A stretch of 64,000 nt of DNA from a virus. Lineage: Duplodnaviria > Caudoviricetes. The position numbers and the translations under genes are program-made. The notes below the pieces were generated by a model that was not told the origin of the DNA, did no database searches, and saw nothing but the letters and a program-made list of their open reading frames with translations. Numbering within the stretch: position 1 is the stretch's first letter; each line of letters opens with the position of its first letter. Shown piece after piece: positions 1 through 64,000 of the stretch. The stretch lies in IMG/VR virus record IMGVR_UViG_3300028581_000001, positions 896 to 64,895 of that record; one strand, written 5' to 3'.

Positions 1-1198
1 AAGTTCATCAAGTAGTTAAATCAGTATTTACTTGTACTCCTGTCAATATTTTTCAAAGTGTTTCTCAAAATGTAACTACATATAAATATGTTCAGTCTGA
101 TACACTAGAAAGTCATCAGTCTGTAAGTCAAACTAAACTATATATAGTCTCTACTCAAGCAAGAGTAAATTTTGTTAAGTCGGCAGTATAGTGAGTAATC
201 CATAAAACCGTTCAGTCAAAATATAATGAAGACTGTGAACCTGTGGTTATTGGATATGTATTAAGTTCGGTTCAAGTAGTATCTATTTGCGAAAGTATAT
301 CAGTATATAAAATCCATAAATCAGTTCAGTCAAAAGTAATTGAAGTTCCATTTGACTGTGAAACTGTATATGGAGTTTCTACTCAAACTGTTGTTATTTT
401 TGAAACTGTATTATCTTTATTTACTGTCCATAAATCAGTTCAGTCAAAAGTTATAGCATTTGATGATTTTGTTATTGGATAGTGAGTAAATGTTCAAGCA
501 GGAGAAATCTTTGTGATATATCACTGCATTCATATCCAGTCAAATCAGCAAGTCCACATATTAACTCAGTCAAATACAATACTTATAGGAATGTAAGTCA
601 TTCAGGCATATTCTGTTATAGTTCAGGTAGGTGCTACTTTGGCAATTGCTTGGCCAAATATTCATGTAACCCACATATTCGTTCAGTCAAAAGCTATTTT
701 CTGTGGTCAAAATCAAGGAGAGAAAGTATAAGTGGTAACTACTCAAGCTGTTGTAACTTTTGCGATAAGTTCTCATCATATTTCACATACTACCCATAAA
801 TCAGTTCAGTCAAAAGCCACTGACACTGCTCATAATAAACTTCAGGATCATAAATCAGTGTAACTTTTTACAGTATCCACTATACTTAATCATTCTCAAT
901 TTACTCAAAGATTTTGTAGTGCAGTTTTGTAATCAGTTAATCAAGAAAGATTTTCTGATTTAAGCATATCTCATGATCATCAAACTACTGTATATGTACT
1001 TCAACTCCATCTATAACTAAGTGAAGTGTCAATTGCTACATATATCTTTCCTGATTCTCATGTAACAGGAAAAGCTGCTAAATCTGCATATTCAAGAACA
1101 TCATCAATGTAACTAGGTAGATTAGCTTCTGGAACTAATCAATTAACTAGTCAATCATTTTTAACTTCTCATAATATTGCATCGTATATAACTCACAT
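1..1198 (-). CDS. Tail fibre/receptor-binding protein with beta-propeller repeats (runs off window start)
   Basis: With TGA=Gly: MGVIYDAILG...LPSYIDDVLEYADLAAFPVTGESGKIYVAIDTSLSYRWSGSTY, a common phage fibre motif, then six ~40-aa repeats with FDG(T/V)xxW cores. Confidence 0.75.
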
Positions 1199-1222
1199 TG
1201 TTTTAAAAGGTTATTAATAAAA

Positions 1223-1474
1223 TTATACTGTAGATAAATAAGTATATGAAGCTCTATTATCCCATTCAAATTTCATATCTCATGATTCTTTTCAGTTTAC
1301 TATTGGAAATTCTTCTGATGTTGTGTCTCAAGCTATTACTATAGCTTTAATACTCCAACCTGCTTCTGATGGTAGAGTTCAAATTAAAGCTGTTCAAACA
1401 TATACTAATGCAGGATCTGTAGAATCTGTATATGTTTTAATATTTGTAAGATTTTTTCAATATGCATTATCCAT
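1223..1474 (-). CDS. Small virion structural protein (83 aa)
   Basis: Open with TGA=Gly; YVGTALIGT...WSI...FEWDNRASYTY; adjacent to fibre gene. Confidence 0.6.
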
Positions 1475-1503
1475 ATTTTAAGTTTGTTAATAATAATAAA
1501 ATA

Positions 1504-1531
1504 ATTATATTTAATTATTTATAGTATGCAA
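1504..1531 (-). promoter_or_regulatory. sigma70-like promoter TTGCAT-N16-TATAAT
   Basis: Intergenic, ~30 nt upstream of ATG at 1474. Confidence 0.45.
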
Positions 1532-1549
1532 GAATTTTTCACATAAAAT

Positions 1550-1576
1550 AAAAATCCCTGCGTATAACAGGGATCA
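1550..1576 (-). terminator. Intrinsic terminator
   Basis: ATCCCTG/CAGGGAT stem followed by a T-run on the minus strand, after the 1595-1906 gene. Confidence 0.65.
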
Positions 1577-1594
1577 GTATTTTTTGTATTTATA

Positions 1595-1906
1595 TTAGGC
1601 CCAAGCAGCGATATCAACTCAAGTAGCATCAGTAGCAAGTTTAGCAGTAGTAATAGAAAGATCTGGAATATTAACTGCATTGGATTCTAGAACCCAAGCT
1701 GAACCACTCCATTTATAAAATCTCCCTGACTGAACATCCTCTCTTATCTCATAAAGCACATTTCCTACTGTAGGAAAACTAGATGAACTAGGAGTAACAT
1801 CACCATCAAGAACCCATGTTAGGGTAGAATCAAATCTATAAGTTAATCCATCAGCAGGATCGACCCTTGTTTCTCATACGAGAACATTATGTGTAGGTAA
1901 CGACAT
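1595..1906 (-). CDS. Putative decoration/fibre protein (103 aa)
   Basis: Two YRFDSTLTWV / YKWSGSAWV-type motifs and SITTAKLA; almost no TGA. Confidence 0.55.
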
Positions 1907-1993
1907 AAAAATAAATTTTAAAATATAAAGCGTAACAAATAAGTTACGCCTATAGTATATATATATATTCAAATAAAAAGAAAATTTATTTTC

Positions 1994-2248
1994 TTAAATG
2001 GTAGTTTTTTTTAGATTATCAGTAGTGTTTGGAATTGTCTGTCCACATGTAGGGCACACATTCTTAGTTAATCTAGGATCTTTTGGTTTACCTAAATTTC
2101 ATTCATCTATTATAAACTTCATTCAATCACTAACTGTATCAGGTGTAAATCTAGGATTAATTCTTTTGACATTAGGATCAATTCCCTGATTAGGGAATGC
2201 AAGCTTGATCTTTTTCTGCATTGGAGTGTAAGGTGGTAGTGTTACCAT
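1994..2248 (-). CDS. Hypothetical protein with C-terminal CPTCG motif (84 aa)
   Basis: ATG to TAA, open with TGA=Gly. Confidence 0.6.
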
Positions 2249-2439
2249 AATTCTTTTGTTAATAATAATGTTATTACATTATATTTTTTTATATGTGTAT
2301 GTAAATATTTTTTTCTGTAATCTTCTGTAATTTTTTGTAATAATATTTATTGTAGTAGTATACTTTATTTTTTTATGTGCAGTCAGATTATGTTTAGACG
2401 ACATAATACATATAAATATACATAGGACATAATAGCCCC

Positions 2440-2752
2440 ATGAAAATACAAAAATAAATATAGACAAGAAAAAAAGAAGAAGAAAAAATAAAGAATAAGA
2501 AAAATAAAAAATAAAATAATAATAATAAGAGAGACAATAGAAGAAAAGAATAAAGAAGGAATAAATAAAAAGGAATAATAAACACACACAGTAAATAGGT
2601 AAAGGGGTCACTAGAAAAAACACGAAAGGGGTCAGAGTAAATTAGTAATAGTAATAGTAATAGTAATAATATATATAGTAAATATAATATAATAATATAT
2701 ATATAAATATATATATTATATATTAGTATATATAGATATATACTATATATTA
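2440..2752. repeat. Low-complexity block: A/G-rich tract, (AGTAAT)n and (TA)n
   Basis: Purine-skewed 2440-2640, AGTAAT tandem copies ~2644-2670, TA runs ~2670-2750. Confidence 0.8.
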
Positions 2753-3802
2753 ATGTTGACTATCGTCAATAACTCTTTATAAAAGATTTAACAGAAATAA
2801 CAATAACCCCTGCTTAAGGACTAGTCCTTATGAACCTAATAAGCTGTATGCTTATAAACTACATTCCTTTCTAAAGGAAGCGAAGTTGCATTGTTCTGTG
2901 CCGTATGCTGTACGCATTTAGCACGCTGTCGGTTCCCAAACTTTATAACATCAAATCTCGAACTGAAGTGGGAAGTAAAGCCTTGCCTGAAAGGTACCAA
3001 TCTGCTAGGGGATACGTTATGCTTCCACAAATGGCAAAGCTCTTTGGGGCAATAGAAATCTCCATGCAATAAGATGTTGGGGAGATATCTTATTAACTAG
3101 AAAATTATTAGGGTGGTGGTCGGTGGAAGGTGGTGGCTCTTATTGTAAACAAGTGGCGAGCGACAGCGAGCCACATCTTTCGAAGAAAGATAATACAGCC
3201 ATGAGGATTGAGAAAAAAAAGACCATCAATGAAGGCGTTGCCTTCATGTATTATATCAATAGATTTTATACCATACGCAAATAAAACCAAAGTGTATTTG
3301 GCTAATAATTATTTATAAGTTCTTAGTTAATTTCTATCGGCTTGTCTTTGTCTGACAGTCTGCATTTAAATTTACTTTGATATGTTAAGTCTTGGCTTCT
3401 ACTTCTTATCAGTCGTCTTCTTCGGCTTACCATTTGGCAGTCTGCAACTTCTTACTGATGTGAACATTATATATTTATCAGATAATAAGTCAAATTAAAA
3501 TTAATAATTGGCATAACAATGCTATTATTTTAATAAGTAATTAAAAAATAACTGTAAAAAAGTTAGTACAACCAAACTAATCCAGACAAGCACAAGAGAT
3601 GACGAATTACTGTCATATAACTGGTAGTATTTAGACATTAAAATTAACTGTTTCTTGAAACATATGATAAGAAAAGATATAGTCCTATGTTATGTTAGTA
3701 TTTATTTATGTGATTGTTTATTATATATAGTACATAGTACTTAGTTAGAGGTTATATATAATACATTATAGTAATACACAATCGCCGACAAAAATGATCT
3801 AC

Positions 3803-3842
3803 AAAAAAGAACCTAGTTCAAGAAAGATGTTAGGTTCTTTTA
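3803..3842. terminator. Intrinsic terminator (probably bidirectional)
   Basis: AAAAGAACCTA...TAGGTTCTTTT inverted repeat downstream of the 3861-3947 ORF. Confidence 0.65.
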
Positions 3843-3860
3843 GATATATGTAGGGAAGTA

Positions 3861-3947
3861 TTATTTACAACCTTTCTTTCAAGGTTTACATGCTCATCAT
3901 TTCTTTCATGGAACAGGCATAGATTTCTTTGGTGCACATTTTGCCAT
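3861..3947 (-). CDS. 28-aa Lys/Gly/Cys-rich basic peptide
   Basis: MAKCAPKKSMPVPGKKGGACKPGKKGCK*; own TTGCAT-N16-TATAAT promoter (3976-4003) and terminator. Confidence 0.55.
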
Positions 3948-4045
3948 AGCAATATAATTAATAATTAATGTAATTATTATATTATTATTATATGATAATG
4001 CAAATGTTTTTTGAAAAAAAAGATAGCCTAAGCTATCTATAAAAC

Positions 4046-4144
4046 TTATTTTATCTTAAAGAAATTTTTCTTATGTACATATCTATTGACTTCAGTATCA
4101 GTTGCCTGAACTTCAACTCAATCAATCTCTCCTGTTCTATACAT
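4046..4144 (-). CDS. 32-aa hypothetical peptide
   Basis: MYRTGEIDGVEVQATDTEVNRYVHKKNFFKIK*; followed by AGATAGC/GCTATCT hairpin plus T-run; (AAAACAGT)x3 upstream. Confidence 0.4.
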
Positions 4145-4176
4145 TTAAAACAGTAAAACAGTAAAACAGTAAAAGA

Positions 4177-4210
4177 AAAAAAAGACCTGCAAATTTAGCA
4201 GGTCTTTTTA
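4177..4210. terminator. Intrinsic terminator
   Basis: AAAAAGACCTGC...GCAGGTCTTTTT. Confidence 0.7.
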
Positions 4211-4222
4211 TTTATCAGAATA

Positions 4223-4651
4223 TTATTTAAATGAATCTAGTAAAACTTGATTAACAATAGTAAAAGTATTATCAGTATTAACAGTAGCTATTGGAAAGAA
4301 ATTACTTACACGATTATCTTTACTTCAAGTGCGAGTAACCTGAGATATATTACCATTATCATAACAGGTAAGATATCAATCTTTCTTTGTCAATTTACAA
4401 GAAGCATTTCAGACTTTTGTTTTAACAGATTCGATTACTCAATCAGCATTAACTTTATCTTCGAATTTAGCTTCCATAATTTCAGGTTCTGTATTAGCAA
4501 CAGGAACAGAGAACTTATTAATAAAAGCTTGAAGAAGAATTTTAGGATTAGCAAAAGAAAACTTTTCAATTGCCTGTTGAAGACTTTCCATTATAGGTTC
4601 ATCAGCAAGAGTAACTTCTACTGGAACAATCTTAAGTTGTAATAGTGCCAT
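4223..4651 (-). CDS. Hypothetical protein (142 aa)
   Basis: MALLQLKIVPVEV... open through three TGA codons to TAA. Confidence 0.75.
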
Positions 4652-4774
4652 ATATTTATAAAGGTTAAAAGATAAAGGCAACAGTATACATAAAAAGTAT
4701 ACAAAGAATTTTATACATATATAATATTATTTTATTAAACACATAGTGTTTTATAAAACAGTTCTTTGTAAACA

Positions 4775-5340
4775 GACAGATATAATAATCTGCTAGATAT
4801 AAACCATTTCATTTTCTACAAAGTCCATATAGTTTTATACTATTAAACACCCAAGTTGCACTTGTATTAATTTGTATACAGTAAACAACTTATTAATTTA
4901 ATAGCAACAGCATCAATAAGATACTATAGTCTTATATATTATTTGATCGCATTTAACTAGCGAGTTCTAGCTTCTCCCTATAGGGTGCTTGAACATAATA
5001 TATAAGATACAGTATCTTATAATAATATAGGCAGCTTAACGCCAATAAACAAACATAGCATATATTGTAAGCTAATATATGTGTTTGTTTATCTTTTTAT
5101 ATTATTATAAGATAGTATTTACTAATTTGATCCCATCTAGATTTTTCTTCAGTTTATCCAATTAGTAGAATAAACTATAAATAAGAATTAGTCGCGGCTC
5201 TTATTAGCCCGAACATAAGCCCCTCAGCTTGACTTATGTTCTTCTGTTTGGTTCGTTGTATTTTTTATCCTGCCCAACCCCTTTGGCAGTTTTTACATTA
5301 TACATAAGCTGTTCGTGTATAAAAGGTTTTATAGTCTTTA
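4775..5340 (-). ncRNA. Candidate structured ncRNA (~560 nt)
   Basis: No credible ORF; back-to-back inverted repeats; immediately downstream of hairpin element A. Confidence 0.45.
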
Positions 5341-5354
5341 CTGACTTAAAATAT

Positions 5355-5400
5355 ATCAATAGGTTTTATACCTCTAAATAAAACTTACCTTTGTAAACAA
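5355..5400 (-). promoter_or_regulatory. Hairpin element copy A
   Basis: TTGTTTACAAAG-N18-TATAAAA with AGG/CCT stem. Confidence 0.7.
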
Positions 5401-5610
5401 CTAATAATCTAAACCCCTACTAATGAGTTCTTCTTTCAATGCAGATACAAATGGACAAAGCCATTCTATGTATCTATCATCAAAATCAAATTCAAATTCT
5501 TTATCAATCTTTTCAGATAGATAAAGTCTATATGAATTAAGTAAGTGTTTATTAGAGTAGGTCTCAATATATTTAATATTGATATCTACTCATTGTAATG
5601 TTTGAGACAT
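5401..5610 (-). CDS. Hypothetical protein (69 aa)
   Basis: MSQTLQGVDINIKY...RGLDY*. Confidence 0.65.
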
Positions 5611-5629
5611 AATTTTTTAAATTATATAT

Positions 5630-6000
5630 TATTGGTGGACTGGCTTACCAAAGATCAGGTAAGACTAACATAAAATAATTTATGTACGCAGCCCATAAAA
5701 AGATTAAGGCTGTACACAGCTGTACTAAAACTCCTTAATCTTATATGATATATTATACTGCTATCAACAGTTGAATACTTTAGAGATAATATATATCCCA
5801 TTCGCAAAAGTATTTCTCAAGCTACATTTTTTAATTAAGCTTTATTGACTGAGTATACTACGTATAGTTTACCACTGCAGTCTCAAGTATCAGGCGAGTC
5901 TCTCTCTCGCATGAGACCTATGAATGCAGGCATAGGTTGCTCGTATAGTATTGAAATTCTGCAGTTCAATACTACGCAAACAACCTACGCCTGAGACATA
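5630..6000 (-). ncRNA. Candidate structured RNA / long leader
   Basis: Series of hairpins including a 67-nt imperfect stem at 5927-5993; no ORF. Confidence 0.4.
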
Positions 6001-6002
6001 GT

Positions 6003-6233
6003 CTATTTACAATTTTGATTTTGTTCTTGAATAAGTTCAGAAAGAATAATATCATTAGAACTTCTTTCGATTTTATTTTGAAGATCAAAACAATAAACAT
6101 TTTTATTAACATTATGAAACCATAATGCTAAACAAATAAATATAGTAATGATTCAAACTATCAATCATTGAACACAGCCTTTTATAAAAGCTGTTTTACG
6201 AGAACATACTCTCGTCTTATTAAATTGATTCAT
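6003..6233 (-). CDS. Small membrane protein (76 aa)
   Basis: One hydrophobic segment GLIVGIITIFICLALWF. Confidence 0.6.
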
Positions 6234-6239
6234 TTGTAT

Positions 6240-6647
6240 TTATTTATTATTATTAAATACATTTCAAGAGTTAGATGAATACATCTTAATCTCATTTAAG
6301 AGTTTAAGATTATATTCTCTAACTTCAAGAAGTTCTTTTTCTTTTGCATTAAGTTCTCTGTCTCTTACAGCTTTATATTCTGTAAAAGTATCAGAGAATC
6401 ATTCAGCAATATTAATAGATTTATGCCGAGTATCTCTCATAGATTTATTATCATTGATCACCACTTTAGTATCAGCTTCTTTACTTTTAATTTTTAATTT
6501 CAAAGTAATATTGGCTGACCTTAAAGTAGGATGTTCAATTATAAACATAGCATCATCTGATATTTGAACTACTGTTTTAACTACAGTAGCTATGGTTATG
6601 TTATCTGCAACAGATTCAACAATACCATATGCTTCTTGTTTATTCAT
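6240..6647 (-). CDS. Hypothetical protein (135 aa)
   Basis: Track ORF 6399-6647 extended through TGA to TAA. Confidence 0.7.
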
Positions 6648-6655
6648 AATTAATT

Positions 6656-7582
6656 TTATTTAATACGAAATATAAAGTTCTCGTCAATAGTTTGACGTAG
6701 AACAACTGACATGCAATTCAATACATTATTATTCCATCTCTCTAATGAAGTTGCATAGTAACTAGGATCACCTCAACCTCAAGGACTAAGACTTCAAACA
6801 GATTGCTTATGTCAAAGCAAATCATTATTTAAAGTTTTAAAAATCGCACGAACTCAAGATTCAAGAGTAGGAAATGAAACTTTATTTCATCTATCATTGT
6901 TGCCTACATTACCTATATTATTTTTTGTTTTAGTATGTCTTCAGATTGTAGTGTCAGCCCGAGATATACATAACCCAAGTTCTTTCTTTATCTTAAAATC
7001 TTTTTCTGCACGAATCCAGTACTCAACTGGAACCTTAGCATTCAAAGTAATTTCTTCAAAAGAAGAACCATATAATTCAGACCTAGGTTTTGTTTCTCAA
7101 AAACTTGTGTAACCCCATCAATCTTTAAATACTCTTTTAGGAATTATCTTTTTGATGGAGGGTACTGGACTTATAGCCCCTGTTGCAACTCATGAATTAA
7201 TGAAACCAGTAAGTGTAGATCAAGTAGAAACTATATTAAAGTTAATTCTTATTGTATTAGAATTAATCTTATAAAAAGAATCAATAGATTTCACAATTCA
7301 TGTTTGACTATTTCATTTAATTATTGCTTCTATATATATTTGATCAGCAATAACAGATTGTAATTTAGCTTCTAATTCTGTTCTTGTATTTAAAGTAACA
7401 GATAAATCAGCAGAAGCTTGATTAATAATATTAGCTCTTATGTATTCAGGATTGCTAATCCTATTTATATAAGAAGTTATTGTAACAAAAGTATAAACAA
7501 AAACAAAAAGAACAATAGTAATTATAGATTTTATCTTGGCTCATGCGAGTAAGTCTATAATTTTAATTTTAAAATTTTCCAT
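6656..7582 (-). CDS. Membrane-anchored protein with C-terminal lysozyme-like (glucosaminidase-type) domain
   Basis: N-terminal TM helix and coiled coil; C-terminal LCIS(CGG)ADTTIG..KNNIGNVGNND..FPTLESGVRAI..YATS..WNNNV. Confidence 0.55.
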
Positions 7583-7662
7583 GTTTATATAAAAGTTAAA
7601 TAATAAAATATGGAACTTACGATACTATTTTACATTCGTATACTTACGAACTATAAAATAAT

Positions 7663-7708
7663 ATCAAAGGGTTTTATACCCTTGAATTAAATCAATCTTT
7701 GTACACAG
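7663..7708 (-). promoter_or_regulatory. Hairpin element copy B
   Basis: CTGTGTACAAAG-N18-TATAAAA with AAGGG/CCCTT stem. Confidence 0.75.
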
Positions 7709-7861
7709 TTAAAGTGTCTGGAATTTCCAAACTGTTAATAACCAACCTACCATGAGTGCTATAATAATTCAAGACTTATCTCATGTAAAAATACTAAACA
7801 CTAACACAATCAAATCTAATATGATTGCTAATGTTAGTAACCACGATTGTATCTTCTTCAT
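7709..7861 (-). CDS. 50-aa two-TM membrane protein
   Basis: Two hydrophobic stretches. Confidence 0.6.
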
Positions 7862-7900
7862 AAATGAATTAGATTAATAAATAAAATATAAGATAGATCT

Positions 7901-8017
7901 CTATCTTTTCTTAGCAATAAGAATTGCCTGCTTAACAGCATAAACAAATCTTTCTTTACTAGCAGAAATATCTGCTCAATAAAGATATGCTAATACTAAT
8001 AATTTAATTAACTTCAT
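7901..8017 (-). CDS. 38-aa hypothetical peptide
   Basis: ATG to TAG directly after element C. Confidence 0.45.
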
Positions 8018-8061
8018 AACAAATAAGATTAAATAATAAAATACTTACGATACAAAGATAT

Positions 8062-8105
8062 ATCAAGAGGTTTTATACCTCTATTAAATCAATCTTTGTA
8101 CACAG
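8062..8105 (-). promoter_or_regulatory. Hairpin element copy C
   Basis: CTGTGTACAAAG-N16-TATAAAA with AGAGG/CCTCT stem. Confidence 0.75.
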
Positions 8106-8159
8106 AACCATAACAACTAATCCAAGCACAGGAGATATACTCCTGTACTAAATTAATCT

Positions 8160-8318
8160 TTATGATGGATATGCTATAGGTAGATTCCTTTCTATACAAA
8201 ACTTATTAATCAATCTTGCTTCATAAGGTTTAATCTTATCAGCTCACCTTACTCATAACAATTGATGTCTACAGTATGAACCTCTTGCAGCTCATACATC
8301 CTGTCAGTTTATTATCAT
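8160..8318 (-). CDS. Hypothetical protein (52 aa)
   Basis: Open with TGA=Gly; ACAGGAG/CTCCTGT hairpin downstream. Confidence 0.5.
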
Positions 8319-8328
8319 AGATATATTA

Positions 8329-8895
8329 TTAAGAAATATTAATATGATCATCTTCCCATTTTCAATATGAATCAATATACTTAATGGTAGATTTAATGTC
8401 TTTATTTTGAACTGCATTATTAAGTGGAACAAATATATTCTTAAGATCAGCATTCTCTTTTGTTAATCAATTGATAACTTCTTCATTGTGTTCAATGATT
8501 CATTCTATCTCTTGACATATAGTAACTATCTCATTTATTTTCTTATCAGTAAAGAATTCATTATTGATTCTTTCTGTAACAATGTCTGCTTTATACATAG
8601 TATTAATTTGGTTAGTGTTAATTAAAGGTTCGTTATAGTCTCAATCAGCACTACCTCAAAGAGTTTTCCTTGTATCATTAGTCTTATTACCATATATATC
8701 ATAGTCTCTGAATAATGAAAAAGGATAAGATCATGTAGTTCATTTATCATTAGTTATTTCATAGCCATAATCATAAACATATCTAACCTTATAATGTTTA
8801 CCAACAGTAAAATAATATTGATAGTTATCAATTTTATTCTTAATACACATTACATACTTATCTTTCTTATAAGAAGTACGAGTATAATTTCACAT
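8329..8895 (-). CDS. Hypothetical protein (188 aa)
   Basis: Open with TGA=Gly. Confidence 0.7.
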
Positions 8896-8913
8896 ATTAA
8901 TTAAGTTAAAAAA

Positions 8914-8960
8914 TATCAGGGGATTTTATACCCCTGAATTAAATCATTCTTTGTAAACAA
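8914..8960 (-). promoter_or_regulatory. Hairpin element copy D
   Basis: TTGTTTACAAAG-N18-TATAAAAT with TCAGGGG/CCCCTGA stem. Confidence 0.8.
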
Positions 8961-8962
8961 AA

Positions 8963-9247
8963 CTAATCAATAGATGATGTGATTATACTAATGATATCTT
9001 CTTTGCTTCTTTTAGCAGTAAGCCGACATCATCAGTAAGCAAATCAATCTGATTCTTCTAATAAAATATATGAATAACCATCAAAGAAATCAAACCGAAC
9101 ATATGATTTCTTTCAGAACCGAATGTATTCAGAAGTCTTATTAATCTTTGCATCCTTAATCATATGCTTAACAATTTCTGGTAGTGACTTCTTTAATAAT
9201 TCATTATCGAAATCAGCTATCAAAGTAACTTTACGCTTTACTTTCAT
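8963..9247 (-). CDS. Hypothetical protein (94 aa) with three CGG codons
   Basis: EYI(CGG)FG, YV(CGG)FD, GGC(CGG)LT. Confidence 0.65.
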
Positions 9248-9897
9248 GTTTGTTCAAGGTTACATTCTAAATTAATCTCATCAATAGGAGACTGCAAATC
9301 TTGAGGTTTAAAGTTATATCAAGAGCAGTCGGCTATATACATAGCCTGTTCCCATATATCTGCATTGTCAGGAGCATGTTCATATGCTTCTATAACTCAA
9401 CCATCAATCTCTAAATCATCAAGATTACTTTCTCTATTAGAAAATATTTCATACACAGTAGCATTGATAGCTTTCTCTGATGTAGATTCTTCTAATACAA
9501 AATACTTTCAATCTTCATTGTATCATTTGAACTCAAATGATTTATCATTACAATAATAATCTTTGAGTTTAGAATACACAATCTCGCAGAACTCTTGAGC
9601 TTGATACATAACAATTTCATCTTCTGAAATATCATCTTCCATAATCATTTCAACATACTTCATAATAGTAGATTCATTCTGTTCTTCTTCTAAACAAAAT
9701 TGTTCCCATTGTGTCTTAAGATTATTAAGTAGATCTTCATTATCAATTTCATTTCATTGCATATCACAAACTTGAAATTCATCAAAAGATCAACCTCAAT
9801 AATAATAAGTATTGTTATGTGTTACATAACCTACATATCAAGTGAAATCTAATACTAGATCACACTTGTATGTTTTAGTTTCACTTCTTAAAATCAT
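9238..9897 (-). CDS. Acidic hypothetical protein (219 aa)
   Basis: Open with TGA=Gly; D/E-rich. Confidence 0.7.
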
Positions 9898-10397
9898 AAA
9901 TTTTCTGGAAAATTAAAAGATAAATGTGCTCATATAGATATAACAATAATAAATGTTGCTATTGCCCATATGATTAATACTCATTCATATTGACTATCTG
10001 TCATAGTAGTATCATATCTTATTGGTTCTTCAGATGTACTTCAAGTAAAATCAAACATATCTAGTAATCATATTCAATCATTATGATATACATGAACAGT
10101 AGTTATTATTGGAGTATATCATTCATAATCTCTACTACTATAAGATTCAGATGGTTTAGTTTTAGTAGTAGATTTAGAATAACTATTACTAGAACTAGAT
10201 TGTTTAGTATAATTACTAGACTTATATGTATTATTAGTACTAGTAGACTCTACGGCTTTACTCCGAGTAGTATTACTTCTTGTTGCATTTGAAGAGCTAG
10301 ATGTTTCTATTGTAGCAGTTCATCATCATGCTCTTGCATTTACAGTAGCTATTCATATAAATAAAATAAACAGCATTAAAATTAATCTTAACTTCAT
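9888..10397 (-). CDS. Signal peptide, Ser/Thr-rich linker and C-terminal TM (169 aa)
   Basis: MKLRLILMLFILFIGIATVNARAGGG...; C-terminal VLIIWAIATFIIVISIG. Confidence 0.65.
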
Positions 10398-11020
10398 AAT
10401 TGAATTGATTTAAGAAGTAAATTATTCATAACAGTTTCCTTATTAACTTGAGCTTGTTTATTTCTATGCTCAATAATAGAATCTATCTCTGACTTAGCAT
10501 CATCAATACAATCGTCCTTATCAAAATAATCACACATCCATTCATTATCTTCATCTTCTGATTCTTTAATACAAGCCATCCGAACATCTCATCTTAAGTA
10601 TGCATCAAACTCTTTGACTTCTTCTCTAAGATGTTGAATAGCTTTTAATCTTTGAGTAGACTTAATACTTGCTACTCAATATTCCTCACGTAGTTTCTTT
10701 TTAGATACATATATATATCATACCTGACCACTATCCCAAGGACAACTGAATGGTTGAGTTGCTATAGTTACTCAGCTATGTTGATACATATATACTGGTA
10801 GATAAACTACTTCTTTAACTAACAATCATTTTTCTTTTAAATGCATAGCGAAATCATCTGCAAATGAAACTCAATAACATTTCATTCGCTCATCTCATAC
10901 ATCAATATTCCTATGATTATATATCATAGTTCATAAATGATCATAGTTATCTCTAGGATTATCTGGATTATCACAATTCATATAATTAATAATCCAACCT
11001 CTATGTTCCAATGTTTCCAT
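10388..11020 (-). CDS. Conserved phage/MGE hypothetical protein (210 aa)
   Basis: NPR..HLGTM, LPVYMYQHSG, CPWDSGQVGYIY and YLRGDV motifs, recalled as recurrent in phage early regions. Confidence 0.75.
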
Positions 11021-11021
11021 T

Positions 11022-11462
11022 TTAATATTTATTAAGAAGTAAAGTAAGTTTATCAATAGAGTCACTAAGTAAATTAATAGACTCTTGACATCACAATTCT
11101 AATCATCTTAGTAATCATTGCTCGAAACATATCTCTTCAGTAGTAGACATAGCTTCAAAGTTTTCAAGCATGTCTTCTGCATTTTTAAATCACCAATCCT
11201 TAGGATTAGTTCTTCAAAGAATATTCTTACAATAATTTTTCTTATCATTCTTAACAGAAAGTTCTTGTAACAATCTTAAGTCTTCTAATAGTTTAGGCAA
11301 TAAAGTATTTATTAATATCTTATTTGACATAAGAGATCAACATACGAATTGCTCATCACTATCATTCTTCATAGCTTTATCATAAGTATATCAATAATCT
11401 TTAATTGCTTTAAGATCTTCATTGATATTTTCTGATAATGATTTAACAAATTTATTTATCAT
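11022..11462 (-). CDS. Hypothetical protein (146 aa)
   Basis: Open with TGA=Gly. Confidence 0.65.
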
Positions 11463-11700
11463 AGCTCACTTGATTAATAATACAATGATCTGCAGACATG
11501 GTTAATACTGCAGGCTTATCACAATGATTCACTCTTATTGAATCTTTATCTATCATCATCCATTCAATAGAATAATTATCATACTTATTTGATATCCTTT
11601 CACAAAGACATCATTCTTCATCTTGAAGATTAAATTCTTCTTTAGTATTAGAATATAAATCTATCTCTCAAGACTGAAAATTTAAAACAACTGTAATCAT
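11452..11700 (-). CDS. Hypothetical protein (82 aa)
   Basis: Open with TGA=Gly; follows element E. Confidence 0.6.
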
Positions 11701-11723
11701 GATATATGATTGTTAAGAAATAA

Positions 11724-11770
11724 ATACAGGGGATTTTATACCCCTGTAATAATTCAGACTTTGTAAACAA
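11724..11770 (-). promoter_or_regulatory. Hairpin element copy E
   Basis: TTGTTTACAAAG-N18-TATAAAAT with TACAGGGG/CCCCTGTA stem. Confidence 0.8.
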
Positions 11771-11773
11771 ATC

Positions 11774-11929
11774 TTATTCAAATTCTTTAACGAACCTAGA
11801 ATTACAAGAACATCATTCTGTAAAATAAGTTCTAGAATAATATTCTGATTTTTTCCCTGCATTGAATTGCGATACTGGTCTATGGTATCACATAACACGA
11901 GTATATACTTCACATCTTTGTCTCTCCAT
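11774..11929 (-). CDS. Stand-alone class III RNR (NrdD) C-terminal glycyl-radical peptide (51 aa)
   Basis: MERQRCEVYTRVMGYHRPVSQFNAGKKSEYYSR; RVxGY radical loop with Gly encoded by TGA. Confidence 0.85.
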
Positions 11930-11990
11930 ATAATATAAAATTAGTAAATAAATGGTACTAATAATTATATCAAATAAATATAGAAAGCAA

Positions 11991-13397
11991 CTACTTCTTA
12001 GTTTTCGTCTTGACCTTTATTTCTTTTGTTACATCACTAGATTTAGTGGCAACAAAAGGTGTAGCCCTTGCCATTATAACCTGAAGTCAATCACATTCAT
12101 TATCAATTATATCATAGTTCTTTTGACTAATCAATCATGCTTCATCAATTAATATGAAATCTAATCATAATTGTTTGACGAATGCTAATGATAATCTTAT
12201 CTGACATAGTAATCTATTACCTCAAGATAACTCAGTATATGGTTGTCTATTCAGCATTATCTGAAATGATTCAACTACATCTCAATTAGCTTGTGTCTTG
12301 AATAATTCTATATCAAGTCAAAGACCTTTCACTTTATCTTCAAGATCTTTAGTGAATTGTATCTTATACTTCTTAATGAATGTAAGAATTTCTTTATCAT
12401 TAAGTTCACCTAAAGCTTTGAGTTGTGCTTCCTTAATACCAAGTTCTCTCTTAGCAGATTGATATTCATTAACCATATCTTTATCCACTTGATTAGATTG
12501 TCTAAGTATCATCTGTAAGAATCATGCCTTCTGATCTATAGTCATAGGATTCAAAGGTTCAGGAACAATGTTAGTAGGTAACAATGGAATTGATTCAAGA
12601 TCAGCTAACTGTCTTTTTAATTCTTTACCTTTAGCATTGATTCATTCTACAACTTTAGTATATTTATCTGAAGATAACTCAGCTCAACAAGCAGGACAAT
12701 TCTTTTTAACATTCTTAAACTCTTCACGAAGATCTTCTATCTTTGTTTTAAGATTAGTAATGTTAATCTGATTCCTATTGTTAGTAGCAACAGCTTCATT
12801 GTTTGCTAACTGAATAGCTATACGATTACCATTGTATTTACTTTCGTACTCTCTATACTTAGATTCTATCTCTGAAGAATTATCTTCTATTGATACAGGA
12901 TTCTTTTCAAACTTAGTAACTATAGATTTGAATCTAATTATATCATCTAAGATAATATCTTCTTTACCTTTATTCTCTTTCAACCTAGCATTCAATTCTT
13001 TCTCCAGAGTTGGTGTCCATCATGGAACATTATCTTTCATGTATCATTCAAAGTCTACACCTAACAGTTTAACTAATGTTAATCTTTGTTCAGGTGTTGA
13101 CAAATTAAAGAATTCTCATGGTAGTATATATTTAATTAATGCATTAGGTTCTTGATCTAATCATATCCATAATGCTTTACTTAACATATATACTTTATCT
13201 GGAGTATGAATCTTAGCAGATCATGACGGAAGAGTTCTAAGTCAAGGATACTTCTTAGAATACAAACTCAATAATGTATTAAGTATTGTTGACTTACCAT
13301 ATCCATTTGGTTCTTCTATTAGATTAATTCATGGTCAGAATTCTCTTTCCAATTTTAATCAGAAGTCTGGATAGTTTATCTCTATCTTATTAAACAT
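11991..13397 (-). CDS. Rad50/SbcC-like ATPase (468 aa)
   Basis: Walker A EPNGYGKST, coiled coil with CPACG zinc hook, LSGG signature, FILIDEAG Walker B. Confidence 0.85.
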
Positions 13398-13415
13398 AGT
13401 TCATAAGGGTTAGTA

Positions 13416-13685
13416 TTAAAATGGAATATCTTCTGTCTCTGGTAGTAACAGATTAGCAATATCTTTCCTAGTCATCTCGAATACATCTGATCTCCATTTT
13501 CATTGCCATACAAACAATACGAGATCTTCTTCAACAGTAGCTCTAAGTGCATTTTGTTTATCATCAGCTTTATTATAATAAGTAGTAAATGCATCTCTAC
13601 TTACTATTATCAAAGGATTAACAGGATTATTAAATACCTCAAGTGTAAATCACTTATCAGGTATTGACCTAAATATCTTGTCCAT
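13416..13685 (-). CDS. Hypothetical protein (89 aa)
   Basis: WQGKWRSDVF; C-terminal EDIPF. Confidence 0.7.
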
Positions 13686-13703
13686 AATAAATTGGGTTAA
13701 AGA

Positions 13704-13750
13704 ATACAAGAGGTTTTATACCTCTTTAGTATTTCAGTCTTTGTAAACAG
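13704..13750 (-). promoter_or_regulatory. Hairpin element copy F
   Basis: CTGTTTACAAAG-N18-TATAAAA with AAGAGG/CCTCTT stem; overlaps the 3' end of the upstream gene. Confidence 0.8.
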
Positions 13751-14039
13751 ACAAGTCTATTCACTTAGATTTAAATATCATTCATATAACTAATAGATCA
13801 GGTAGAATAATATCTAACTTGATCCAGTAAGTTCAATGTGTTCAGTTATATCCATAACTGCTTCACTCATTGGAGATAGCACAATCAATCTCTACACCAT
13901 TATCTATTGTTATAGTCAATGGTTTATCAATAAACTTCCTTGCATCAAATGATTCAGGAACATTGAATGTAGCAGATATGTTTCAATCTGCTATACTCTT
14001 TGTGCTAATACCTTTTCATGGAATAAACTCTATGTTCAT
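13716..14039 (-). CDS. Hypothetical protein (107 aa)
   Basis: Open with TGA=Gly; its TAA lies in the loop of element F. Confidence 0.6.
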
Positions 14040-14185
14040 AGTTCTATTATTATTTTAGTAGATTTCATATCATCCCATAATATTGGACGAACATACTTAT
14101 GAACATATTTTCTTAATAAGTTTTGTCTTCCAGTTAATAATCTTATTAACTTAGAAGTTCTAGGTCAATGTACATATATTACCAT
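14030..14185 (-). CDS. Hypothetical protein (51 aa)
   Basis: Open with TGA=Gly. Confidence 0.45.
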
Positions 14186-14188
14186 ATA

Positions 14189-14467
14189 TTAATTATTATC
14201 GCTTTCAAATAAATCTTTTATAAATTGATTACATGCTTCAACAGAAAATCAATATTGACTATCAAAATAATCTTCTATGTATTCCATTATTTCATATAAT
14301 TCTCAACATTCTCATATATGATTACGAATAAAAGATTCTATTTCATTAGTAGTTTTAACAAATGTATTAGCATTTTCTAAAGAATTATTACTATCTTCAT
14401 AATATATTGTATATCAATCTTTTTCTTTAGTTAAATATAATTTAATAAATTCAAATTCTTTAATCAT
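14189..14467 (-). CDS. Acidic hypothetical protein (92 aa)
   Basis: Open with TGA=Gly. Confidence 0.6.
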
Positions 14468-14468
14468 A

Positions 14469-15371
14469 TTAACATTGTTTATATAAATAAAAGTTCTCAC
14501 CATTTACTTTGACTTCATCTTCATCTCAGTTCCGTCTATTAAGAAAATGTCATCTTCAGTCAGCTGTAATAGCATCTTCAACGAATTCATCAAAATCATC
14601 TATTAATCTAATGACTGCTGCATTTCATCATTCACATTTTTCTTGTATAGCTTTAAGTATATCATAAGATCAATCATCATGATCTAATGCTTTACTATGA
14701 TCTATAATAAAATCTGGATTAAAAGCCCAAGCAGATTCTTTTATTTCATCAGCACATTCTTTATCTGCTTCTTTATCTGTGCATACTAGATATTCATTTC
14801 ATTCTATATAGAATATATTATCTTTATATCATTTATCTATGTAACTTAATCATGATGTTGACACATCACAATTAATACACATAGCTAAAAGCTTGTTAAC
14901 TCATATTCAAAGTTCTTCAGCTTTAACTAATATAAAAGATTCATTTTTCATATCTTCTGTAATTTTTACAGGATAATTCTCTGCATCTTCTTGTTCTATA
15001 TTGGAACATAATGCTTCGATAGTCTTATCAAAATCACTAGGTAGATCATTGATAGTCCAACCATGTCCATATATATAAGGTTTATCTTTATATATATCAA
15101 TATATGCTGTACAGAATCTTGGATCAAATGAATCTACTTTACGTTGTATCTCTTTAGTTCCTGCATTCATACCATTCAAATGATATTCTTGCCATACACT
15201 TAATAGTTCCTCTTGATATTCTCATAGAGGTTCTATACTATCCTGACATTGACCACTATCTCACGACATAGTAAATTCAGGATATCAATTCCTGTAAGTA
15301 ATTTCAGCTTTGATATTCCATAGCTTTCAATTCTTATCATGGAATTTAACTTTTCGAATTAGTTCTTTCAT
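14469..15371 (-). CDS. Conserved phage hypothetical protein, probably two domains (300 aa)
   Basis: GQC..W..YHLNGMNAGT N-domain; YLVCTDKEAD..WAFN..ADGRGHFLNR(CGG)NGDE C-domain. Confidence 0.75.
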
Positions 15372-15483
15372 TTTAATTGTGGATTATTTAAATAAAGTAT
15401 TTCTTTTTGTATAGCAATAACTCTCTCACTTAATGTTGCCCATTCCTGCAATAATTTATTAATCTAATCTTGATTATTCATAG

Positions 15484-17898
15484 TTAATGTTTAACATATA
15501 AATTTTCAAATGTAGTACAACGAGAAAGTCATACATACAAAAGTTCTTTTGACATTCACTTAATATATGTTAAGCATACATTATCTAGTGAAAGTCATTG
15601 ACTATTATGTGAAACAAATCATTGACATACAAATGAATGATCTCATTCAATTTCTATATCATATGTATTTCTAATTCATATATTTTCTATAGAAACTATT
15701 TTATCATAATAGAAATTATTATCTAATGTTTTATTTAATACTTTTAATATAAATCATTTTGATCTAGCAAATGAATCTAAATATATACATTGTTTATAAG
15801 AAAGATTTTTATATCTTAAAATAGCTTTAAGTTTTTTATCTTTATTATATCACAATCATTTAATACATTCTTTAAATTCATCTATTATTTTATTTCTATT
15901 AATAACAAAATCAATACTAGATTTTCATTTAGATATAAAATTAATTAATCTATCTTGTTTATATCAAACATTAAATCATAAATATTTATTGAATAACATA
16001 ACATTTATTCAAGTTATATTTAATACATATGCTTGATTATGTTTATCTGAATATTTATTTAATTTATTAATATAACTTACTATTCAGAAATCTAATAATA
16101 AAAGTTTAATCTTATTAATTAAATCTTTTGAAATAGATACATATCTAATATTTCAATTCTTAGAAATAGATCAATCAGTATCAAATAATCATTTAAGTAC
16201 ATTAGATTTTATTAATCAATTAGATTTGAAAATTCAATCTGGTATTGTTTTATCTTTTCATGTACAATAATCTAATCATATTGTATATAATAAATCTCTA
16301 AACATTTTAGAAGTAAATATAATTGACTTCGCTTTATTATCTTTTTTTCATTTTAATAAATAATTAATTCAAAAATTAGATAATAATTCACAACTACTAT
16401 TTAATATATGTTCATCCATAGAAGTTATATCAATTCTTCAATCATCTTTATAATTATAAGATCAATCTCAAATTAAAACTCAAATGAAATATGCGAAATT
16501 ACTATCTATATATTTTGTTATATATATATCTTTAGATCTATTTCATAAATCTGGTTTGTGTAATTCAATATCATTTCAATCTAAATTAATAGTTCTATTC
16601 ATTATAAGATAATCTCATATATTTAATTTTCAAGATTCAATATATTCGTTTGTATGATTTAATACTGATAATAATCTATGTTCTTTAGTAGTAATAATTT
16701 CTCATCATGATTGTGTAGTTATTTTAATAACTTCTTTTTCTCATGTAAATTCTTTTCATATTACTTTCTTAAAAGAAAATCAAGTATCAACAGTTTGTCA
16801 TAGTTGTATATCTTTAATTGCAAATAATCAATCAGTTGTTTTTACTAATTGATTTTCTTCAATACATTTATGGATTGTCATAGCCCATGAAAGTTTCAAT
16901 GGTATCTGATTATAAGTACCAATAGTTATTTCTGTAGTTCAATCATACTGAACTTCTTTCCATTCTTCATAACCTATCTCAAAGTTACAATCGAATCTAT
17001 CAGAATGAATCTCAACTGTATTGGAATTACATTTAACTACAGTTCAAAGATCACCATTGACTAATCAATTCTGTAAGTTCTTAGTAACCATAATTCTACA
17101 TCATTCTTTTAAATATAGTTCTTCTGGTGTAATACAGTTCTTAGAATTGAACTTACCATATATATATCATTTGTAAATATATTCTTTTGCTTTAACAGTT
17201 TCAAATCTTTTCTTATTAAAAGCATCTACCATATTATTAAATGGCATTAAGTGAACACTATGCTCATCTCAATATCATCTATTGAAATCATATATTGAAC
17301 CCATTTTATTATCTCTAATATTATTAAGTAGTTCAACAAAAGTATTATCTTTTTGTCTACGTACTTTAATTAGATTAAGTTCTTTGAATCAACTATAACA
17401 AAATGCATGATCGAATGTCAGCTTTCAATACTTAGTAACAAGATCTTCTATCTCATTCTTATCCTGTTCTGTGAAACTACCATACACAGGTGGCAATTGA
17501 TTTGGATCTCATACTAATATCATCTGTATTCAACCAAAAGCTTTCTTATTTCATCTCATTTTCTGAAGTAAGTAATTAATATAATCCAGATAGTCTGGTC
17601 CAACCATTGAGATTTCATCAATTACTATTGTATCTATCTCTGGCCAATCAACACTCTGTTGTTTGATGGGCTTATTATGTAAGTAGTTACCGAACATCTT
17701 AAATGTAGAATGAATAGTAGCTCATCATATATTTATTGCTGCAATTCAAGTAGGTGCAACTACTATTACATTCTTTCATTTAGCTCTACTTTGTTTAATG
17801 AATTCCTGAGTTGTATATGTTTTACCAGTTCATGCTTTCCCTGTAAGAAAACAATTAACTCAACTTAACATATGTTCAAGTGCTTTATCTTGTGTCAT
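15484..17898 (-). CDS. Pif1/RecD-like SF1B helicase containing an intein
   Basis: FLTGKAGTGKT, APTGIAA, IDEISM, GDPNQLPP, QIPLKLSWAMTIHK|SQG, YVGLSR. Confidence 0.92.
15604..16866 (-). mobile_element. Intein (421 aa) with LAGLIDADG homing endonuclease
   Basis: Starts CIEENQLV, ends YDIEIEGDHSFVCQGFVSHN before Ser+1; GVLIGDGS and GLFDTDGS motifs. Confidence 0.92.
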
Positions 17899-17906
17899 AA
17901 TGTTAT

Positions 17907-18434
17907 TTAGGTTAAATCAATTAAATCAAATTCTTTACTTGTATAAACATCTTTACTAGATACTAATTCAAATACTTGTTTTAAATCTAGATTTGGATTA
18001 AGTAAATGCATTCAATCAACATAATAAGATCAACTACCAACTGAACAGAAGTCAGCTATCAATGAAACTTCAGTAGGTATAAATCTATATCATTGTTCTT
18101 TAATAATGAAAGCTGTATCTTTCTTATAATGAATAAAGATAATAATAAATTCAAAATCAGTTGGACATATTTGTTTTAGTCTTGATTGTATCTCATATAA
18201 CTTCTCATCATGAGTAAACTCAGGATTAGAAATTATCTTACCTATTGATGTCTTAAGCATTCAAGGTATTATCTTAGGTCCTGATGTTACTATATATATA
18301 GCTTCATCATAGTCTGTAAGTTCTCTAAATATTTTTAGAATCTTTACATTAGTATCATCAATTCAAACATGTCATCATGTTCATCTTTTATCGGCAGCTA
18401 TATACTTGCCTTTCTTATATATCCCTGTTGTCAT
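17907..18434 (-). CDS. Ntn-hydrolase (HslV/proteasome beta-like) protein
   Basis: MTT N-terminus, IAADKRGTGG, SVGSGS. Confidence 0.7.
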
Positions 18435-18996
18435 TGTTAAGCAATGTTAGAAAGTAATCTTTTAATTCAATAAACAATTCTAAGTATCAAGTAGTAACAA
18501 CTTCAAATTTGTAATCGTTCTTATCAAGATATAAGATTCCAGATTTAAGTCAGTTCAAATATTCATATCATCATCATTGTATGAAATATTTTTTACTCTT
18601 AGTCTTAGGTTTATAGTCTATGTTCATATCAGTATCAATAATCGATCCTATGTGTGCCATAAGATCAATGGTTCATTGTATATCTTTTTTAAAGTTCACC
18701 TCTTGTCCAATGATTGTTACATCATAAAGAGTGTGGAACTTCATAATCTGTTTATGTACTGTGTCAGATTCTCAATTAAAAAAGTCCTCAGATTCTTTAT
18801 GTGTTATTGTTCATCTTATGCGAGCTGTCTCTAAAGCACCTGCATGATTCCTTTTAACATATTCAAATCAAGGATCTTGTATTAATTTAAGAATAGTAGT
18901 TACTGATGGCAATCAATCTTGATACCTATCCCAATTACTAGGTAAGGTATCAAGTAGTGAATAACCATTGTCTTCACACCATTGCTTTAATCTCAT
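18415..18996 (-). CDS. PD-(D/E)XK exonuclease
   Basis: PSVTTIL, RGT..H, GTIDL, IDYK, QxxxY. Confidence 0.8.
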
Positions 18997-18998
18997 TG

Positions 18999-20063
18999 TT
19001 AAAAGTCAGGAGTAGATAAGTCAACTTCAAATACTTCCTTAGCAGTATCTTCGAATGGAATATCTGGCATAGCTTCAAGATCTGCTTTCGTCAATTCTCA
19101 AGTAGATAATGCAGGTTGACTAATAACTGTAGTAGCATCAGATCAATTAAGAAGAACTTGATTAGGAGAACCCATTCATCAGAATACAGATTTGAAATGT
19201 TCAAATTGTAATTCTTCAATGAATTTCTTATCTTCTCTGTTATCACCTCATCTAAGAACTACTAGTCAACTATACTCAAACTTAGGCATGAAGTTCTTTT
19301 TCTCATTCTGTTCAATAGTAAGTTTCAGATCTACCTGCGAATCATCAACTTTATTAACAGTTCTCTTACCATTATATGTTAGAACTTCATTAAGAGGAAT
19401 AAGTCATTCACTTACTGCATACTCAAATGTGCCTGCATCAGGTTCACATACTGATCAATCTCTGAATGTAACTCATAGATTTCTAGTAGCAGTAAAGAAT
19501 CTAAAGAACTCTCAATCATATGTTCATCATACAAACTGACCATAGACTACAGCTCATTCAGATAGAAGTGAACCATCAAATGGTTTTCATTCTCTATCTT
19601 TCTTCCTATCATAGAATTGATTATCTCTACCATTTAGAGTTCTAGCTTTAATCATAGCTTTGAAATCTTCTTTACTGAAGAATCATAATGATTTTCCTTT
19701 TGCTGCTAAACCAATTGTATCTGTCTTCTTAAGATACTTTCCATACTCATTCGTATAAAAAGTAATCTTCTCGTTAGCAACAGTACCATTATCCAAAATA
19801 GGATAGATATGTCAGCTATAGAAATAACGAACAGATAAAGGATTAAACACAATAGGACCATCAATGAATTCTTCAACTCAAGTATTAGCTACTTTGAGTT
19901 TAAACTTTCAAGCTTTATCTTCCTCGATAGGATCACCTATTCTTGGATTATAAATCTTAAGTGTATGAATACCATCCATAACTGAGGAGAATCCTTTCTT
20001 ATCAAATTCGACAGCTTGGTCAAGCATGCCTGTACTAACATTGGCAACAGCCTTATCATTCAT
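18999..20063 (-). CDS. Putative single-stranded DNA-binding/annealing protein (354 aa)
   Basis: Beside exonuclease and helicase; acidic tail DIPFEDTAKEVFEVDLSTPDF. Confidence 0.5.
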
Positions 20064-20143
20064 AAAAATGTAAGTTAATAAATAAAATACTTAACTCTAT
20101 TAAGAGCTAACGAATGCCATCAATAGATAGCAAACGTCAGATA

Positions 20144-20518
20144 TTAATCTCACATAAGAAAGTTTATCCGAACATCCATTTCAACATCATAATTATTTTT
20201 TGATTTCCAATATAAATCATTTATTTCATCCCGATAAATATCCCATATTTTTCTTGTTACTTTATATTCTAATGAAATATCAGCATGATATATTTTCATT
20301 TGAATTAATCAATCAGATAGACATTCAGGATCAGAATATTGATTTATATTATTTTCTTTACAATATTTTCTTAACCCTTTCCAATCAATAGAATCTCTAA
20401 ACATTTTATATTCTATTTCTGGAATAATTTTTAATGGTACAACATTAGCAATAAAACATTCTGTTTCGTCAAAATATTTTTCTTGTAATAAAACATACTT
20501 ATCTATTAATTCTTGCAT
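20144..20518 (-). CDS. Hypothetical protein (124 aa)
   Basis: Track ORF extended through TGA; two CGG codons. Confidence 0.65.
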
Positions 20519-20535
20519 ATAAATATAGTTAAATA

Positions 20536-20581
20536 ATACAAGAGGTTTTATACACTTTATTAAAGAAAACTTTGTAAACAG
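20536..20581 (-). promoter_or_regulatory. Hairpin element copy G (imperfect stem)
   Basis: CTGTTTACAAAG-N17-TATAAAACCTCTTG. Confidence 0.65.
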
Positions 20582-20583
20582 AA

Positions 20584-20820
20584 CTAAAGCTCCAACTTTG
20601 TATAATCAATTCAAGCTTCTTTTCATTTCTGAAATCTATCTAGAAGTAATGAATTGATATGATTGTAAATAATATCTTTACTTGCTCATACATAAATTAA
20701 TTGTATTTGAGCATTAATATAAAATTGTTCTTCTTCTGTTAGAACTATTTTATGTTCTTCCATTTCTTCTTGTGTGAAGGAACATCTGTTACCTTCATCA
20801 TCTACTTCTCTACATCACAT
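20584..20820 (-). CDS. Hypothetical protein (78 aa)
   Basis: Open with TGA=Gly. Confidence 0.6.
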
Positions 20821-20832
20821 AGTTTTATATAG

Positions 20833-21651
20833 TTAATAAAATAATTTAATTAATTTTCTTTCTTCAACTATTGGATCTCTAATTGATTTTTGTTTATGAA
20901 ATAAATTATGACAATTTATACAAAGATGAATTATATTATTTATATGATGTAAATTTTCATGTTTAGGTTTTTCACTTCTAAAAATAATATGATGATGTTC
21001 CCATCTTAATGAATTATTAGTTCAACAATATTGACAAAATCTATATCAATATTTTGATTCCATTTCTTCATTTTGAATTTTACAATTTTTAATAAACTCA
21101 TTTCTTTTATAATGATGATCAAAATTATTATTTCATTTTTTATACATTCAATTTCTATATGCAGGATTATTTTCTCAAATCCTTTGTTCTTTTAATAATA
21201 TTAACTGACATTCTTTTGAACATGTTTTAAGTTTTGTTCTATATCACTTAAATTCTTTTCAACATTTTATACAAATTAAATTATATCTTAATTTTTTTGA
21301 ATTTAATATATATCTTTCTTTATGTTTTTCATAATCAATCTTGGCAAATTCTTTTTTCTTTTTATATAAATTTTCTTTATATATAGGATCATTTAATTTT
21401 TCTTTTAAAAGATTTCTTCATCTTGCTAATTTACATATATGAAAAGAACAAGTTAATTGATTATGTACTTTTTTTATAAACTCTTCTCAACATATAATAC
21501 ATTTGTGTCAATCTCTTTCATATACTTTACGTATAGTATCTGCATCTAACTTACGTACAGTATTATGTCAAGAGGTTTTATACCTCTTGATTTTGATTGA
21601 CTTTGTAGGCTTGGCGAATTTAAAGTCAACGTATGAATCTGTATTGTTCAT
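20833..21651 (-). CDS. HNH endonuclease with zinc-finger repeats (272 aa)
   Basis: VYERDGHKCIICG, CxxC..TCS repeats, CQYCG..EHHHII..NIIHLCINCH. Confidence 0.8.
21567..21610 (-). promoter_or_regulatory. Hairpin element copy H (inside HNH coding sequence)
   Basis: CCTACAAAG-N18-TATAAAA with 8-bp TCAAGAGG/CCTCTTGA stem. Confidence 0.7.
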
Positions 21652-21763
21652 ATACTTTATGAAAGTTAATTCTATTATGTCTATATGCTAGGTAACAATC
21701 GAATGAGCAACATACATCTCAATCCATTCTTACAAACTTTTTATTACAAGTTTTACACTTCAT
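21620..21763 (-). CDS. Small zinc-finger protein (47 aa)
   Basis: MKCKTCNKKF..CCSFDC. Confidence 0.6.
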
Positions 21764-21765
21764 TG

Positions 21766-22383
21766 TTATTTATTATTAATAGATATTCAAATATAATCTT
21801 TGTATGCATTATGTTTAATCCAATAATCAATGCATGCCATTGTAGTTTTTTCTTTAAATTCATCAATATATTTTTGTACTATTTCTATTGCTTCATCACT
21901 TCAATGTGCGAACTCATGAAATGAGCATATAGTATTAGTTAAGTTTTTGGCCCATGAGAGTTGTTCTCAGGAAATCTCCGAACCATTTAGGCCACCATTA
22001 ACTCAACGTGCTTTCTTGAGCTCAATATATAATGTTATGTGTGAATTTAATGTTGGTATGTATATAACATAATCAGGAAATCATTTAGAAACTCATAGAG
22101 CTTTCTTCTTTGCCATCATGATTATTACTGATCTTGATCAAGATAATCAGGCTTCATTAGGAGTATGTGTAAATTCTATATTTGGATAATTTTCTCTTAT
22201 AAATTTAACAAGTAATTTTCAATGATCTGATTCTTTTAATTTTCTATACTCTTTATCTGTAAGTTCTTTTTTTGGTTTTAACTTTCTTCATTGTGTAATA
22301 TTTTTTATTCATAACTTATCAAAAATTTCTTTAGATTTTTTTTCTCAAAAAATTTCTTTAGTTTGTTTAAAGCTTAATCACAT
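21766..22383 (-). CDS. VRR-NUC family nuclease (putative resolvase)
   Basis: HTPNE, GVSKGFPD, YIELK, EQLSW. Confidence 0.85.
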
Positions 22384-22904
22384 TATGCAGTTTTAATTAA
22401 TGAATAAAGATTCTTTCTTGAATGTCATGTAAATACTGAAAGTAATGCACTATATTTAATTCAAAACATTCTTGCTATATCACATGGTCTTCTTCATTGA
22501 TTGAATAAATCTATAGCTTTTATAAAATCTTCTTCTTTATATTTAGCTTTAGAATGAGTATCTCATTTCTGAGTTCTTCATTTAATATCTCTATCACGAA
22601 CATTATCTGCATTTGTTCATAAAAAAAGATTATTAATATTATTATTAAATGGATTATCATCTATATGAAGTACATGTCTTGAATCTTTTTCTTCTAATCA
22701 TAAGAATAAATATGCAATAAGTCTTGATACTTTATGTGGATGACCTTTTCAATCATACCGAAGTACTACTCTTGGTTGAGTATATCATCATTCATTAGTA
22801 AATCATTGTGGAATATATATGTTTCATGTTCTATTATTTCTGATTCTTCAGAATGTAGATCATGAATAATTTTTACAAAAATCAAACTCTTTCCATTGTT
22901 CCAT
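22383..22904 (-). CDS. NUMOD4-HNH homing endonuclease with C-terminal HTH
   Basis: MEQWKE..GRIRN..KVSRLIA..HIDDNPFNN..NLFLGTNADN. Confidence 0.85.
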
Positions 22905-22982
22905 AAATAGTTAGTTAATAAATAAAAAATTAGTTGTAACTATAGTATATACATTTTTTTTTAAATGCAAAAGATTTTATAC

Positions 22983-23010
22983 AAAATCCCCTCGGAATAC
23001 GAAGGGATTA
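22983..23010 (-). terminator. Intrinsic terminator at the end of the late/lysis block
   Basis: AATCCC..GGGATT stem followed by TTTT on the minus strand. Confidence 0.55.
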
Positions 23011-23113
23011 TCTTTGTAGGCTGTTATATAGCGTACATTATGTTATAATTTGTCACGAATATTATTAATAATAATATTGTTTTAATTACCATATAGTAAG
23101 TTAAATAATAAAA

Positions 23114-23411
23114 TTAAATTAAATAATTTTTACTTCATTTTTTCATATTGCAAATATGACAAATAAAATGTATATTATCTAAAGTATGTTCTCATCAATT
23201 ATTTAAACTAATTTTATGATCCATATCAAAATTTATTAATTCTTTTTTACATATTTTTACTTGTAGATCTTCTTATTTTATCGTATTCATATTTTTGTTT
23301 TTTAAATTCTTCTGTATTTTTATAAATATTTATACATTCTTTAGAACAACAGAATACTCTATTGAAATTTGTTATAAATATTAATCAGCATAATTTACAA
23401 ATCTTTTCCAT
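23114..23411 (-). pseudogene. Frameshifted HNH endonuclease
   Basis: N-terminal zinc finger stops at 23247; HNH core (DHKISLNNGGEHTLDNIHFICHICN) continues in another frame. Confidence 0.7.
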
Positions 23412-23472
23412 ATAATATAATTAAATATTAATATTTAAATTATATATTTATTTTCAAAATGTCAATTTTACT

Positions 23473-23874
23473 TTAATCCTCGAAGTGTGCTAACTCAAGT
23501 GGAGCAAGATTTCTGATTCAATACTTTTTTGCTATTGCTATTAGCAAAGTATAGTTTCAGTTCCAACTAGGAGCTTTTACTTTTGGATCTTTATTTAAAT
23601 CGAAAACAATATCAATTGCTTTTCATTCCAAGTGTTTGCTTTGTATTGTCCGAGTAACTATCTTAGCTGTAGGATTAGCATATTGTACAGGTACTCATGC
23701 TTTCTTAAGAGTTACTACTGATCTTCATTTACCAAATAGTTCATATTGTCTTTGAAGAGTTCTTCTTCATTCAAATATAAAGCAATCTAATCATGCTGCT
23801 CTTATTTCTTTCCACATATTCTCTACCTTTGTTTTGAATACTTGATCTAATGTAGCTGTTGAATTATCAATCAT
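23473..23874 (-). CDS. Endolysin, M15C L-Ala-D-Glu peptidase
   Basis: EGRRTLQRQYEL, KIVT(CGG)TIQSKH..GKAID, AHFE. Confidence 0.9.
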
Positions 23875-23880
23875 AGTATT

Positions 23881-25515
23881 TTAGTTAACGATTAATTTAG
23901 ATTCTCATCAATATGAAATATGAACTGCAGTACTAAATGCTTCACATACAAATAAATGTGTTCATACTCATATAGTATTATTAGTAGTTCATCAATTTAT
24001 TTTAGTTCATCCAAGAGAATATATATTAGATAGTGTTGAGCTATTATATATTGTTCACGCATTTATTGTTATGTCTCATCAAGAATTATTATTAATAACA
24101 AATGAATATGTTTCTCATGGAACAAGTCTATAGAAATCTAAATGGAATACTCATCATGCTGTTACTGACATTCAATTAGTTATATTTTTATATTGTTTAG
24201 ATCAAAAGTATGCATCAAATTTTAATCAATCTCATCATGCTAATATTATTTCTGCATAAGGAAATGATACATTTGATTTAAATGCAACTGGTTTATTAAA
24301 TACATTTGCATTTTTGAATTCATTTGTGTCTCATTCTAGATATGCAGGTTTACCTGTAAAAGTTACTCATCATGTCTCATCAACAAATAAATTATCTGTT
24401 AATGTTTCTCATCCAATTGAAGTATATGAAATTGTTCATCAATCTACATATGTTCATGTAGCTTCTTGTTCCATATATATTTCATCTGCATCTGTATATT
24501 TTTTAATACTAGATTCTCAATATAATGTATAGTATCAAGATGATTCAGTTATTGTTACTGTTTGATCTATATCACTAAATGTTTTAGTAGAAGTTCATAT
24601 AGGTTTAATATCTGCTATTGTTTGTCAATTTAATCATGGATTTCATATGTCTCATGGATTTCATTGTTGACCCTTAAGAGATTGTGTTGTTATAAGATTA
24701 GTCCAAGCTATATCTGTTATAAGTTTCCATTGAATCCAAGTGCCAGATTGATCAACTTGCATTTCAATTTCAGCTCAATCAGCTCAAGTTATTTCTGCTA
24801 CTGTATATAGATTGGCCCATTCAGATCATTCTGCATCTACTTTCCATTGAATTTGTCATCATGAATTTCTAAGTATCAATTGATCTCATTGAGGTCATTG
24901 AATTCATTCATCTCAAGTTTCTCATTGTATTCATTGTGTTCATACTGAATATGTGTTCATCTTAGTTATATTTTGTATAGAAGGTCATGACATTGTTACT
25001 ACTGCTATTCTATAAAGAGTTGGTAGAATATCAGTACTAATAAAATAATCATAGTCTTTTATATAAATATAATTAGTTGCTCATGATATCAATGTTTTAT
25101 TTGGTAATCATGATGATGTATCAAGATCATCTATAACTACATAGTTACTTGATATAAAAAAGTTTCATCATTTAACTATAAGATCAGTTGCACTTTTTTT
25201 GAATGTATAGGTTTGTTCTTGTGATTGACCTATACAATAATTAAGATAATCAATTGAATTGCTCAATACAACTCTAGCATTATCTAAATGTAACTGTGCT
25301 ACATCTCTGTTTACTCAATAAACATATGCTATATTTCAAACAACCCTGTGATGAAATATGCTTTCTTGTGTAACTAATCACGGATCGATTAAAAGAAATC
25401 ACATTTGACTACTAGGTGGAGATGATAGATAAACTGCTATCTCTCATGTAGTTTCATTTCACATTGGTTCTGTGAGTGATGATTCGAAATTTCTTTTTAA
25501 AGTTATATTAGCCAT
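23881..25515 (-). CDS. Tail fibre protein with collagen-like repeats (544 aa)
   Basis: GTQGIQGETGDEGIQGPQG and IQWK-type fibre repeats. Confidence 0.75.
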
Positions 25516-25536
25516 AGTATTATTAATTATAAAATA

Positions 25537-26385
25537 TTATTTTGTTATTATTCAATGACTTCCTATACTATCTATTTCATAATGGTATCATATAGTAGAT
25601 ACTCATAAAACTCCAGTATAAGTATCGTTTATATTTGCTCAATCTCTAAAAAATCTTCAATGGAATTGTGAGCCTAATTCTTCTGGAACTGGAATATTTG
25701 CAAAAGCCACTGAATGTTTAGCCCAAGCCGTTCATCTTGTTGCGAATTCATTATATATAGTAGTACTCGTGGTAACTGCGACACCTTCTTGAGTAAAAAA
25801 ATATTCTAATCAAAGTCTAACCACTCAAACATTTGTTGTTGTAGGATAAGTATGAGCATGAAAAGATAAAACTACAGAGGTTTCTCAAACTGCATTTAAT
25901 TTTGCTTTATGTGGTATTTCTCTACAAAATTCTACTACGTCTAATTGACTTGCACTAAATCAAGCTATATGAGTAGTAGTACTTGCAAATGTTGTTAAAG
26001 CAGGTAAATTTCATCATCAAGTTAAGATTGTAGGGTCTACATTATCATCCTCCCAAACTGTTGCTCATCATTCAAATTTAAGAGTTCAATCAGATTCAAA
26101 TTCTGTATAATCTCATCAAACTACATCTCAAAGTTTATTATTCCATTCAGTATCATAATCAGTTAAAGATGTTTTTATTAAAATAAATCAGATAGCTCAA
26201 CCAGATGAAACTCATGGTCATGTTGGTCAAGTTGGTCAAGTTGGTCAAATGAAATCTCAGATAGTTCAAGTATCATCTTTATAATTAAGTTTTTTAGTAA
26301 CCCAATCTACGAACATATTTATGTATCCAGATGATGGAGTTGGTACTAATGTTGGGTCTACTGTTTTTTGCTTCCAGAATGACAT
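25537..26385 (-). CDS. Virion structural/fibre protein (282 aa)
   Basis: GPTGPTGPTGPG; FESDGTLKFEGGATVWED. Confidence 0.65.
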
Positions 26386-26396
26386 AGTTATTTCGG

Positions 26397-26753
26397 TTAA
26401 AGAATAGTTATAGTTCAATCATTAATTATTATTCAATCATTAACTAATGGATTTGATACTATATAGTTTTCATATTGATTTATTTGTAGTGTTTCAGTTG
26501 ATCATATATAGTCTTTTGGATAATATCTTATTTCAGGAACTATATATAATGTATCAAAATATGTTTTAAGTAATGCTTTAATATTAGCCCATGAAATCTT
26601 TGAAAGTAATCAAGACGAATTTTCTATTACAGATATTTCGTCTGCATTATCTAATGAAGTCTTAGTTCATCATGATCATATTATTGATGATGATGAACTA
26701 AGGTCTTCAACTGATTCTAAGTCTCATGTATATTTATTAAGTTCAAATCACAT
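26397..26753 (-). CDS. Small tail-associated protein (118 aa)
   Basis: KISWANIKALLKTYFD fibre-type motif. Confidence 0.6.
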
Positions 26754-26774
26754 ATTATATTTTAATTATCTTTA

Positions 26775-28805
26775 TTATAAAGTTAATCATGCTTATGTAT
26801 TAATATTACCATTGGTATTTATATTAGTACCAGAATTTATTTTACCTTTATTTTTATCTGCTAGTTTCTTTCTAAAAAATTCAGCTTCATTATTATTCAT
26901 TGGTTTTGTAACTGGATTCTTTCAAGAATCTAATTCCCATTTAACTAAATTTCAATCTTTCATTCAATATATTACATTATTAATCATCATAATGTTTCTA
27001 TATTTATATCTATTATCTGCATTTTTAGCATTAGATGATTCTCATTTTTGAAGTAATGTTAATAAGTCTTCTACTTTAGATCATCTCATTTTAAAATCCT
27101 GAATATTTTTAACTACATCTGGAATATTTTTTCCTAGTTCTATTTCTGAGCTATCATTGTATTTATATTTTTTATTTCATAAAAATTCTATTTTTCATCA
27201 TCATGGATATATAACAGTTCACTTCTCATTTGGATGTTCATTAAAATAATCTGCAGCTAATTTAGCATTTTCATTATTAGTAAACTTAATTCAATTCTTA
27301 GCATGTTGTACTGCAGTATTAATATCTACTACTGGAGATACTCATGAATTATTTGTTAGTGCTGTTTGTGATTTAGTAGTTGAAGTTGTAGTATTTCATG
27401 TTGATGTTATTTTTGGTGTAGGTGTAGGAGTAGGAGTAGGTGTACTTCATTGTCATGAATTCTGATCGGTTACTGGTGCTACATATCATCAAGTAACTCA
27501 TCATGAAGCCTGTATTCTTCATGTGTCTAATCAAAACCATTCCTTCTTTTCTGTTCTAGCAGTTGAAAATCATTGTACTGCAGATCTTAATTCTCAATAA
27601 GTTGGCCATTTAGTTTTCCGATCTGGATTGCTAACTTTAAAATCTGACCAATCTTTAGCGATCTCAGGATTCTTTCTTATAAAGAATTGATCTTTATCAG
27701 TAACTGGATTCTTCCATTCCTCTGAATTCTTTGCATCCATAGCTGCAAAGTTAGCATCTTGAACTGATTGATCTAAGAATGTCTTTTGAACTCATGCTAA
27801 CATTTCTGCTATCTGCCTATTCATTTCTTTATTAGAAAGTCATTTAGCTTTAATAGCTTCAATTCTATTCTGAACAAGTTTATAATCTTCTGCTTTCATT
27901 ACATTAGCATATGTTTGTATTGCTGCAAGATTATCTTTATTAGCCTGATCCATATCTTTATCTAAAGCTATGTTCTGAGTTAATGCATCTGCAGCAGCTT
28001 TAGCTTCTGAGGTGATATATGCATTTCTATCATTAATATCTTCAGCTTCTAATACATCTCATCATTTCATTGAAGCATCTCATCTTTTTCATTTTGATTT
28101 TGCTATTCATAATGAAGCATTATATGTTTGTAATTGTTGATTTTTTAATACATCTGTTCTTCTTGCTTCAATATCTTTTTGTCTAGATTGAAAATCTAAA
28201 TAAGCCTGTTTTTTAATTTCTTCTGCTTCACTTAATGTTTGTGTTTTAGATTTTTCTAAAATCTCATTAATCTGATTTGATGTTTCAGCTGCTACTACTC
28301 AATCCTTTGCTACTTGATCTTCATAAAATTTTCTCATTTGATCAATAGCATCCTGCATATTTTTTGTATATGGATTATTTTTAGTATTAACTGTTGATGT
28401 TGTTTCATTAATAGTTGGAGTACTCATATCATCATATGTTGCATTAGGCTTTCCAGATAATGTAGATCAATTAGATGTAGTAGTATTTGTATTAACAGGT
28501 GGAGTATTAATATTTGATTTATTAGTAGTAGATCATGTTCATGTATTTATCTGTGGTATTACTGCAGGTTTAACTACTGTATTTTCATTTATTGGTTTTA
28601 TTGTGTTATTAACAATCCCACTATTTCATATAGTTGGTAATGTTGTTTTTGGAACTGTATATGATGATTTTAATTTATCATATACTCATGCTGTCTGTAG
28701 GGTTCATTTAACTTGTGCAACTGCATCTGCCCTGCTCATTCATCAATCTGTAAGTTTCTTTATCTGAGCTTTCAGTATAGCTTCTTGCTCTGTTGTAATA
28801 GCCAT
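26775..28805 (-). CDS. Putative internal virion (ejection) protein (676 aa)
   Basis: Thr/Pro-rich linkers and a long Ala/Gln coiled coil; follows tail genes. Confidence 0.55.
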
Positions 28806-28823
28806 ATAAAGTATAGTTAAATA

Positions 28824-30737
28824 TTAATTAATTATTTTTCTATTTAAAGGATTCAAATCTAAATTCGATGGAAGTTTATATTCTCATGTACCATGAGACT
28901 GTTGTAATTCTTGTAGTCTCTTCATTAATAAATCATTATCAAATTTATTTAATCATAAGATTTCAGATAATGTTTTTAATCACATAGGTCATTGAGCAAC
29001 ATATTGTCTTCATGTTGGAGATGTTTTTAGCATTTCAATTAATTGACGAGTAGGATGATAAAAATCATCAGCAGCAGGAAGCATATCATCTTCACTATAT
29101 GACCATTCATATGGTATAACAAAATTTACCTTATTTGTTCATAATCAACTTTTAGTATATCATGTTTCAGTATCATTTTGTCATTTATCGAAATTATCCT
29201 GAGCAGTTCTTGTTACTTCTGTATTAAGAATAAATTGTTCTCAATCTTTATTCTGAACTATAAGATCTCAATTCTGATATTTTCAAATAATATCTAATCA
29301 TTTAGGAACATTTTTTGTTGTTATAGGATTAGATAATTCATTTTCCATATATTGATCTTTATACTTAGCTCTATTAGATTCATCATTCTTAGCTAACGTA
29401 TATCTTCTATCTCATATATTAAATACTAAATTTCAACTATCATCAAATCATTGTACATCTGCTCACTCTGGAATATAATTTTCTTCAGCATACTTAGATA
29501 ACTCATCTTTTCAAACCTTAGGGAAAGTAACTGGTTTTCAGTTCATTCTAGTTTGAATATTTTTCTTATCATTTAGAGTAACTGTAAAATCTTTTCATTC
29601 TACATATCAAGTAGAGTTTTGTATATTCTTTTTATTATTTGGAATAACAGTTCATGTATCTGATGACTTATTGGGATTATTAAGTTTATTTTCTATATCC
29701 TTAGCTTCATTAATTATATCATCCTGTCATTCATCAATTGATATTCATGATGTATCTGTAGATAAATATTCATCTTGAGATCATGTGTATTCATATTCAT
29801 CAGGTTGTGCTCATGCTACTCATAATCATATTCATAATTTTGTAGCAGGTCATGCAGCTTTTTTTACTCATGATTTAACTCAATCATTCAAAGCTTTTCT
29901 AGCTGCTTGAAACTTAGCCCATAGTCATGGACTGTTTTTTGCAACTTCTTCAGCAACATTTGGATCTTTCTTAATTGCTATTGCTAATTTATCATAAAAT
30001 AATATTTCTTCATTTGTTAATTTTAATCATGAATCAAGTCATTTTTTAATTGTATCTTTTAAAGTTCATTGAGCTTCTTCAGTAAATTTTCATAAAGTTT
30101 CATTAATCATTTTAACACGATCATCTTTTCATGCAGCTCATTTAGCTATAGCTTTATATTCTGGACTTTTTACTAAATTAGAAATAGCATCTTTTATTTC
30201 TGATGCTTCCTTTCATCATTGTTTTAATGCAACTGCTGCACCCTTTGATAAATTAATAGTTTCATCAGCTCATTTTCAGAATCTTAATAAATTCTTTCAA
30301 GCTTTTAATAATTTAGCTCATCAGAATCATGGAGAAAATACTTCTCATGCAAATCATAATGTATCTAAAGTTCATTTTCATATTCATGTATTTCACCATT
30401 TACTATTAATCCAATCATTTGCAGGATCATCTAGGTATTCATTTTCTGCTGCTTGTATTTCATCAAGTATTCATGGTTTATCCATAAAACTTGTTCACTT
30501 AAGATTATCAGCTCAAAAAGTATTTCATATTCATGCTCAAATTCATGTAATTGCATCTGTTCAATATGCTCATATTTCTCATAATGCTGAAGCAGTATTA
30601 ACTGCTCACTTAGTTAATCATTTTGCTACTTTTTCTACACCCTCTGCGGCAAACTCTCAAAAATCTTTAAGCCAGTCTCCTGCTCATTCTAATCATATTT
30701 GTGTTCATGCACTGAACTGATCTGAAACTTTTCCCAT
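28824..30737 (-). CDS. Putative internal virion (ejection) protein (637 aa)
   Basis: Gly/Ala-rich amphipathic N-terminal half. Confidence 0.55.
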
Positions 30738-30763
30738 AGTATTTAAAAATAATAAAATAAAAA

Positions 30764-32566
30764 TTAATTGTTACAATTTATCTCATTGATAAAAGGTTTG
30801 GTAAAATCTGTAAAGACATAGCTAGGTCATATACAGAATCTATTAAAACTATTATATTTAAATCTTATAAATCTTCAAGTTTTTAATATAGTAGTTTGTA
30901 AACTTACAACATTTCAATCATATTCAGATACTTCATATACTCAAGTATCATATCATATTAATTCATCTCATGTTATAGATTCATTTAATCTAAGATCAAA
31001 ATTATAATTATTAAGTCTTCTTTGCATAACTGTTCTCTTTCATCACATATCAAAATCAATTGAAAGATTAACATCTATTTCTGGCATTGGTTCTTCAAAT
31101 TGTTTTATTCAGAACATAGTACGCATAGCAATAGGCATATACATTTTTTGTCCTCATATAATATAGAAATTTACTTCTTGTTTATATGGTACATCTAAAT
31201 CTGTATATGCTGTATTTGTTTCTTTTAATATTCATCAGTCAGTTAATACATCTCATCAATCTTCTATTTTATATATAAGTTGATTTGGATATTCATTTAT
31301 GATCCAATGTTGATATTGTTTATTGAATTGATAATTTGTAGTACTTCAATCTTTTTGATAAAGAAAATTTAAATAATTTTGTGAAGCAGTAAGATAAAAT
31401 TCTCATCATGATAATGCATCAAATATTCATCTAGTATTAAGTAATGCATTCTTTACATTTAATTCATATGTTGTAAGATTAACTTTCTTTACATCAACTT
31501 GCATTAATTGTTTATCTTTTTGTAATATATATATTGTTTGATCTGAAAATATTGTAGAATATTTAGATAAAGTATCTCAATTATAATTTAAATTATATTG
31601 AATATATGTGTTATAAGTTTTATCAGTATCTGGAACTGCTGCATATATTTTATTTTGATTAGCAAATACTAATAATGAATCTCATATAGCAAATAATTGT
31701 GTTCAATTATCTATTTTAAAAAAATTATTTTTATAAAAATTAGAATTTGTATATGCATATGCTTTTGTAAAATATGTAAAATATTTTGTAATAGCAAATA
31801 TATTTGTATCATAATTTACTATATCAATTATTTCGTGTTCTGTATCAGTTTTAATTATATGTACTTCTCATTCATTAATTCAATCTACCATTACTTCAGA
31901 TATTACTCAATGTCAACTAGAATTAGTATGTCATATACATAATGTATATCATATAGAAGTTGTAGCTGCAGGATATATTGTAGCAGTTACTCATACTACT
32001 GGAAATGTTGCTAAATCATTTGTTACTATATGAACATATCATAATGGATCTATGATATCAATCTTTGTTGTAAATCAAGATAAATCTCATGTTGTAAACA
32101 TTATATAATCTCATACTGCTAATGAAGTTCATGTATACTTAAATGTAATATCTCAATTAAGTGATGTTGATTCTGTTATTGTTATTGTTCATCATGTAGG
32201 TCAATTTGGTCATCTTCAATATACTATTCTTTTTGGAGAATTTGCTGATAATATAAATCAATATGGAGTAATGCATTCCCATGAATTATTTTCATATGTA
32301 CCTATATATCATTTAGTTACTGCAGGATCTCATGACGTTTCTGTATAATAATAATAATATACTATACCACCAATTTCTTTAGAGTCAAGAAAGCATTTAT
32401 ATTCATCTAAATATTTTTCTACGAGTCAATCTCTTTTATCAAGATAAAATTCACCTGAATAAAAACCATCTATATCATATGGTGGTGGAACAACTTTACA
32501 GTTTATTATTTTTTCATAAGTTTGATTCAGCTGTCACGCTGTCATTTCATAAGGTAGTATTTCCAT
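30764..32566 (-). CDS. Putative tail nozzle/stabilisation protein (600 aa)
   Basis: Beta-rich composition; size and synteny like P22 gp10 / T7 gp12 (inference). Confidence 0.55.
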
Positions 32567-32567
32567 A

Positions 32568-33179
32568 TTACATATTTAAGTGATACATATCTGTTAATCA
32601 ATCTTCCTCTGATAGTTTATTAAAGCGAGTCATAGCATGACTAAAGAAGTCTGATGTTGCTGATTCTCAACTCATTAGATTAATTGGTGCTGCCCAATCC
32701 ATCATCATTTTAATTACTGCAGGAATATATCTATTTGGTAATTGTATTGCTTTATTAAAATCCTGTGGATATGAAGCCCATTCATAATCCATTGTATAAA
32801 GTACATCTATTCTAACTATATCTGTACTTGTAAGTATTTCACTATTTCATGTTGTGAATTGACACCATTGATTACATACATCTTTAGGAATGAATAATGT
32901 TGGAACAAGTTCTATTGAAGATCAACTTGCAAGATATCCTATACATTCTTGAACTTTTCTAATTGAATTAGAAGTTATAAATTTATTCTTAGTTCAATTT
33001 AATACTCATACTATATCTTTATCTATCTTATATGTAAATGTAGATTGATCTATATTGTATGCATCTTGTATTGCACAATTCGCATAAAATAAAATTCTAT
33101 CTGCAGAAGCTAATGCATCTCATCATCTAGATAGAAAGTATGGTTGTACATGTGAAACTAATGCTGAATAAGTTATCAT
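32568..33179 (-). CDS. Putative head-tail adaptor (203 aa)
   Basis: Follows the capsid gene; IQLPNRYIPAV motif. Confidence 0.5.
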
Positions 33180-33237
33180 ATTATTATGTTAAAATATAAT
33201 TTATTTAATTATATATAAACTATAAATAATTACAAAT

Positions 33238-33270
33238 AAAAAAGAGTACCAATTTAATTGATACTCTTTA
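33238..33270 (-). terminator. Terminator after capsid gene
   Basis: AAAGAGTA..TACTCTTT stem with T-run on the minus strand. Confidence 0.6.
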
Positions 33271-33283
33271 ATATTTTTAACTA

Positions 33284-34633
33284 TTAAAAGTTGTCTATTC
33301 TAACATATGTATTTTCGTAAGTTTGACCTGCGAATATATTAGCAATAGTCATCTGAGCTGTATACTTAACATAGTCTACTGATGTTTGTGGCATCTTAAG
33401 AACTGTATATCCAGTACCAGAAGTTTTTACTAGTGCACCTGCATCAGTTACTGATTGATATTCTGGAGTTCTGAAAGTAACTAAATGTTTTGGGAAACCG
33501 AAAGCTTTTGAAGCATTAGGATATAGAGTATTTAGAGTATGAGATACAATCCATTTAACATTTTTGAAATATGGAGAACTATATTCAGTTATTCCAAAAT
33601 CAATTGTCTTTTCTTGAAGTGTAAAAAAGTTACTCATATCATACATAATCTCAGAAAGATTAGTAATGAACTCATAGTTACAATAAAATGTAGGAACTTC
33701 AGATCAAGTATAAACTGGAGCTGAACACATTCTATTAATAACTTCTACTAGTTTCTTAGCCTTAGCTTTACCTGCAACAACTCATGTAAAATCAATTATT
33801 GCTGTACCAAGATTACCTTCTCTAGCTTCCTTCTCTTCAATCAAAGTATTAAGACCTTGAGTTTCTGATTTAGGTCCAGAAATATTTCTACCAATATACC
33901 ATGCTTTTGCGAAAGCGTTGTTAGATCTATTAATAACTATAGCAAATTTAGATTTAATATATTCCTGTGCATCAACGAATAGTCTAGTTTGATTGATTTC
34001 TTGAGAATCAAATTCCATTGATCAACCAAATTTTTGGAAATATACTTTAACTGGAGTGTAATCTGAATCAACTCAACCTCTAGTGATCTCAGTACCATGA
34101 ATAATCTGATTATATGCAAACATTACATAGTCATCAGTAAGACAAGTTACTGCAGAATCTAGAGTTACTACTGTTGGATTTCATAGATTTGGAGTAATAA
34201 CAGTTATTACTCTTTGCTGATCAGTTGTTACTGAACCAATTCATGGTTTAATAACTACAACGTCACCTACTGCAAGATATTTAGCTGTAGCTTCTGAAAC
34301 TAATATAGTAGTATCTGCAGTATTATCTGCTGTGATAATAGCTTTATCAGTAAAAGCTTGAGCTTCATTCCATACAACTTCGTTCTTGTTGATAGTCATA
34401 TCAGTTTCAAGAGCACCAATTGATTTAAAGTTTAGAGCTTTTTGTTCCATATAAGTAAGGCCACCTCTTTTAAGTTTACCTCAATCCTTATATACATTTG
34501 GTAGGTAAAGACCTACATACATTAGTTCAGGGAAATCTCTTATCCAAGAGTTCATAACCTGAAGACCTTTTGCTGTAACATTATCTAATATAGATTGAGC
34601 ATCTGTTACAGTAGTTTGTACTGCGTTTGACAT
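33284..34633 (-). CDS. Major capsid protein (449 aa)
   Basis: Three track ORFs join in frame via TGA; follows portal and scaffold; low TGA use; TAA TAG then terminator. Confidence 0.75.
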
Positions 34634-34664
34634 AGTTTAATTTTTTAATTATAATTTAAAGTTT

Positions 34665-35348
34665 TTAAAGAGTTAAGAAGTTATCTTCCTCTAACTCTTT
34701 GGATTTCAGATTTGGATTTGAAGATGTGTTGTAAGATTCAGCTGCTGCTAGAATATCTGCCTGACTATCTACTTTCTTTTGATCGTAATCCTCTCATGTG
34801 ATTCAAGATAGCATATCTTTTAATATGGATACTACTTTGGTCTTTGATTTTTCATCTCAAGACTGTGCTTTTTCTAGATTCCTAGATAGCATTAACATTT
34901 GTGGATTAGAAAATTCTCATCAGAATGCTTCAAGTTCAGCATTTTTAAACATAAGATCAGATTTTTCTCATGCCATTTTCTTAAGTTGATCTCACATTCT
35001 CTTAAGTCAATCCTTAAGAGTAGCATTCTCATCTTTTAAAATAGCAATATCTTCTGCTGACGCAGTTCATGTTTTTTCTATGTTTTCAATAGCATCATTT
35101 GATTTGTCTAATGAATCATTAGATTCATCTATATCAGCAAATAATTCTGATAAATCAAATTCTTCTCAATCACTTTCTTCTGTTGTCGTATCTTCTACAG
35201 TTTCAGAAGTAGTTTCTTCACCTGTAATTTCTTCAGCTGTAGATTCAGTATCGGTTTCTTCTTCATCTGCTTCTGGTAATGATATATCAAGCTCTGTATT
35301 ATCTTGATCCATAGTTTCCTCTTCAGGAGGTAGTGTAAAATCATCCAT
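34665..35348 (-). CDS. Scaffolding protein (227 aa)
   Basis: Very acidic N-terminus plus coiled coil; directly upstream of capsid gene. Confidence 0.7.
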
Positions 35349-35350
35349 AT

Positions 35351-35686
35351 TTATTTTATGTTTAAATTATAAAGTTCATTAATATAATCTTTTACAGATT
35401 GGCAGAAATCAAGTAAACCTTTCATTTCTCTAATAGCTGTTGTGTTGTTTGCTTCGGCATGTCTCGCAACCTCTCACCAATAGTAAGACATTAGAGTCTT
35501 AAGTAATTGATCTAAATCGGATAGCGACTTATCTTTTAAGAATAGATTAAGCGTTTCGTATTCTCAAACTTTGTTGATTCATGGAAACATTTGTCTAATT
35601 AATGTTTCACGTTCTCAAAGATTATATTTATTATAATATAGTTTGTCAACAAAATTTTTCAAATATCTAATTATTGTAATTATCAT
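35351..35686 (-). CDS. Hypothetical protein (111 aa)
   Basis: Between portal and scaffold. Confidence 0.6.
35621..35649 (-). promoter_or_regulatory. Perfect sigma70 consensus TTGACA-N17-TATAAT
   Basis: Upstream of scaffold and capsid genes. Confidence 0.65.
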
Positions 35687-35696
35687 ATATTTTTAA

Positions 35697-37715
35697 TTAA
35701 GAAATATTTCCTGCAGTTGATAGTAATTGTTCATCAGTATAGTCTTGATATGTTGGAATAGGAGAACTATATTGTTGTTGACCTGACTTCATATCGTAAG
35801 ATGATTCATATCATCATGATGTTGGTCATGATTCATTACTAGGATAATTTCATCATCATCAAGTATATCATGCTCAAGGTCATCATTGTCATTGTCATTG
35901 TCCTGCAAATTGTTTTCTCTGAGTTTGTTCTTTATCAGAGTAAATAATTTTTTCTGGATCAAAATCTTGTCATACAAGAAGTTTTATTATCTCTTGCATA
36001 TTAACTGATTCACCTGCATACTGAAGCATTGCAGGTAATGCTTCTTTAACTGCAGCCCTACTATTTTCTTTTGTAAGTTTATTTAAACTATTATATGTGA
36101 AAGTTATATTCCTTTCATCTATAATAGATCTAATATCAATTCCATTTACATTGAATGTATCAAACTTTTGTTTTCAATCTTTATCTGTAACGAAAACTTC
36201 TTCAACTTTAATTCACATTTTAAGAAGTTCATCTTTAGTATAAAATTTAAAATACATTAGTATCCAAGATCTCATTATATTTCACATCATCTGATCAATA
36301 GAATCTGTAATTGGTGTAAGTTTAGATTTATATTGATTAAACTTCATATCTATACCTCATGATACACGTTCAATAGAACCTTGTCATCACATTATATAAT
36401 TAGATACTCATGATCTTTGTTCTGCAAATGATTGTACTATTTGCATAAAGTTTACTGGTGCAAAATCTGTAGCACCTAACTGGATCTTTTCAATGTTATT
36501 GTTACCATTAGTTCTAAAAGCTTTAAACTTTTTGAAATCAAGAGTTCAGTTTTTACCTATTGGTATATTACCTGATACCCTAAACATAGGCCCCATAACT
36601 AATTTAATGTTATCAAGAAAAGCATTCCATAACATATTGTTTATGTCTTGAAGTCATCAAAGATTATCAGCTACACCATTTGCATTACCTGTTCATGGTA
36701 CTAATGAGAAGTTTGCTTCTCTTATTTCACCTAGATTATATTGCTTCTTACCTGTATATATAAGATTACCATTTATGAATATAACTTTCTGATCGTTTAC
36801 TGTTGTATATTCTACAAGTTCATATGTAGATTTATCTACATTAAGAAAGTAGTTATTTTTAAATTCATCATGAACTCATCATCAAATCTGATCTCATGAA
36901 ATTCATCATACAAGATCTGATTTTTTAATACATACAGGTAGATCAAAATTAAATGAGCTATCTGCATTTATAAATTGAGTAGTTGATGTTAAAGATTTTA
37001 CAGGATTGTAATCATATATAGAAAATCTTGAACCATAATCTTCTTTGTATGCTTTAAGAAGTTTATCTAATTTATCAGGTACAGATTTTTTAGTTTCTTC
37101 TGGATAAGCTTCTTGAAGAGTTGGTATTAATTTAGCTTTAATAGCATCTCATGTTTGAAATGTTCTTACTATCTTATAAGAAGATTTAGTTAATCATTTG
37201 GTTCTATCATACATTACATCAAATATTGATATGTATTGCATAGATGGAGTCTTAACTATTTGATTTATATCTTTACCAAAGAACTTATTTTTAATTTCTT
37301 CTTTAAGAAATATATCTTTAACATATGCTTTACCACAAATTAGAATTTCTTTTGTTGCTTCCTTGAATGTAGCTTTACCAATTCATCTAAAATCAAATGC
37401 TTCAGTACATATTCTTTTAAGTTTTGATTCATTGATTCATACTTCATATCAGAAGTCAAAAAGATTTCAGAACATAGTATCTACTACAGAAGCTACAAGT
37501 GGATAATCTACATTAGATTGCCATTCATCTATTGAAGATAAACGATCAGCTACAAATCATAAATACTTTTTATAATTTGCTATATACTTTGGAAATTCAT
37601 AGTTATGAAATTCCATTGTAGTATCATCTATAATTCTCTTGATATCATCAATATCTTTTTTTGTATCAGGATCTAATTTATATTCCTGCTTTTCTTCAAT
37701 AATTTTATCATTCAT
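35697..37715 (-). CDS. Portal protein (672 aa)
   Basis: Follows terminase; WQSNVDYPLVASVVD, LQDINNMLWNAFLDNIKL, Q/G-rich tail. Confidence 0.8.
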
Positions 37716-37729
37716 AATTAAAGTATTAT

Positions 37730-39802
37730 TTAGTAAAGTCATCTGTGATATCAAGATTTATTATCATCAACAGATTTATCTGAATCATTATATAAATAAG
37801 TTTCATAAGTTCAAGCTTCAGTTACAAAATTCTCTATATCTTTTACAGACTTTAATTCTAGAATTAAGTACATATACATAATTGCATACGCACATGCTAA
37901 TACTAAATCATCTTTCTTAGTTCATTTACCTTTATATAATATAACTTCTCAATGTCCAGATTTTAATTTAATAAAATTATTCATCTGTTCTAATAGATCA
38001 TTGAGATCTCAATTAATCTTAAGTAGATTTGTATTAAATACTGTAGCCATTGTTGTAACAATGGTTCATTTTCTACAATTATAATATCAGTATTTTTTAT
38101 TATATGAAAGTTCTCATTGTCATGTAGACTTTATCCGAGCATCTACAACTCATTTAACATCTTGTTCTGATACTGATTCTCATACTCATGAGCGATCTCA
38201 TATAACTAATAAATTTTTATATTTCTTTTTGTAATCTTCTGCATAAACTAATTGTGTTCAATAAGTTGCATTCAATACTTTTGTTGCAGATTCTATTTCT
38301 CTATGTTTTAAATTAATTAAAACTAATCAACATGTATCTGTCAACTTACCAAGATCAAATCAAAGTATTCTAGGATCACTATCTGTATATTTACTATGAT
38401 TAGCATTTACTATATAAGTTCAAGTATTGAATACATTAGATTCTTCTAATATTATACAGTATCATTTAGAATAGAATTCTTTTTCTCATTTAATTCTTAA
38501 TGCATCCTTAGCAAGTTCTACTTGCTTCTTAAATTCATCTATAGTTTTTCATTGCATCATAGCTTCATTTTCGTCTATAGTTAAACGATATGAAACTATA
38601 TCATCATTATCTATTTCTCAATCTACTAATAATTTATAGAACCAATGGTCAACTGGAGTTTCTTCATTGATTGTAGATACTATAAAAAAATCAGAAGTTT
38701 CGAATGCTGCTCTTTGATGAAAACTTGCCCAGAATGAATTTGTAATACGAGCTGCTTCATCTATTATAGCAAAGTCACATGCAATACCTTCTCACGTTGA
38801 ATTACCTAGTTCATTATTACCTCTATCCATATTGAATAGAGATATAACTTTGAATGTATTTCATGTAAGATTACATTTAATTTCTTGCTTTGCTCTACTT
38901 ATATCAAATAGTCTTTTACCATTATCAAGCTTCTTGAATAATAAATCTCATAAAAGAGATTCAATATACTGCATAGCCTGATCTCAAATGTTTGATTTCT
39001 CAGGTACAAAATATTTAATCTCTCTATAAGGTCTACCACCAAATCATGGTTTAGTTGATAGCAATTCTCTTGCTGCTATTAATGCAGCAAAATATGTTTT
39101 TCATTGTGATCTTGAAGCTCATACAATATTGTATTTCTTCCAATTCATTATTACTTTCTTTGCCCAATTAAATAATTTAAATCAAGCATGTTTACGAAGT
39201 AGGTGTCAATATGCATATCATCTATCAGGATCACCTATAACTTTATTTGTATATCATTGTTCTATTTCAGAATCTAATACTCATTCTAATGAAACATCTT
39301 TAATATTTATTCATACAACTGATCAGGACATAACTCTTTTTTGTTTTTGTTTTCATCAAAATCAAACAAGTTTTTTTTCTGAATCATAATATACTCATAA
39401 TAAATTAAATAGATTTTTAATTATAGTATAAGTAAGATCATCTAATATTCTCTCTTTTGCCATTACTGACAAATAGAATTGAGTAACATTTCTTGTAATA
39501 TCTTTTCATTCAACTATAGGTAAATTTAAAGTAAATGGTTTATTATTAAAAAATTCTTTTATTACTCATCACTCTGGATCAAATCTAATATCTTTAATAA
39601 CATCTGGTTTATATTTTTTGAACCGAACTTCATCTACTACTCTAAATATATCTTCAGTATGTTTATCAACTTCAGAATAGAATAATTTTTGTTTTGATTG
39701 TATTACTGATCTATCACTAATCATAGATCATAAAAAAGATCTAATAGCATCATTTACTTCTTTTGATGAAAACGAATTATTTACATCTGATAATGTTATC
39801 AT
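37730..39802 (-). CDS. terL: Terminase large subunit (690 aa)
   Basis: GASRSQGKT, FAIIDEAA, GFDLGKLTD, KDDLVLA. Confidence 0.9.
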
Positions 39803-40059
39803 TTTATTTTAACTGAATTATTTAATAAGTCTGAAGCTATTATTTTTACTTTCTTGAATTTCTTTCATGGTACGAAAGTTGTAGTAGTTATTCTAACTTG
39901 AAATTTTGCTATTCAAGTTAATGTAAATGTTTTATTATTTGCCATGCTAGAATAAATATATTCTCTTAGTAATTTAAGTGTATCTTTAATGTCTTGTCTT
40001 TTTATTCAATGACTATTAGCATAGTCAACAAAGTCTTCATTAGTATTCGAGTTTTTCAT
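39796..40059 (-). CDS. Divergent HU/IHF-like DNA-binding protein (87 aa)
   Basis: Two helices then FTLTGIAKFQVR..KKVKIIASDLL. Confidence 0.5.
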
Positions 40060-40321
40060 CTTTTCAAATTTTATTAAATATAGCAATCTGAGTTTGGTTT
40101 CATATTCATTTAACTCAGTTTAGTTGTAAAACTAATTTAAGTGTATCTAGTTGAACTTTATTATCGCACATCTCATCTCATTTATTATTTAGAGTTTTTG
40201 CATCTAATAAATCTCAAATCTTTTCTGCTAACTTAGTTCAATCAATATTGATATTTGCAAGAGCCTGTTTCATCTCTTGCAATATATCTTTTGATTCTGG
40301 AACTATTAAGTCTGTTGTCAT
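40040..40321 (-). CDS. Putative terminase small subunit (93 aa)
   Basis: Helical, LLDAK..DNKVQLDTLKL; upstream of terL. Confidence 0.45.
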
Positions 40322-40322
40322 T

Positions 40323-43300
40323 TTACTCTGGGCTAAATGGTAATCATTTTGTTAATCATTTACTAGTACGTACTGGATCTTCAAATCATGTACCTAAAAA
40401 CTTTTGTCTTATTTTTTTGTATGGTGCTTTAAGATTTATATATTTTTTTTCTGTTTCGTCAACTTTTTTCTTAACGACATACATAGGTATTATTCATTTA
40501 GATTGATAACCTTGATAAATATTTGTAATAATTATTCAAGCATACTCTTGATTCATTTCAAATTTAGCAGGATTAAATCAGAATCATTGTGGCCTAAAAT
40601 CTTGTTTAGCATTTAGATATTCTTGTGGATCTCTAGATAAATTTCATTCTTTTCATGGAATAAATTTTCTTATAGGATCAAATTGTTTTGAAAAATTTGG
40701 TCTAGCTCAAGAAAAAGCATTGCTTTTAAATGGAGATTTATAATCTCATGTAGCAGTTCTTTTTCATGCTGTTGCATTTAAATCATTAAGATAAGATTTA
40801 GAATCATAATCCATAGATTCTGTAGAAACTTTAAACATCCAATTAGTTATTTGTTTCTGTGCATCTTGTGTTAATGTTTTGAATCTTTCATTATCATTAA
40901 ATAAATCATATTGAGATTTACTCATTCACATAATTACTGCAGCTTGATTAGCTAGTTTTGATTTCTTTTCCATGAAAGGATTATTTTCAATTTGATTTAA
41001 GAATTTTAATCAAACTTCTATTCATGTCTCATTTCATTTCAATCATTTAAATGCTAATGCGTATTTAGATTGCAATGTTGCTACCTTAGTATCTCAATTC
41101 TTCATTACATTATTAACTAGATATTCTGTTGATACCAATTTCATTATATCATTCTTTGCATATTTAAAATTTTCTGCTTCTTCAAACTTAGTAAATAGAT
41201 CTCAATAATTTTTTTGTACATCTTTCTCTATAATATTCATTACAGAATTATTATCTAAATTAAGATACTCTTGATATTTTAATAATGCATCTCTAGTTAT
41301 TTGATTTTCCTTTTCAGAAGTCAATGCTAATGTTTGCTTTCAAAAATATTGTTTACCAGTTATAATTCAATCTGTTTTTTTAGCTTCTTCCAACTTTAAT
41401 TGTTTTTCCTTATTGATTATCATATAAAGAAATAACGGTGTCTTAAGATGAGTATTCATATCCATTAATGCTAATGATTTTAATAATCATTTATCTACTC
41501 AATTTACTGAAACTATTTGCTCTAAAGTTTTTCAAGTTTGTTTTTCTAATTCTTTATTAATTTGTCACTCAAGAATACTCATAACTTTTTCTGGAGTAAA
41601 TTGTTTACCAGATTTATCAGTTAATATTCTTTTTCATTTTTCATCTAATCTATCATATCAGCTATAATATAATTGATTCAAAATATCTTTTGCATTAGCT
41701 TCTTGATCTAATGTCATTGAAGTTCATTGCATTCATAGTAATGATGAAAGATTATAATCTTTATCAGTAAATCAAATTTGTCATCACTTTAAAAGTTTTC
41801 AAAGATTTGGATCTTTTTGTATTCTTGTTTGTATATCTTTAGAAAGATCTGTTAATACTGAATATGCAATGTTATCATTATCTCATTTTACTAATGAGGT
41901 AAAACCAGATAATACTGATTTTATAAATCATTTATCTTTATAACTTGCAAAATTTTTTCATTCACTTAGTTCTTTAAACATTTCATCTCAATATGTATTT
42001 CATCATAATCATAATATTCAAAGATTAGAATCTTGAGATATTGAATTAAAATAATCATCTGATTCTTTCATTCAATTAAATCTTATTGAAGCAGTATAAT
42101 GTTGTTTGGTTGCATATTGTAATGCTTCAAACATATCTCATTTTCATAATACAGATTGTGCTACATATCTATCGTATGCTGTATTAATAAATGCTCATTG
42201 TTTAAATAATCTAGTCATTCTATCTAATAATGTTTTAGTTGTATACGCAACTTGATCAGATTTAGTTCAATATTCTCAAGCTGTATTCCATGCATTTAAT
42301 TGTTTATCATAAATAATTCTTACAGATACAAATGCATTATTAAATATTTTTTGAAATTCTCATATACTTAATCTATCTTCATTATCTTTTTCATATTTTT
42401 GAAACTTAAGATATATTCAAGTTGTATATAGTATTTGTTTAGCTAGCATTGAATTATACATTGCCCAATCATGAAAGTGTGCTATAAATCATGCAGTATT
42501 TCATAGATATAATTGTTTCATTCAAGTTAATAGAGCTGATTCTTTTTCTATTAATGTTGCAGCTTTATGAAAAGACCATCACATAAGATATGAAAAAGAC
42601 TTGACTGCGAATTGTGTAACAAAATTATCAAACATTAAATATGAATCTTCAAATATTGTTCATGAAGCTATTGCAGAAGATGATACAACTCATCATCATG
42701 AGTTTGCAAAGTTTCTTCTTACTGCAGATTGAAATACATTTTTAAATTCTTGTCATCAGTTTTCAAATGCAAGATTAATAGCTTTCATATCTTTAAATTT
42801 AAACTGTTCCATTGTTTGTAATACGGCTGTAATCTTACGAAGATTCTCTAGTGGCCGATCATTAAATCATAACATATTATTTATAAATGAATCTACCATT
42901 TCACCTGCTCTTTTAGCAGAATCTTTTCACACAACCTTTCAGGCTGCATTTGTAGCTAATTCTTTTGTAAATTTAGATATAGCTTGTTGTAAGAATGATT
43001 GATTTAAATTTTTTCAAAATCATGTACCCATCATTAATACATCTTCAAAATCCATAAGTCATTGTGTCTTTATTAATCTATATGCATCATCTAGTTTATC
43101 AGAATTTTTTGCTGCATATGCTCTTAGTTCTATATAATTTGGCAATATTTGTGACATTCATGCTATAATACTATTCTGAGTTAAGAAAGTTGAAGCAGTT
43201 CAGTATGTCATATTATAATGGAATCATTTAGCAAATCATAATACTTTATCTAACATAGATAATCAGTTTTTAAAAACTGCTTTACTCATTACTTTAATTT

Positions 43301-46300
43301 CAAAATCACTTATATCATAACTCATCATTTCTCAATTTCTATTATATGCCATATTTTTGGCATTGTTTTTTAAATATTCATGAAAATCAGCTTCATCTTT
43401 TATTCATATTAATTTCAATGCAAATTGTGCATCTCATTTATGAGCTTCTAATAAATCAGTTACTAATGTAAATGGTGCTTCTAATTTTGAATAAATAGAA
43501 TAAACATCTTTTTTAAATAAAGAATTTATTTCATTTAATGCAATTATAATTGGATCAATAACATTAGTTTGATAATCAGTTAATATAGTTTTAAATTTTG
43601 CATCATCTAATAATTTTAATATTGATCATTTAGAACTTATTCATTTATCACTTTTCATTTTATCAATAGCTATATCTAGATTTGGTCTAGAGAATACTCA
43701 ATCTTTTGATTCTATTAAATAATATGAAAACTTTTTTTCTATATCTGAAATATCTTTAGCAGATAATCAAGTTTTTTTCATTTCTCTATATATAGTATCT
43801 CATGTATTAAACCAATTATGTGAGAACTGTCTTACATGTTCATCACTAGCATTTGATATTATTCTTTTAGATCATAAAGAAATTTCTTTTTCAACTCAAT
43901 TTTCTGTAATAGTTCTAAAAGTTTGTCTTTCTCTATTTAATAATCATTGAATAGTATCAAATGTTGTTAATAATCTTGGTGCAAATTTATTGAATAGAGA
44001 TTGTTTAGTTAATTTAATTCAATCTTTTGCTAATGAAACTGCATCAGTAAACTCTGACATAATTTCATTTACTGCCTGAGTTGATCTATCTACTGTATTA
44101 AAACTAAATTCTGGAAATACATAGTTATCTATATCTTGTATTTCTACTTTATTTGAAATTATAGAAGAATCTATAATCGGATCTTCAAGTAATTTATTAT
44201 TTTCAATTTCATATATTGTTTTTTTAGTACTTTCAATTGACGTCATTACTTTTTCAGCTCATTCTGTATCTCATGATTTTTGTAATAATTCTAAATCTGC
44301 TTCCATTTCTTTTAATAGTTTTGGAAAATATTCATTATCAAATTTATCAATTCACATATGTTCTTCAAAATTGACATCTAATCATATATTTTTTAATCTA
44401 TCTCATTTTATATTATCAGAATCTCATAGGAATTTTAATTGTAAATTATTATTTATAAAATTAAATATTCTATTCTCTCATAATGTAATAGCATAAGCTG
44501 CTCAAATTCATTGGTATTCTTCTGGTAATACTTTAATATATTCTATTAAATCTTTTTTAATTAATTTTTGAGCTTCTTTATTTCATTTCTCATCATATAT
44601 ATTTTTAATCTTTTTAAGATAATCTAATATAGTAAATTTTCACATAGATCATGTAAATTCTTGTTTAAGTATATCTTCATAATCTTTTACAAAAATATTA
44701 TTATCTTTAATAAAACTATTTAATCTATCTTCTCTTTTAACTAATCATGCTATTTTTGTTTTATTATTTTCAATTTGCATTTCAATAGTTCATGTATTCC
44801 ATTTTTTTATTTTATAATTTAATAATTTACTTTCATTGCTTTTTAAGAAAAATTTTTCATTATTTAATAATTTTTGAGTATCTATTAAGCTGCTTCTGGC
44901 AGTTGCAGTATCTAATAATCATAATTTAATTAAAATATTTTCTTGTAATTCATCTTTAGAAAAATTATATATTCAATTATATGATCATATATCTTTTGAT
45001 ATATATCACATAGAATATCAATTTACATTTTCTAAATCATTAAGTATATCAGTTAATAATTTATTACTTTTATTATCTTTAAAATTTTTACATAAAAATA
45101 TTATATCATTAGAAGTATTGATTGCTTCTATATATTCTCATATAGTTGTTTTTCAATTAAACATTTCTTTATCATTGAAAAATGATTCTATTATTTCTCA
45201 TTTATGTCAAAGAGTTCATAATAATAATAAATAATTTTGTTCATCTTTATTAAATACTGCATGAGTATATCAATTTTCTTCAGTAACTATTTTTCATATT
45301 TTATAATCTGGACTTTTTTCTAATAATTTAGTTATTTTAATATAAGACCTTTTTAATTGAGATAATTTTTTCTCATCCATTTTTATTAACTTATATCATT
45401 TTGCTAATGGAGAAATTAGATCATGATAATAAATTCATATATTATTATCTATTCATGCATATTCTAATAAATCTTTAAACCAATTTTTATCGAATTCTGT
45501 TTTTCCTGAATTACCAAAGTCTAATGTTAATTGTAATATAGAAGCAGCAGAAGCATTATATTTTCTTAAATCTCATGTAAGAAGTTTTTGTCATATATTT
45601 TTATATAAATCTTCTATTGTAATTGTATCAAGTAAGTTTGGATTTTTTAAATTAGATGGATTTAATTCTGATCTAATTTTTCTTTTTCAGAATTTAATTT
45701 TATCATCTCATGTTAATGATTCATATTTATCAAATACTTGTCTTAGTATAGATATTGTTCTAAGAGTAGCAGAAACTATTCATACTGATTGTTTTGCTTC
45801 AAGTGCTACTGCTCTTGATTCCCATAATGAAACTTCTTTAGGAAATAATTTATCTAATTCATTTTTTAAATAATTAAATAATTTTGGTGCTTTAGTTTCT
45901 AGCATTGCTTTATCAGTTCATATTCATCACTCAGATACAACAATTACTTTTCAACTTGCTTTTGCATTGATAATTGCTTCATCTACTTGTTTTTTAAATA
46001 TATCAAAATCTGCATCTGTAAAATATGAACTAGCATCTGTTCATCTATTCTTTTTTGTATCAATTCAAATTGCATTTGGTAATCATCTTATAACTGCTTG
46101 TGTTGAAGTTGGTACATGTTTAGTATTTAATCTATCGTCAGTATTATCTCAGAATAAAAATACTTTATCTTCTATATTCTCAATATCAGATCTTTTCCAA
46201 TGTCATTTATATTTTTCATTTCTTAATCATTTATCTACTTGATCAGCAATTATATAATTATTAAGATGTTCTCAATTTTTAAATTCATCTATAAGATTTC

Positions 46301-49300
46301 TATTCTCTGATAACTTTATTCAGAAAATAGATTTTCAAACTATATCTCAAAACTCTGATTCTGCATTAATAAAGAATACGTGATCTCAATCATTATCTCA
46401 TTCAAGTTTTAGATATGTTGTGATTGGATTTGTTACTACTTGATCTCATCACATATTTTCATATTCTTGCCATAATTTTTTTCAATTATTATCTACTTCA
46501 TCTGAAAATCTAATTCTGTACATACCAAGATTATATTCTGATGGTACAGGATATCTATATCAGATTGTAAATAATGGTTCTTTAAAATTTTTAATTGCTT
46601 CAATTTTATCTTTATCTGCAACTGTATCTAACTTAGAAAGTTTATCTTCTATTATTCATTTAACTAATTGTGAATCTTTAGATACTATAATTTCTTCAGC
46701 TGTAATTTTATTAGTAGATTCTCTAATAAATACAGAGGTTCATTTATCTTGTGGTTTATTTAATATCTCATCTACTTCTGATAAGAACTGTTTTAATCTT
46801 CATCATGCAACTGAATCTGTTAATGTTCATCTTTTTACCAATCAAACAACTCTAGATATTATATTATCAATATCAGAAATATTATTAAAATTAATATTAA
46901 AATCTCATAATGAATTAATATTATTTTGAAATGATTTTTGAATTGCTTTTAATTGAAGTTCTGTCAATGCTTTTGAATATTCATATCATAATCTTGACTT
47001 AATAGAATCTGACAATGTAGTCATATCATCATCTGATGTTGATTCAGAAGATGCATTTCTAAAGAATGATGTATCTGTTCATTCTACTTCTCATAAAACT
47101 TTGTATAGTTTTCAATCAATTATTATATCTTTAGGTGTATCGAATGTAACATATCATCATTCTAATTTTAATGATGATTTTCAAATAACTACTGCGTTAT
47201 CAAGTTTGCTTCATTCATATACTATTTCTGCAGAATTAAATAATGTTTTTCAAAGCACTCTACCATTATCTCATACATCTCAATAGAAGTGATCCTTGAA
47301 TTGGAATACATCTTCTCAATCTCATCATTGAATTCTATCTCTAAGTCTTGCCATATGTCAAGAAATAAATGATGTTCAATCTTGATTATCCTTATTAAAT
47401 GCTGAATCTAAGAAACTTACTTGTTCATCTGGATCTGTTATAGATACTAATCTTTTTCTAATATATTCTGGAGTATCTTTATTTGCAATAGTTCTATCTA
47501 CGTTAATTGTTTTATCATCATTGTATTTAATCCAACTATTATCAAATTGTTTTGCTAATACTAATGTTTTAAGTGGAATCTTAATATCATCAAATGTTGA
47601 AAAATTTGACATGTTAGCAGACTCTCTTTTACGAATGTTATTAGTTTCTAAAATAATTCATCTTCATTCTCTTTTAATTCAGTTAGATTCTTTAAATTTA
47701 TTTTCAATAATGTTAAGATCTTTTTTAAAAGCTTCATACGTAGAATACTTTATATTCTTAAATTCAGATGAAAATTTATCCCAATCTATTTTAACTTTTA
47801 ATCCTGTATGATTAAAGTATCAATTCTTTAAAGCATATTCGTATTCGAATAAATCTAATTCTATTCTAGATTTTTCTATATCTTTTATTTTACTATCATA
47901 TATAGAAAGATCTGATCTATATAACGTAAATACTGAATCCTTGTCTCAGAAGTTTCAAGCAAATACATCTCATTTTCTAATATGTAACTGTTCAATTACT
48001 CTAGCTCTAAGATCTTTTAAAATAATTTTTTTCTTATTTAAATAACTTATTAAATCTACTGAAATAAGATTTGTTTGATTATTTATTAATGCTGTTATGA
48101 ATTTATAAATTTCTCATTGAGTAACATATGCATAATTTATATAATTTTGTTCTATTATTCAATATTGACTTTTAAAAAAGTTATCAAATATATTTTTTAA
48201 TGTAAGTTCTGATCAGTATTTATCAATCTTTCATGACTTAATTATTCAGAATTTTCATCAATCAATTCATCTTAAGAAATTTACATTCATTCATTTTTCA
48301 ACCATTTGTTGAAGCTGTATAATGTTTTCTGTATATTTATCTGGCTCTACTTCATCTTTTAATGCATAAGTAAAATCATCTACTTCTTCAATGGATACGT
48401 TAATATCTGCTTTAACTCTTTCTCATTTAGCATTAGTATAGTCATTTGATTTATTTCATAATGCTCTAATCTTTTTGAAAAGATCTTTACCTTGTCATCT
48501 TTTGGTATTATTAATATCCTTAAGTAATACTTCCATAATATTATCAGCATCATTAATAGATACTTTATATCATGATATATCTAGTATTTCTTTTATAAAT
48601 GCTTTATATCAATCAAGTTTTCTTTTGTTAATATATTCTCATTTAGCATCTTTAAAATATTCTTTACTATTAAGATCTTTTATTAAATCTGAGAATTTAT
48701 TATCTCATAAATTAAATAGATCAGAAGCTGATAAATCATAGTTAATATCTTTTTTAATTAATTTTGGATCTATTAAATATTTTTTTCATTCTAACCAATC
48801 TTTTAATATAAATGGTCATCATAATATATCATTAAATGATTTATTAGATTTATTTATTAATTTATTATAAATATCAATTGATTCTTTTATTTCTAATCAG
48901 TATTCTTTTATTAAATTGTCTATAGTAAATTCTATTTTTCTTGGTTCATAATTTTTTATTACTTTTACATTTTTTCAATTATGTTCTAAAAATTCATTTT
49001 GTGGCATATCATAAATAAATATTTTTCAATCTTCTTTTAATAATGCTACTTTATGATATATTGATTCTCAAAATAAATTTCATTTAATTCATACATCTAT
49101 TGGATATACATCCATTCATTCTATTAATAATTTATTAATATTAAATTTTGATGTATAACTACATGGTAAATTATTATATGAATATTCTTTTCCTATCGTT
49201 ATTAATGATTCATTATCTTTTCAAGAATATGCCCAGTCTATAATTGCTTTGTTAATCTTTGGCTCTTGTCATGTCTTTGTATTATTAAAGAATGCTACAA

Positions 49301-52300
49301 GCTTCTTAATTATAGGATTATTCTTTTTAGCGAACTCAGCAGTCATTGTATCGTTTATAATATCTTCCATTTCTTTTAAAATGAAATTCTCATCAACAAC
49401 ATTTAATGATTGACATTTACTATTAAATTTTTGAAATATATATTCTAATACTTCTTTATATACTTTTGATCATCATAATGCTATTGCTTTATTAAATATA
49501 TCTATTTTTTCTAATAATCATTTAGAATTTCTTAAATCAGAAATTAGTCTTGTAATTCATTTTAAATCTTCTGTTGTTAATTGTCAGAATTTTCATTTCA
49601 TTTCTATATCTTTTTCAATTGATTTGGTTAAATCTTCAACTTTTAAATCTATTGAATCTTTAAGTTTTGGTTTTAATTGTGAAAATGTTGCAAAATTATC
49701 TGAAGTATTTTTAATATAATCAACTGTAAAATTATTTATAATTGAATCTGTATAATTTGTTTTAAATTTATATTTTTTTAAATTTCATAACAATTCTTTT
49801 TTTAATCACTTTTCAATTAAAATTAATTCTTCAATCTTTTTTTGTAAGTTTTCTTTAATTATTTTATCTGGAATAGCTTTCTTTTGTTCTTTTAAAGTAT
49901 TAATTCAATTTTGATTTTTCTTAATCAAATTATTAATATTTATTACATATCTCTTCCATTCTTTTTCTACTTGTGGTTCTAATGTTTTTGCTAAAGAAGA
50001 TTTAAATACTTTATCTCATAATAGAGTTTTAGATAATGGTTCTATTAATTTAGGACTAAGTAATAAATCTGAGAATGCTTTTATGTATTGATCATCCATT
50101 TTTGGATCTACTCAAATCTTTTTTATAATTGCATCTATTAATGGTTTATGTTCTGCATATTTATATGCAATATTATAAATCATTGGCTTAACTAATATTC
50201 ATATATTTTCATTTGCATTTACAAAAATATTATAAATAAAATTATTTAGAACTTCAAATTCTTTTGTATCTGGTTTTATATCTAATATATGTCTAAGTGT
50301 AGCAGTAATATAATCTTTATCTAATACTCAATCAGTAAACATTCAAGTTACTTTAGAACTTGCATGTATTATCCTAGAATTTTTTATTCAAGTTTCTAGA
50401 TCAAATACTCAATCTTTTTCTCAATATTCATAAATAGATCTCATTAATGCTCATACACTCTTAGCATAATTAGAAACTTTATAAATCATTTTTCATTCTT
50501 GAACTATTTTTCAAGAAAGCATATCTTCAAACTCTGATTGTTCAGATAATTCTTTACCTGCTGTTAAATACATTATGAAATTTCTTCATCATTTTTTATC
50601 TTCAATATATCAATATGTAAGATTTAATAATCATTCTTCTCTTGAAAAATAATTAATAAGATCTTCTCATGGTACTACAAAATTATTATCTTTAGCAGCT
50701 TGAAACTCTTTCATTTCATTTATGAAATTTACTTTTCAAAAATTATTTTCTCAATAAATTTCATCTACAACTCATTTAATTAATTTTCATATTTCATTCA
50801 TTAATCAAATCTGTTTATCAATTGGAACTTTACTAACAAATCACATAACTTGAGATCAAGATTTTTTATCTAATGTTCAATTCTTTCAAACTATTGTTCT
50901 AATTGTTTGTTGTATATTATTTTCAGGTACTCAATATGCTTCTCATAATTTAGTTATTGTTTGTTTTCTTGATATCATTACGTTCTTTATTTTCTCTACA
51001 AATAAATCTGTTCATTTATAAATATCAAATGCTGTTCATTTTTTAAATTTATGTCATTCAATAATCATATCATCTTTAATTTTAACTTGTCAGTTTTTAA
51101 TTAAATCAACATAATTTTTTTTAAAATCTTCTATATCATTAAACTTAATATTAATAACTCTTCAAGTATCTCATGGAAAACTAACTTGTATAGATCTTAC
51201 ATATTCTACATTAGAATATGCATCCTGTATTGCTAGAGTATTTTCTCTTATAATATCTAGATATTCTGTTGCTTCATCTTTACTAGGTGCTAATTTAATT
51301 TGTTGTATAGCTTGTTTAATTTCTATAACTTTAGTTTCATAATATGAATCATTTTTTGGTGGTGTAACCTTTCTATCATAAGTTCATTTTCATGTTGCAA
51401 CATTTAATGCATCATTTAAATATTTATCTTGCAATAATTTATTTACTTCATATTCTTTACTTCATGATTTTAAATCATATCATTTTAATACAGCATCATC
51501 CATTGCATCAAATTGTCTTCATGTAATTCATGTAACATCTTCCAGATGTAATCATATTCATTCTGCAGTTACTATTTCTTTTAGTCTTCATTCTTCCATT
51601 CATAGAATATTTTTAGACATAAAGTTAAATAGTTCAGCAGGTTTATCAAAAATTTCTTTTACTTTTGCAGGTGAAAAAACTGTATATGCAATTTCTTTTC
51701 ATTTCTCCATTAATTTAATTGCACTATTTCTATCTAGTTTAATATTATTTTGTGTGTCTAGAGCCTTAACAAAATCATCTACTGCAGCTCAGTCTTCCTT
51801 ATAAATATAATTATACATTATACTATTCTTTGCTTTTTGTGCAGTTTCATAACCAAGTGATCAAACCTGAATTATTCATTTTCCTGCTCAATATATTGCT
51901 GTATCAAATACCAATCATGTTATCATATTAAAGTTTTCTGATACATCTGATGGTGCTTGCATCATTGTATTATCTATAATTGCATCTCATGGTGCTCATT
52001 GTAATAAACTATTAGTAGCTCATTTCATTCATTTAGTTATTTTAGAATCCATTACTTTTGGAAATACTTTTAATATGCTTTCTCAAAATCAAATATTTGT
52101 TTTAATTAAAAGTCATATTCATTTATCTGCTACTAATGCTGCTCATTTTGTAATTCACTTTGTTACTAATCAGGTTCATGCTGTTGCTGTCGCTAATGAT
52201 AATAATGCATCTGGATTATATGCTATTACCGATAGAAACTTATCTAGGTTTCATTTGTCTGCAGTTATTAAGCTTCTATATTCTTGTCTAATATAATGTG

Positions 52301-53708
52301 GAACTTCATCTTTATCATTATCATAAACCTTATCAAAAATTCTTTCAACTGTTGCAGCAGAATATGAATATGCATCCATTAATGATTTAAAAGTATCAAT
52401 AGGTCAAGATAGAAATCTATCTTTCATTTGTTTTAAATTTGTTGCTTGAGATATAGATGTTATTAATGATTCTTTAGATCTTAATTTATCTTTATCTTCT
52501 TCGGATAAAGATTGATATGCCTGCTTAATTGCTTTCTGTCTAACTTCTTCATCATTTTCTTTATTATAAGATGGATCATTTTTTAATATAGCATATCTTC
52601 TAACCATTTCAAGATCCATATTATATCATACATCTGATATTTCTTTAAACTTTGCAGCAATTTTTTCATTATCTGGAAGATCTTCCATTCATAAAAGTTC
52701 TAGATAATATTGTTTATCAGTTGTCGCCTTTTCTACAATCTGATCTTTAAGATTCATAAAAGTTGTTCATCATATTCATACAATATTTTTTGCATCCTTA
52801 GCAAAATCTTCATCAAACTTTTCTGACATCTTATTATTTAATTCTCATATAAGAGTAAAAGTATCATTTCATTTTACTAATGCATCTTGTTTTATTTGTA
52901 TTTCATTATAAACTTCTTCTCATGTTTTTTCTCAATTTGCTTTAATAGAATTATTTAAATAATTCTTAAGCTCATTTTGTTTTTCAGTATATTCTGTTTG
53001 ATATCATCAAATGGATTCTTGTAATGTTGCAGCTTGACTTAATATATTTGATTGTGCAAATGGATCTAATAAATCTAATTGCATTTTTTGAAAATTAGAA
53101 AAATCTTCTTGATCAGTAATTGTTGTAATTCATTTTTCTGATAGATATTGTTTTTCAACTTGTTTACTAAAATCTCTATATTCTGTAAATCTAGGATCTA
53201 CACTTGATATATCATGAATTTTTTTCTGTCTATCTCTTAATAAACTTTCATATTCTTTAACTTTAGCTTCAAAATCTTTTTGAACTATTCATTCATTTAA
53301 AGAATTTTTAAGTCATGTTCAATTTAATACATCACTTCATTTACTAATTCACATTCAAGTTAAACCTTTTACTAAATCCCATGCCATTCATAATCATCAT
53401 AGATTTTTAAATCTATTTGAAAGTGATCTATCTTCATCTGATATCTTAGGCTTTTCTCAATATTTATCTTGAAGATCATAATATTCTATTGGATTAACAA
53501 TTCAATCCCATAATCATGCAATTCACTTTTGTTCAATTTTATTTTCAACTCATTCAATTGCATCCTTTCCCCAGTTAATAACTGAAGAAGCAGTATCTGC
53601 TACTGCATCTACTGCTTGTGTTCATAGCTCAACTGCTCAACTAGCTACATTTGAAATTCATTCTCATACAGCTTCAGCTGCATTTATAATACCTTCTAGT
53701 GGTGTCAT
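40323..53708 (-). CDS. Giant (4461 aa) putative virion-packaged two-barrel RNA polymerase polyprotein
   Basis: One frame (track ORFs at 44019, 47376 and 52404 are in frame); QDGTSFIS, FKDHF..GKTLF, YRYPVP and GDNDGD (46383-46400). Confidence 0.75.
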
Positions 53709-53771
53709 ATTTAAATAATTATGTAAATAATATAAAACTTACTATTCTATGTTAAGTTTATAACTTATAGA

Positions 53772-54470
53772 TTAGTCTATTGTTTTTTCTTCTGTGTCTC
53801 ATAGTTCAATATACTGAACTACATCTCATTTCATTTCTGGATCAATTTCATATTTAACATATGCCATCAATGCATTCCTATGAGATTTAAATTTAGATTT
53901 CATTAACTTAGAATCTAAAAGAATTTCTTTTTGTTTTGATTTCATTTTTAATCATTGCACTATATCAACATAGTCTTCTGTTTTAAACTTCATTAAATCT
54001 TGTAATCATTTTCAATTGTATGATACTCAAGATTTTCATTTAAAAGAAAATACTTTATTGTTTACATTTACTTTCTCTGGAGCTTCTAAAAATTTTGTAA
54101 TTGTTTTTCTTCAGTTTATAACATCTCAAATTATTTGAAAGTTTGGTTTTCAGTTTGTTGCAAGAATTATTTCATATGATAATTCTTGTGCAATAATTTT
54201 TAATTTACCTCAAACAATTACATTATTATGTACAAACGATCAGCATTCAGATAATAATTTCTGAACTAATCATAAATTTGGAACATCATTAGTTCAATCT
54301 CTTGCGCTTCATATTCCTATACTATTCCAAAATTGCATTATTGTTATGAGTAATTTAAATCTTCACTCTATATCTGATGTATCAATTCAAATCAATTCTG
54401 ATATTGAAGCTCTACCATGATATGCTCTTTCATTTCAAACTAATGATTGTTTAAGTTCTTCTAAAAACAT
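53772..54470 (-). CDS. Hypothetical protein (232 aa)
   Basis: Open with TGA=Gly; first gene upstream of the giant ORF. Confidence 0.7.
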
Positions 54471-54527
54471 ATTTATATTGTTAAAAATTAATGAATCTAG
54501 TATATTTATTTAAAAATAAAAATCAAA

Positions 54528-54556
54528 TAAAAAGTCCTGATATACAGGACTTCATT
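54528..54556 (-). terminator. Terminator after primase-helicase
   Basis: AAGTCCTG/CAGGACTT stem plus T-run. Confidence 0.65.
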
Positions 54557-54557
54557 T

Positions 54558-56264
54558 TTATATAAATCATTGAACAGAATTTTTAGTTAATTTTATGTCT
54601 CAAGTTGAAAAATCTATTTTAACAAAGAACTCTTGTCATTTCTTTCAGAATTTATTCTTTGCTATTGAAAGTTTTATTTCATTTGAATCCTCATATAAAA
54701 TAAATATCACATCACTAGATTGAAATAAATCTCAAGATCATTTCAACATAACTTTATTTCATTCTTTCTCTCTAGAGTCGTTGTTAACTTGTGATAGACT
54801 GAAGACTACACAGTTATTTCTAATGGCCATCTTCTGTATTTCTCCTGCAAGAGTTGACATCTTCTCGTAAGATGATACTGCAGGACAAGTAAATCATTGT
54901 ATGAAGTCTATAAATACTATATCAAACTTTTCCATTTCAGTTGTTTTAATAATTCAATCTAGTGTAGAAATATTATCATACAGATATAAATTTTTAAAAT
55001 CATCTCTGTTAATCTTGATCTCTCATTTAAGAATTGAATTGAAATGTTTTTTGTAATATGCCTTAGCAATATATCAAAGAAGCAATCATGTGTCAACTTC
55101 TATTGAGAAGTATCAAACTTTTTTTCCTGCTTTAACAAAATGATTTACATATTCATAACTGAATTGTGATTTTCATGTGTTAGAGAATCATCCGATAGTA
55201 TAAACCTTTCATTCAATAATTCATTGAGTTTCTTTATCAAGTAATTCAAATGGGCCTTTCTGTCACATTTGTCATCTAGCTTGAAAAATACTTTTAATAC
55301 TTTCAAACTTTGCAAATGCAAGATCAATGTTCTTTGGTTCTTTGGTTCTATCTTGCTCAATACATTCTAGAACTTCTGCTCATATTCAACTAGATACAAT
55401 TAGTTCATTGATATCTTTAACTTCATATGGTGCAAGATCGAATACAGAAAACTTAATGTCTTTAAGATTTTCTAATATAGCTTTACCTGCTTCATCATTA
55501 TCAGGTATAAGAATAATCTCATATCACTTTTTATAGAATGCTCTCACTACATCTTGTCATTCATTTGCTGACTTAAGGCCAATAACATTTACTCAAAATT
55601 GAGCAAGTGATAAGAAATCAAACATTCATTCTACTACATAAACCTTTTTAACTTCCTTATTCATTGTAGTTAGAAAGCATCACTTAGAGTTTGTTCACTT
55701 TTCTATCATGAATTTTTTCTCTGTAATGGATCTATTCTGAATTGATATTATTCAATTTACATCATATAATGAGCAAGAAACGTATCATTGATTATTTTTG
55801 ATATAAGTATCGACTTTCGTATAATCTATTCACCTACCCCTACAGAATTCAATCTGGTCATCATTTAAATTTGGAAGTGAATTCCATTTATCAAAAACTT
55901 TTTTCTTGACATCTAAAGGAATTTCCATATTATGTTGTTTGTTAGTTAGTAAATTAGTTTGAAGATCCCTTTTGGTCAGGGGATCTTTTTGTTCATCTTG
56001 AAGATTGAACGTGTCCTTAAACCGAATTACTGCTTCTCATTTGTCTAATCCATTGTACTTCATGATGAATGATAGTCTGTCTCAGAATGCTCTCTTACCA
56101 GAGAAATCAGATATAATATTAAGATTTGTATCTGCTTTCCATCAATCAGTTGGTTGTCAATGCTCGAATAAATTTAAAGTGTGTCCTGATACAGAGTATC
56201 TAATTCATACTGATCTCAGTATGTCTTCTAGTTTTATAGAATTGATTTGTTCAAAAATATTCAT
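54558..56264 (-). CDS. DNA primase-helicase (TOPRIM + DnaB-like), 568 aa
   Basis: VVEGMFD, IPDNDEAG, GGFSNTGKS, FIDFIQ, LSQVN, GSGDLFQSSD, IAKNK. Confidence 0.9.
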
Positions 56265-56289
56265 TAGTTTTCTCAAATAAAAAAATAAA

Positions 56290-57135
56290 TTAATTAGGAC
56301 TATATGGTTCTGTAGATCTTGTAATCCATTTACGAAGTCTAGCTTTTAGATTATAAATTTCATTATCTTTTTTCTCTCAATAGTATGCAATGAATTTATC
56401 TAGTTCATTCATAACAACTTCAGTTCAAGTAAAATTTCAATCTCTATCTTTTTTAAATCTATCAGGATATTTTTCTAAAAAAAAGTCTATCATCCAATCA
56501 TATATGTTTTTTAACTGTTGTAATGTAAATGATTGTTTTATATTTGCTTCTTCTAAAATGTCGCAAAGTTTCTTTGTTCATCTTTTTTCTCACATAAAAG
56601 AATAAATTTCTTCTCTTGTTGGTATAATTAAAACTTCTAGCACATCACTTTTCTTTTTTTTCTTAGCCCTTATAGGTAGCATGTTACCAGTAGTATTATA
56701 GTCATGTATATTATTATTTATATGAGATATATTATTATATATATCTGTAGTATTATTACTGTCGTTCTCACCGACTACGTCGTTCACATCGACTTCACTC
56801 ACAACTTCTCACTCAGTATCGTCTATGTAATCAAGAATTTGTACTTGATATAAATTTACAAAACATTCAGTTTTACTCTTCCATCTTTTATATTTTTTAA
56901 TTATTTTTAAAGATTCTAATTCTTTTATTCATTTCATTATAGAATCTCTTCAACATTTATTTTTTTCTGCTAAATCCTGAATTGCTATTTCAGCTACTCA
57001 ATTTTTATTTGCATAAAAACATAATGTTATGTAAACGCATTTTGCATATATATTCATATCTTCTAAAAAATCTTTATTAGGAACTGTCATAAAAGTAGTT
57101 GGTGCAAATTTAATTTGCGATTTATTATTATTCAT
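56290..57135 (-). CDS. Replication initiator with N-terminal winged HTH (281 aa)
   Basis: FMTVPN..AKCVYITL..IQDLAE..IKELE; Asn-rich linker; KFIAYY..LRKW C-domain. Confidence 0.7.
56761..56793. repeat. Two GTCG-N7-CGAC iteron-like palindromes
   Basis: GTCGTTCTCACCGAC and GTCGTTCACATCGAC beside an AT-rich tract inside the initiator gene. Confidence 0.5.
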
Positions 57136-57152
57136 AATATATTTAATTAATA

Positions 57153-57365
57153 TTAAAGCTGAACTCATTCATAATTTATTTCTTCTCAATCATTATCTAC
57201 CATTTTTTTTGTAATCATATATATGTCATCTATTTTTATTATAAATGGTCATATATCTAAAAACTTTTTAGTTTCTAGTTTTTTAAGTATAGTCTCTGTA
57301 TCTTCATGATTCATCTCTAATGGAGAATCATATCATCTTACATGTAAGATTAATTCTAATTTCAT
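57153..57365 (-). CDS. Hypothetical protein (70 aa)
   Basis: Open with TGA=Gly; leads the replication operon. Confidence 0.55.
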
Positions 57366-57394
57366 AATATAAAAAGTTAAAATAAATAAAATAA

Positions 57395-57506
57395 AAAACC
57401 ACCTTCTCTAATGTCGTGTTGAGCAAGTGGTTTTGTATGTTCTTTTTTATCTGGTATATTCTGACCTGAAAACACGACTAATCAAATCAGAATATACCAA
57501 AACATA
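57395..57506 (-). promoter_or_regulatory. Structured leader with kissing-loop potential
   Basis: Two hairpins with complementary loops GTCGTGTT / AACACGAC. Confidence 0.55.
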
Positions 57507-57530
57507 TAACAAATATTAAAGAACAATTTC

Positions 57531-57620
57531 ATTGTATTCATTTTTTAAATCCTGTCAAAACTTTTTTTTAAAAAAGAAAGTTATAATTAAATTTGACAAT
57601 GTTAATTAAATTAATATATT
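57531..57620. promoter_or_regulatory. Divergent sigma70-like promoters
   Basis: Minus TTGACA-N16-TACAAT (57558-57531); plus TTGACA-N16-TATATT (57593-57620). Confidence 0.55.
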
Positions 57621-57673
57621 AAGATCAACTTATATAGTTATAAGTTATATTTTATTTAATAACCATATTTCTA

Positions 57674-57955
57674 ATGCTTAGAAAGAATGATATTGCAGAA
57701 CTCATTGCAGGTGAGTTTAGCATGAAAAAATCAGAAGCAAACAAAGTATTGGACTTCGTCATATGATCAATTAAACTTGAATTGATCAAATGAAATGATG
57801 TCATTATACCTACTTTGTTTACTTTGTCTGTTAAGAATGCAATAGGTAGAACTGTTATAGTTCCATCTACATGAGAAGTATCTGATGCTAAAATATATAA
57901 AAAGCTCAGATGTAAATTCTCTACGAAGTTTAAGAATCAAGTTAAGAATATTTAA
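57674..57955 (+). CDS. hup: HU family DNA-binding protein (93 aa)
   Basis: MLRKNDIAELIA..KKSEANKVLD..GNDVII..PSTGE..KFSTKFKNQV. Confidence 0.8.
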
Positions 57956-57980
57956 TTTTATTTATTTACTATAATCATTT

Positions 57981-58295
57981 ATGAATGAAGATTTTCAAAC
58001 ATCACAGGTACGCAAATATGCTGATGTGATTTACTCATGACTAGAGTCTAAATTGTCTGAAGCAATAATTGATAAGCTTTGACTTCAAGAAACTTATACT
58101 GATGAAGAATGAAAAGAAATGCCAGTTGAGTTCGAATACGCATTTAAAGTATTGAAAGATCAATGATATACTTTGAACCACATCATCAAAGAAGAATGAT
58201 GAACTGCTACACTAGTAATAAGATTCTTTAAGATAGATACTGAAGTTACTTATGATATTAAAACTACTTATTCTATTTCTGTAACCAAATCCTAA
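57981..58295 (+). CDS. Hypothetical protein (104 aa)
   Basis: Open with TGA=Gly. Confidence 0.7.
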
Positions 58296-58296
58296 T

Positions 58297-58524
58297 ATGT
58301 TATACTTTATTATTATAGTTATATTTTGATTAGTAATTGGATTACTAATCAAAGTTAATCTAGATTTACAATTAGAAATCAATAGGCTTGAAGATAAGGT
58401 ATTAGACATGTTAGATGAATCAGATGAAATAAATAGAGAACTTAAAAGTAAGACTACTCTACTATATCAAGCTCGTGAGTCAAGAGACTCATGGAAGTCT
58501 AAATATGAAGAGTTTAAAAAATAA
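58297..58524 (+). CDS. TM-anchored coiled-coil protein (75 aa)
   Basis: N-terminal hydrophobic helix. Confidence 0.65.
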
Positions 58525-58547
58525 TTTATTAACTAACCTAACTAACA

Positions 58548-59057
58548 ATGTACGAAGAAACCGTAAATACAGATACGCTATTACTAGACTTATCTGAAAT
58601 TAAATTAAATAGATCTTGAATCATGCAGAGTTTCAAGTTCTGAAAACTAAATCTTACTAAGGATCTTTATTGGGAATTAGTCATAGATATCTTTGATGAT
58701 ATGGATCAAATCAATATGGATTATAATTGTGTGTTTGTAAAAGATCCATCGTGATATAATAGATCTCTTAGATGAATTTTAAATGAATTTAGATCACCAC
58801 AGAAATCTTTAGATCCAGATTTATACTATATAGCAAGAGCTAATAAACTTCATAAAGAATATGAAGAAGAATCAAAGCAAATGGAAACAATAGATTTTGT
58901 AACTAAAGTTTCTAAGTATGAAACTAAAGCTAAAACAAATCAAATCAAACTATTTGTATCTAAGGATGTTGCAGAGTTCATTACAAATCATATCCAAGAT
59001 ATGAAAGATTCTGAATGAAAATCTAAGTATGCATTAATATTCCTTAATAATAATTAA
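58548..59057 (+). CDS. Hypothetical protein (169 aa)
   Basis: Open with TGA=Gly. Confidence 0.7.
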
Positions 59058-59058
59058 T

Positions 59059-59250
59059 ATGACTGACATGATTATAGATGATCCATCTATTGATATGAAA
59101 CCAACACATTCATTTAATGGTCCAACTAATAGACAGGAACGCAGACATCCACATCCATGAATTTCTAAATATAAAATAAATAGATTCCCAAATTCATTCT
59201 ACGCTATGGCCAAACTAATAAGAAAACGAAGAAAGGCTAAGTGATACTAA
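59059..59250 (+). CDS. Small basic protein (63 aa)
   Basis: NRQERRH motif and basic C-terminus. Confidence 0.55.
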
Positions 59251-59287
59251 AATAAAACCCCGTAATAATTTACGGGGTTATTTTTAT
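59251..59287. terminator. Bidirectional terminator between convergent genes
   Basis: AACCCCGTAA/TTACGGGGTT. Confidence 0.8.
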
Positions 59288-59610
59288 TCTAAAGTATCTA
59301 GATATATTTTGAGTAGAATACAATAGTTTGCTAAGTCAACTAATGAATCTGTAATGGACTCATCTTTTACTTGATTAGCAACTCCTTGAAATTTTCGCTG
59401 TAGCAGGTTTGTAATTCTACTTACCTTATCAGACTGCCTTACAAGTAATCAAGTGGCTACATCCGTAATTCCTAGTACCTCTACGAGCTCAAAATTTTTA
59501 AATGCTACGTCTCAAGAATAGTCTGCATTCTTTTTAACTGCAGTTTCATACATATCATTTGTAATATCTCTAAAGATTTTCAACATTTCTGTTGATTGTA
59601 AACTGTTCAT
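59284..59610 (-). CDS. DUF1599 / nucleotide modification associated domain 1-like protein
   Basis: KNADYSGD..FKNF..VRQSDKVSRI..DESITDSLVDLANY. Confidence 0.75.
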
Positions 59611-59652
59611 AGTTCATAGTTAATAGTAAACTGTAAATTTTTACAGGATGGC

Positions 59653-61146
59653 TTAGAAATCATTCTGAAGTCTTTTAATTTGCATGTCAGCAGTCTTAAA
59701 TTGATTCTCCTGTATTATAACATATCATGGTTCTGATCTGTATCAATTAGTTTTATCGTAAAGACCTTGTCATCAAAGTCAAGTAGTCTTGAACCATATG
59801 CACTTTGGATACTCTTTAAAGTTAAGATGATGTTTATCTCAACTAAAAATAATATTATATCTGGTAAGATCTCAATATAGAACCAGAATCTTCTCTGGTG
59901 ATAACTTATCGAAACTACCATCACCATGTGCTATTATATAATGTATATTTCCTATATCCATTATAGAAATTGTATCACGAAGATACTGAATTTCAATTTC
60001 AGATTTAGAAAGACCACGTTTAATCATTTCATATATCACAAGTCATCATGTCTTTTGTACATCCATGTCCTTTGCTTGTGTCATCCTATCATGATTTCAT
60101 GGGATTCCTGTAAAGTATACCATCTTTCCTGCTTTCTTGATGGCCAATAAGAATTTTTCTAGAATAACTACAATATTCATCATCAAATCAAATCCATATC
60201 ACCATTCCTGCTCTGTACCATAGGCTAATTGTCATGGATGCATTCAATCTTGTGTAAGAGTTTCAGCAAGATCTCCAAAACAATTTATATAAATTAGATC
60301 TTCCTCTGATTTTATGATATCATGTAGTATATAGTCTAGTCTTTCTATGATTTTCTTAGTTCATATCTTACCTATGTGTAGGTCTGATAGGTTATACTGC
60401 TTTGATTCATAGTTCTTAGGTGGTTCTATCTTGAAATCTATCTCTAATGGCTTATGATTATCTATATATTTCTGTACGAATTCTAGAAACGCCTGATTGC
60501 TAGATACAACTTGTAGTGCACTCTTAACTTTAGCTTCATGTGCCTTTTTTAATTTCTGTTTATATTTATTTGAGATATGATCTGAAGTCATCTCATCAAT
60601 AGTTCAGTCAAGTTCTTCCTCTCATAAAGAATTAAGTGTAATATCTGACACTACATTTGATCACTTGTTAAGATTCAGTTGATTTTTTAATACTCACCAT
60701 GCCTTTCAACTCAATCAATACTTATCCATTATGTTCTGTCCAGTAAGATTATGACCATGATGTGCATAGTCTTTGTAGATTGCATCTATTGTTGATAGTT
60801 TGAATGGTATTGGCTCGAAGTAATCCTCACCTGTAACTGATTCTGTTACTTTAATTCTAAGAATAACATAAGTTTCTCACTTAACTTTCTTAGTTTCTGG
60901 TAATTCATCTGTGAATAACTCATTCATTCTAGTTATAGAATCTTTTACCTCTGAAATATTTTCTTTTATAAGATCAACTTTCTTTTCAAGTTGTTTTATT
61001 ATCTGATATATCTGAGGTGATTCTAATGTTATCTTAAATTTTTCTTTTACTTTTTGTTTAATGATTTTATTTCTTTCTTGATTTGAGATTTCTCATAAAG
61101 AATAATACTGCTCTTTGATATAATCTCTGATTGACTTATTGATCAT
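59653..61146 (-). CDS. Calcineurin-like metallophosphoesterase with N-terminal extension (497 aa)
   Basis: SDLHIG, GDLAE, GNHDR, AHGD, GDKHH. Confidence 0.85.
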
Positions 61147-61178
61147 ATGTGTTGTTAGTTAAAAAAAACTAGGCTATG

Positions 61179-62293
61179 CTAGTTTTCAAGAAATAAATTA
61201 CTACTGAGTATTTTGCGTACTCAGCCTTTAACAGAAATAATAACATCAATTACTTGTCATCTATCTTTAGCGATAAGTAATTGTTTATATTTATCTGGAT
61301 ATGTTGAAAAATTTATAATAAAATTTTCATTATCATCATGGTACATTACTCTCATAGAATGATAAGTTTAATTTTATTTTGGATTTCGTTTACTTTTTTA
61401 TTAAATTCTGCCCTTAGTTTTTTGTTAGTAGGAGATCTAAATTTAAATCTTAGCTCCTCTAATTCATTGTTTAGCTCTAATAAGTTTTTGGTCATTATTA
61501 ATTAGGTTAATAATATTATCTTGTATAATTCTTATTTGCTTTTCAATTTGTTCATTTGTAACATGATCCATTTTAATATCAAATCTAAGATCTTCTATTG
61601 AATTGAATATATGTACTAGAGTCATAATAATAAAGTTATTTATATCTTTGATTTAATTCTTGAATTAAATATGTAATAACAAATGATTTGTTTTTAATAG
61701 TGTCAGTATTCAATACATAACACAAAGATAATACTAAAATTATCGTATAAAGCAAGAATATATTCGTTAAAATTTTCATATTATTTATTAAGTTTAGTGA
61801 TACATTTATTATAATATTCCGAAGTTATACATCAGTTAATCAAATCTCTAATTAATAACTTTCTAAATAACATTTCATTCTCCATGTCTATTAAAGCTTT
61901 ATTAGTTTTATTTTCAAGCTCAATATATTCTAATTCTTTTTGGTTCATACTACTGATGTTAAGATTCTATTATATTCTCTCATAACTGAAACCATAAGCT
62001 TTACATATTCTTCTTGATTTAAACTTCAATCTCTAAGTCTATTTCTTAATTGAAGTCTTTCAGCTTCAAATAATCTAGAAGCTTCATCATAATATTGCAT
62101 AGTAAATAAGTTAAGATCTTTGTTTATATTTTTTTCATTCCATTATCTGTACAAGTTTGCATTGAAATCTTTCAATACACATTAAGCATCATTGAGATTC
62201 AATAAGATCTCATATAGTATAAAACTTCTTTCAAGTCTCTTTATGTATTATAGAGTAGCCATTAAATGTTGGCTCAAGTTTTTTACACATCAT
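61179..62293 (-). other. Cluster of about 7 short hypothetical ORFs (e.g. 61179-61355, 61346-61495, 61781-61948)
   Basis: Tightly packed 40-60 codon ORFs; some boundaries uncertain. Confidence 0.45.
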
Positions 62294-62304
62294 ATTATTT
62301 TAAG

Positions 62305-62793
62305 TTATAATATAGTTATTGCTCATGAATCTCATTCGTTTGTATAAAAATTTACATCTCAAATTAATCATAAAGCATAATAGTCAAAATTATTAGAGAA
62401 AACTCTAGTAGAATATTTTCAATATTCCCACTTGAATATATCTCAACTTTGCACTGTTGCATTTATATCTAATGATTGTCATACACTATTTCAATTATTT
62501 AAATTATTAGTAATTCACCAAGACTGTATTAAAGTAGCTCATCTATATTGTCTTATTAAACTACATAGAGGTCAAGGATATGTAACTGGTCAAGATATAT
62601 TAGTATATCAATCAGTATAAACATAAAATGTCATTCTTATTTCTCAAGTAGTATTTATTTGTGCCACATTAATAAGTCATCATCAAGTTCGTGGATTAGT
62701 TAATCAAGACTTAGTTCATATCAACAATGTTCATGGAGTTATTGGTGTCGAATTATTAGATGATGTCATCATCATTGCTATTGGGAATGTCAT
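62305..62793 (-). CDS. Gly-rich beta protein, probably virion-associated (162 aa)
   Basis: MTFPIAMMM..; open with many TGA codons. Confidence 0.6.
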
Positions 62794-62800
62794 ATTTAAT

Positions 62801-63124
62801 TTATCATTTAAATAAAGGGTGTATATAGTTGATTGCAGTTACTATAACTCATACAGTTGCAACAGAAGTTCATATTATCCGAGCTGCTAACTTAAGAGAA
62901 TCTTTTTTAACAAATGCTTTCTCTGCATAAGTTCTCCGTTCTTTACTATCTGCATCATGTTTTATCTGCCAGTCTGTAATAAGTTTAGAAATCTTTTCTA
63001 TTTGGTGATCTTCATCTATCATGTGTCTATCTAATTTTGCATCAATTTTTTCAAATCATTTGTTTAAAAATTCCATAGTTATAGATAGTTCAGTAATAAG
63101 TTCTGTTGGTGGCTTTTTAGTCAT
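62801..63124 (-). CDS. Coiled coil plus C-terminal TM protein (XhlA/holin-associated type)
   Basis: LAA(CGG)IIGTSVATVGVIVTAINYI. Confidence 0.6.
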
Positions 63125-63128
63125 AGTC

Positions 63129-63305
63129 TTATTTATCAGGATTAACAGATAAAGACTTCTGGCCAAAGTAAAAACTGACAACCATTAAGGTTACACTTTT
63201 TAACGGCTCTCATACTTCTATACTTAAGAAGTTTAGTACTATAACACTCGTTACTATTAGTAGTAACGAGATCTTAGTAGCTGATTTTAGGATTGGTTCT
63301 TTCAT
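63129..63305 (-). CDS. Putative holin (58 aa)
   Basis: Two TM helices ending VVSFYFGQK. Confidence 0.7.
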
Positions 63306-63307
63306 AA

Positions 63308-63649
63308 TTATATAGTTAAGTAAATAGCTTGTGGATTTAATTCATCAGCTGGACGAATTAAAAAGTTTCATTCTACTTCTTGTTCTACTAGATTTGTATT
63401 TTCTCTTATATAAGTAATGGCTCATTCTCTAGCCATAAATTCAAGTCAATAGTTTCTTATTTCTTTTTCAGTAAATTCATTATCATTAGGACACTTAAAA
63501 AAGTATTCTGTAATAAAGTCATTCATTTTTAAATCTTCTATATAGATAGAATCAATTAATAGACTTTCTACTAGAGGATTTTCATTTTGTACACTTATTC
63601 TTTGTGTACCATTTGGATTAATTATCCACTTTCAAATTCAATAAATCAT
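63308..63649 (-). CDS. Hypothetical protein (113 aa), possible fibre chaperone
   Basis: Directly follows the LamG-domain gene. Confidence 0.6.
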
Positions 63650-63651
63650 AA

Positions 63652-64000
63652 TTAGGTAGTTAAGATATTAGGAACTATATATTGTGAAGCACTATCAGTA
63701 TAAAGTCTTAGTTTTTCTGCTGTTGTTAATACTCTGTTACAAAATCATACTTCTCATATACTTCAGTTTATATAAGCCTCTGTATTGTCTCAACGGTTTC
63801 AAATATTAAAATCTTTACTTGTATCTGCAACAATAGCTCAACTATTAGTTCAAGACGAGTTAGTTAAGCTTCATTCTGCACTTCATCAATTAATATTCAT
63901 AGAAATACTTGCTCTTCAAGAACTATCTCAACTAATAACTGCAAATACCCAATTTCAAGAATTTACAGTAGATGTGGATTGGTAGACATTAATTCAATAA
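63652..64000 (-). CDS. C-terminus of a LamG/concanavalin-like domain virion protein (partial)
   Basis: WVFAV..FNIGNR..YINGSIGEVGFCNRVLTTAEKLRLY. Confidence 0.75.

Follow-up and report, generated by a model that had tools for sequence, protein, structure and literature searches.

A gene-free, strongly folded spacer behind a promoter-like hairpin element of a lake phage: a candidate structured RNA

What does a phage keep in several hundred nucleotides that hold no gene and are crowded with inverted repeats? The question is raised by positions 4775 to 5340 of the stretch of DNA analyzed here, a 64,000-nt window from a lake phage. A preliminary description made from the letters alone proposed that this region is structured from wall to wall, that a repeated hairpin element (element A) drives it, and that it is a new phage noncoding RNA (ncRNA), which it took to be an early large ncRNA, an array of small RNAs, or decoys.

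The window covers positions 896 to 64895 of a 64,895-bp IMG/VR virus record and is nearly the whole genome; the record has direct terminal repeats and a completeness rating of 100%. Its GC content is 26%, and the minus strand carries nearly all genes. Under translation table 11, we counted 25 stop-free frames of at least 100 codons, which together account for 0.15 of the window. Reading through TGA raised the count to 106, the longest of 4471 codons. TGA accounts for 296 of the 4461 codons of the largest ORF and for 69 of 637 in another. These counts are too high for tryptophan and suit glycine, which points to genetic code 25 (TGA = Gly). A published study notes that most phages with Absconditabacteria as their predicted hosts share this code with them (PMC10746230). 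As judged from profile and sequence matches to a large terminase (37730 to 39802), a primase-helicase (54558 to 56276), a replication initiator (56290 to 57189), and tail proteins, the genome is that of a phage. It also encodes a capsid protein (33284 to 34633) and a Pif1-type helicase with an intein and a LAGLIDADG domain (15484 to 17898).

The spacer is flanked by two minus-strand ORFs with ATG starts. Upstream is a 69-aa ORF (5401 to 5610, code 25), whose stop codon adjoins an element A box and whose product had no match in Pfam or PHROG searches. The first gene downstream encodes 142 aa (4223 to 4651, with its ATG at 4651) and has no assigned function. Its product matched nothing in Pfam, PHROG, or viral contigs, and its sole match among metagenome contigs was a fragment of this phage, 100% identical, that ends at window position 4725. 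A 308-aa neighboring protein matched one distant record. Between the two flanking ORFs (4652 to 5400), there is no ATG ORF of at least 60 aa in code 25. When the cutoff was lowered to 25 aa, the sole minus-strand ATG ORF was one of exactly 25 aa (4735 to 4812), which overlaps an element A box, and the remaining small ORFs use TTG or GTG as start codons and encode low-complexity products. The absence of a credible ORF, first noted in the preliminary description, therefore holds under code 25. The same is true of the absence of a tRNA cloverleaf, since ARAGORN found no tRNA or tmRNA in the 64-kb window. Small protein genes could have been missed nonetheless, and the hairpins might then lie within or between such genes, as they do at 7716 to 8060; indeed, the neighboring gap at 7583 to 8159 holds two ATG ORFs, of 43 aa and 59 aa, that a 60-aa cutoff hides. 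Considering what the 25-aa cutoff returned within the spacer itself, we rate this reading as very improbable indeed.

If the spacer holds no protein gene, the element that faces it becomes central. Element A, read on the minus strand, consists of an 11-nt box TGTTTACAAAG (T or G at the fourth base), 13 to 17 nt of intervening sequence, a hairpin with a stem of 3 to 6 bp and a conserved loop of 7 to 8 nt (TATAAAA), and a T-rich tail. A gapped-pattern scan returned 6 copies compared to 0.00 expected from 100 shuffles. A looser scan found exact boxes at 20580, 13749, 11769, 8959, 8104, 7707, 5399, and 4774, all eight of them belonging to the minus strand; the plus strand had none. The stems vary between copies yet stay complementary (four G-C pairs in two copies and mixed A/G stems elsewhere), and the loop is fixed. 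An ATG ORF lies about 20 to 90 nt past six of the eight copies (8959, 11769, 13749, 20580, 8104, and 7707), and the boxes at 8959 and 5399 begin 2 to 4 nt past the stop codon of the upstream ORF (2 nt for the copy at 5399). Thus, element A occupies gaps between small genes, pointing at whichever gene comes next. The copy at 5350 to 5399 has its box at 5399 to 5389, a 15-nt spacer, a hairpin with the conserved 7-nt loop (5373 to 5361), and a T-rich tail. It lies on the gene strand and faces about 700 nt without a credible ORF; the preliminary description likewise had element A pointing into ORF-free sequence.

The conserved loop together with the covarying stems favors a recognition hairpin over a plain terminator. 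A terminator consensus scan flags two of the copies as terminator-like, and element A may be both. From its layout, we consider it a promoter-like composite pointing to lower coordinates. When searched against viral contigs, the element A pattern gave only nine single, unrelated matches. Pieces of the element also occur in and around the spacer. The loop motif is present four more times (4709, 4748, 4832, and 5326), and the partial copies previously seen at about 4829 and at 4764 correspond to a 4-bp hairpin with the conserved loop (about 4828 to 4843) and to an exact box (4764 to 4774). These lie on the minus strand in the segment at 4690 to 4835, together with the loop motifs at 4748 and 4709. 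This segment may contain a second promoter for the 142-aa gene, an end of the proposed RNA, or both.

Downstream of element A, a simple consensus scan, which could miss weak sites, found no minus-strand terminator-like site between 5350 and 4210. The first one after element A is a strong intrinsic-terminator-like hairpin at 4179 to 4209 on the minus strand, with 12 pairs followed by a T run, 14 nt past the stop codon of the 142-aa ORF.

All of the inverted repeats named in the preliminary description were recovered in place. They include 4930 to 4942 with 4995 to 5007 (13 nt, 100%), 4916 to 4928 with 5008 to 5020 (13 nt, 92%), 5045 to 5055 with 5082 to 5092 (11 nt, 100%), 5120 to 5131 with 5156 to 5167 (12 nt, 92%), and 5211 to 5219 with 5233 to 5241 (9 nt, 100%); the short TGCC/GGCA and TTATAC/GTATAA stems were seen in the segment folds. 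One further pair, 5013 to 5040 with 5087 to 5114 (28 nt, 82%), was absent from the earlier list.

Folding the minus strand segment by segment gave the following predicted order, with z scores as minus/plus. The first 90 nt past element A (5255 to 5345), in which the loop motif recurs at 5326 to 5334, show no significant structure (z = −0.67/−0.23). Three moderate hairpins follow at 5116 to 5250, namely, the one at 5211 to 5241, a small GC hairpin at about 5190 to 5205, and an extended form of 5120 to 5167; they fold better on the minus strand (z = −2.57/−1.66 for 5176 to 5250 and −2.43/−1.35 for 5116 to 5204). The strongest element, Domain II (5008 to 5120; z = −7.43/−6.78), is predicted to be a three-way junction built on a perfect 17-bp A/U basal stem, from which a hairpin branch of about 20 bp (5045 to 5092) and a small GC hairpin arise. 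Domain I (4912 to 5012; z = −3.69/−3.10) is a second predicted three-way junction, in which the perfect 13-bp basal stem formed by 4930 to 4942 and 4995 to 5007 surrounds two small hairpins. A long hairpin at 4836 to 4910 (z = −4.08/−2.96) contains G·U pairs that only the minus strand can form. The segment with the partial element A copies (4690 to 4835) scored −2.91/−2.50. The signal thus lies in 4836 to 5250 and does not extend to the segment next to element A, so that the wall-to-wall description goes too far.

As a whole, the 566-nt stretch folded to −154.5 kcal/mol on the minus strand (z = −8.04) and to −130.8 kcal/mol on the plus strand (z = −5.63), with none of 100 shuffles as good on either. 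Four control stretches of 566 nt, taken from the minus strand of this genome, were ordinary, with z scores of −1.83, −0.10, and −1.31 for three coding stretches and −1.36 for an ORF-free one (3400 to 3965). Set against this range of −0.10 to −1.83, the scores of the spacer are not typical of AT-rich shuffles; a typical score was one of the outcomes that the preliminary description had named as refuting its proposal. We conclude that the structure is real in a statistical sense.

A high z score does not by itself set the spacer apart. For a genome background, we summed local-fold energies (150-nt span) in 566-nt windows (n = 1,269). By raw energy, the spacer ranked 76th of 1,269 on the minus strand and 148th on the plus strand; after regression on GC, the ranks were 98th and 236th. 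On the minus strand, then, it is only within the top 6 to 8% of this background. The top-ranked windows were its neighbors at 5450 to 6500 and 7500 to 8300. The segment at 5611 to 6010 scored −6.17/−4.75 and includes a hairpin of about 29 bp (5935 to 6001) whose G·U pairs are again exclusive to the minus strand. The segment at 7583 to 8065 scored −5.56/−5.10 despite containing the small ATG ORFs (43 aa and 59 aa) mentioned above. Since a segment that holds ORFs scores as well, a high z score here is not specific to ORF-free sequence and is no proof of a noncoding gene. Since the neighbors fold as strongly, the spacer is one part of a hairpin-rich early zone from about 4.7 to 8.3 kb. The ORF-free gaps of related phages were unremarkable (z = −1.6 to −3.1). 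Taken together, the observation is statistically strong, yet it is less uniform and less exceptional among its neighbors than first stated.

The two strands do not fold equally. The minus strand had the lower z score in seven of seven segments, and in minimum-free-energy folds limited to a pair span of 160 nt, G·U pairs made up 20 of 176 pairs on the minus strand compared to 7 of 164 on the plus strand, a roughly 3-fold excess. The hairpin at 4836 to 4910 reaches −22.0 kcal/mol on the minus strand and −13.5 kcal/mol on the plus strand, where it is 8.5 kcal/mol weaker. Palindromic DNA that decays at random should leave G·T and A·C mismatches equally on either strand, and the bias seen here favors selection on an RNA of the minus strand, the same strand as the flanking genes. 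Domain II is silent on this point. Its pairs are purely Watson-Crick and it is as stable on one strand as on the other (−35.0 kcal/mol on the minus strand and −35.6 kcal/mol on the plus strand), so it carries no strand information, and a DNA cruciform would be equally possible.

The equal stability of Domain II fits a different kind of element, one that acts as DNA. Clustered direct and inverted binding sites for a phage or host protein, perhaps able to form a cruciform, could make up an operator or other early control region, a group of tandem promoters, a site for packaging or partition, or a secondary origin, and the RNA stems would then be by-products of the two site orientations. Operator, iteron, and promoter arrays typically consist of short repeats clustered in both orientations, and the spacer has such a cluster. 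The octamer ATAAGATA occurs four times within 200 nt (4916 to 5114; three direct copies and one inverted copy) out of 15 copies in the whole window, counted over both strands (128 kb). Since the inverted copy is complementary to each of the three direct copies, any of them may serve as its partner, and Domains I and II therefore compete for 5013 to 5020. A near-perfect 21-nt palindrome lies at 5001 to 5021, and palindromes with a loop of 0 to 1 nt, such as this one and that at 4747 to 4760, cannot form hairpins as RNA. The scattered loop motifs of element A at 4709, 4748, 4832, and 5326, which are additional to the full copy, would also suit a protein-binding region. However, a double-stranded DNA site predicts neither the better folding of the minus strand in every segment nor its surplus of G·U pairs. 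Most of the stems (e.g., 5045 to 5092, 5211 to 5241, and 4836 to 4910) are unique sequence rather than repeated sites. For an origin in particular, the divergent intergenic gap beside the replication initiator and primase-helicase genes (54558 to 57189), 50 kb from the spacer, would be a more conventional place. We therefore consider a DNA-level element somewhat unlikely, though it is the main rival of the RNA reading.

The plus strand could also be the one that is transcribed, giving an RNA antisense to the gene strand that would start near 4730 and end near 5092 to 5100 or 5270 to 5297, where a hairpin is followed by a T run. A sigma-70-like match (10 of 12 positions) is present on that strand at 4698 to 4725, the hairpins at 5045 to 5092 and 5271 to 5289 are each followed by a T run on it, and its overall z score of −5.63 is also significant. 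Promoter-like matches, however, are no commoner than in shuffles (55 versus 49.7 expected), every segment folds less well on the plus strand, and no other plus-strand gene occurs within 50 kb. Such an antisense RNA seems to us quite improbable.

We used related phages to examine whether the spacer is conserved. The capsid protein has 76 relatives at E values up to 1e−5, mostly 50 to 75% identical and many on contigs of 58 to 67 kb; the closer ones, at 70 to 75% identity, include several on contigs of 58 to 66 kb. As single queries against viral contigs, terminase and capsid gave no match. An alignment of 29 capsid relatives led to four IMG/VR records (G002 to G005) and a contig of a 1.1-Mb metagenome-assembled genome (MAG; G006), with capsid identities of 59% (G002), 50% (G003), 34% (G004 and G005), and 57% (G006). 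Gene order is collinear with G002 and G003 over window positions 11991 to 57955, and no ORF between 1973 and 11990 was matched in either, which places the spacer in a hypervariable accessory zone. The 142-aa ORF was not found in G002 to G005. Searches by blastn with 4682 to 6010 or 4682 to 5400 found no credible homologue of the spacer in INPHARED, five related virus records, one MAG, or 401 sampled genomes of the phylum of G006. The search of those 401 genomes gave six weak matches (E of at least 6e−5 per genome), and the two that we inspected were chance matches to unrelated AT-rich sequence. Among the genomes searched, which include relatives of 34 to 59% capsid identity, the spacer is thus present in this genome only. 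Element A was not found in G002, which has a repeated motif of its own (12 to 18 nt) that has the core TACAAA in common with element A, and no analogue was found in G003.

This restricted distribution would fit a spacer without function. The remnant of a lost cassette, littered with duplicated pieces of element A, could persist in a fast-evolving accessory region, with the palindromes arising from recent duplications and inversions. Both the spacer and the 142-aa gene are absent from the five related records, the zone unmatched in G002 and G003 stands against a collinear remainder, partial element A copies sit at the flanks, and stems as perfect as those of 13 and 17 bp (100%) suit a recent origin. 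On the other hand, coding decay gives no reason for a z score of −8 when four controls, including the ORF-free one, are ordinary. Several independent, nonrepeated hairpins contribute to the score, and the strand bias would be left unexplained. We think this reading unlikely.

Conservation was seen at another locus. The minus-strand stretch at 2856 to 3125 lies 2 kb from the spacer, past a degenerate element A copy (3245 to 3300), and has a GC content of about 40% compared to 26% for the genome. It shares long identical blocks, including ones of 19 nt and 15 nt, with an ORF-free gap of G002 (25166 to 25374) and with contig 4 of G006 (9807 to 10015). A consensus fold of the three sequences has 36 pairs, of which 3 are changed on both sides, and in a wider alignment 6 of 53 pairs are changed on both sides. 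When the three-sequence alignment was turned into a covariance model (R1), the model matched its own training members only, namely, one of five virus records and one of 151 genomes of the phylum. Nothing corresponding to 2856 to 3125 was found in Rfam or INPHARED. By sequence comparison, this stretch is a better-supported candidate for a conserved RNA than the spacer is.

For the spacer itself, what we observed is that credible ORFs are missing, that the sequence folds in excess of chance and more so on the minus strand, that an element A copy stands at its upstream end and points into it, and that a terminator-like hairpin follows downstream. Transcription, the RNA ends, and the function are what we infer, with due reserve; the sequencing runs listed in our search were ten DNA runs of lake-water metagenomes, with none of RNA. 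Our tentative reading, to which we assign a probability of about 0.45, is that positions 4830 to 5350 or so would give rise to a structured, untranslated RNA of the minus strand, either as a leader or as a separate ncRNA cassette. Transcription would start from the element A copy at 5350 to 5399, and the product would be about 0.5 kb long. Its core would consist of two Y-shaped domains, each about 100 nt long (4912 to 5012 and 5008 to 5120), and the long hairpin at 4836 to 4910. Because the spacer sits where neighboring cassettes of element A followed by a gene hold their small gene, it can be viewed as a separate RNA cassette or as a long leader. As a leader, it would contribute about 700 nt ahead of the 142-aa gene, and the transcript would continue to the terminator at 4179 to 4209. 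As a cassette, it would yield an RNA of about 520 nt with element A as one boundary and the A-like hairpin near 4830 as the other, and the box at 4774 would serve the 142-aa gene. The cassette version agrees almost exactly with the limits proposed in the preliminary description.

With regard to function, the A/U-rich stems of 17 to 20 bp would most plausibly be sites of double-strand-specific RNA processing or stabilizers of the early transcript, which is the simplest proposal that the predicted folds suggest. A bolder version would make the spacer a stand-alone early ncRNA gene of about 0.5 kb and of an undescribed kind, with two tandem Y domains, a G·U hairpin, and a phage-specific hairpin promoter, standing where a protein gene would otherwise be. 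Early in the infection of a code-25 host (Absconditabacteria/Gracilibacteria), its product might serve as decoy or sponge against a host double-stranded-RNA-binding nuclease or an RNA-sensing defense, and it might belong to an island of RNA genes in the left 6 kb together with 2856 to 3125 and the hairpin at 5935 to 6001. This version is speculative, and we hold it to be distinctly unlikely.

No described RNA family accounts for the region. At the gathering score, Rfam 15 gave no match over the whole window. With E values up to 10, the segment at 4640 to 5420 gave six matches, all to microRNA-type families or small RNAs and all far below threshold, the best reaching 18.8 bits where the gathering score is 100. 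This is consistent with the preliminary suggestion of a new RNA. Two repeat-based classes were rejected. A CRISPR-repeat mimic or mini-array, or a ToxI-type tandem antitoxin RNA, would have at least two direct repeat units of about 25 to 40 nt, spaced or in tandem. Apart from pieces of element A, 4652 to 5400 contains no direct or tandem repeat units, and Tandem Repeats Finder reported no array between 4286 and 5480. Lacking such an array, the spacer is ruled out as a CRISPR-like or ToxI-like repeat RNA. The same result leaves the array of small RNAs, one of the options first put forward, without support, and the decoys as well if these are read as decoys of CRISPR repeats.

To our knowledge, phages of bacteria that read TGA as glycine are known almost only from metagenomes, their control of early transcription is undescribed, and we know of no genetics for the code-25 host group. 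If the spacer encodes a functional RNA, it would be a large structured addition to the short list of phage-encoded ncRNAs, tied to a hairpin-type promoter-like element that recalls the strategy of phage N4. If it is a cluster of DNA sites instead, it would mark the early control region of a phage family. Under either reading, metatranscriptome mapping gains a defined target of about 500 nt and a nearby candidate that is conserved in two related phages.

The comparison with N4 begins with the element itself. The hairpin promoters of the N4 virion RNA polymerase and element A are both short inverted repeats with conserved and variable positions, and both occur in several copies ahead of early genes. 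In the N4 promoters, the variable stem bases need only preserve the hairpin, and the promoter has a GC-rich heptamer centered at −11 with a 3-nt loop (PMC4496689). Element A resembles these promoters in pairing a conserved loop with stems that vary while staying complementary. Unlike them, it has an A/T-rich loop of 7 to 8 nt and an extra 11-nt box upstream; neither the GC-rich heptamer at −11 with its 3-nt loop nor a T7-like virion RNA polymerase was found to go with it. A genome of about 65 kb with one giant protein of more than 3,500 aa is a further likeness between this phage and N4. The giant ORF here encodes 4,461 aa and matched only Pfam DUF7831, with no PHROG match and no PDB sequence match. 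In these searches, then, it showed no polymerase signature.

Three well-known phage and plasmid RNAs resemble the spacer in part. The RNase III sites of the T7 early transcript are single hairpins, each about 60 nt long and situated between genes. The spacer would likewise place long double-stranded stems between early polycistronic units; RNase III-type cleavage calls for uninterrupted double-stranded RNA of about two helical turns, and the predicted stems of Domain II, at 17 bp (perfect) and about 20 bp, would be of a size that double-strand-specific RNases can cut. Unlike the T7 sites, several predicted branched domains fill the whole cassette. The pRNA of phi29-type phages (Rfam Phage_pRNA) is a structured phage RNA with a three-way junction and an early promoter near the genome end. 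The spacer shares its phage origin, a predicted three-way junction, and an early promoter-like site near the genome end but differs in size and number of domains, gave no match to that Rfam family at E values up to 10, and belongs to a phage with a conventional large terminase. ColE1 RNA II is a pre-primer with a dedicated promoter, about 550 nt long, structured, and untranslated. The spacer is similar in size, predicted structure, and possession of a dedicated promoter-like element; in contrast to ColE1, the sequence downstream showed no features of an origin, no antisense partner is defined, and the replication genes lie far away.

The closest comparison is with the 5′ untranslated region (5′ UTR)-derived and early ncRNAs of virulent phages such as phiKZ, LUZ19, and PAK_P3, which are likewise untranslated, structured, preceded by a promoter ahead of a gene, and outside Rfam (PMC10914365). 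As described there, they were detected by ONT-cappable-seq, are mostly shorter than 250 nt, and have a mapped start and a premature terminator (PMC10914365). Unlike the RNAs so described, the spacer is about 0.5 kb long and is predicted from sequence; it follows a promoter-like element and contains no internal minus-strand terminator-like site, since the consensus scan saw none on that strand from 5350 to 4210. The spacer lies outside every described family, and we regard it as a candidate, as yet unproven, for addition to the loosely defined group of early and leader RNAs of phages.

The element-A sequences form a family on the minus strand. We located copies at 5348-5407, 7656-7715, 8053-8112, 8908-8967, 11718-11777, 13698-13757, 20530-20580 and 21564-21607, and all of them have this orientation. 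Each comprises an 11-nt box followed by a hairpin, in which the loop is conserved and the stems covary, and small ATG ORFs lie directly downstream of most copies. Element A is a candidate for a promoter specific to this phage and may combine promoter and terminator in one composite. Two small minus-strand ATG ORFs at 7716-8060 had been missed at a cut-off of 60 aa. One (43 aa) has a hydrophobic N-terminus and is followed by a hairpin and a T run, while the other (59 aa) encodes a protein with a double hydrophobic segment.

Element A is absent from G002, a related virus record, which has a repeated motif of its own, GCCTACAAATAC, often with a TGAT extension. The core TACAAA is common to this motif and element A. 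Copies of the G002 motif lie on the plus strand at 3880, 4569, 11278, 16625, 23179, 23432 and other positions (pieces L029-L030 of that record), in the early region, as element A does in the window. Variable hairpins with T runs follow the motif at a distance of 20 to 45 nt.

A degenerate element-A copy in minus-strand orientation was found at 3245-3300; its hairpin part matches that of the 5352-5372 copy at 20 of 21 nt. This copy points toward a conserved non-coding element at 2856-3125 (minus strand), which we consider an RNA candidate. The element contains no ORF, and its GC content is about 40%, compared to 26% for the genome. Counterparts were identified in G002 (25166-25374, plus strand; L030:5166-5374) and on the phage-bearing contig of the assembled genome G006 (C4 9807-10015, minus strand; L044). 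Identical blocks of 15 and 19 nt are common to the element and its counterparts in these two phages, whose capsids are only 57 to 59% identical, and all three sequences have a predicted fold in common. The 15-nt motif, CCGACCACCACCCTA, occurs once in the window's element and twice in each relative. Changes on both sides of a pair were seen in 3 of the 36 pairs of the consensus fold in the core alignment and in 6 of 53 in a wider alignment. Searches of the element against Rfam and INPHARED gave no matches, and R1, a covariance model built from the three sequences, recovered its training members and nothing further from 5 virus records and 151 genomes of the G006 phylum.

A second ORF-poor, strongly folding minus-strand stretch spans 5611-6010, with z scores of -6.17 on the minus strand and -4.75 on the plus strand. 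It contains a hairpin of about 29 bp at 5935-6001 whose four G.U pairs exist on the minus strand only, and it holds the best-folding 100-nt window on the minus strand genome-wide. This stretch had no match in Rfam.

Among the coding regions, a Pif1-type helicase (15484-17898, minus strand) is interrupted by an intein that carries a LAGLIDADG homing-endonuclease domain. The homologues in G002 and G003, another related record, are about 385 aa long, and from this length they probably lack the intein. The minus strand also encodes a giant ORF of 4461 aa (40323-53708) with 296 in-frame TGA codons, which is kept in both relatives (4052 aa in G002 and 3961 aa in G003). Its sole match was Pfam DUF7831 at residues 2500-2616, with a DNDGD motif about 90 residues ahead; PHROG and PDB sequences gave none. 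Neither these searches nor the motif assign the protein as a polymerase.

Strongly skewed low-complexity tracts were found at 2405-2760 in the window, L030:5440-5700 in G002 and L034:16647-17191 in G003. The window's tract is purine rich on the plus strand and then consists of A/T-only repeats with periods of 6 to 29, while those of the relatives are A/C rich. In the window and G002, the tract adjoins the conserved RNA candidate or its counterpart. Possible roles for these tracts are those of an origin or of a spacer. A divergent intergenic gap at 57190-57673 folds above background. On one side of it lies the replication-initiator operon, on the minus strand, and on the other a short operon on the plus strand, the first gene of which encodes an HU-like DNA-binding protein. 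For the origin, this gap is the more conventional location.

What the first reader, a model, noticed from the sequence alone, without database searches (positions are those of the whole stretch)
5355..21610. Family of bipartite hairpin elements: candidate promoters for the phage's own virion RNA polymerase
Seen: at least 8 copies (loops at 5364, 7672, 8071, 8924, 11734, 13714, 20546, 21576), all in one orientation, of minus-strand (T/C)TGT(T/G)TACAAAG-N16-18-TATAAAA (N18 in 6 of 8; copy H keeps only TACAAAG). TATAAAA is the loop of a stem whose arms change together: AGAGG/CCTCT, AAGGG/CCCTT, TCAGGGG/CCCCTGA, TACAGGGG/CCCCTGTA, TCAAGAGG/CCTCTTGA. Pairing rather than sequence appears selected. 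Most copies sit just ahead of a gene start, and all are in the early/replication region. TTTACA to TATAAA spacing is ~21 nt, outside the sigma70 17+/-1 range. There is no U-tract, so they are not terminators. Established: N4 virion RNAP uses extruded DNA hairpin promoters, but it is a T7-like enzyme with 3-nt loops. Inference: a hairpin/cruciform promoter with a 7-nt loop and upstream box read by a two-barrel virion RNAP, a pairing I do not know to be described. Alternatives are an activator-dependent host promoter, an RNA-processing site or a cassette-recombination site.
Basis: partly seen in the sequence, partly recalled or inferred. Interest (0 to 1): 0.9.

Follow-up and report, generated by a model that had tools for sequence, protein, structure and literature searches.

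The report
Phage-specific promoter-like hairpin cassettes
A 65-kb lake phage that reads TGA as glycine carries eight same-strand copies of a 50-base signal (a conserved box, then a hairpin with TATAAAA in its loop) between its early-type genes; they are most likely phage-specific promoters with a built-in transcription brake, and which polymerase reads them is still open.

Summary
There are 8 of 8 exact copies on the minus strand (0.13 expected). Six of 8 have a hairpin whose arms change together. I also found three degenerate copies.

The window is almost all of a complete 64.9-kb phage that reads TGA as glycine. Its 4461-aa protein folds like the catalytic core of two-barrel RNA polymerases.

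The elements are not host-type promoters. A code-25 bacterial MAG holding related phage contigs uses TTGNNN-N16-TATNNN (11 of 21 tRNA upstream regions). The phage uses that type before its capsid and giant-gene operons, and 0 of 8 elements fit it. The upstream box recurs, co-oriented, in two related phages and is near chance level elsewhere in the MAG.

- Four of 8 hairpins have T-rich tails and pass a terminator scan.
- The relatives keep the box without the TATAAAA hairpin.

The closest known design is the promoter-plus-stem-loop cassette (PeSL) of T4-like phages, but without a sigma-70 -35 box.

My best reading (0.45) is a phage-specific promoter/attenuator cassette. I put an N4-style hairpin promoter for the giant polymerase at about 0.2. 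No RNA data exist. This scan has flagged similar hairpin-plus-box candidates on other phage DNA.

The parts
5340..5405 (-). Element A. Box TTGTTTACAAAG starts right after the TAG stop of the 69-aa ORF. The stem is weak (AGG/CCT plus one more pair). It points into 749 nt without an ORF.
   Evidence: (66.9 bits)
7648..7713 (-). Element B. Stem AAGGG/CCCTT with a T-rich tail. It lies 90 nt ahead of the ATG at 7582. Two CGTAAGT blocks lie downstream.
   Evidence: (77.0 bits)
8047..8110 (-). Element C (N16). Stem AGAGG/CCTCT, in a 311-nt gap, 54 nt ahead of the ATG at 8017. One CGTAAGT block lies downstream.
   Evidence: 74.6 bits
8900..8965 (-). Element D. Stem TCAGGGG/CCCCTGA with an 8-nt loop, then TATTTTTT. 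It fills the 67-nt gap between the stop at 8963 and the ATG at 8895.
   Evidence: 77.7 bits; -12.9 kcal/mol
11709..11775 (-). Element E. Stem TACAGGGG/CCCCTGTA. It fills the 73-nt gap between the stop at 11774 and the ATG at 11700.
   Evidence: 70.5 bits; -15.3 kcal/mol
13690..13755 (-). Element F. Stem AAGAGG/CCTCTT. The upstream 107-aa ORF ends with the TAA inside TATAAAA. It lies 29 nt ahead of the ATG at 13685.
   Evidence: (71.7 bits)
20522..20586 (-). Element G (N17). The box, TATAAAA and the 3' arm CCTCTTG are kept, but the 5' arm is mutated, so there is no stem. It lies between the stop at 20584 and the ATG at 20518.
   Evidence: z -0.10; 64.8 bits
21552..21617 (-). Element H. Box variant GCCTACAAAG and the best stem (TCAAGAGG/CCTCTTGA), with no T-rich tail. 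It lies after the stop of a 47-aa ORF but inside the 5' end of the 272-aa HNH-like ORF as read from its only start, 21651.
   Evidence: z -7.6; 60.9 bits
4729..4780 (-). Weak ninth copy: CTGTTTACAAAG, N8, TATAAAA within an A/T palindrome. It lies about 80 nt ahead of the 142-aa gene. A further decayed copy lies at about 4829-4895.
   Evidence: (23.7 bits, E 0.11)
22944..23020 (-). Variant copy: GCCTACAAAG, then a terminator-like hairpin (23007-22988), then TATAAAATC, then a host-type promoter (TTTGCA-N16-TATACT) ahead of the HNH gene at 22383-22904.
40323..53708 (-). 4461-aa ORF (296 TGA codons read as Gly) with a two-barrel RNA-polymerase-like core at about residues 1900-2500. This is the candidate phage polymerase.
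54471..54557 (-). Contrast feature: a canonical terminator followed by a host-type promoter (TTGATT-N16-TATACT) ahead of the 232-aa gene and the giant gene.
33180..33283 (-). Contrast feature: a canonical terminator after the putative capsid gene, followed by a host-type promoter (TTGTAA-N16-TATAAT).

Best explanation
The elements are phage-specific regulatory cassettes placed at gene boundaries in the ORFan-rich and DNA-metabolism arm of the genome.

Each cassette joins two things:
1. A promoter that host RNA polymerase alone should not recognise. It has an upstream box, YTGTKTACAAAG plus a TGA(T/A)T block, which is the sequence-specific part and is shared with related phages. It also has a -10-like TATAAAA 18 nt further on.
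2. A G-run/C-run stem-loop wrapped around that TATAAAA.

In RNA made from upstream, the stem-loop and its T-rich tail act as an attenuator or terminator that insulates each unit from the one before.

A start 5-10 nt past TATAAA would give a 20-30 nt leader that still carries the TTTAAC ribosome-site-like motif.

The box is read by a phage-encoded factor: either the giant two-barrel polymerase itself or an unrecognised specificity factor acting on host polymerase.

Shown: the anatomy, the covariation, the misfit to host-type promoters, the phage-specificity of the box and the terminator-like tails.
For: Copies and placement:
- 8 of 8 copies are co-oriented with the genes, against 0.13 expected.
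- 7 of 8 lie at or across a gene end, and 28-90 nt ahead of the next ATG in 6 of 8.
- The whole 50-nt block is conserved, with 75% mean column identity.

Hairpin:
- The three stem versions (AGAGG/CCTCT, AGGGG/CCCC, AAGGG/CCCTT) all pair.
- B, D, E and F pass the terminator scan on the coding strand. The region has 16 such sites against 2.2 expected, and 9 of the 16 rows are element hairpins.

Host-type promoters:
- TTGNNN-N16-TATNNN occurs in 11 of 21 tRNA upstream regions of G005, against 0.8 in shuffles. G005 is a 1.1-Mb MAG with tRNA(UCA) that holds related phage contigs.
- The phage has this type before the giant-gene operon, after the capsid gene and before a tail-fibre-like gene. None of the 8 elements contains it.
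- By the strict N16 test the intergenic spaces from 5.3 to 21.6 kb hold one weak match (7917), plus an N15 site at 11930-11990.

Box in relatives:
- The core box TACAAAKANTGA occurs 4 times in G000 and 4 times in the syntenic relative G001, always on the gene strand. In G005 it occurs 7 times, 5 of them in the 23-kb phage contig C4. Controls give 0-2.
- In G001, C4 and L050 the box lies inside the end of the SbcC-like gene and is identical at synonymous positions.

Precedent and exclusions:
- PeSL cassettes of T4-like phages have the same order: stop codon, -35, a stem-loop most often between -35 and -10 or over the -10, ribosome site, ATG. They were shown to act as both promoter and terminator (PMC2839356, passages; PMC4122927, passages).
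- No sigma factor or second polymerase was found.
Against: - No transcript data exist, so no start or end is mapped.
- TTTACA-N21-TATAAA and ACAAAG-N18-TATAAA do not fit the N16 rule of the host-type promoters. Promoter activity therefore needs an unknown reader.
- In G001 and C4 the box has no -10-like word at a fixed distance. It is often followed 16-50 nt later by an ordinary terminator, which would be odd just after a start site.
- H lies inside an ORF with no in-frame start downstream.
- The fixed spacing in G000 could reflect recent copying among elements rather than function.
- G005 stands in for the host. It is not shown to be the host of this phage.
Confidence: 0.45

Rival explanations
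1. N4-style structural promoter. Supercoiling extrudes the inverted repeat as a DNA hairpin, the 7-8-nt A/T loop is presented single-stranded, and the injected giant two-barrel polymerase binds the box and hairpin and starts just downstream.
For: - Pairing is kept by compensating changes while the loop is fixed.
- GC-rich arms around an A/T-rich centre fold well as DNA in 6 of 8 copies.
- The giant protein has a two-barrel polymerase core, and its nearest viral fold matches include crAss-like giant proteins.
- The crAss-like polymerase gp66 transcribed denatured DNA, and its early transcripts showed no common upstream motif, so that promoter type is still undefined (bioRxiv 10.1101/2020.03.07.982082, passages).
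- The relative G003 has 5 copies of a different element: a tiny covarying hairpin followed by a fixed box. Two of them lie right after ordinary terminators.
- Host-type promoters sit before the late genes and the giant gene, as in phi14:2.
Against: - A and G lack a stable hairpin yet keep the box and TATAAAA.
- G001 and C4 encode the homologous giant protein and keep the box without this hairpin. One box is followed by an ATG 27 nt later.
- L049 has the TATAAAA hairpin without the box, so the two parts separate.
- There are eight to eleven sites over 18 kb. N4 has three sites at the entering end, and few injected enzymes are available (PMC4496689, passages).
- Virion packaging of the giant protein is not shown.
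Confidence: 0.2
2. A purely RNA-level signal. The elements are transcribed from upstream. The hairpin is a weak terminator, and the box with the conserved loop is the RNA binding site of a phage protein that sets read-through, like lambda nut boxA/boxB or a RAT-type antiterminator. On this reading a single host-type promoter at about 22.95 kb drives the whole arm.
For: - The design of a linear box, a spacer, and a hairpin with a fixed A-rich loop and variable stem is typical of protein-bound RNA (my own knowledge of nut and RAT sites, not from a call).
- T-rich tails follow 4 of 8 hairpins.
- In G001 and C4 the box lies 16-50 nt ahead of ordinary terminators, one of which has a T-G pair that works only in the sense RNA.
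- A host-type promoter lies at the head of the arm.
Against: - The variant box at 23018 lies upstream of that promoter, so it would not be in that transcript.
- A box in C4 has no hairpin after it.
- A degenerate box in G001 heads a unit at a divergent junction where nothing is transcribed from upstream.
- The copy with the strongest hairpin (H) has no T-rich tail.
- No RNA-binding antiterminator was recognised.
Confidence: 0.22
3. RNA processing or stability sites. A phage or host endoribonuclease cuts at the box, and the hairpin protects the new 5' or 3' end of each cistron.
For: The elements lie at cistron boundaries. The box is conserved on the sense strand only. A stable hairpin follows it.
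Against: No nuclease candidate was found beyond the HNH genes. The stems are too short for RNase III (my own knowledge). This reading does not explain the -10-like loop, or why the arm lacks host-type promoters.
Confidence: 0.06
4. Ordinary host promoter or chance repeat. Host sigma-70 polymerase alone reads TATAAAA, or the copies are neutral leftovers of duplication.
For: TATAAA resembles the TATAnn -10 words of the host-type promoters.
Against: - 0 of 8 elements have TTGNNN at N16.
- The full motif is at control level in the 1.1-Mb MAG, 4 matches against 3 in the control.
- The strand bias, the placement and the compensating changes argue against neutrality.
Confidence: 0.04

Closest known systems
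PeSL (promoter-early stem-loop) cassettes of T4-like phages (Arbiol et al. 2010, PMC2839356; Comeau et al. 2014, PMC4122927; passages read)
   Same: A composite signal that runs from the stop codon of one gene to the start of the next. The stem-loop is a G-run and a C-run, most often placed between -35 and -10 or over the -10 box. There are many co-oriented copies in the ORFan-rich part of the genome. Conservation extends over 50-100 bp. Small cassettes are flanked by copies.
   Different: PeSLs carry a near-consensus sigma-70 promoter (TTGACA-N17-TATAAT or TTTACW-N17-TAYWAT) read by host polymerase. Here no host-type -35 lies at the host spacing (0 of 8), and the upstream box is phage-specific. 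Promoter and terminator activity were measured for PeSLs and not here. Cassette shuffling between close relatives could not be tested.
Early promoters P1-P3 of coliphage N4, read by the virion RNA polymerase (review PMC4496689, passages)
   Same: A hairpin with fixed and free stem positions kept by pairing, in a phage with a giant polymerase. The promoter is unlike the host's.
   Different: The N4 enzyme is T7-like and single-subunit. N4 has three sites at the entering genome end, stems of 5-7 bp with a 3-nt loop, and conservation from -17 to +1. Here the loop is 5-8 nt and A/T-rich, a box lies 18 nt upstream, there are 8-11 sites over 18 kb, and 2 of 8 copies have no stable hairpin.
Transcription programme of crAss-like phage phi14:2 (bioRxiv 10.1101/2020.03.07.982082, passages)
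   Same: A giant two-barrel polymerase gene next to the structural genes. Host-type promoters stand before middle and late genes, including the polymerase gene. The other genes have no host-type promoter.
   Different: In phi14:2 the early transcripts showed no common upstream motif, whereas here a strong one exists. The sequence of its tripartite middle promoter is in a supplementary file and figures that I could not see.
AT-rich promoters of the tape-measure-fused virion polymerase gp96 of Thermus phage P23-45 (bioRxiv 10.1101/2022.12.01.518664, passages)
   Same: A two-barrel virion polymerase with its own AT-rich motif ahead of pre-early genes. The motif is present only in relatives that have the enzyme.
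   Different: The main text has no occurrence of 'hairpin' or 'stem-loop'. Those start sites were mapped, and none is mapped here.
Lambda nut sites (boxA plus boxB) and RAT-type antiterminator targets (recalled, not from a call)
   Same: A linear box, a spacer, and a short hairpin with a fixed A-rich loop and a variable stem, placed just ahead of terminator-like structures.
   Different: Those act as RNA, one per operon (nut) or per regulated leader. Here there are 8-11 copies at gene boundaries, and no antiterminator protein was recognised.

Membership tests
PeSL-type promoter/terminator cassette | [quoted passage not shown] | tested here: met
   6 of 8 start 0-13 nt after a stop. 6 of 8 lie 28-90 nt before an ATG. 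All 8 are on the gene strand.
PeSL-type promoter/terminator cassette | Stem-loop of G-run/C-run type between or over the promoter boxes | tested here: met
   6 of 8 have 5-8 bp stems around TATAAAA.
PeSL-type promoter/terminator cassette | Sigma-70-type -35 and -10 boxes at host spacing | tested here: not met
   0 of 8 contain TTGNNN-N16-TATNNN. The host-clade rule is N16, seen in 11 of 21 regions.
PeSL-type promoter/terminator cassette | Measured promoter and terminator activity; recombination between copies | not testable with these tools
   No RNA runs are listed. The DNA runs hold the same sequence with one base difference and a few small insertions in single contigs, and no credible joints at elements.
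N4-type DNA-hairpin promoter | Short stem with a 3-nt loop and conservation from -17 to +1 (PMC4496689) | tested here: not met
   Loops are 5-8 nt, an extra box lies 18 nt upstream, and A and G have no stable hairpin.
N4-type DNA-hairpin promoter | Read by a virion-packaged, T7-like single-subunit polymerase | tested here: not met
   No T7-like polymerase was found. The giant protein is of the two-barrel type. Its packaging is untested.
Host (sigma-70-type) promoter | TTGNNN-N16-TATNNN, as upstream of tRNA genes in the code-25 MAG G005 | tested here: not met
   0 of 8. The full motif is at control level in G005, 4 against 3.
Intrinsic terminator | GC-rich stem followed at once by a T-run | tested here: inconclusive
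   4 of 8 (B, D, E, F) pass the scan on the coding strand, and A, C, G and H do not. The phage's clear terminators have T5-8 directly after the stem.
nut/RAT-type antitermination site | The element is transcribed and bound by an antiterminator protein | not testable with these tools
   No RNA data. No such protein was recognised.
Two-barrel (crAss-type) phage RNA polymerase, for the 4461-aa protein | Double-psi beta-barrel core with a D-x-D-x-D metal site | tested here: met
   D588, D590 and D592 are invariant in 15 sequences. The model has pLDDT 63 overall and 75-90 in the core. All 50 top PDB matches are polymerase large subunits, Pol IV or QDE-1, best E 4.5e-4. There is no sequence match to PDB at E of 1 or better.
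Two-barrel (crAss-type) phage RNA polymerase, for the 4461-aa protein | Packaged in the virion and injected | not testable with these tools
   The only support is gene position, next to the terminase, portal and capsid genes.

The most novel reading that the evidence does not exclude
The elements are the promoters of a crAss-type, two-barrel, injected RNA polymerase in a phage of a code-25 (CPR) bacterium. The enzyme reads the conserved box as sequence. It uses the A/T loop, opened by extrusion of the GC-clamped inverted repeat, as a ready-melted entry point. This would be the first defined promoter for this enzyme family. It would also be a second, independent invention of the N4 'promoter as shape' principle.
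Probability: 0.2. Interest if true: 0.85.

Novelty: new variant of a known kind. Interest (0 to 1): 0.55.

Why it matters
Phages with giant two-barrel polymerases (the crAss-like phages and their kin) are among the most abundant viruses. How the enzyme finds its early genes is unknown: in the one studied phage, the early transcripts showed no shared motif.

This uncultured phage offers a sharp candidate signal of 50 nt with two separable parts. One part is conserved in relatives. A clear host-type promoter class in the same genome serves as an internal control.

If the elements are promoters of the phage enzyme, they give a template for in vitro work. If they are PeSL-like cassettes read with a helper factor, they extend that design from T4-like phages of Proteobacteria to a phage of a recoded candidate-phylum bacterium. 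Either way they help to annotate transcription units in recoded phages.

Tried and rejected
Expression data. No RNA holder is listed for 5200-14200. Nine lake-water DNA runs hold the stretch.

Strain variation. I laid four DNA runs on 4600-23200. They carry the same sequence in short contigs, with one base difference and a few small insertions in single contigs. The joints have sides of only 21-23 letters, which I take as spurious. This gave no strain variation and no cassette indels.

Motif scans elsewhere.
- The exact motif in IMG/VR hits 31 contigs with one match each, which I judge to be chance level by my own rough estimate.
- The covariance model R1 on those 31 loci and on the G005 phage contigs gave nothing above 30 bits.
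- L012 has two weak hits that share TTACAAAGCG. I read them as an unrelated phage and did not follow them.
- R1 on the relatives G001-G003, L049-L051 and L053 gave at most 18 bits.
- The exact motif in G001-G004 gave one match, in G002.

Searches for relatives.
- The capsid protein alone found no relatives in IMG/VR.
- A metagenome scan with the SbcC-like alignment gave only short contigs of closer relatives.

Other promoter registers, tried by eye, none consistent across copies:
- TTGATT as -35 paired with TATAAA (11 nt apart).
- The 5' arm as -35 paired with TGnTATnnT after the 3' arm. This would start downstream of the TTTAAC motif.
- TTGATA or TTGACA in the 3' arm as -35 (spacers of 17-20 nt).
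- The promoter scan of the region is at shuffle level, 150 found against 161.

Other checks.
- IHF-site and Shine-Dalgarno readings of the mid-box and the 5' arm were considered and dropped (wrong consensus or wrong distance).
- Rfam gave no family at gathering score in the window.
- The CGTAAGT block is not enriched window-wide, 12 against 5.6 expected.
- Pfam at E up to 1 on eight small proteins gave no regulator.
- The crAss001 paper holds nothing on phage promoters.
- Searches for a described hairpin promoter of a crAss-like polymerase found none in the held library.

Not seen.

Full report
WHAT THE WINDOW IS

The window is bases 896-64895 of a single 64,895-bp contig with a 127-bp terminal overlap, so it is a complete or near-complete phage genome.

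Under the standard code it has almost no long ORFs. With TGA read as sense, 61 kb falls into ORFs of 150 codons or more, 49 kb of it on the minus strand. In the largest ORF, TGA makes up 6.63% of codons. All four GGN codons together make 0.45% and TGG makes 0.40%. So TGA stands for glycine (table 25), the code of Gracilibacteria and Absconditabacteria. Most predicted Absconditabacteria phages were reported to share that code (PMC10746230, passages).

Genes recognised:
- a large terminase (37730-39802)
- a primase-helicase and a replication initiator (54.5-57.2 kb)
- an exonuclease
- a Pif1-like helicase split by an intein with a LAGLIDADG domain (15484-17898)
- an SbcC-like ATPase (11991-13397)
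- HNH endonucleases
- two HU/IHF-like proteins
- an endolysin

No sigma factor and no T7-like polymerase were found.

THE OBSERVATION

Aligned, the whole block of about 50 nt is conserved, with 75% mean column identity. Its parts in order are:
- CTGTTTACAAAG
- a block (A/T)nTGA(T/A)TTAAT
- a purine-rich arm
- TATAAAA
- the arm CCYCTTG
- (A)TAT and T-rich sequence

Six of 8 copies have perfect 5-8 bp stems. The same six fold better than shuffles as DNA (z from -2.0 to -7.6) and as RNA (-8 to -15 kcal/mol). A is weak. G has lost its 5' arm.

The three stem versions (AGAGG/CCTCT, AGGGG/CCCC, AAGGG/CCCTT) all pair. On the alignment, 89.6% of cells pair, 2 of 6 pairs change on both sides, and 8 of 500 shuffles reach the covariation score. 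With eight related copies this is moderate evidence that pairing is selected, not proof.

A covariance model finds the eight at 61-78 bits and a ninth at 4729-4780 (23.7 bits, E 0.11). Reading the sequence shows two more copies. One is decayed, at about 4829-4895. The other is a variant at about 22944-23020, in which a terminator hairpin sits between the box and TATAAAATC.

POSITION

- Six copies begin 0-13 nt after the stop codon of an upstream ORF.
- F overlaps the end of a 107-aa ORF whose stop is the TAA inside TATAAAA.
- C lies in a 311-nt gap.
- H lies after the stop of a 47-aa ORF but inside the 272-aa HNH-like ORF, which has no other ATG, GTG or TTG start in its first 90 codons.
- Copies D, E, F and G fill gaps of 65-75 nt and end 28-34 nt before the next ATG.
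- B and C lie 90 and 54 nt before an ATG and, like A and H, carry one or two CGTAAGT blocks 20-23 nt past the loop.
- A points into 749 nt without an ORF.
- A motif TT(T/A)AAC lies 14-19 nt (in one case 7 nt) before many start codons, also inside operons. It behaves like a ribosome-site signal, so any transcript for D-G must start upstream of it.

NOT A HOST-TYPE PROMOTER

The phage has ordinary modules of a terminator followed by a promoter: a 7-8 bp stem, a T5-8 run, then TTGNNN-N15-17-TATAnT. These are seen at 1475-1594, 33180-33283, 54471-54557, 11930-11990 and 22905-23113.

To learn the host rule I looked for a host-clade genome. A terminase alignment found one hit among genome contigs: a contig of the 1.1-Mb MAG G005. 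G005 has 40 tRNA matches, including tRNA(UCA) genes at two places. It also holds a second related phage contig, C4, of 23 kb.

In the 80 nt upstream of 21 tRNA genes or clusters of G005, TTGNNN-N16-TATNNN occurs in 11 of 21, against 0.8 in shuffles. Other spacings stay near background, apart from N18 (6 of 21), which I take to be mostly the same promoters in another register, and N22 (4 of 21).

By this strict test the phage has host-type promoters ahead of the giant-gene operon (54526), after the capsid gene (33235), at 30776 and at 1531. None of the eight elements contains one. The intergenic spaces between 5.3 and 21.6 kb hold one weak match (7917), plus an N15 site at 11930-11990. The full element motif is at control level in G005, 4 against 3.

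G005 is a stand-in. It is not shown to be this phage's host.

RELATIVES

A profile-free search with residues 1851-2850 of the giant protein found 908 proteins. They include about a dozen full-length giants (3.8-5.2 thousand aa) that carry W where ours has G, so they come from TGA-recoded phages called under code 4.

IMG/VR holds three complete relatives of 64-67 kb, all TGA-recoded (G001-G003). G001 is syntenic with this phage.

G001 and the G005 contig C4:
- None of G001-G003 has the full element.
- G001 and C4 carry a related box, TAG-CCTACAAATACTGAT, always on the gene strand and usually using the upstream stop codon as its first three bases.
- The shared core TACAAAKANTGA occurs 4 times in G000 and 4 times in G001. 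In G005 it occurs 7 times, 5 of them in the 23-kb phage contig. Controls give 0-2.
- In G001, C4 and L050 one box lies inside the last codons of the SbcC-like gene and is identical at synonymous sites, while the surrounding tail of the protein varies. That points to selection on the nucleic acid.

What follows the box in those phages varies:
- an ordinary terminator 16-50 nt later (G001 11280, 23181, 23434; C4 1885)
- nothing but 27 nt and an ATG (C4 1626)
- coding sequence

No -10-like word sits at a fixed distance from the box.

Other relatives:
- The short contig L049 (SbcC-like gene 53% identical) has TTAATAGAG-TATAAAAT-CCTCTAAT between a stop and a start codon, but with a different upstream part. 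So the box and the TATAAAA hairpin are separable modules.
- G003 has its own five-copy element: a tiny covarying hairpin (GCC-TTC-GGC, GGC-AA-GCC, GGATC-AAA-GATCC, GCC-TAC-GGC) followed by a fixed 25-nt box. Two copies lie directly after ordinary terminators.
- G002 has a third motif, in 3 copies.

Lineage-specific motifs beside a shared host-type promoter fit recognition by a fast-evolving phage factor.

THE GIANT PROTEIN

- Pfam sees only DUF7831, and PHROGs and PDB sequence searches see nothing.
- The alignment of 15 homologues keeps R-x-P, paired K/H and D-x-D-x-D invariant.
- An AlphaFold model of the 1000-aa core has pLDDT 63 overall and 75-90 over most of residues 80-640.
- Its 50 best PDB matches are all large subunits of multisubunit polymerases, plant Pol IV or QDE-1, with probability 0.75-1.0 and best E 4.5e-4. 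TM-scores are low because only a domain matches.
- In the viral library, the named matches among the best include giant proteins of crAss-like phages and viral polymerases.

So the 'giant RNAP gene' is supported at the level of fold prediction. That the protein is packaged and injected is only suggested by its place beside the terminase, portal and capsid genes.

WHAT THE ELEMENTS MOST LIKELY DO

However, four of eight hairpins (B, D, E, F) pass a simple terminator test on the coding strand. The region holds 16 such sites against 2.2 expected, and 9 of the 16 rows are element hairpins.

The closest described design is the PeSL of T4-like phages. [quoted passage not shown] Its promoter and terminator activities were measured, and recombination between copies shuffles small genes (PMC2839356 and PMC4122927, passages).

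The elements here share that anatomy point for point, except that the -35 box is replaced by a phage-specific box at a non-host spacing.

My best reading is therefore a phage-specific promoter fused to an attenuator hairpin (confidence 0.45). The box is the recognition site of a phage-encoded reader. TATAAAA is the melting or -10-like part. The hairpin works in RNA from upstream.

The distribution supports a promoter role: elements occur where host-type promoters are missing, and host-type promoters occur where elements are missing. Further support comes from a box embedded in the end of an upstream gene and from a degenerate box at a divergent junction in G001. These are inferences. No transcript end has been seen.

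RIVALS

1. N4-style reading, about 0.2. It keeps real support: covariation, a GC clamp around an A/T centre, a two-barrel enzyme whose crAss-like cousin acts on denatured DNA and has no known promoter, and the tiny-hairpin elements of G003. It is weakened by the stemless copies A and G, by relatives that keep the box without the hairpin, and by the number and spread of sites compared with N4.
2. RNA-only reading, in which box and loop form a protein-binding site that controls read-through of weak terminators, 0.22. It fits the G001 and C4 pattern of a box ahead of terminators. It does not explain boxes without hairpins or a box upstream of the only host-type promoter at the head of the arm.
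3. Processing sites (0.06).
4. Host-only promoters or neutral repeats (0.04).

NOVELTY AND SCORE

I found no paper in the held library that describes a hairpin or bipartite promoter for a crAss-type polymerase. The P23-45 work shows that a two-barrel virion polymerase can have its own AT-rich promoter; its main text has no occurrence of 'hairpin'.

Earlier notes of this scan report similar 'hairpin plus box' candidates in other uncultured crAss-like phages. I did not test those, and they are not independent evidence.

I file the finding as a new variant of a known kind, the promoter/stem-loop cassette. There is a 0.2 chance that it is the first defined promoter of a two-barrel injected polymerase. 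Interest is 0.55: the signal is clean and testable, but function rests on inference and both phage and host are uncultured.

Noticed in passing
window 40323-53708 and genome-wide: TGA is used for glycine almost to the exclusion of GGN. In the giant ORF there are 296 TGA codons against 20 GGN codons, and TGG is only 0.40%. I did not test it.
   Followed up: partly
many gene starts, e.g. 8910, 13701, 17916, 28821, 33193, 54485, 61163: TT(T/A)AAC lies 14-19 nt (once 7 nt) before start codons, also inside operons where the upstream gene abuts. It looks like the ribosome-site signal of this phage and its host, in place of a Shine-Dalgarno sequence.
   Followed up: partly
window 2405-5400: About 3 kb has no convincing ORF apart from the 142-aa gene at 4223-4651. 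It holds tandem repeats (TTTACTGT x3 near 4157-4180, TATTAC x5 near 2650-2675), a strong terminator near 4190, several host-type promoter matches (4003, 3870, 3493, 2803, 2769) and decayed element copies. Rfam and ARAGORN find nothing. It may be an origin or packaging region, or hold non-coding RNA.
   Followed up: no
downstream of elements A, B, C and H (e.g. 7615-7624, 8043-8052, 21548-21556): A third block, (T/A)AYCGTAAGT, lies 20-23 nt past the loop in four copies, twice in B and H. It is not enriched window-wide. It could be an operator or a leader motif of a subclass of the elements.
   Followed up: partly
window 15484-17898: The Pif1-like helicase is interrupted by an intein with a LAGLIDADG homing-endonuclease domain.
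   Followed up: no
window 20833-21763 and 23247-23411: A 47-aa ORF, the start of the 272-aa HNH-like ORF and a 54-aa ORF all carry similar CxxC...CC(S)F.C zinc-finger-like N-termini. The 47-aa ORF overlaps the HNH ORF by 32 nt, with element H between them. This may be a split or decayed homing-endonuclease gene.
   Followed up: no
G003 (L045-L047): 11979, 23539, 26918, 27739, 28125: A related 64-kb recoded phage has five co-oriented copies of a different element: a tiny covarying hairpin followed by ACACAACTACTAAAAATTTTATGG. Two copies lie just after ordinary terminators. G002 has a three-copy motif ATCCCAAAGCCAGCCCT.
   Followed up: partly
G005 contig C4 (L093): about 7285-7435: The related phage contig in the MAG carries adjacent tRNA-Met and tRNA(UCA) genes, so that phage may supply its own TGA-reading tRNA. 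ARAGORN finds no tRNA in this window.
   Followed up: no
window 11774-11929: A 51-aa ORF matches only the C-terminal part of anaerobic ribonucleotide reductase NrdD (Pfam NRDD, E 1e-7, among the 47 small proteins scanned). I infer which member it is from its sequence.
   Followed up: no

Follow-up and report, generated by a model that had tools for sequence, protein, structure and literature searches.

Putative reading of CGG as tryptophan, with CGA arginine-like, in a lake-water phage that reads TGA as glycine

Known codes and phages

The code described for Absconditabacteria (SR1) reads UGA as Gly and both CGA and CGG as Trp (Shulgina and Eddy 2021, PMC8629427), and the main text of the same paper gives a Codetta prediction of CGG as Trp for some Gracilibacteria. 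In lineages of Bacillota (Anaerococcus; RFN20/Onthovivens) CGG means Trp, with CGA kept as Arg (PMC8629427, PMC13092985). With regard to phages, two baboon-gut assemblies read AGG as Met (PMC8629427), and code-25 phages of Absconditabacteria and Gracilibacteria are known (Borges et al. 10.1101/2021.08.26.457843; Liu et al. mBio 2023, PMC10746230). In the available texts of these two code-25 papers CGG has no occurrence (nor has CGA in that of PMC10746230), and a second reassignment is undescribed there. No paper reporting a code with CGG=Trp and CGA=Arg for a phage was found in the literature.

The phage considered here resembles Absconditabacteria by UGA=Gly with CGG=Trp, a low GC content, AGA as main Arg codon, TGG as main Trp codon and the rarity of CGG; it differs by CGA, which is Trp in these bacteria whereas in the phage it is of Arg/Lys type, is never exchanged for TGG and is less frequent than CGG. 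These Gracilibacteria, a UGA=Gly lineage with predicted CGG=Trp, are the best match to the phage code, although they are bacteria and the main text of PMC8629427 is silent on their reading of CGA. The Bacillota lineages above split the meanings of CGA and CGG as the phage does, but they keep UGA as a stop. The baboon-gut phages also follow a sense-codon change of their host without carrying the tRNA; the codon, the amino acid and the host clade are however different, and no stop codon is changed. The code-25 phages, fully TGA=Gly, match a code-25 host in the same manner.

The phage genome and its CGG codons

The window, i.e., the whole stretch of 64,000 nucleotides that was analyzed (positions 896 to 64,895 of IMG/VR record IMGVR_UViG_3300028581_000001), covers almost all of a lake-water phage contig of 64.9 kb having a 127-bp terminal repeat and 26.5% GC. 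It contains no ORF of at least 150 aa under table 11, versus 43 under table 25. Three syntenic relatives from IMG/VR were used for comparison (terminase identity: G004 63%, G003 53%, G005 36%). The 1347 aligned window TGA face TGA 370 times, GGN 394 times and TGG only once in these relatives, i.e., TGA lies at glycine positions and is recoded to glycine throughout the phage. It must be noted that in a large protein collection the proteins of this phage carry W at the window TGA positions. In agreement with the original prediction, no tRNA gene was detected by ARAGORN (window and whole contig) or by Rfam.

Contigs from four other lake-water runs span 6600-26599. The differences listed are a single base (17453) and a handful of small indels, and no CGG codon is touched by them; there are 12 further indels beyond those listed. 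A sequencing artefact as the source of the CGG pattern is ruled out by these contigs.

Codons were counted in the 84-ORF set of the window, read under table 25: TGG 127, AGA 462, AGG 44, CGT 42, CGC 9 and CGA 13. In-frame CGG amounts to 18, all in 13 minus-strand genes. The minus-strand genes alone contain 119 TGG, 18 CGG and 6 CGA, so that CGG would represent ~13% (18/137) of their Trp codons. As had been claimed, TGG is still the main Trp codon (127 vs. 18 CGG), and the seven CGG examples initially cited are all in frame, on the minus strand and correctly placed. Half of the CGG sites (9/18) have no usable homologue, and the comparison covers the remaining nine:

38135..38137, minus strand: CGG, residue 556 of the large terminase (gene 37730-39802), TGG in relatives
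39623..39625, minus strand: CGG, residue 60 of the large terminase, TAT in G004 and G005, ATA in G003
56022..56024, minus strand: CGG, residue 85 of the primase-helicase (gene 54558-56276), TGG in G004, G003 and G005
42855..42857, minus strand: CGG, residue 3618 of the 4461-aa protein (gene 40323-53708), TGG in G004
10580..10582, minus strand: CGG, residue 162 of the phrog_6186 protein (gene 10388-11065), aromatic column
14532..14534, minus strand: CGG, residue 280 of the phrog_15770 protein (gene 14469-15371), aromatic column
23650..23652, minus strand: CGG, residue 75 of the M15/VanY-type endolysin (gene 23473-23874), compared by homologue columns
6959..6961, minus strand: CGG, residue 208 of a 308-aa protein (gene 6656-7582), variable column, K common
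22758..22760, minus strand: CGG, residue 49 of an HNH endonuclease (gene 22383-22904), mixed comparisons

The other nine are in frame in genes for which the searches were empty:

9023-9025, 9095-9097 and 9119-9121, minus strand: three CGG in the 94-aa gene 8963-9247 (no Pfam or PHROG family, no homologue in relatives)
10263..10265, minus strand: CGG in the Ser/Thr-rich protein 9888-10397, low-complexity context (no homologue in PHROG or relatives)
20168-20170 and 20231-20233, minus strand: two CGG in gene 20144-20626 (no family or homologue found)
27618..27620, minus strand: CGG in the 670-aa protein 26793-28805 (no family or homologue found)
62879-62881 and 62936-62938, minus strand: two CGG in gene 62801-63181 (no family or homologue found)

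Six window CGG sites align to the relatives and give 14 partner codons, one site being counted in up to three relatives: TGG 7, TAT 4, ATA 1, GCT 1 and ATG 1. Arg and Lys codons are absent from these 14 partners in G004, G003 and G005. As controls, TGG is the partner of one of the 639 window Arg codons (AGA, AGG, CGT, CGC), 317 of which have R/K partners, of 17 of the 1115 Tyr codons and of 74 of the 119 window TGG. By Fisher test on the TGG partner, CGG differs from Arg codons (7/14 vs. 1/639, p = 2.8e-12) and from Tyr codons (p = 2.4e-9), the value versus TGG being 0.40. With the closest relative only, CGG faces TGG in 3/4 cases vs. 1/255 for Arg codons (p = 5.6e-6). The CGG-TGG pairing is far beyond chance.

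Terminase residue 556 has TGG in all three relatives, with 11/14 identical flanking residues in G004 and in G003; AAA is found in the more remote terminase of L004 (27% identity), and the PHROG terminase profiles slightly favour R (W minus R = -0.6 and -1.3 bits). At 42855..42857 the flanking residues are 14/14 identical in G004, and the GCT of G003 and ATG of G005 come from weakly conserved alignments. Two columns are strictly aromatic and devoid of Arg. The first (10580..10582, 119 homologues) contains Y 83, W 15, F 8, V 8, C 3, L 1 and one gap, with TAT in G005 and a PHROG preference for W over R of +3.0 bits. The second (14532..14534, 36 homologues) contains Y 33, W 2 and one gap, with TAT in G003 and +1.6 bits.

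The endolysin homologues show the motif that had been invoked, VT-W-T-x-x-S-x-H. Among 15 homologous TGA-recoded loci, the CGG column is occupied by TGG (10), CGA (4) or CGG (1), and in none by AGA or CGT. Elsewhere this column has W in a standard-code Chania MAG, Y in Carboxylicivirga, N in two others and K in a solved T5-like endolysin, and the PHROG endolysin profiles are mixed (0, +3.9, -1.9, -2.2 bits). The two conserved Arg columns of the alignment use AGA, AGG and CGT, with CGA in L001 and L002 only; the window has AGA at both, in line with the AGA or CGT initially noticed at conserved Arg positions.

Position 6959..6961 is more variable (149 homologues: K 29, F 25, W 24, Q 17, Y 16, R 10, L 10, others). 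In the 12 loci with DNA its codons are TGG 3, CGA 3, AAA 2, CGG 1, TAT 1, TTT 1 and CAG 1, without any AGA. The HNH site aligns to F in I-HmuI (1u3e); two paralogues in G004 have R and L there, and among 7 PHROG families W minus R varies between -0.8 and +2.8 bits. In total, 8/9 comparable sites have Trp or another aromatic residue in homologues, and the majority of Arg/Lys columns that would contradict the original prediction is absent. The proposal of CGG=Trp added to TGA=Gly is thus supported by both homologue columns and DNA-level codon comparisons.

CGA and the competing readings

Two CGA sites are testable:

15354..15356, minus strand: CGA, residue 6 of gene 14469-15371, Arg-like
10886..10888, minus strand: CGA, residue 60 of gene 10388-11065, polar or basic column

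The first column has R 13, K 2 and W 1 in the 16 full-length homologues with an aligned N-terminus (counted from the alignment) and AAA in G003. The second has H 58, Q 25, R 7, K 5, N 5, T 5, E 4, D 3, V 3, Y 2, M 1, S 1 and W 0 in 119 homologues, and AAA in G005. In other words, 2/2 testable sites are basic or polar, with AAA partners. The 151 TGG of the relatives that align to the window face 74 TGG, 7 CGG and 0 CGA; an interchange of CGA with TGG or CGG at Trp columns is not seen in the window. Moreover, CGA:CGG is 6:18 in the minus-strand genes, while the other 12 NNA:NNG pairs range from 3.4 to 66. The codon CGA, at first considered ambiguous, can thus be refined to Arg-like: on the basis of two sites and codon usage, it appears to behave as Arg.

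These data bear on the full Absconditabacteria code, in which CGA and CGG would both be Trp and the few CGA would occupy Trp-tolerant positions. This code is published (PMC8629427), CGA is found at Trp columns in other TGA-recoded contigs (L012, L016, L018, L024, L054), W is present in one homologue (P0155) opposite the CGA of gene 14469-15371, and the CGA comparison is limited to two sites. It is nevertheless improbable for the phage: both sites are of Arg/Lys type, TGG pairs with CGG and never with CGA, and all 8 aromatic-type sites are CGG (probability ~7e-6 at 3.4:1). With synonymous CGA and CGG, AT pressure (NNA:NNG of at least 3.4) should make CGA the commoner, and the opposite is observed. 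The Arg-like sites, the lack of TGG replacement and the rarity of CGA thus point to table 25 with CGG=Trp rather than to the published Absconditabacteria code.

Plain table 25, with CGG an ordinary arginine codon and accumulated Trp-to-Arg substitutions, would need one transition from TGG to CGG and may call upon the basic residues at few sites, i.e., the AAA of L004 (38137), the K of the solved endolysin and the R of one HNH paralogue. It is hardly credible in view of the Arg/Lys partners (0/14 vs. 317/639 for true Arg codons), of the two aromatic columns without Arg and of the endolysin Trp column, where an apparent Arg is always CGG or CGA and never the dominant AGA (15 loci). A reading as tyrosine, or an ambiguous one (Trp/Arg via competing tRNA(CCG) and tRNA(UCG), or Trp/Tyr), is favoured by the closest available relative of each aligned site, in which 3/6 CGG face TAT and not Trp, by two homologue columns that are mostly Y, and by the wobble onto CGG expected from a U34 tRNA(UCG) reading CGA (PMC8629427). 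Ordinary window TGG faces Tyr codons only in 7/119 cases; CGG faces Tyr more often, and some ambiguity of decoding is thus conceivable. This reading is however judged unlikely, since Tyr codons face TGG far less (17/1115) than CGG does (7/14), four sites (23652, 38137, 56024, 42857) face TGG in the closest homologues, and a CGG-to-Tyr reassignment was not found in the parts of the literature on genetic codes that were covered. Trp fits CGG far better than arginine or tyrosine, and the code of the phage is very probably table 25 with CGG=Trp, CGA, CGT, CGC, AGA and AGG staying Arg.

Decoding, host and sister phages

Since the phage has no tRNA gene, host tRNAs must be used. The host would supply two tRNAs, tRNA(UCA) carrying Gly and tRNA(CCG) carrying Trp; the anticodon CCG of the latter is one base from the normal Trp anticodon CCA. 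CGG codons probably derive from TGG via single T-to-C transitions, which would be silent in such a host. It probably belongs to the UGA=Gly bacteria of the Gracilibacteria/Absconditabacteria group, in a lineage where CGG is reassigned and CGA is not. As for the proposed link with the Absconditabacterales code, UGA=Gly with CGG=Trp is retained; CGA, Arg-like at 2/2 testable sites, is not in line with it. As CGA is Arg-like, the host would be better described as a UGA=Gly lineage reading only CGG as Trp, and a typical Absconditabacterales genome is a poor fit. It has been argued that the CGA/CGG split is hard to reach where tRNA(UCG) reads CGA (Shulgina and Eddy 2021, PMC8629427).

A tRNA(UCA) that has the identity elements of glycine is encoded by the sister phage G004 itself, and CGG in G004 aligns with Arg or Lys, as in plain table 25. 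Within this clade of ~60-67 kb TGA=Gly phages, we lean slightly towards CGG being Trp here and probably in G005, and arginine-like in G004.

With TGA=Gly and CGG=Trp, standard translation tables mistranslate the phage: (i) tables 4, 11 and 25 all give wrong proteins, each CGG Trp being shown as Arg; (ii) ~1/8 of Trp are miscalled, some of them at conserved positions of the terminase, the primase, the endolysin and the 4461-aa protein. The phage would track a host sense-codon change without its own tRNA, and a CGG-only code limits the candidate hosts more sharply than TGA=Gly does, pointing to a host lineage with split CGA/CGG. If true, there would be a natural UGA=Gly host lineage that keeps CGA=Arg while CGG=Trp, and sense-codon reassignment would be a movable host-range character for phages. 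Given that CGG has another meaning in a sister phage, differences in code may be barriers to, or markers of, host switching in phages of these uncultured bacteria.

Genome organisation and reading of TGA

The window spans positions 896-64895 of one contig, 64,895 bp long (GC 26.5%). This contig has a 127-bp direct terminal repeat (bases 1-127 are the same as 64769-64895), thus the phage genome is complete or nearly so (circular assembly or terminal redundancy). ORFs of at least 150 aa in the window number 0 under table 11 and 43 under table 25 (TGA read as Gly), nearly all of them on the minus strand. The recognisable genes encode the large terminase, a primase-helicase, an HNH endonuclease, an M15/VanY endolysin and a 4461-aa protein.

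A first scan of IMG/VR with the terminase as sole query gave no match. Three relatives, each having many genes in common with the window, were found there via terminase and capsid alignments.

Syntenic relatives of the window in IMG/VR (length; GC; terminase identity with the window)
G003: 60,427 bp; 30%; 53%
G004: 67,194 bp; 35%; 63%
G005: 64,028 bp; 27%; 36%

The glycine reading of TGA is confirmed by their alignment: 1347 window TGA codons face TGA 370 times, GGN 394 times and TGG once. No tRNA gene was detected by ARAGORN, either in the window or in the whole contig, and Rfam at gathering scores gave no match. With a relaxed Rfam scan of 1-6700, the sole matches are weak, terminator-like and located near 4127-4240. 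This hairpin region, with sub-threshold matches to leader/small-RNA families (best E = 0.014), looks like a bidirectional terminator and not like any known RNA family.

It must be noted that four entries of a large protein collection (P0001, P0017, P0137 and P0174) are the window's own proteins, 85-96% identical to the table-25 reading; W stands at window TGA positions in the first three.

Assignment of CGG

The original prediction proposed that CGG encodes Trp, and each of its CGG examples is indeed in frame, at the position indicated. In a set of 84 ORFs, CGG occurs in frame 18 times, in 13 genes, all on the minus strand; TGG (127) remains the main Trp codon, as predicted, and AGA (462) is the main Arg codon. 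Six CGG sites could be aligned to the relatives.

Window CGG sites (highest coordinate of the codon; minus strand) and partner codons in G004/G003/G005
38137, large terminase: TGG / TGG / TGG
56024, primase-helicase: TGG / TGG / TGG
42857, 4461-aa protein: TGG / GCT / ATG (G004 flanks: 14/14 residues identical)
39625, large terminase: TAT / ATA / TAT
14534, residue 280 of the phrog_15770 gene 14469-15371: TAT (G003 only)
10582, residue 162 of the phrog_6186 gene 10388-11065: TAT (G005 only)

Partner codons by class of window codon
CGG (n = 14): TGG 7, Tyr 4, other 3, Arg/Lys 0
AGA/AGG/CGT/CGC (n = 639): TGG 1, Arg/Lys 317
TGG (n = 119): TGG 74, Tyr 7
Tyr codons (n = 1115): TGG 17

The frequency of TGG partners for CGG differs from that for Arg codons (Fisher, p = 2.8e-12) and Tyr codons (2.4e-9) and not from that for TGG (0.40). 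A single site may enter these pooled tests as many as three times, once per relative. When only the closest relative is taken, CGG faces TGG in 3 cases out of 4 vs. 1/255 for Arg codons (p = 5.6e-6). CGG thus acts like TGG, unlike Arg or Tyr codons, and with no Arg or Lys codon among its 14 partners the Trp reading is supported.

Tyr stands opposite 3 of the 6 aligned CGG sites in the closest available relative, i.e., above the rate for ordinary TGG codons. CGG-encoded Trp may favour positions at which Trp is exchangeable with Tyr, or the decoding of CGG may be partly ambiguous. The homologue columns contain both residues: residue 162 of gene 10388-11065 (119 homologues) is Y 83, W 15, F 8, V 8, C 3, L 1 and gap 1, and residue 280 of gene 14469-15371 (36 homologues) is Y 33, W 2 and gap 1; R is found in neither.

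In the endolysin, the CGG column is W in nine homologues of the large protein collection. Since this collection had translated those contigs with TGA as W, DNA was needed for this column and was taken from IMG/VR and metagenome-collection scans. The codons of 15 TGA-recoded loci are TGG 10, CGA 4 and CGG 1, none being AGA, AGG, CGT or CGC. In the same alignment the two conserved Arg columns of the endolysin use AGA, AGG or CGT, the sole exceptions being CGA in loci L001 and L002. In standard-code genomes the column is W (a Chania MAG), Y (Carboxylicivirga) or N (two others), and it is K in a solved T5-like endolysin (weak structural match).

Residue 208 of gene 6656-7582 (CGG) lies in a variable column, where the 149 homologues have K (29), F (25), W (24), Q (17), Y (16), R (10) and L (10), besides other residues. 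The 12 loci with DNA have TGG 3, CGA 3, AAA 2, CGG 1, TAT 1, TTT 1 and CAG 1 there, so that the only nominal Arg codons are CGG (1) and CGA (3). In the same gene residue 283 (TGG in the window) is a near-invariant Trp column where 22 of the 149 database homologues have «R»; the only one checked on DNA, from contig L054, has CGA. False Arg residues in place of Trp are probable in many public protein entries from recoded contigs.

PHROG and Pfam profile scores were also compared with R or W placed at CGG. W is favoured in two genes (+3.0 and +1.6 bits), and the results are mixed or silent elsewhere. The terminase PHROG profiles lean slightly to R, and a distant terminase (L004, 27% identical) has AAA at 38137. 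The HNH site does not separate the two readings: the PHROG scores of W relative to R span −0.8 to +2.8 bits, and the aligned residue is F in 1u3e (weak match) and, in a pair of G004 paralogues, R in one and L in the other. The primase and 4461-aa protein sites fall outside all profile matches, and six CGG-bearing proteins have no PHROG or Pfam family match. A sensitive search with six homologue-less proteins and two CGA-bearing ones, against the ORFs of the three relatives and 12 other recoded loci, gave weak HNH paralogues only; 9 of the 18 CGG sites are without usable homologue. The search of solved structures gave weak matches only, and none for the primase N-terminus. By tblastn against GenBank phages, the terminase has no match and the primase matches start beyond residue 85.

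The region 6600-26599 is covered by reads or contigs of the same phage from four lake-water runs. The differences listed amount to a single base change (17453) and some small indels, 12 further indels lying beyond those listed. None of the listed differences alters a CGG codon, thus these four runs provide no usable TGG/CGG polymorphism in this region. The same phage, almost invariant over 6600-26599, is found in contigs of at least nine lake-water runs from nine studies, three of which runs may be the source sample.

CGA and the codes of related contigs

CGA, considered ambiguous in the original prediction, is Arg-like at the two testable sites of the window. At residue 6 of gene 14469-15371, the homologues have R (13), K (2) or W (1), as counted in the alignment from the 16 that are full-length and aligned at the N-terminus, and G003 has AAA. 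At residue 60, in gene 10388-11065, the homologues have H (58), Q (25), R (7), K (5) and further residues, never W, and G005 has AAA. Moreover, the 151 aligned TGG codons of the relatives face TGG 74 times, CGG 7 times and CGA never. The ratio CGA:CGG is 6:18 in minus-strand genes, the A-ending/G-ending ratio of the 12 other pairs counted being 3.4 to 66. AT pressure would favour CGA if both codons were synonymous, so this value argues against synonymy; CGA is the commoner of the two in contigs L012-L024 and L054. The comparison of codons leads to the conclusion that CGA is still read as Arg in the window, a conclusion held less firmly than that for CGG since the direct sites are two only. Table 25 with CGG as Trp and CGA as Arg is thus the code supported for the window.

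The five aligned CGG sites of G004 face AGA, CAA, ACA, CAT and AAT in the window, and four align to CAA, CTT, AGA and AAA in G003; none of these partners is aromatic. By these partners, CGG is an Arg-like codon in G004, and CGA, with Arg/Lys codons as 59 of its 78 partners, is read there as Arg. G004 (the record behind locus L032) has tRNA genes for Cys(GCA), Met(CAT) and a tRNA(UCA) (contig 31466-32911, minus strand). This last one, labelled SeC by ARAGORN, has G1:C72, C2:G71, G3:C70 and U73, i.e., glycine identity elements listed in PMC8629427; this pattern indicates that G004 carries its own UGA=Gly tRNA. G003 has tRNA genes for Met and Pro(TGG), and G005, as the window, has none. G005 (CGG 15, CGA 5) has two CGG sites that are aromatic in the relatives and one that faces AGG; its code is probably that of the window. 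In G003, CGA occupies positions that are polar or basic, and few CGG codons occur.

In the endolysin codon alignment, CGA is at Arg columns in L001 and L002, CGA and CGG are at Trp columns in L012-L024, and in the window CGG fills the Trp column and both Arg columns have AGA. A single endolysin family (L001, L002, L011-L022, L024 and the window) shows at least three codes among TGA-recoded contigs, and its alignment attests that there are contigs with CGA/CGG=Trp. L001 and L002 have just the endolysin and one small gene in common with the window. L011, a TGA-recoded metagenome contig of 19,067 bp, has four such genes.

Identity of L011 with the window
59653-61146: 48%
11777-12016 (small gene): 80%
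23881-25515: 40%
Endolysin: 69%

In L011 the only CGG that aligns is opposite AAA, and the CGA that aligns is opposite AGA; this contig may thus read both codons as Arg.

Host and significance

A host of this phage would supply Gly-tRNA(UCA) and Trp-tRNA(CCG), and the phage CGG codons would derive from TGG through single transitions, silent in such a host. The part of this mechanism that is directly observed is the codon-to-residue pattern together with the absence of phage tRNA genes. In CPR bacteria, Shulgina and Eddy (PMC8629427) argued that tRNA(UCG) reads CGA and CGG; this shared tRNA was suggested as the reason why Absconditabacteria changed both codons together, and CGG is predicted to be Trp in some Gracilibacteria (PMC8629427). 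With a tRNA(UCG) reading both codons, a host having CGA as Arg and CGG as Trp needs a restricted wobble of tRNA(UCG) or a dominant cognate tRNA(CCG). A scan of a genome collection with the endolysin alignment gave distant standard-code homologues only; it matched no Absconditabacteria or Gracilibacteria genome and thus gave no lead on the host clade.

Code-25 phages have been described (Borges et al., preprint 10.1101/2021.08.26.457843; Liu et al. 2023, PMC10746230); CGG is not mentioned in the text of either, nor CGA in the mBio text of the latter. CGG or CGA read as Trp has been described in bacteria (PMC8629427, PMC13092985), and phages following a sense-codon change of their host are known for AGG=Met (PMC8629427). 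In the literature listings and article passages covered, no phage is described as having CGG for Trp. The code of the window phage matters for annotation practice and bears on how phages track the code changes of their hosts.
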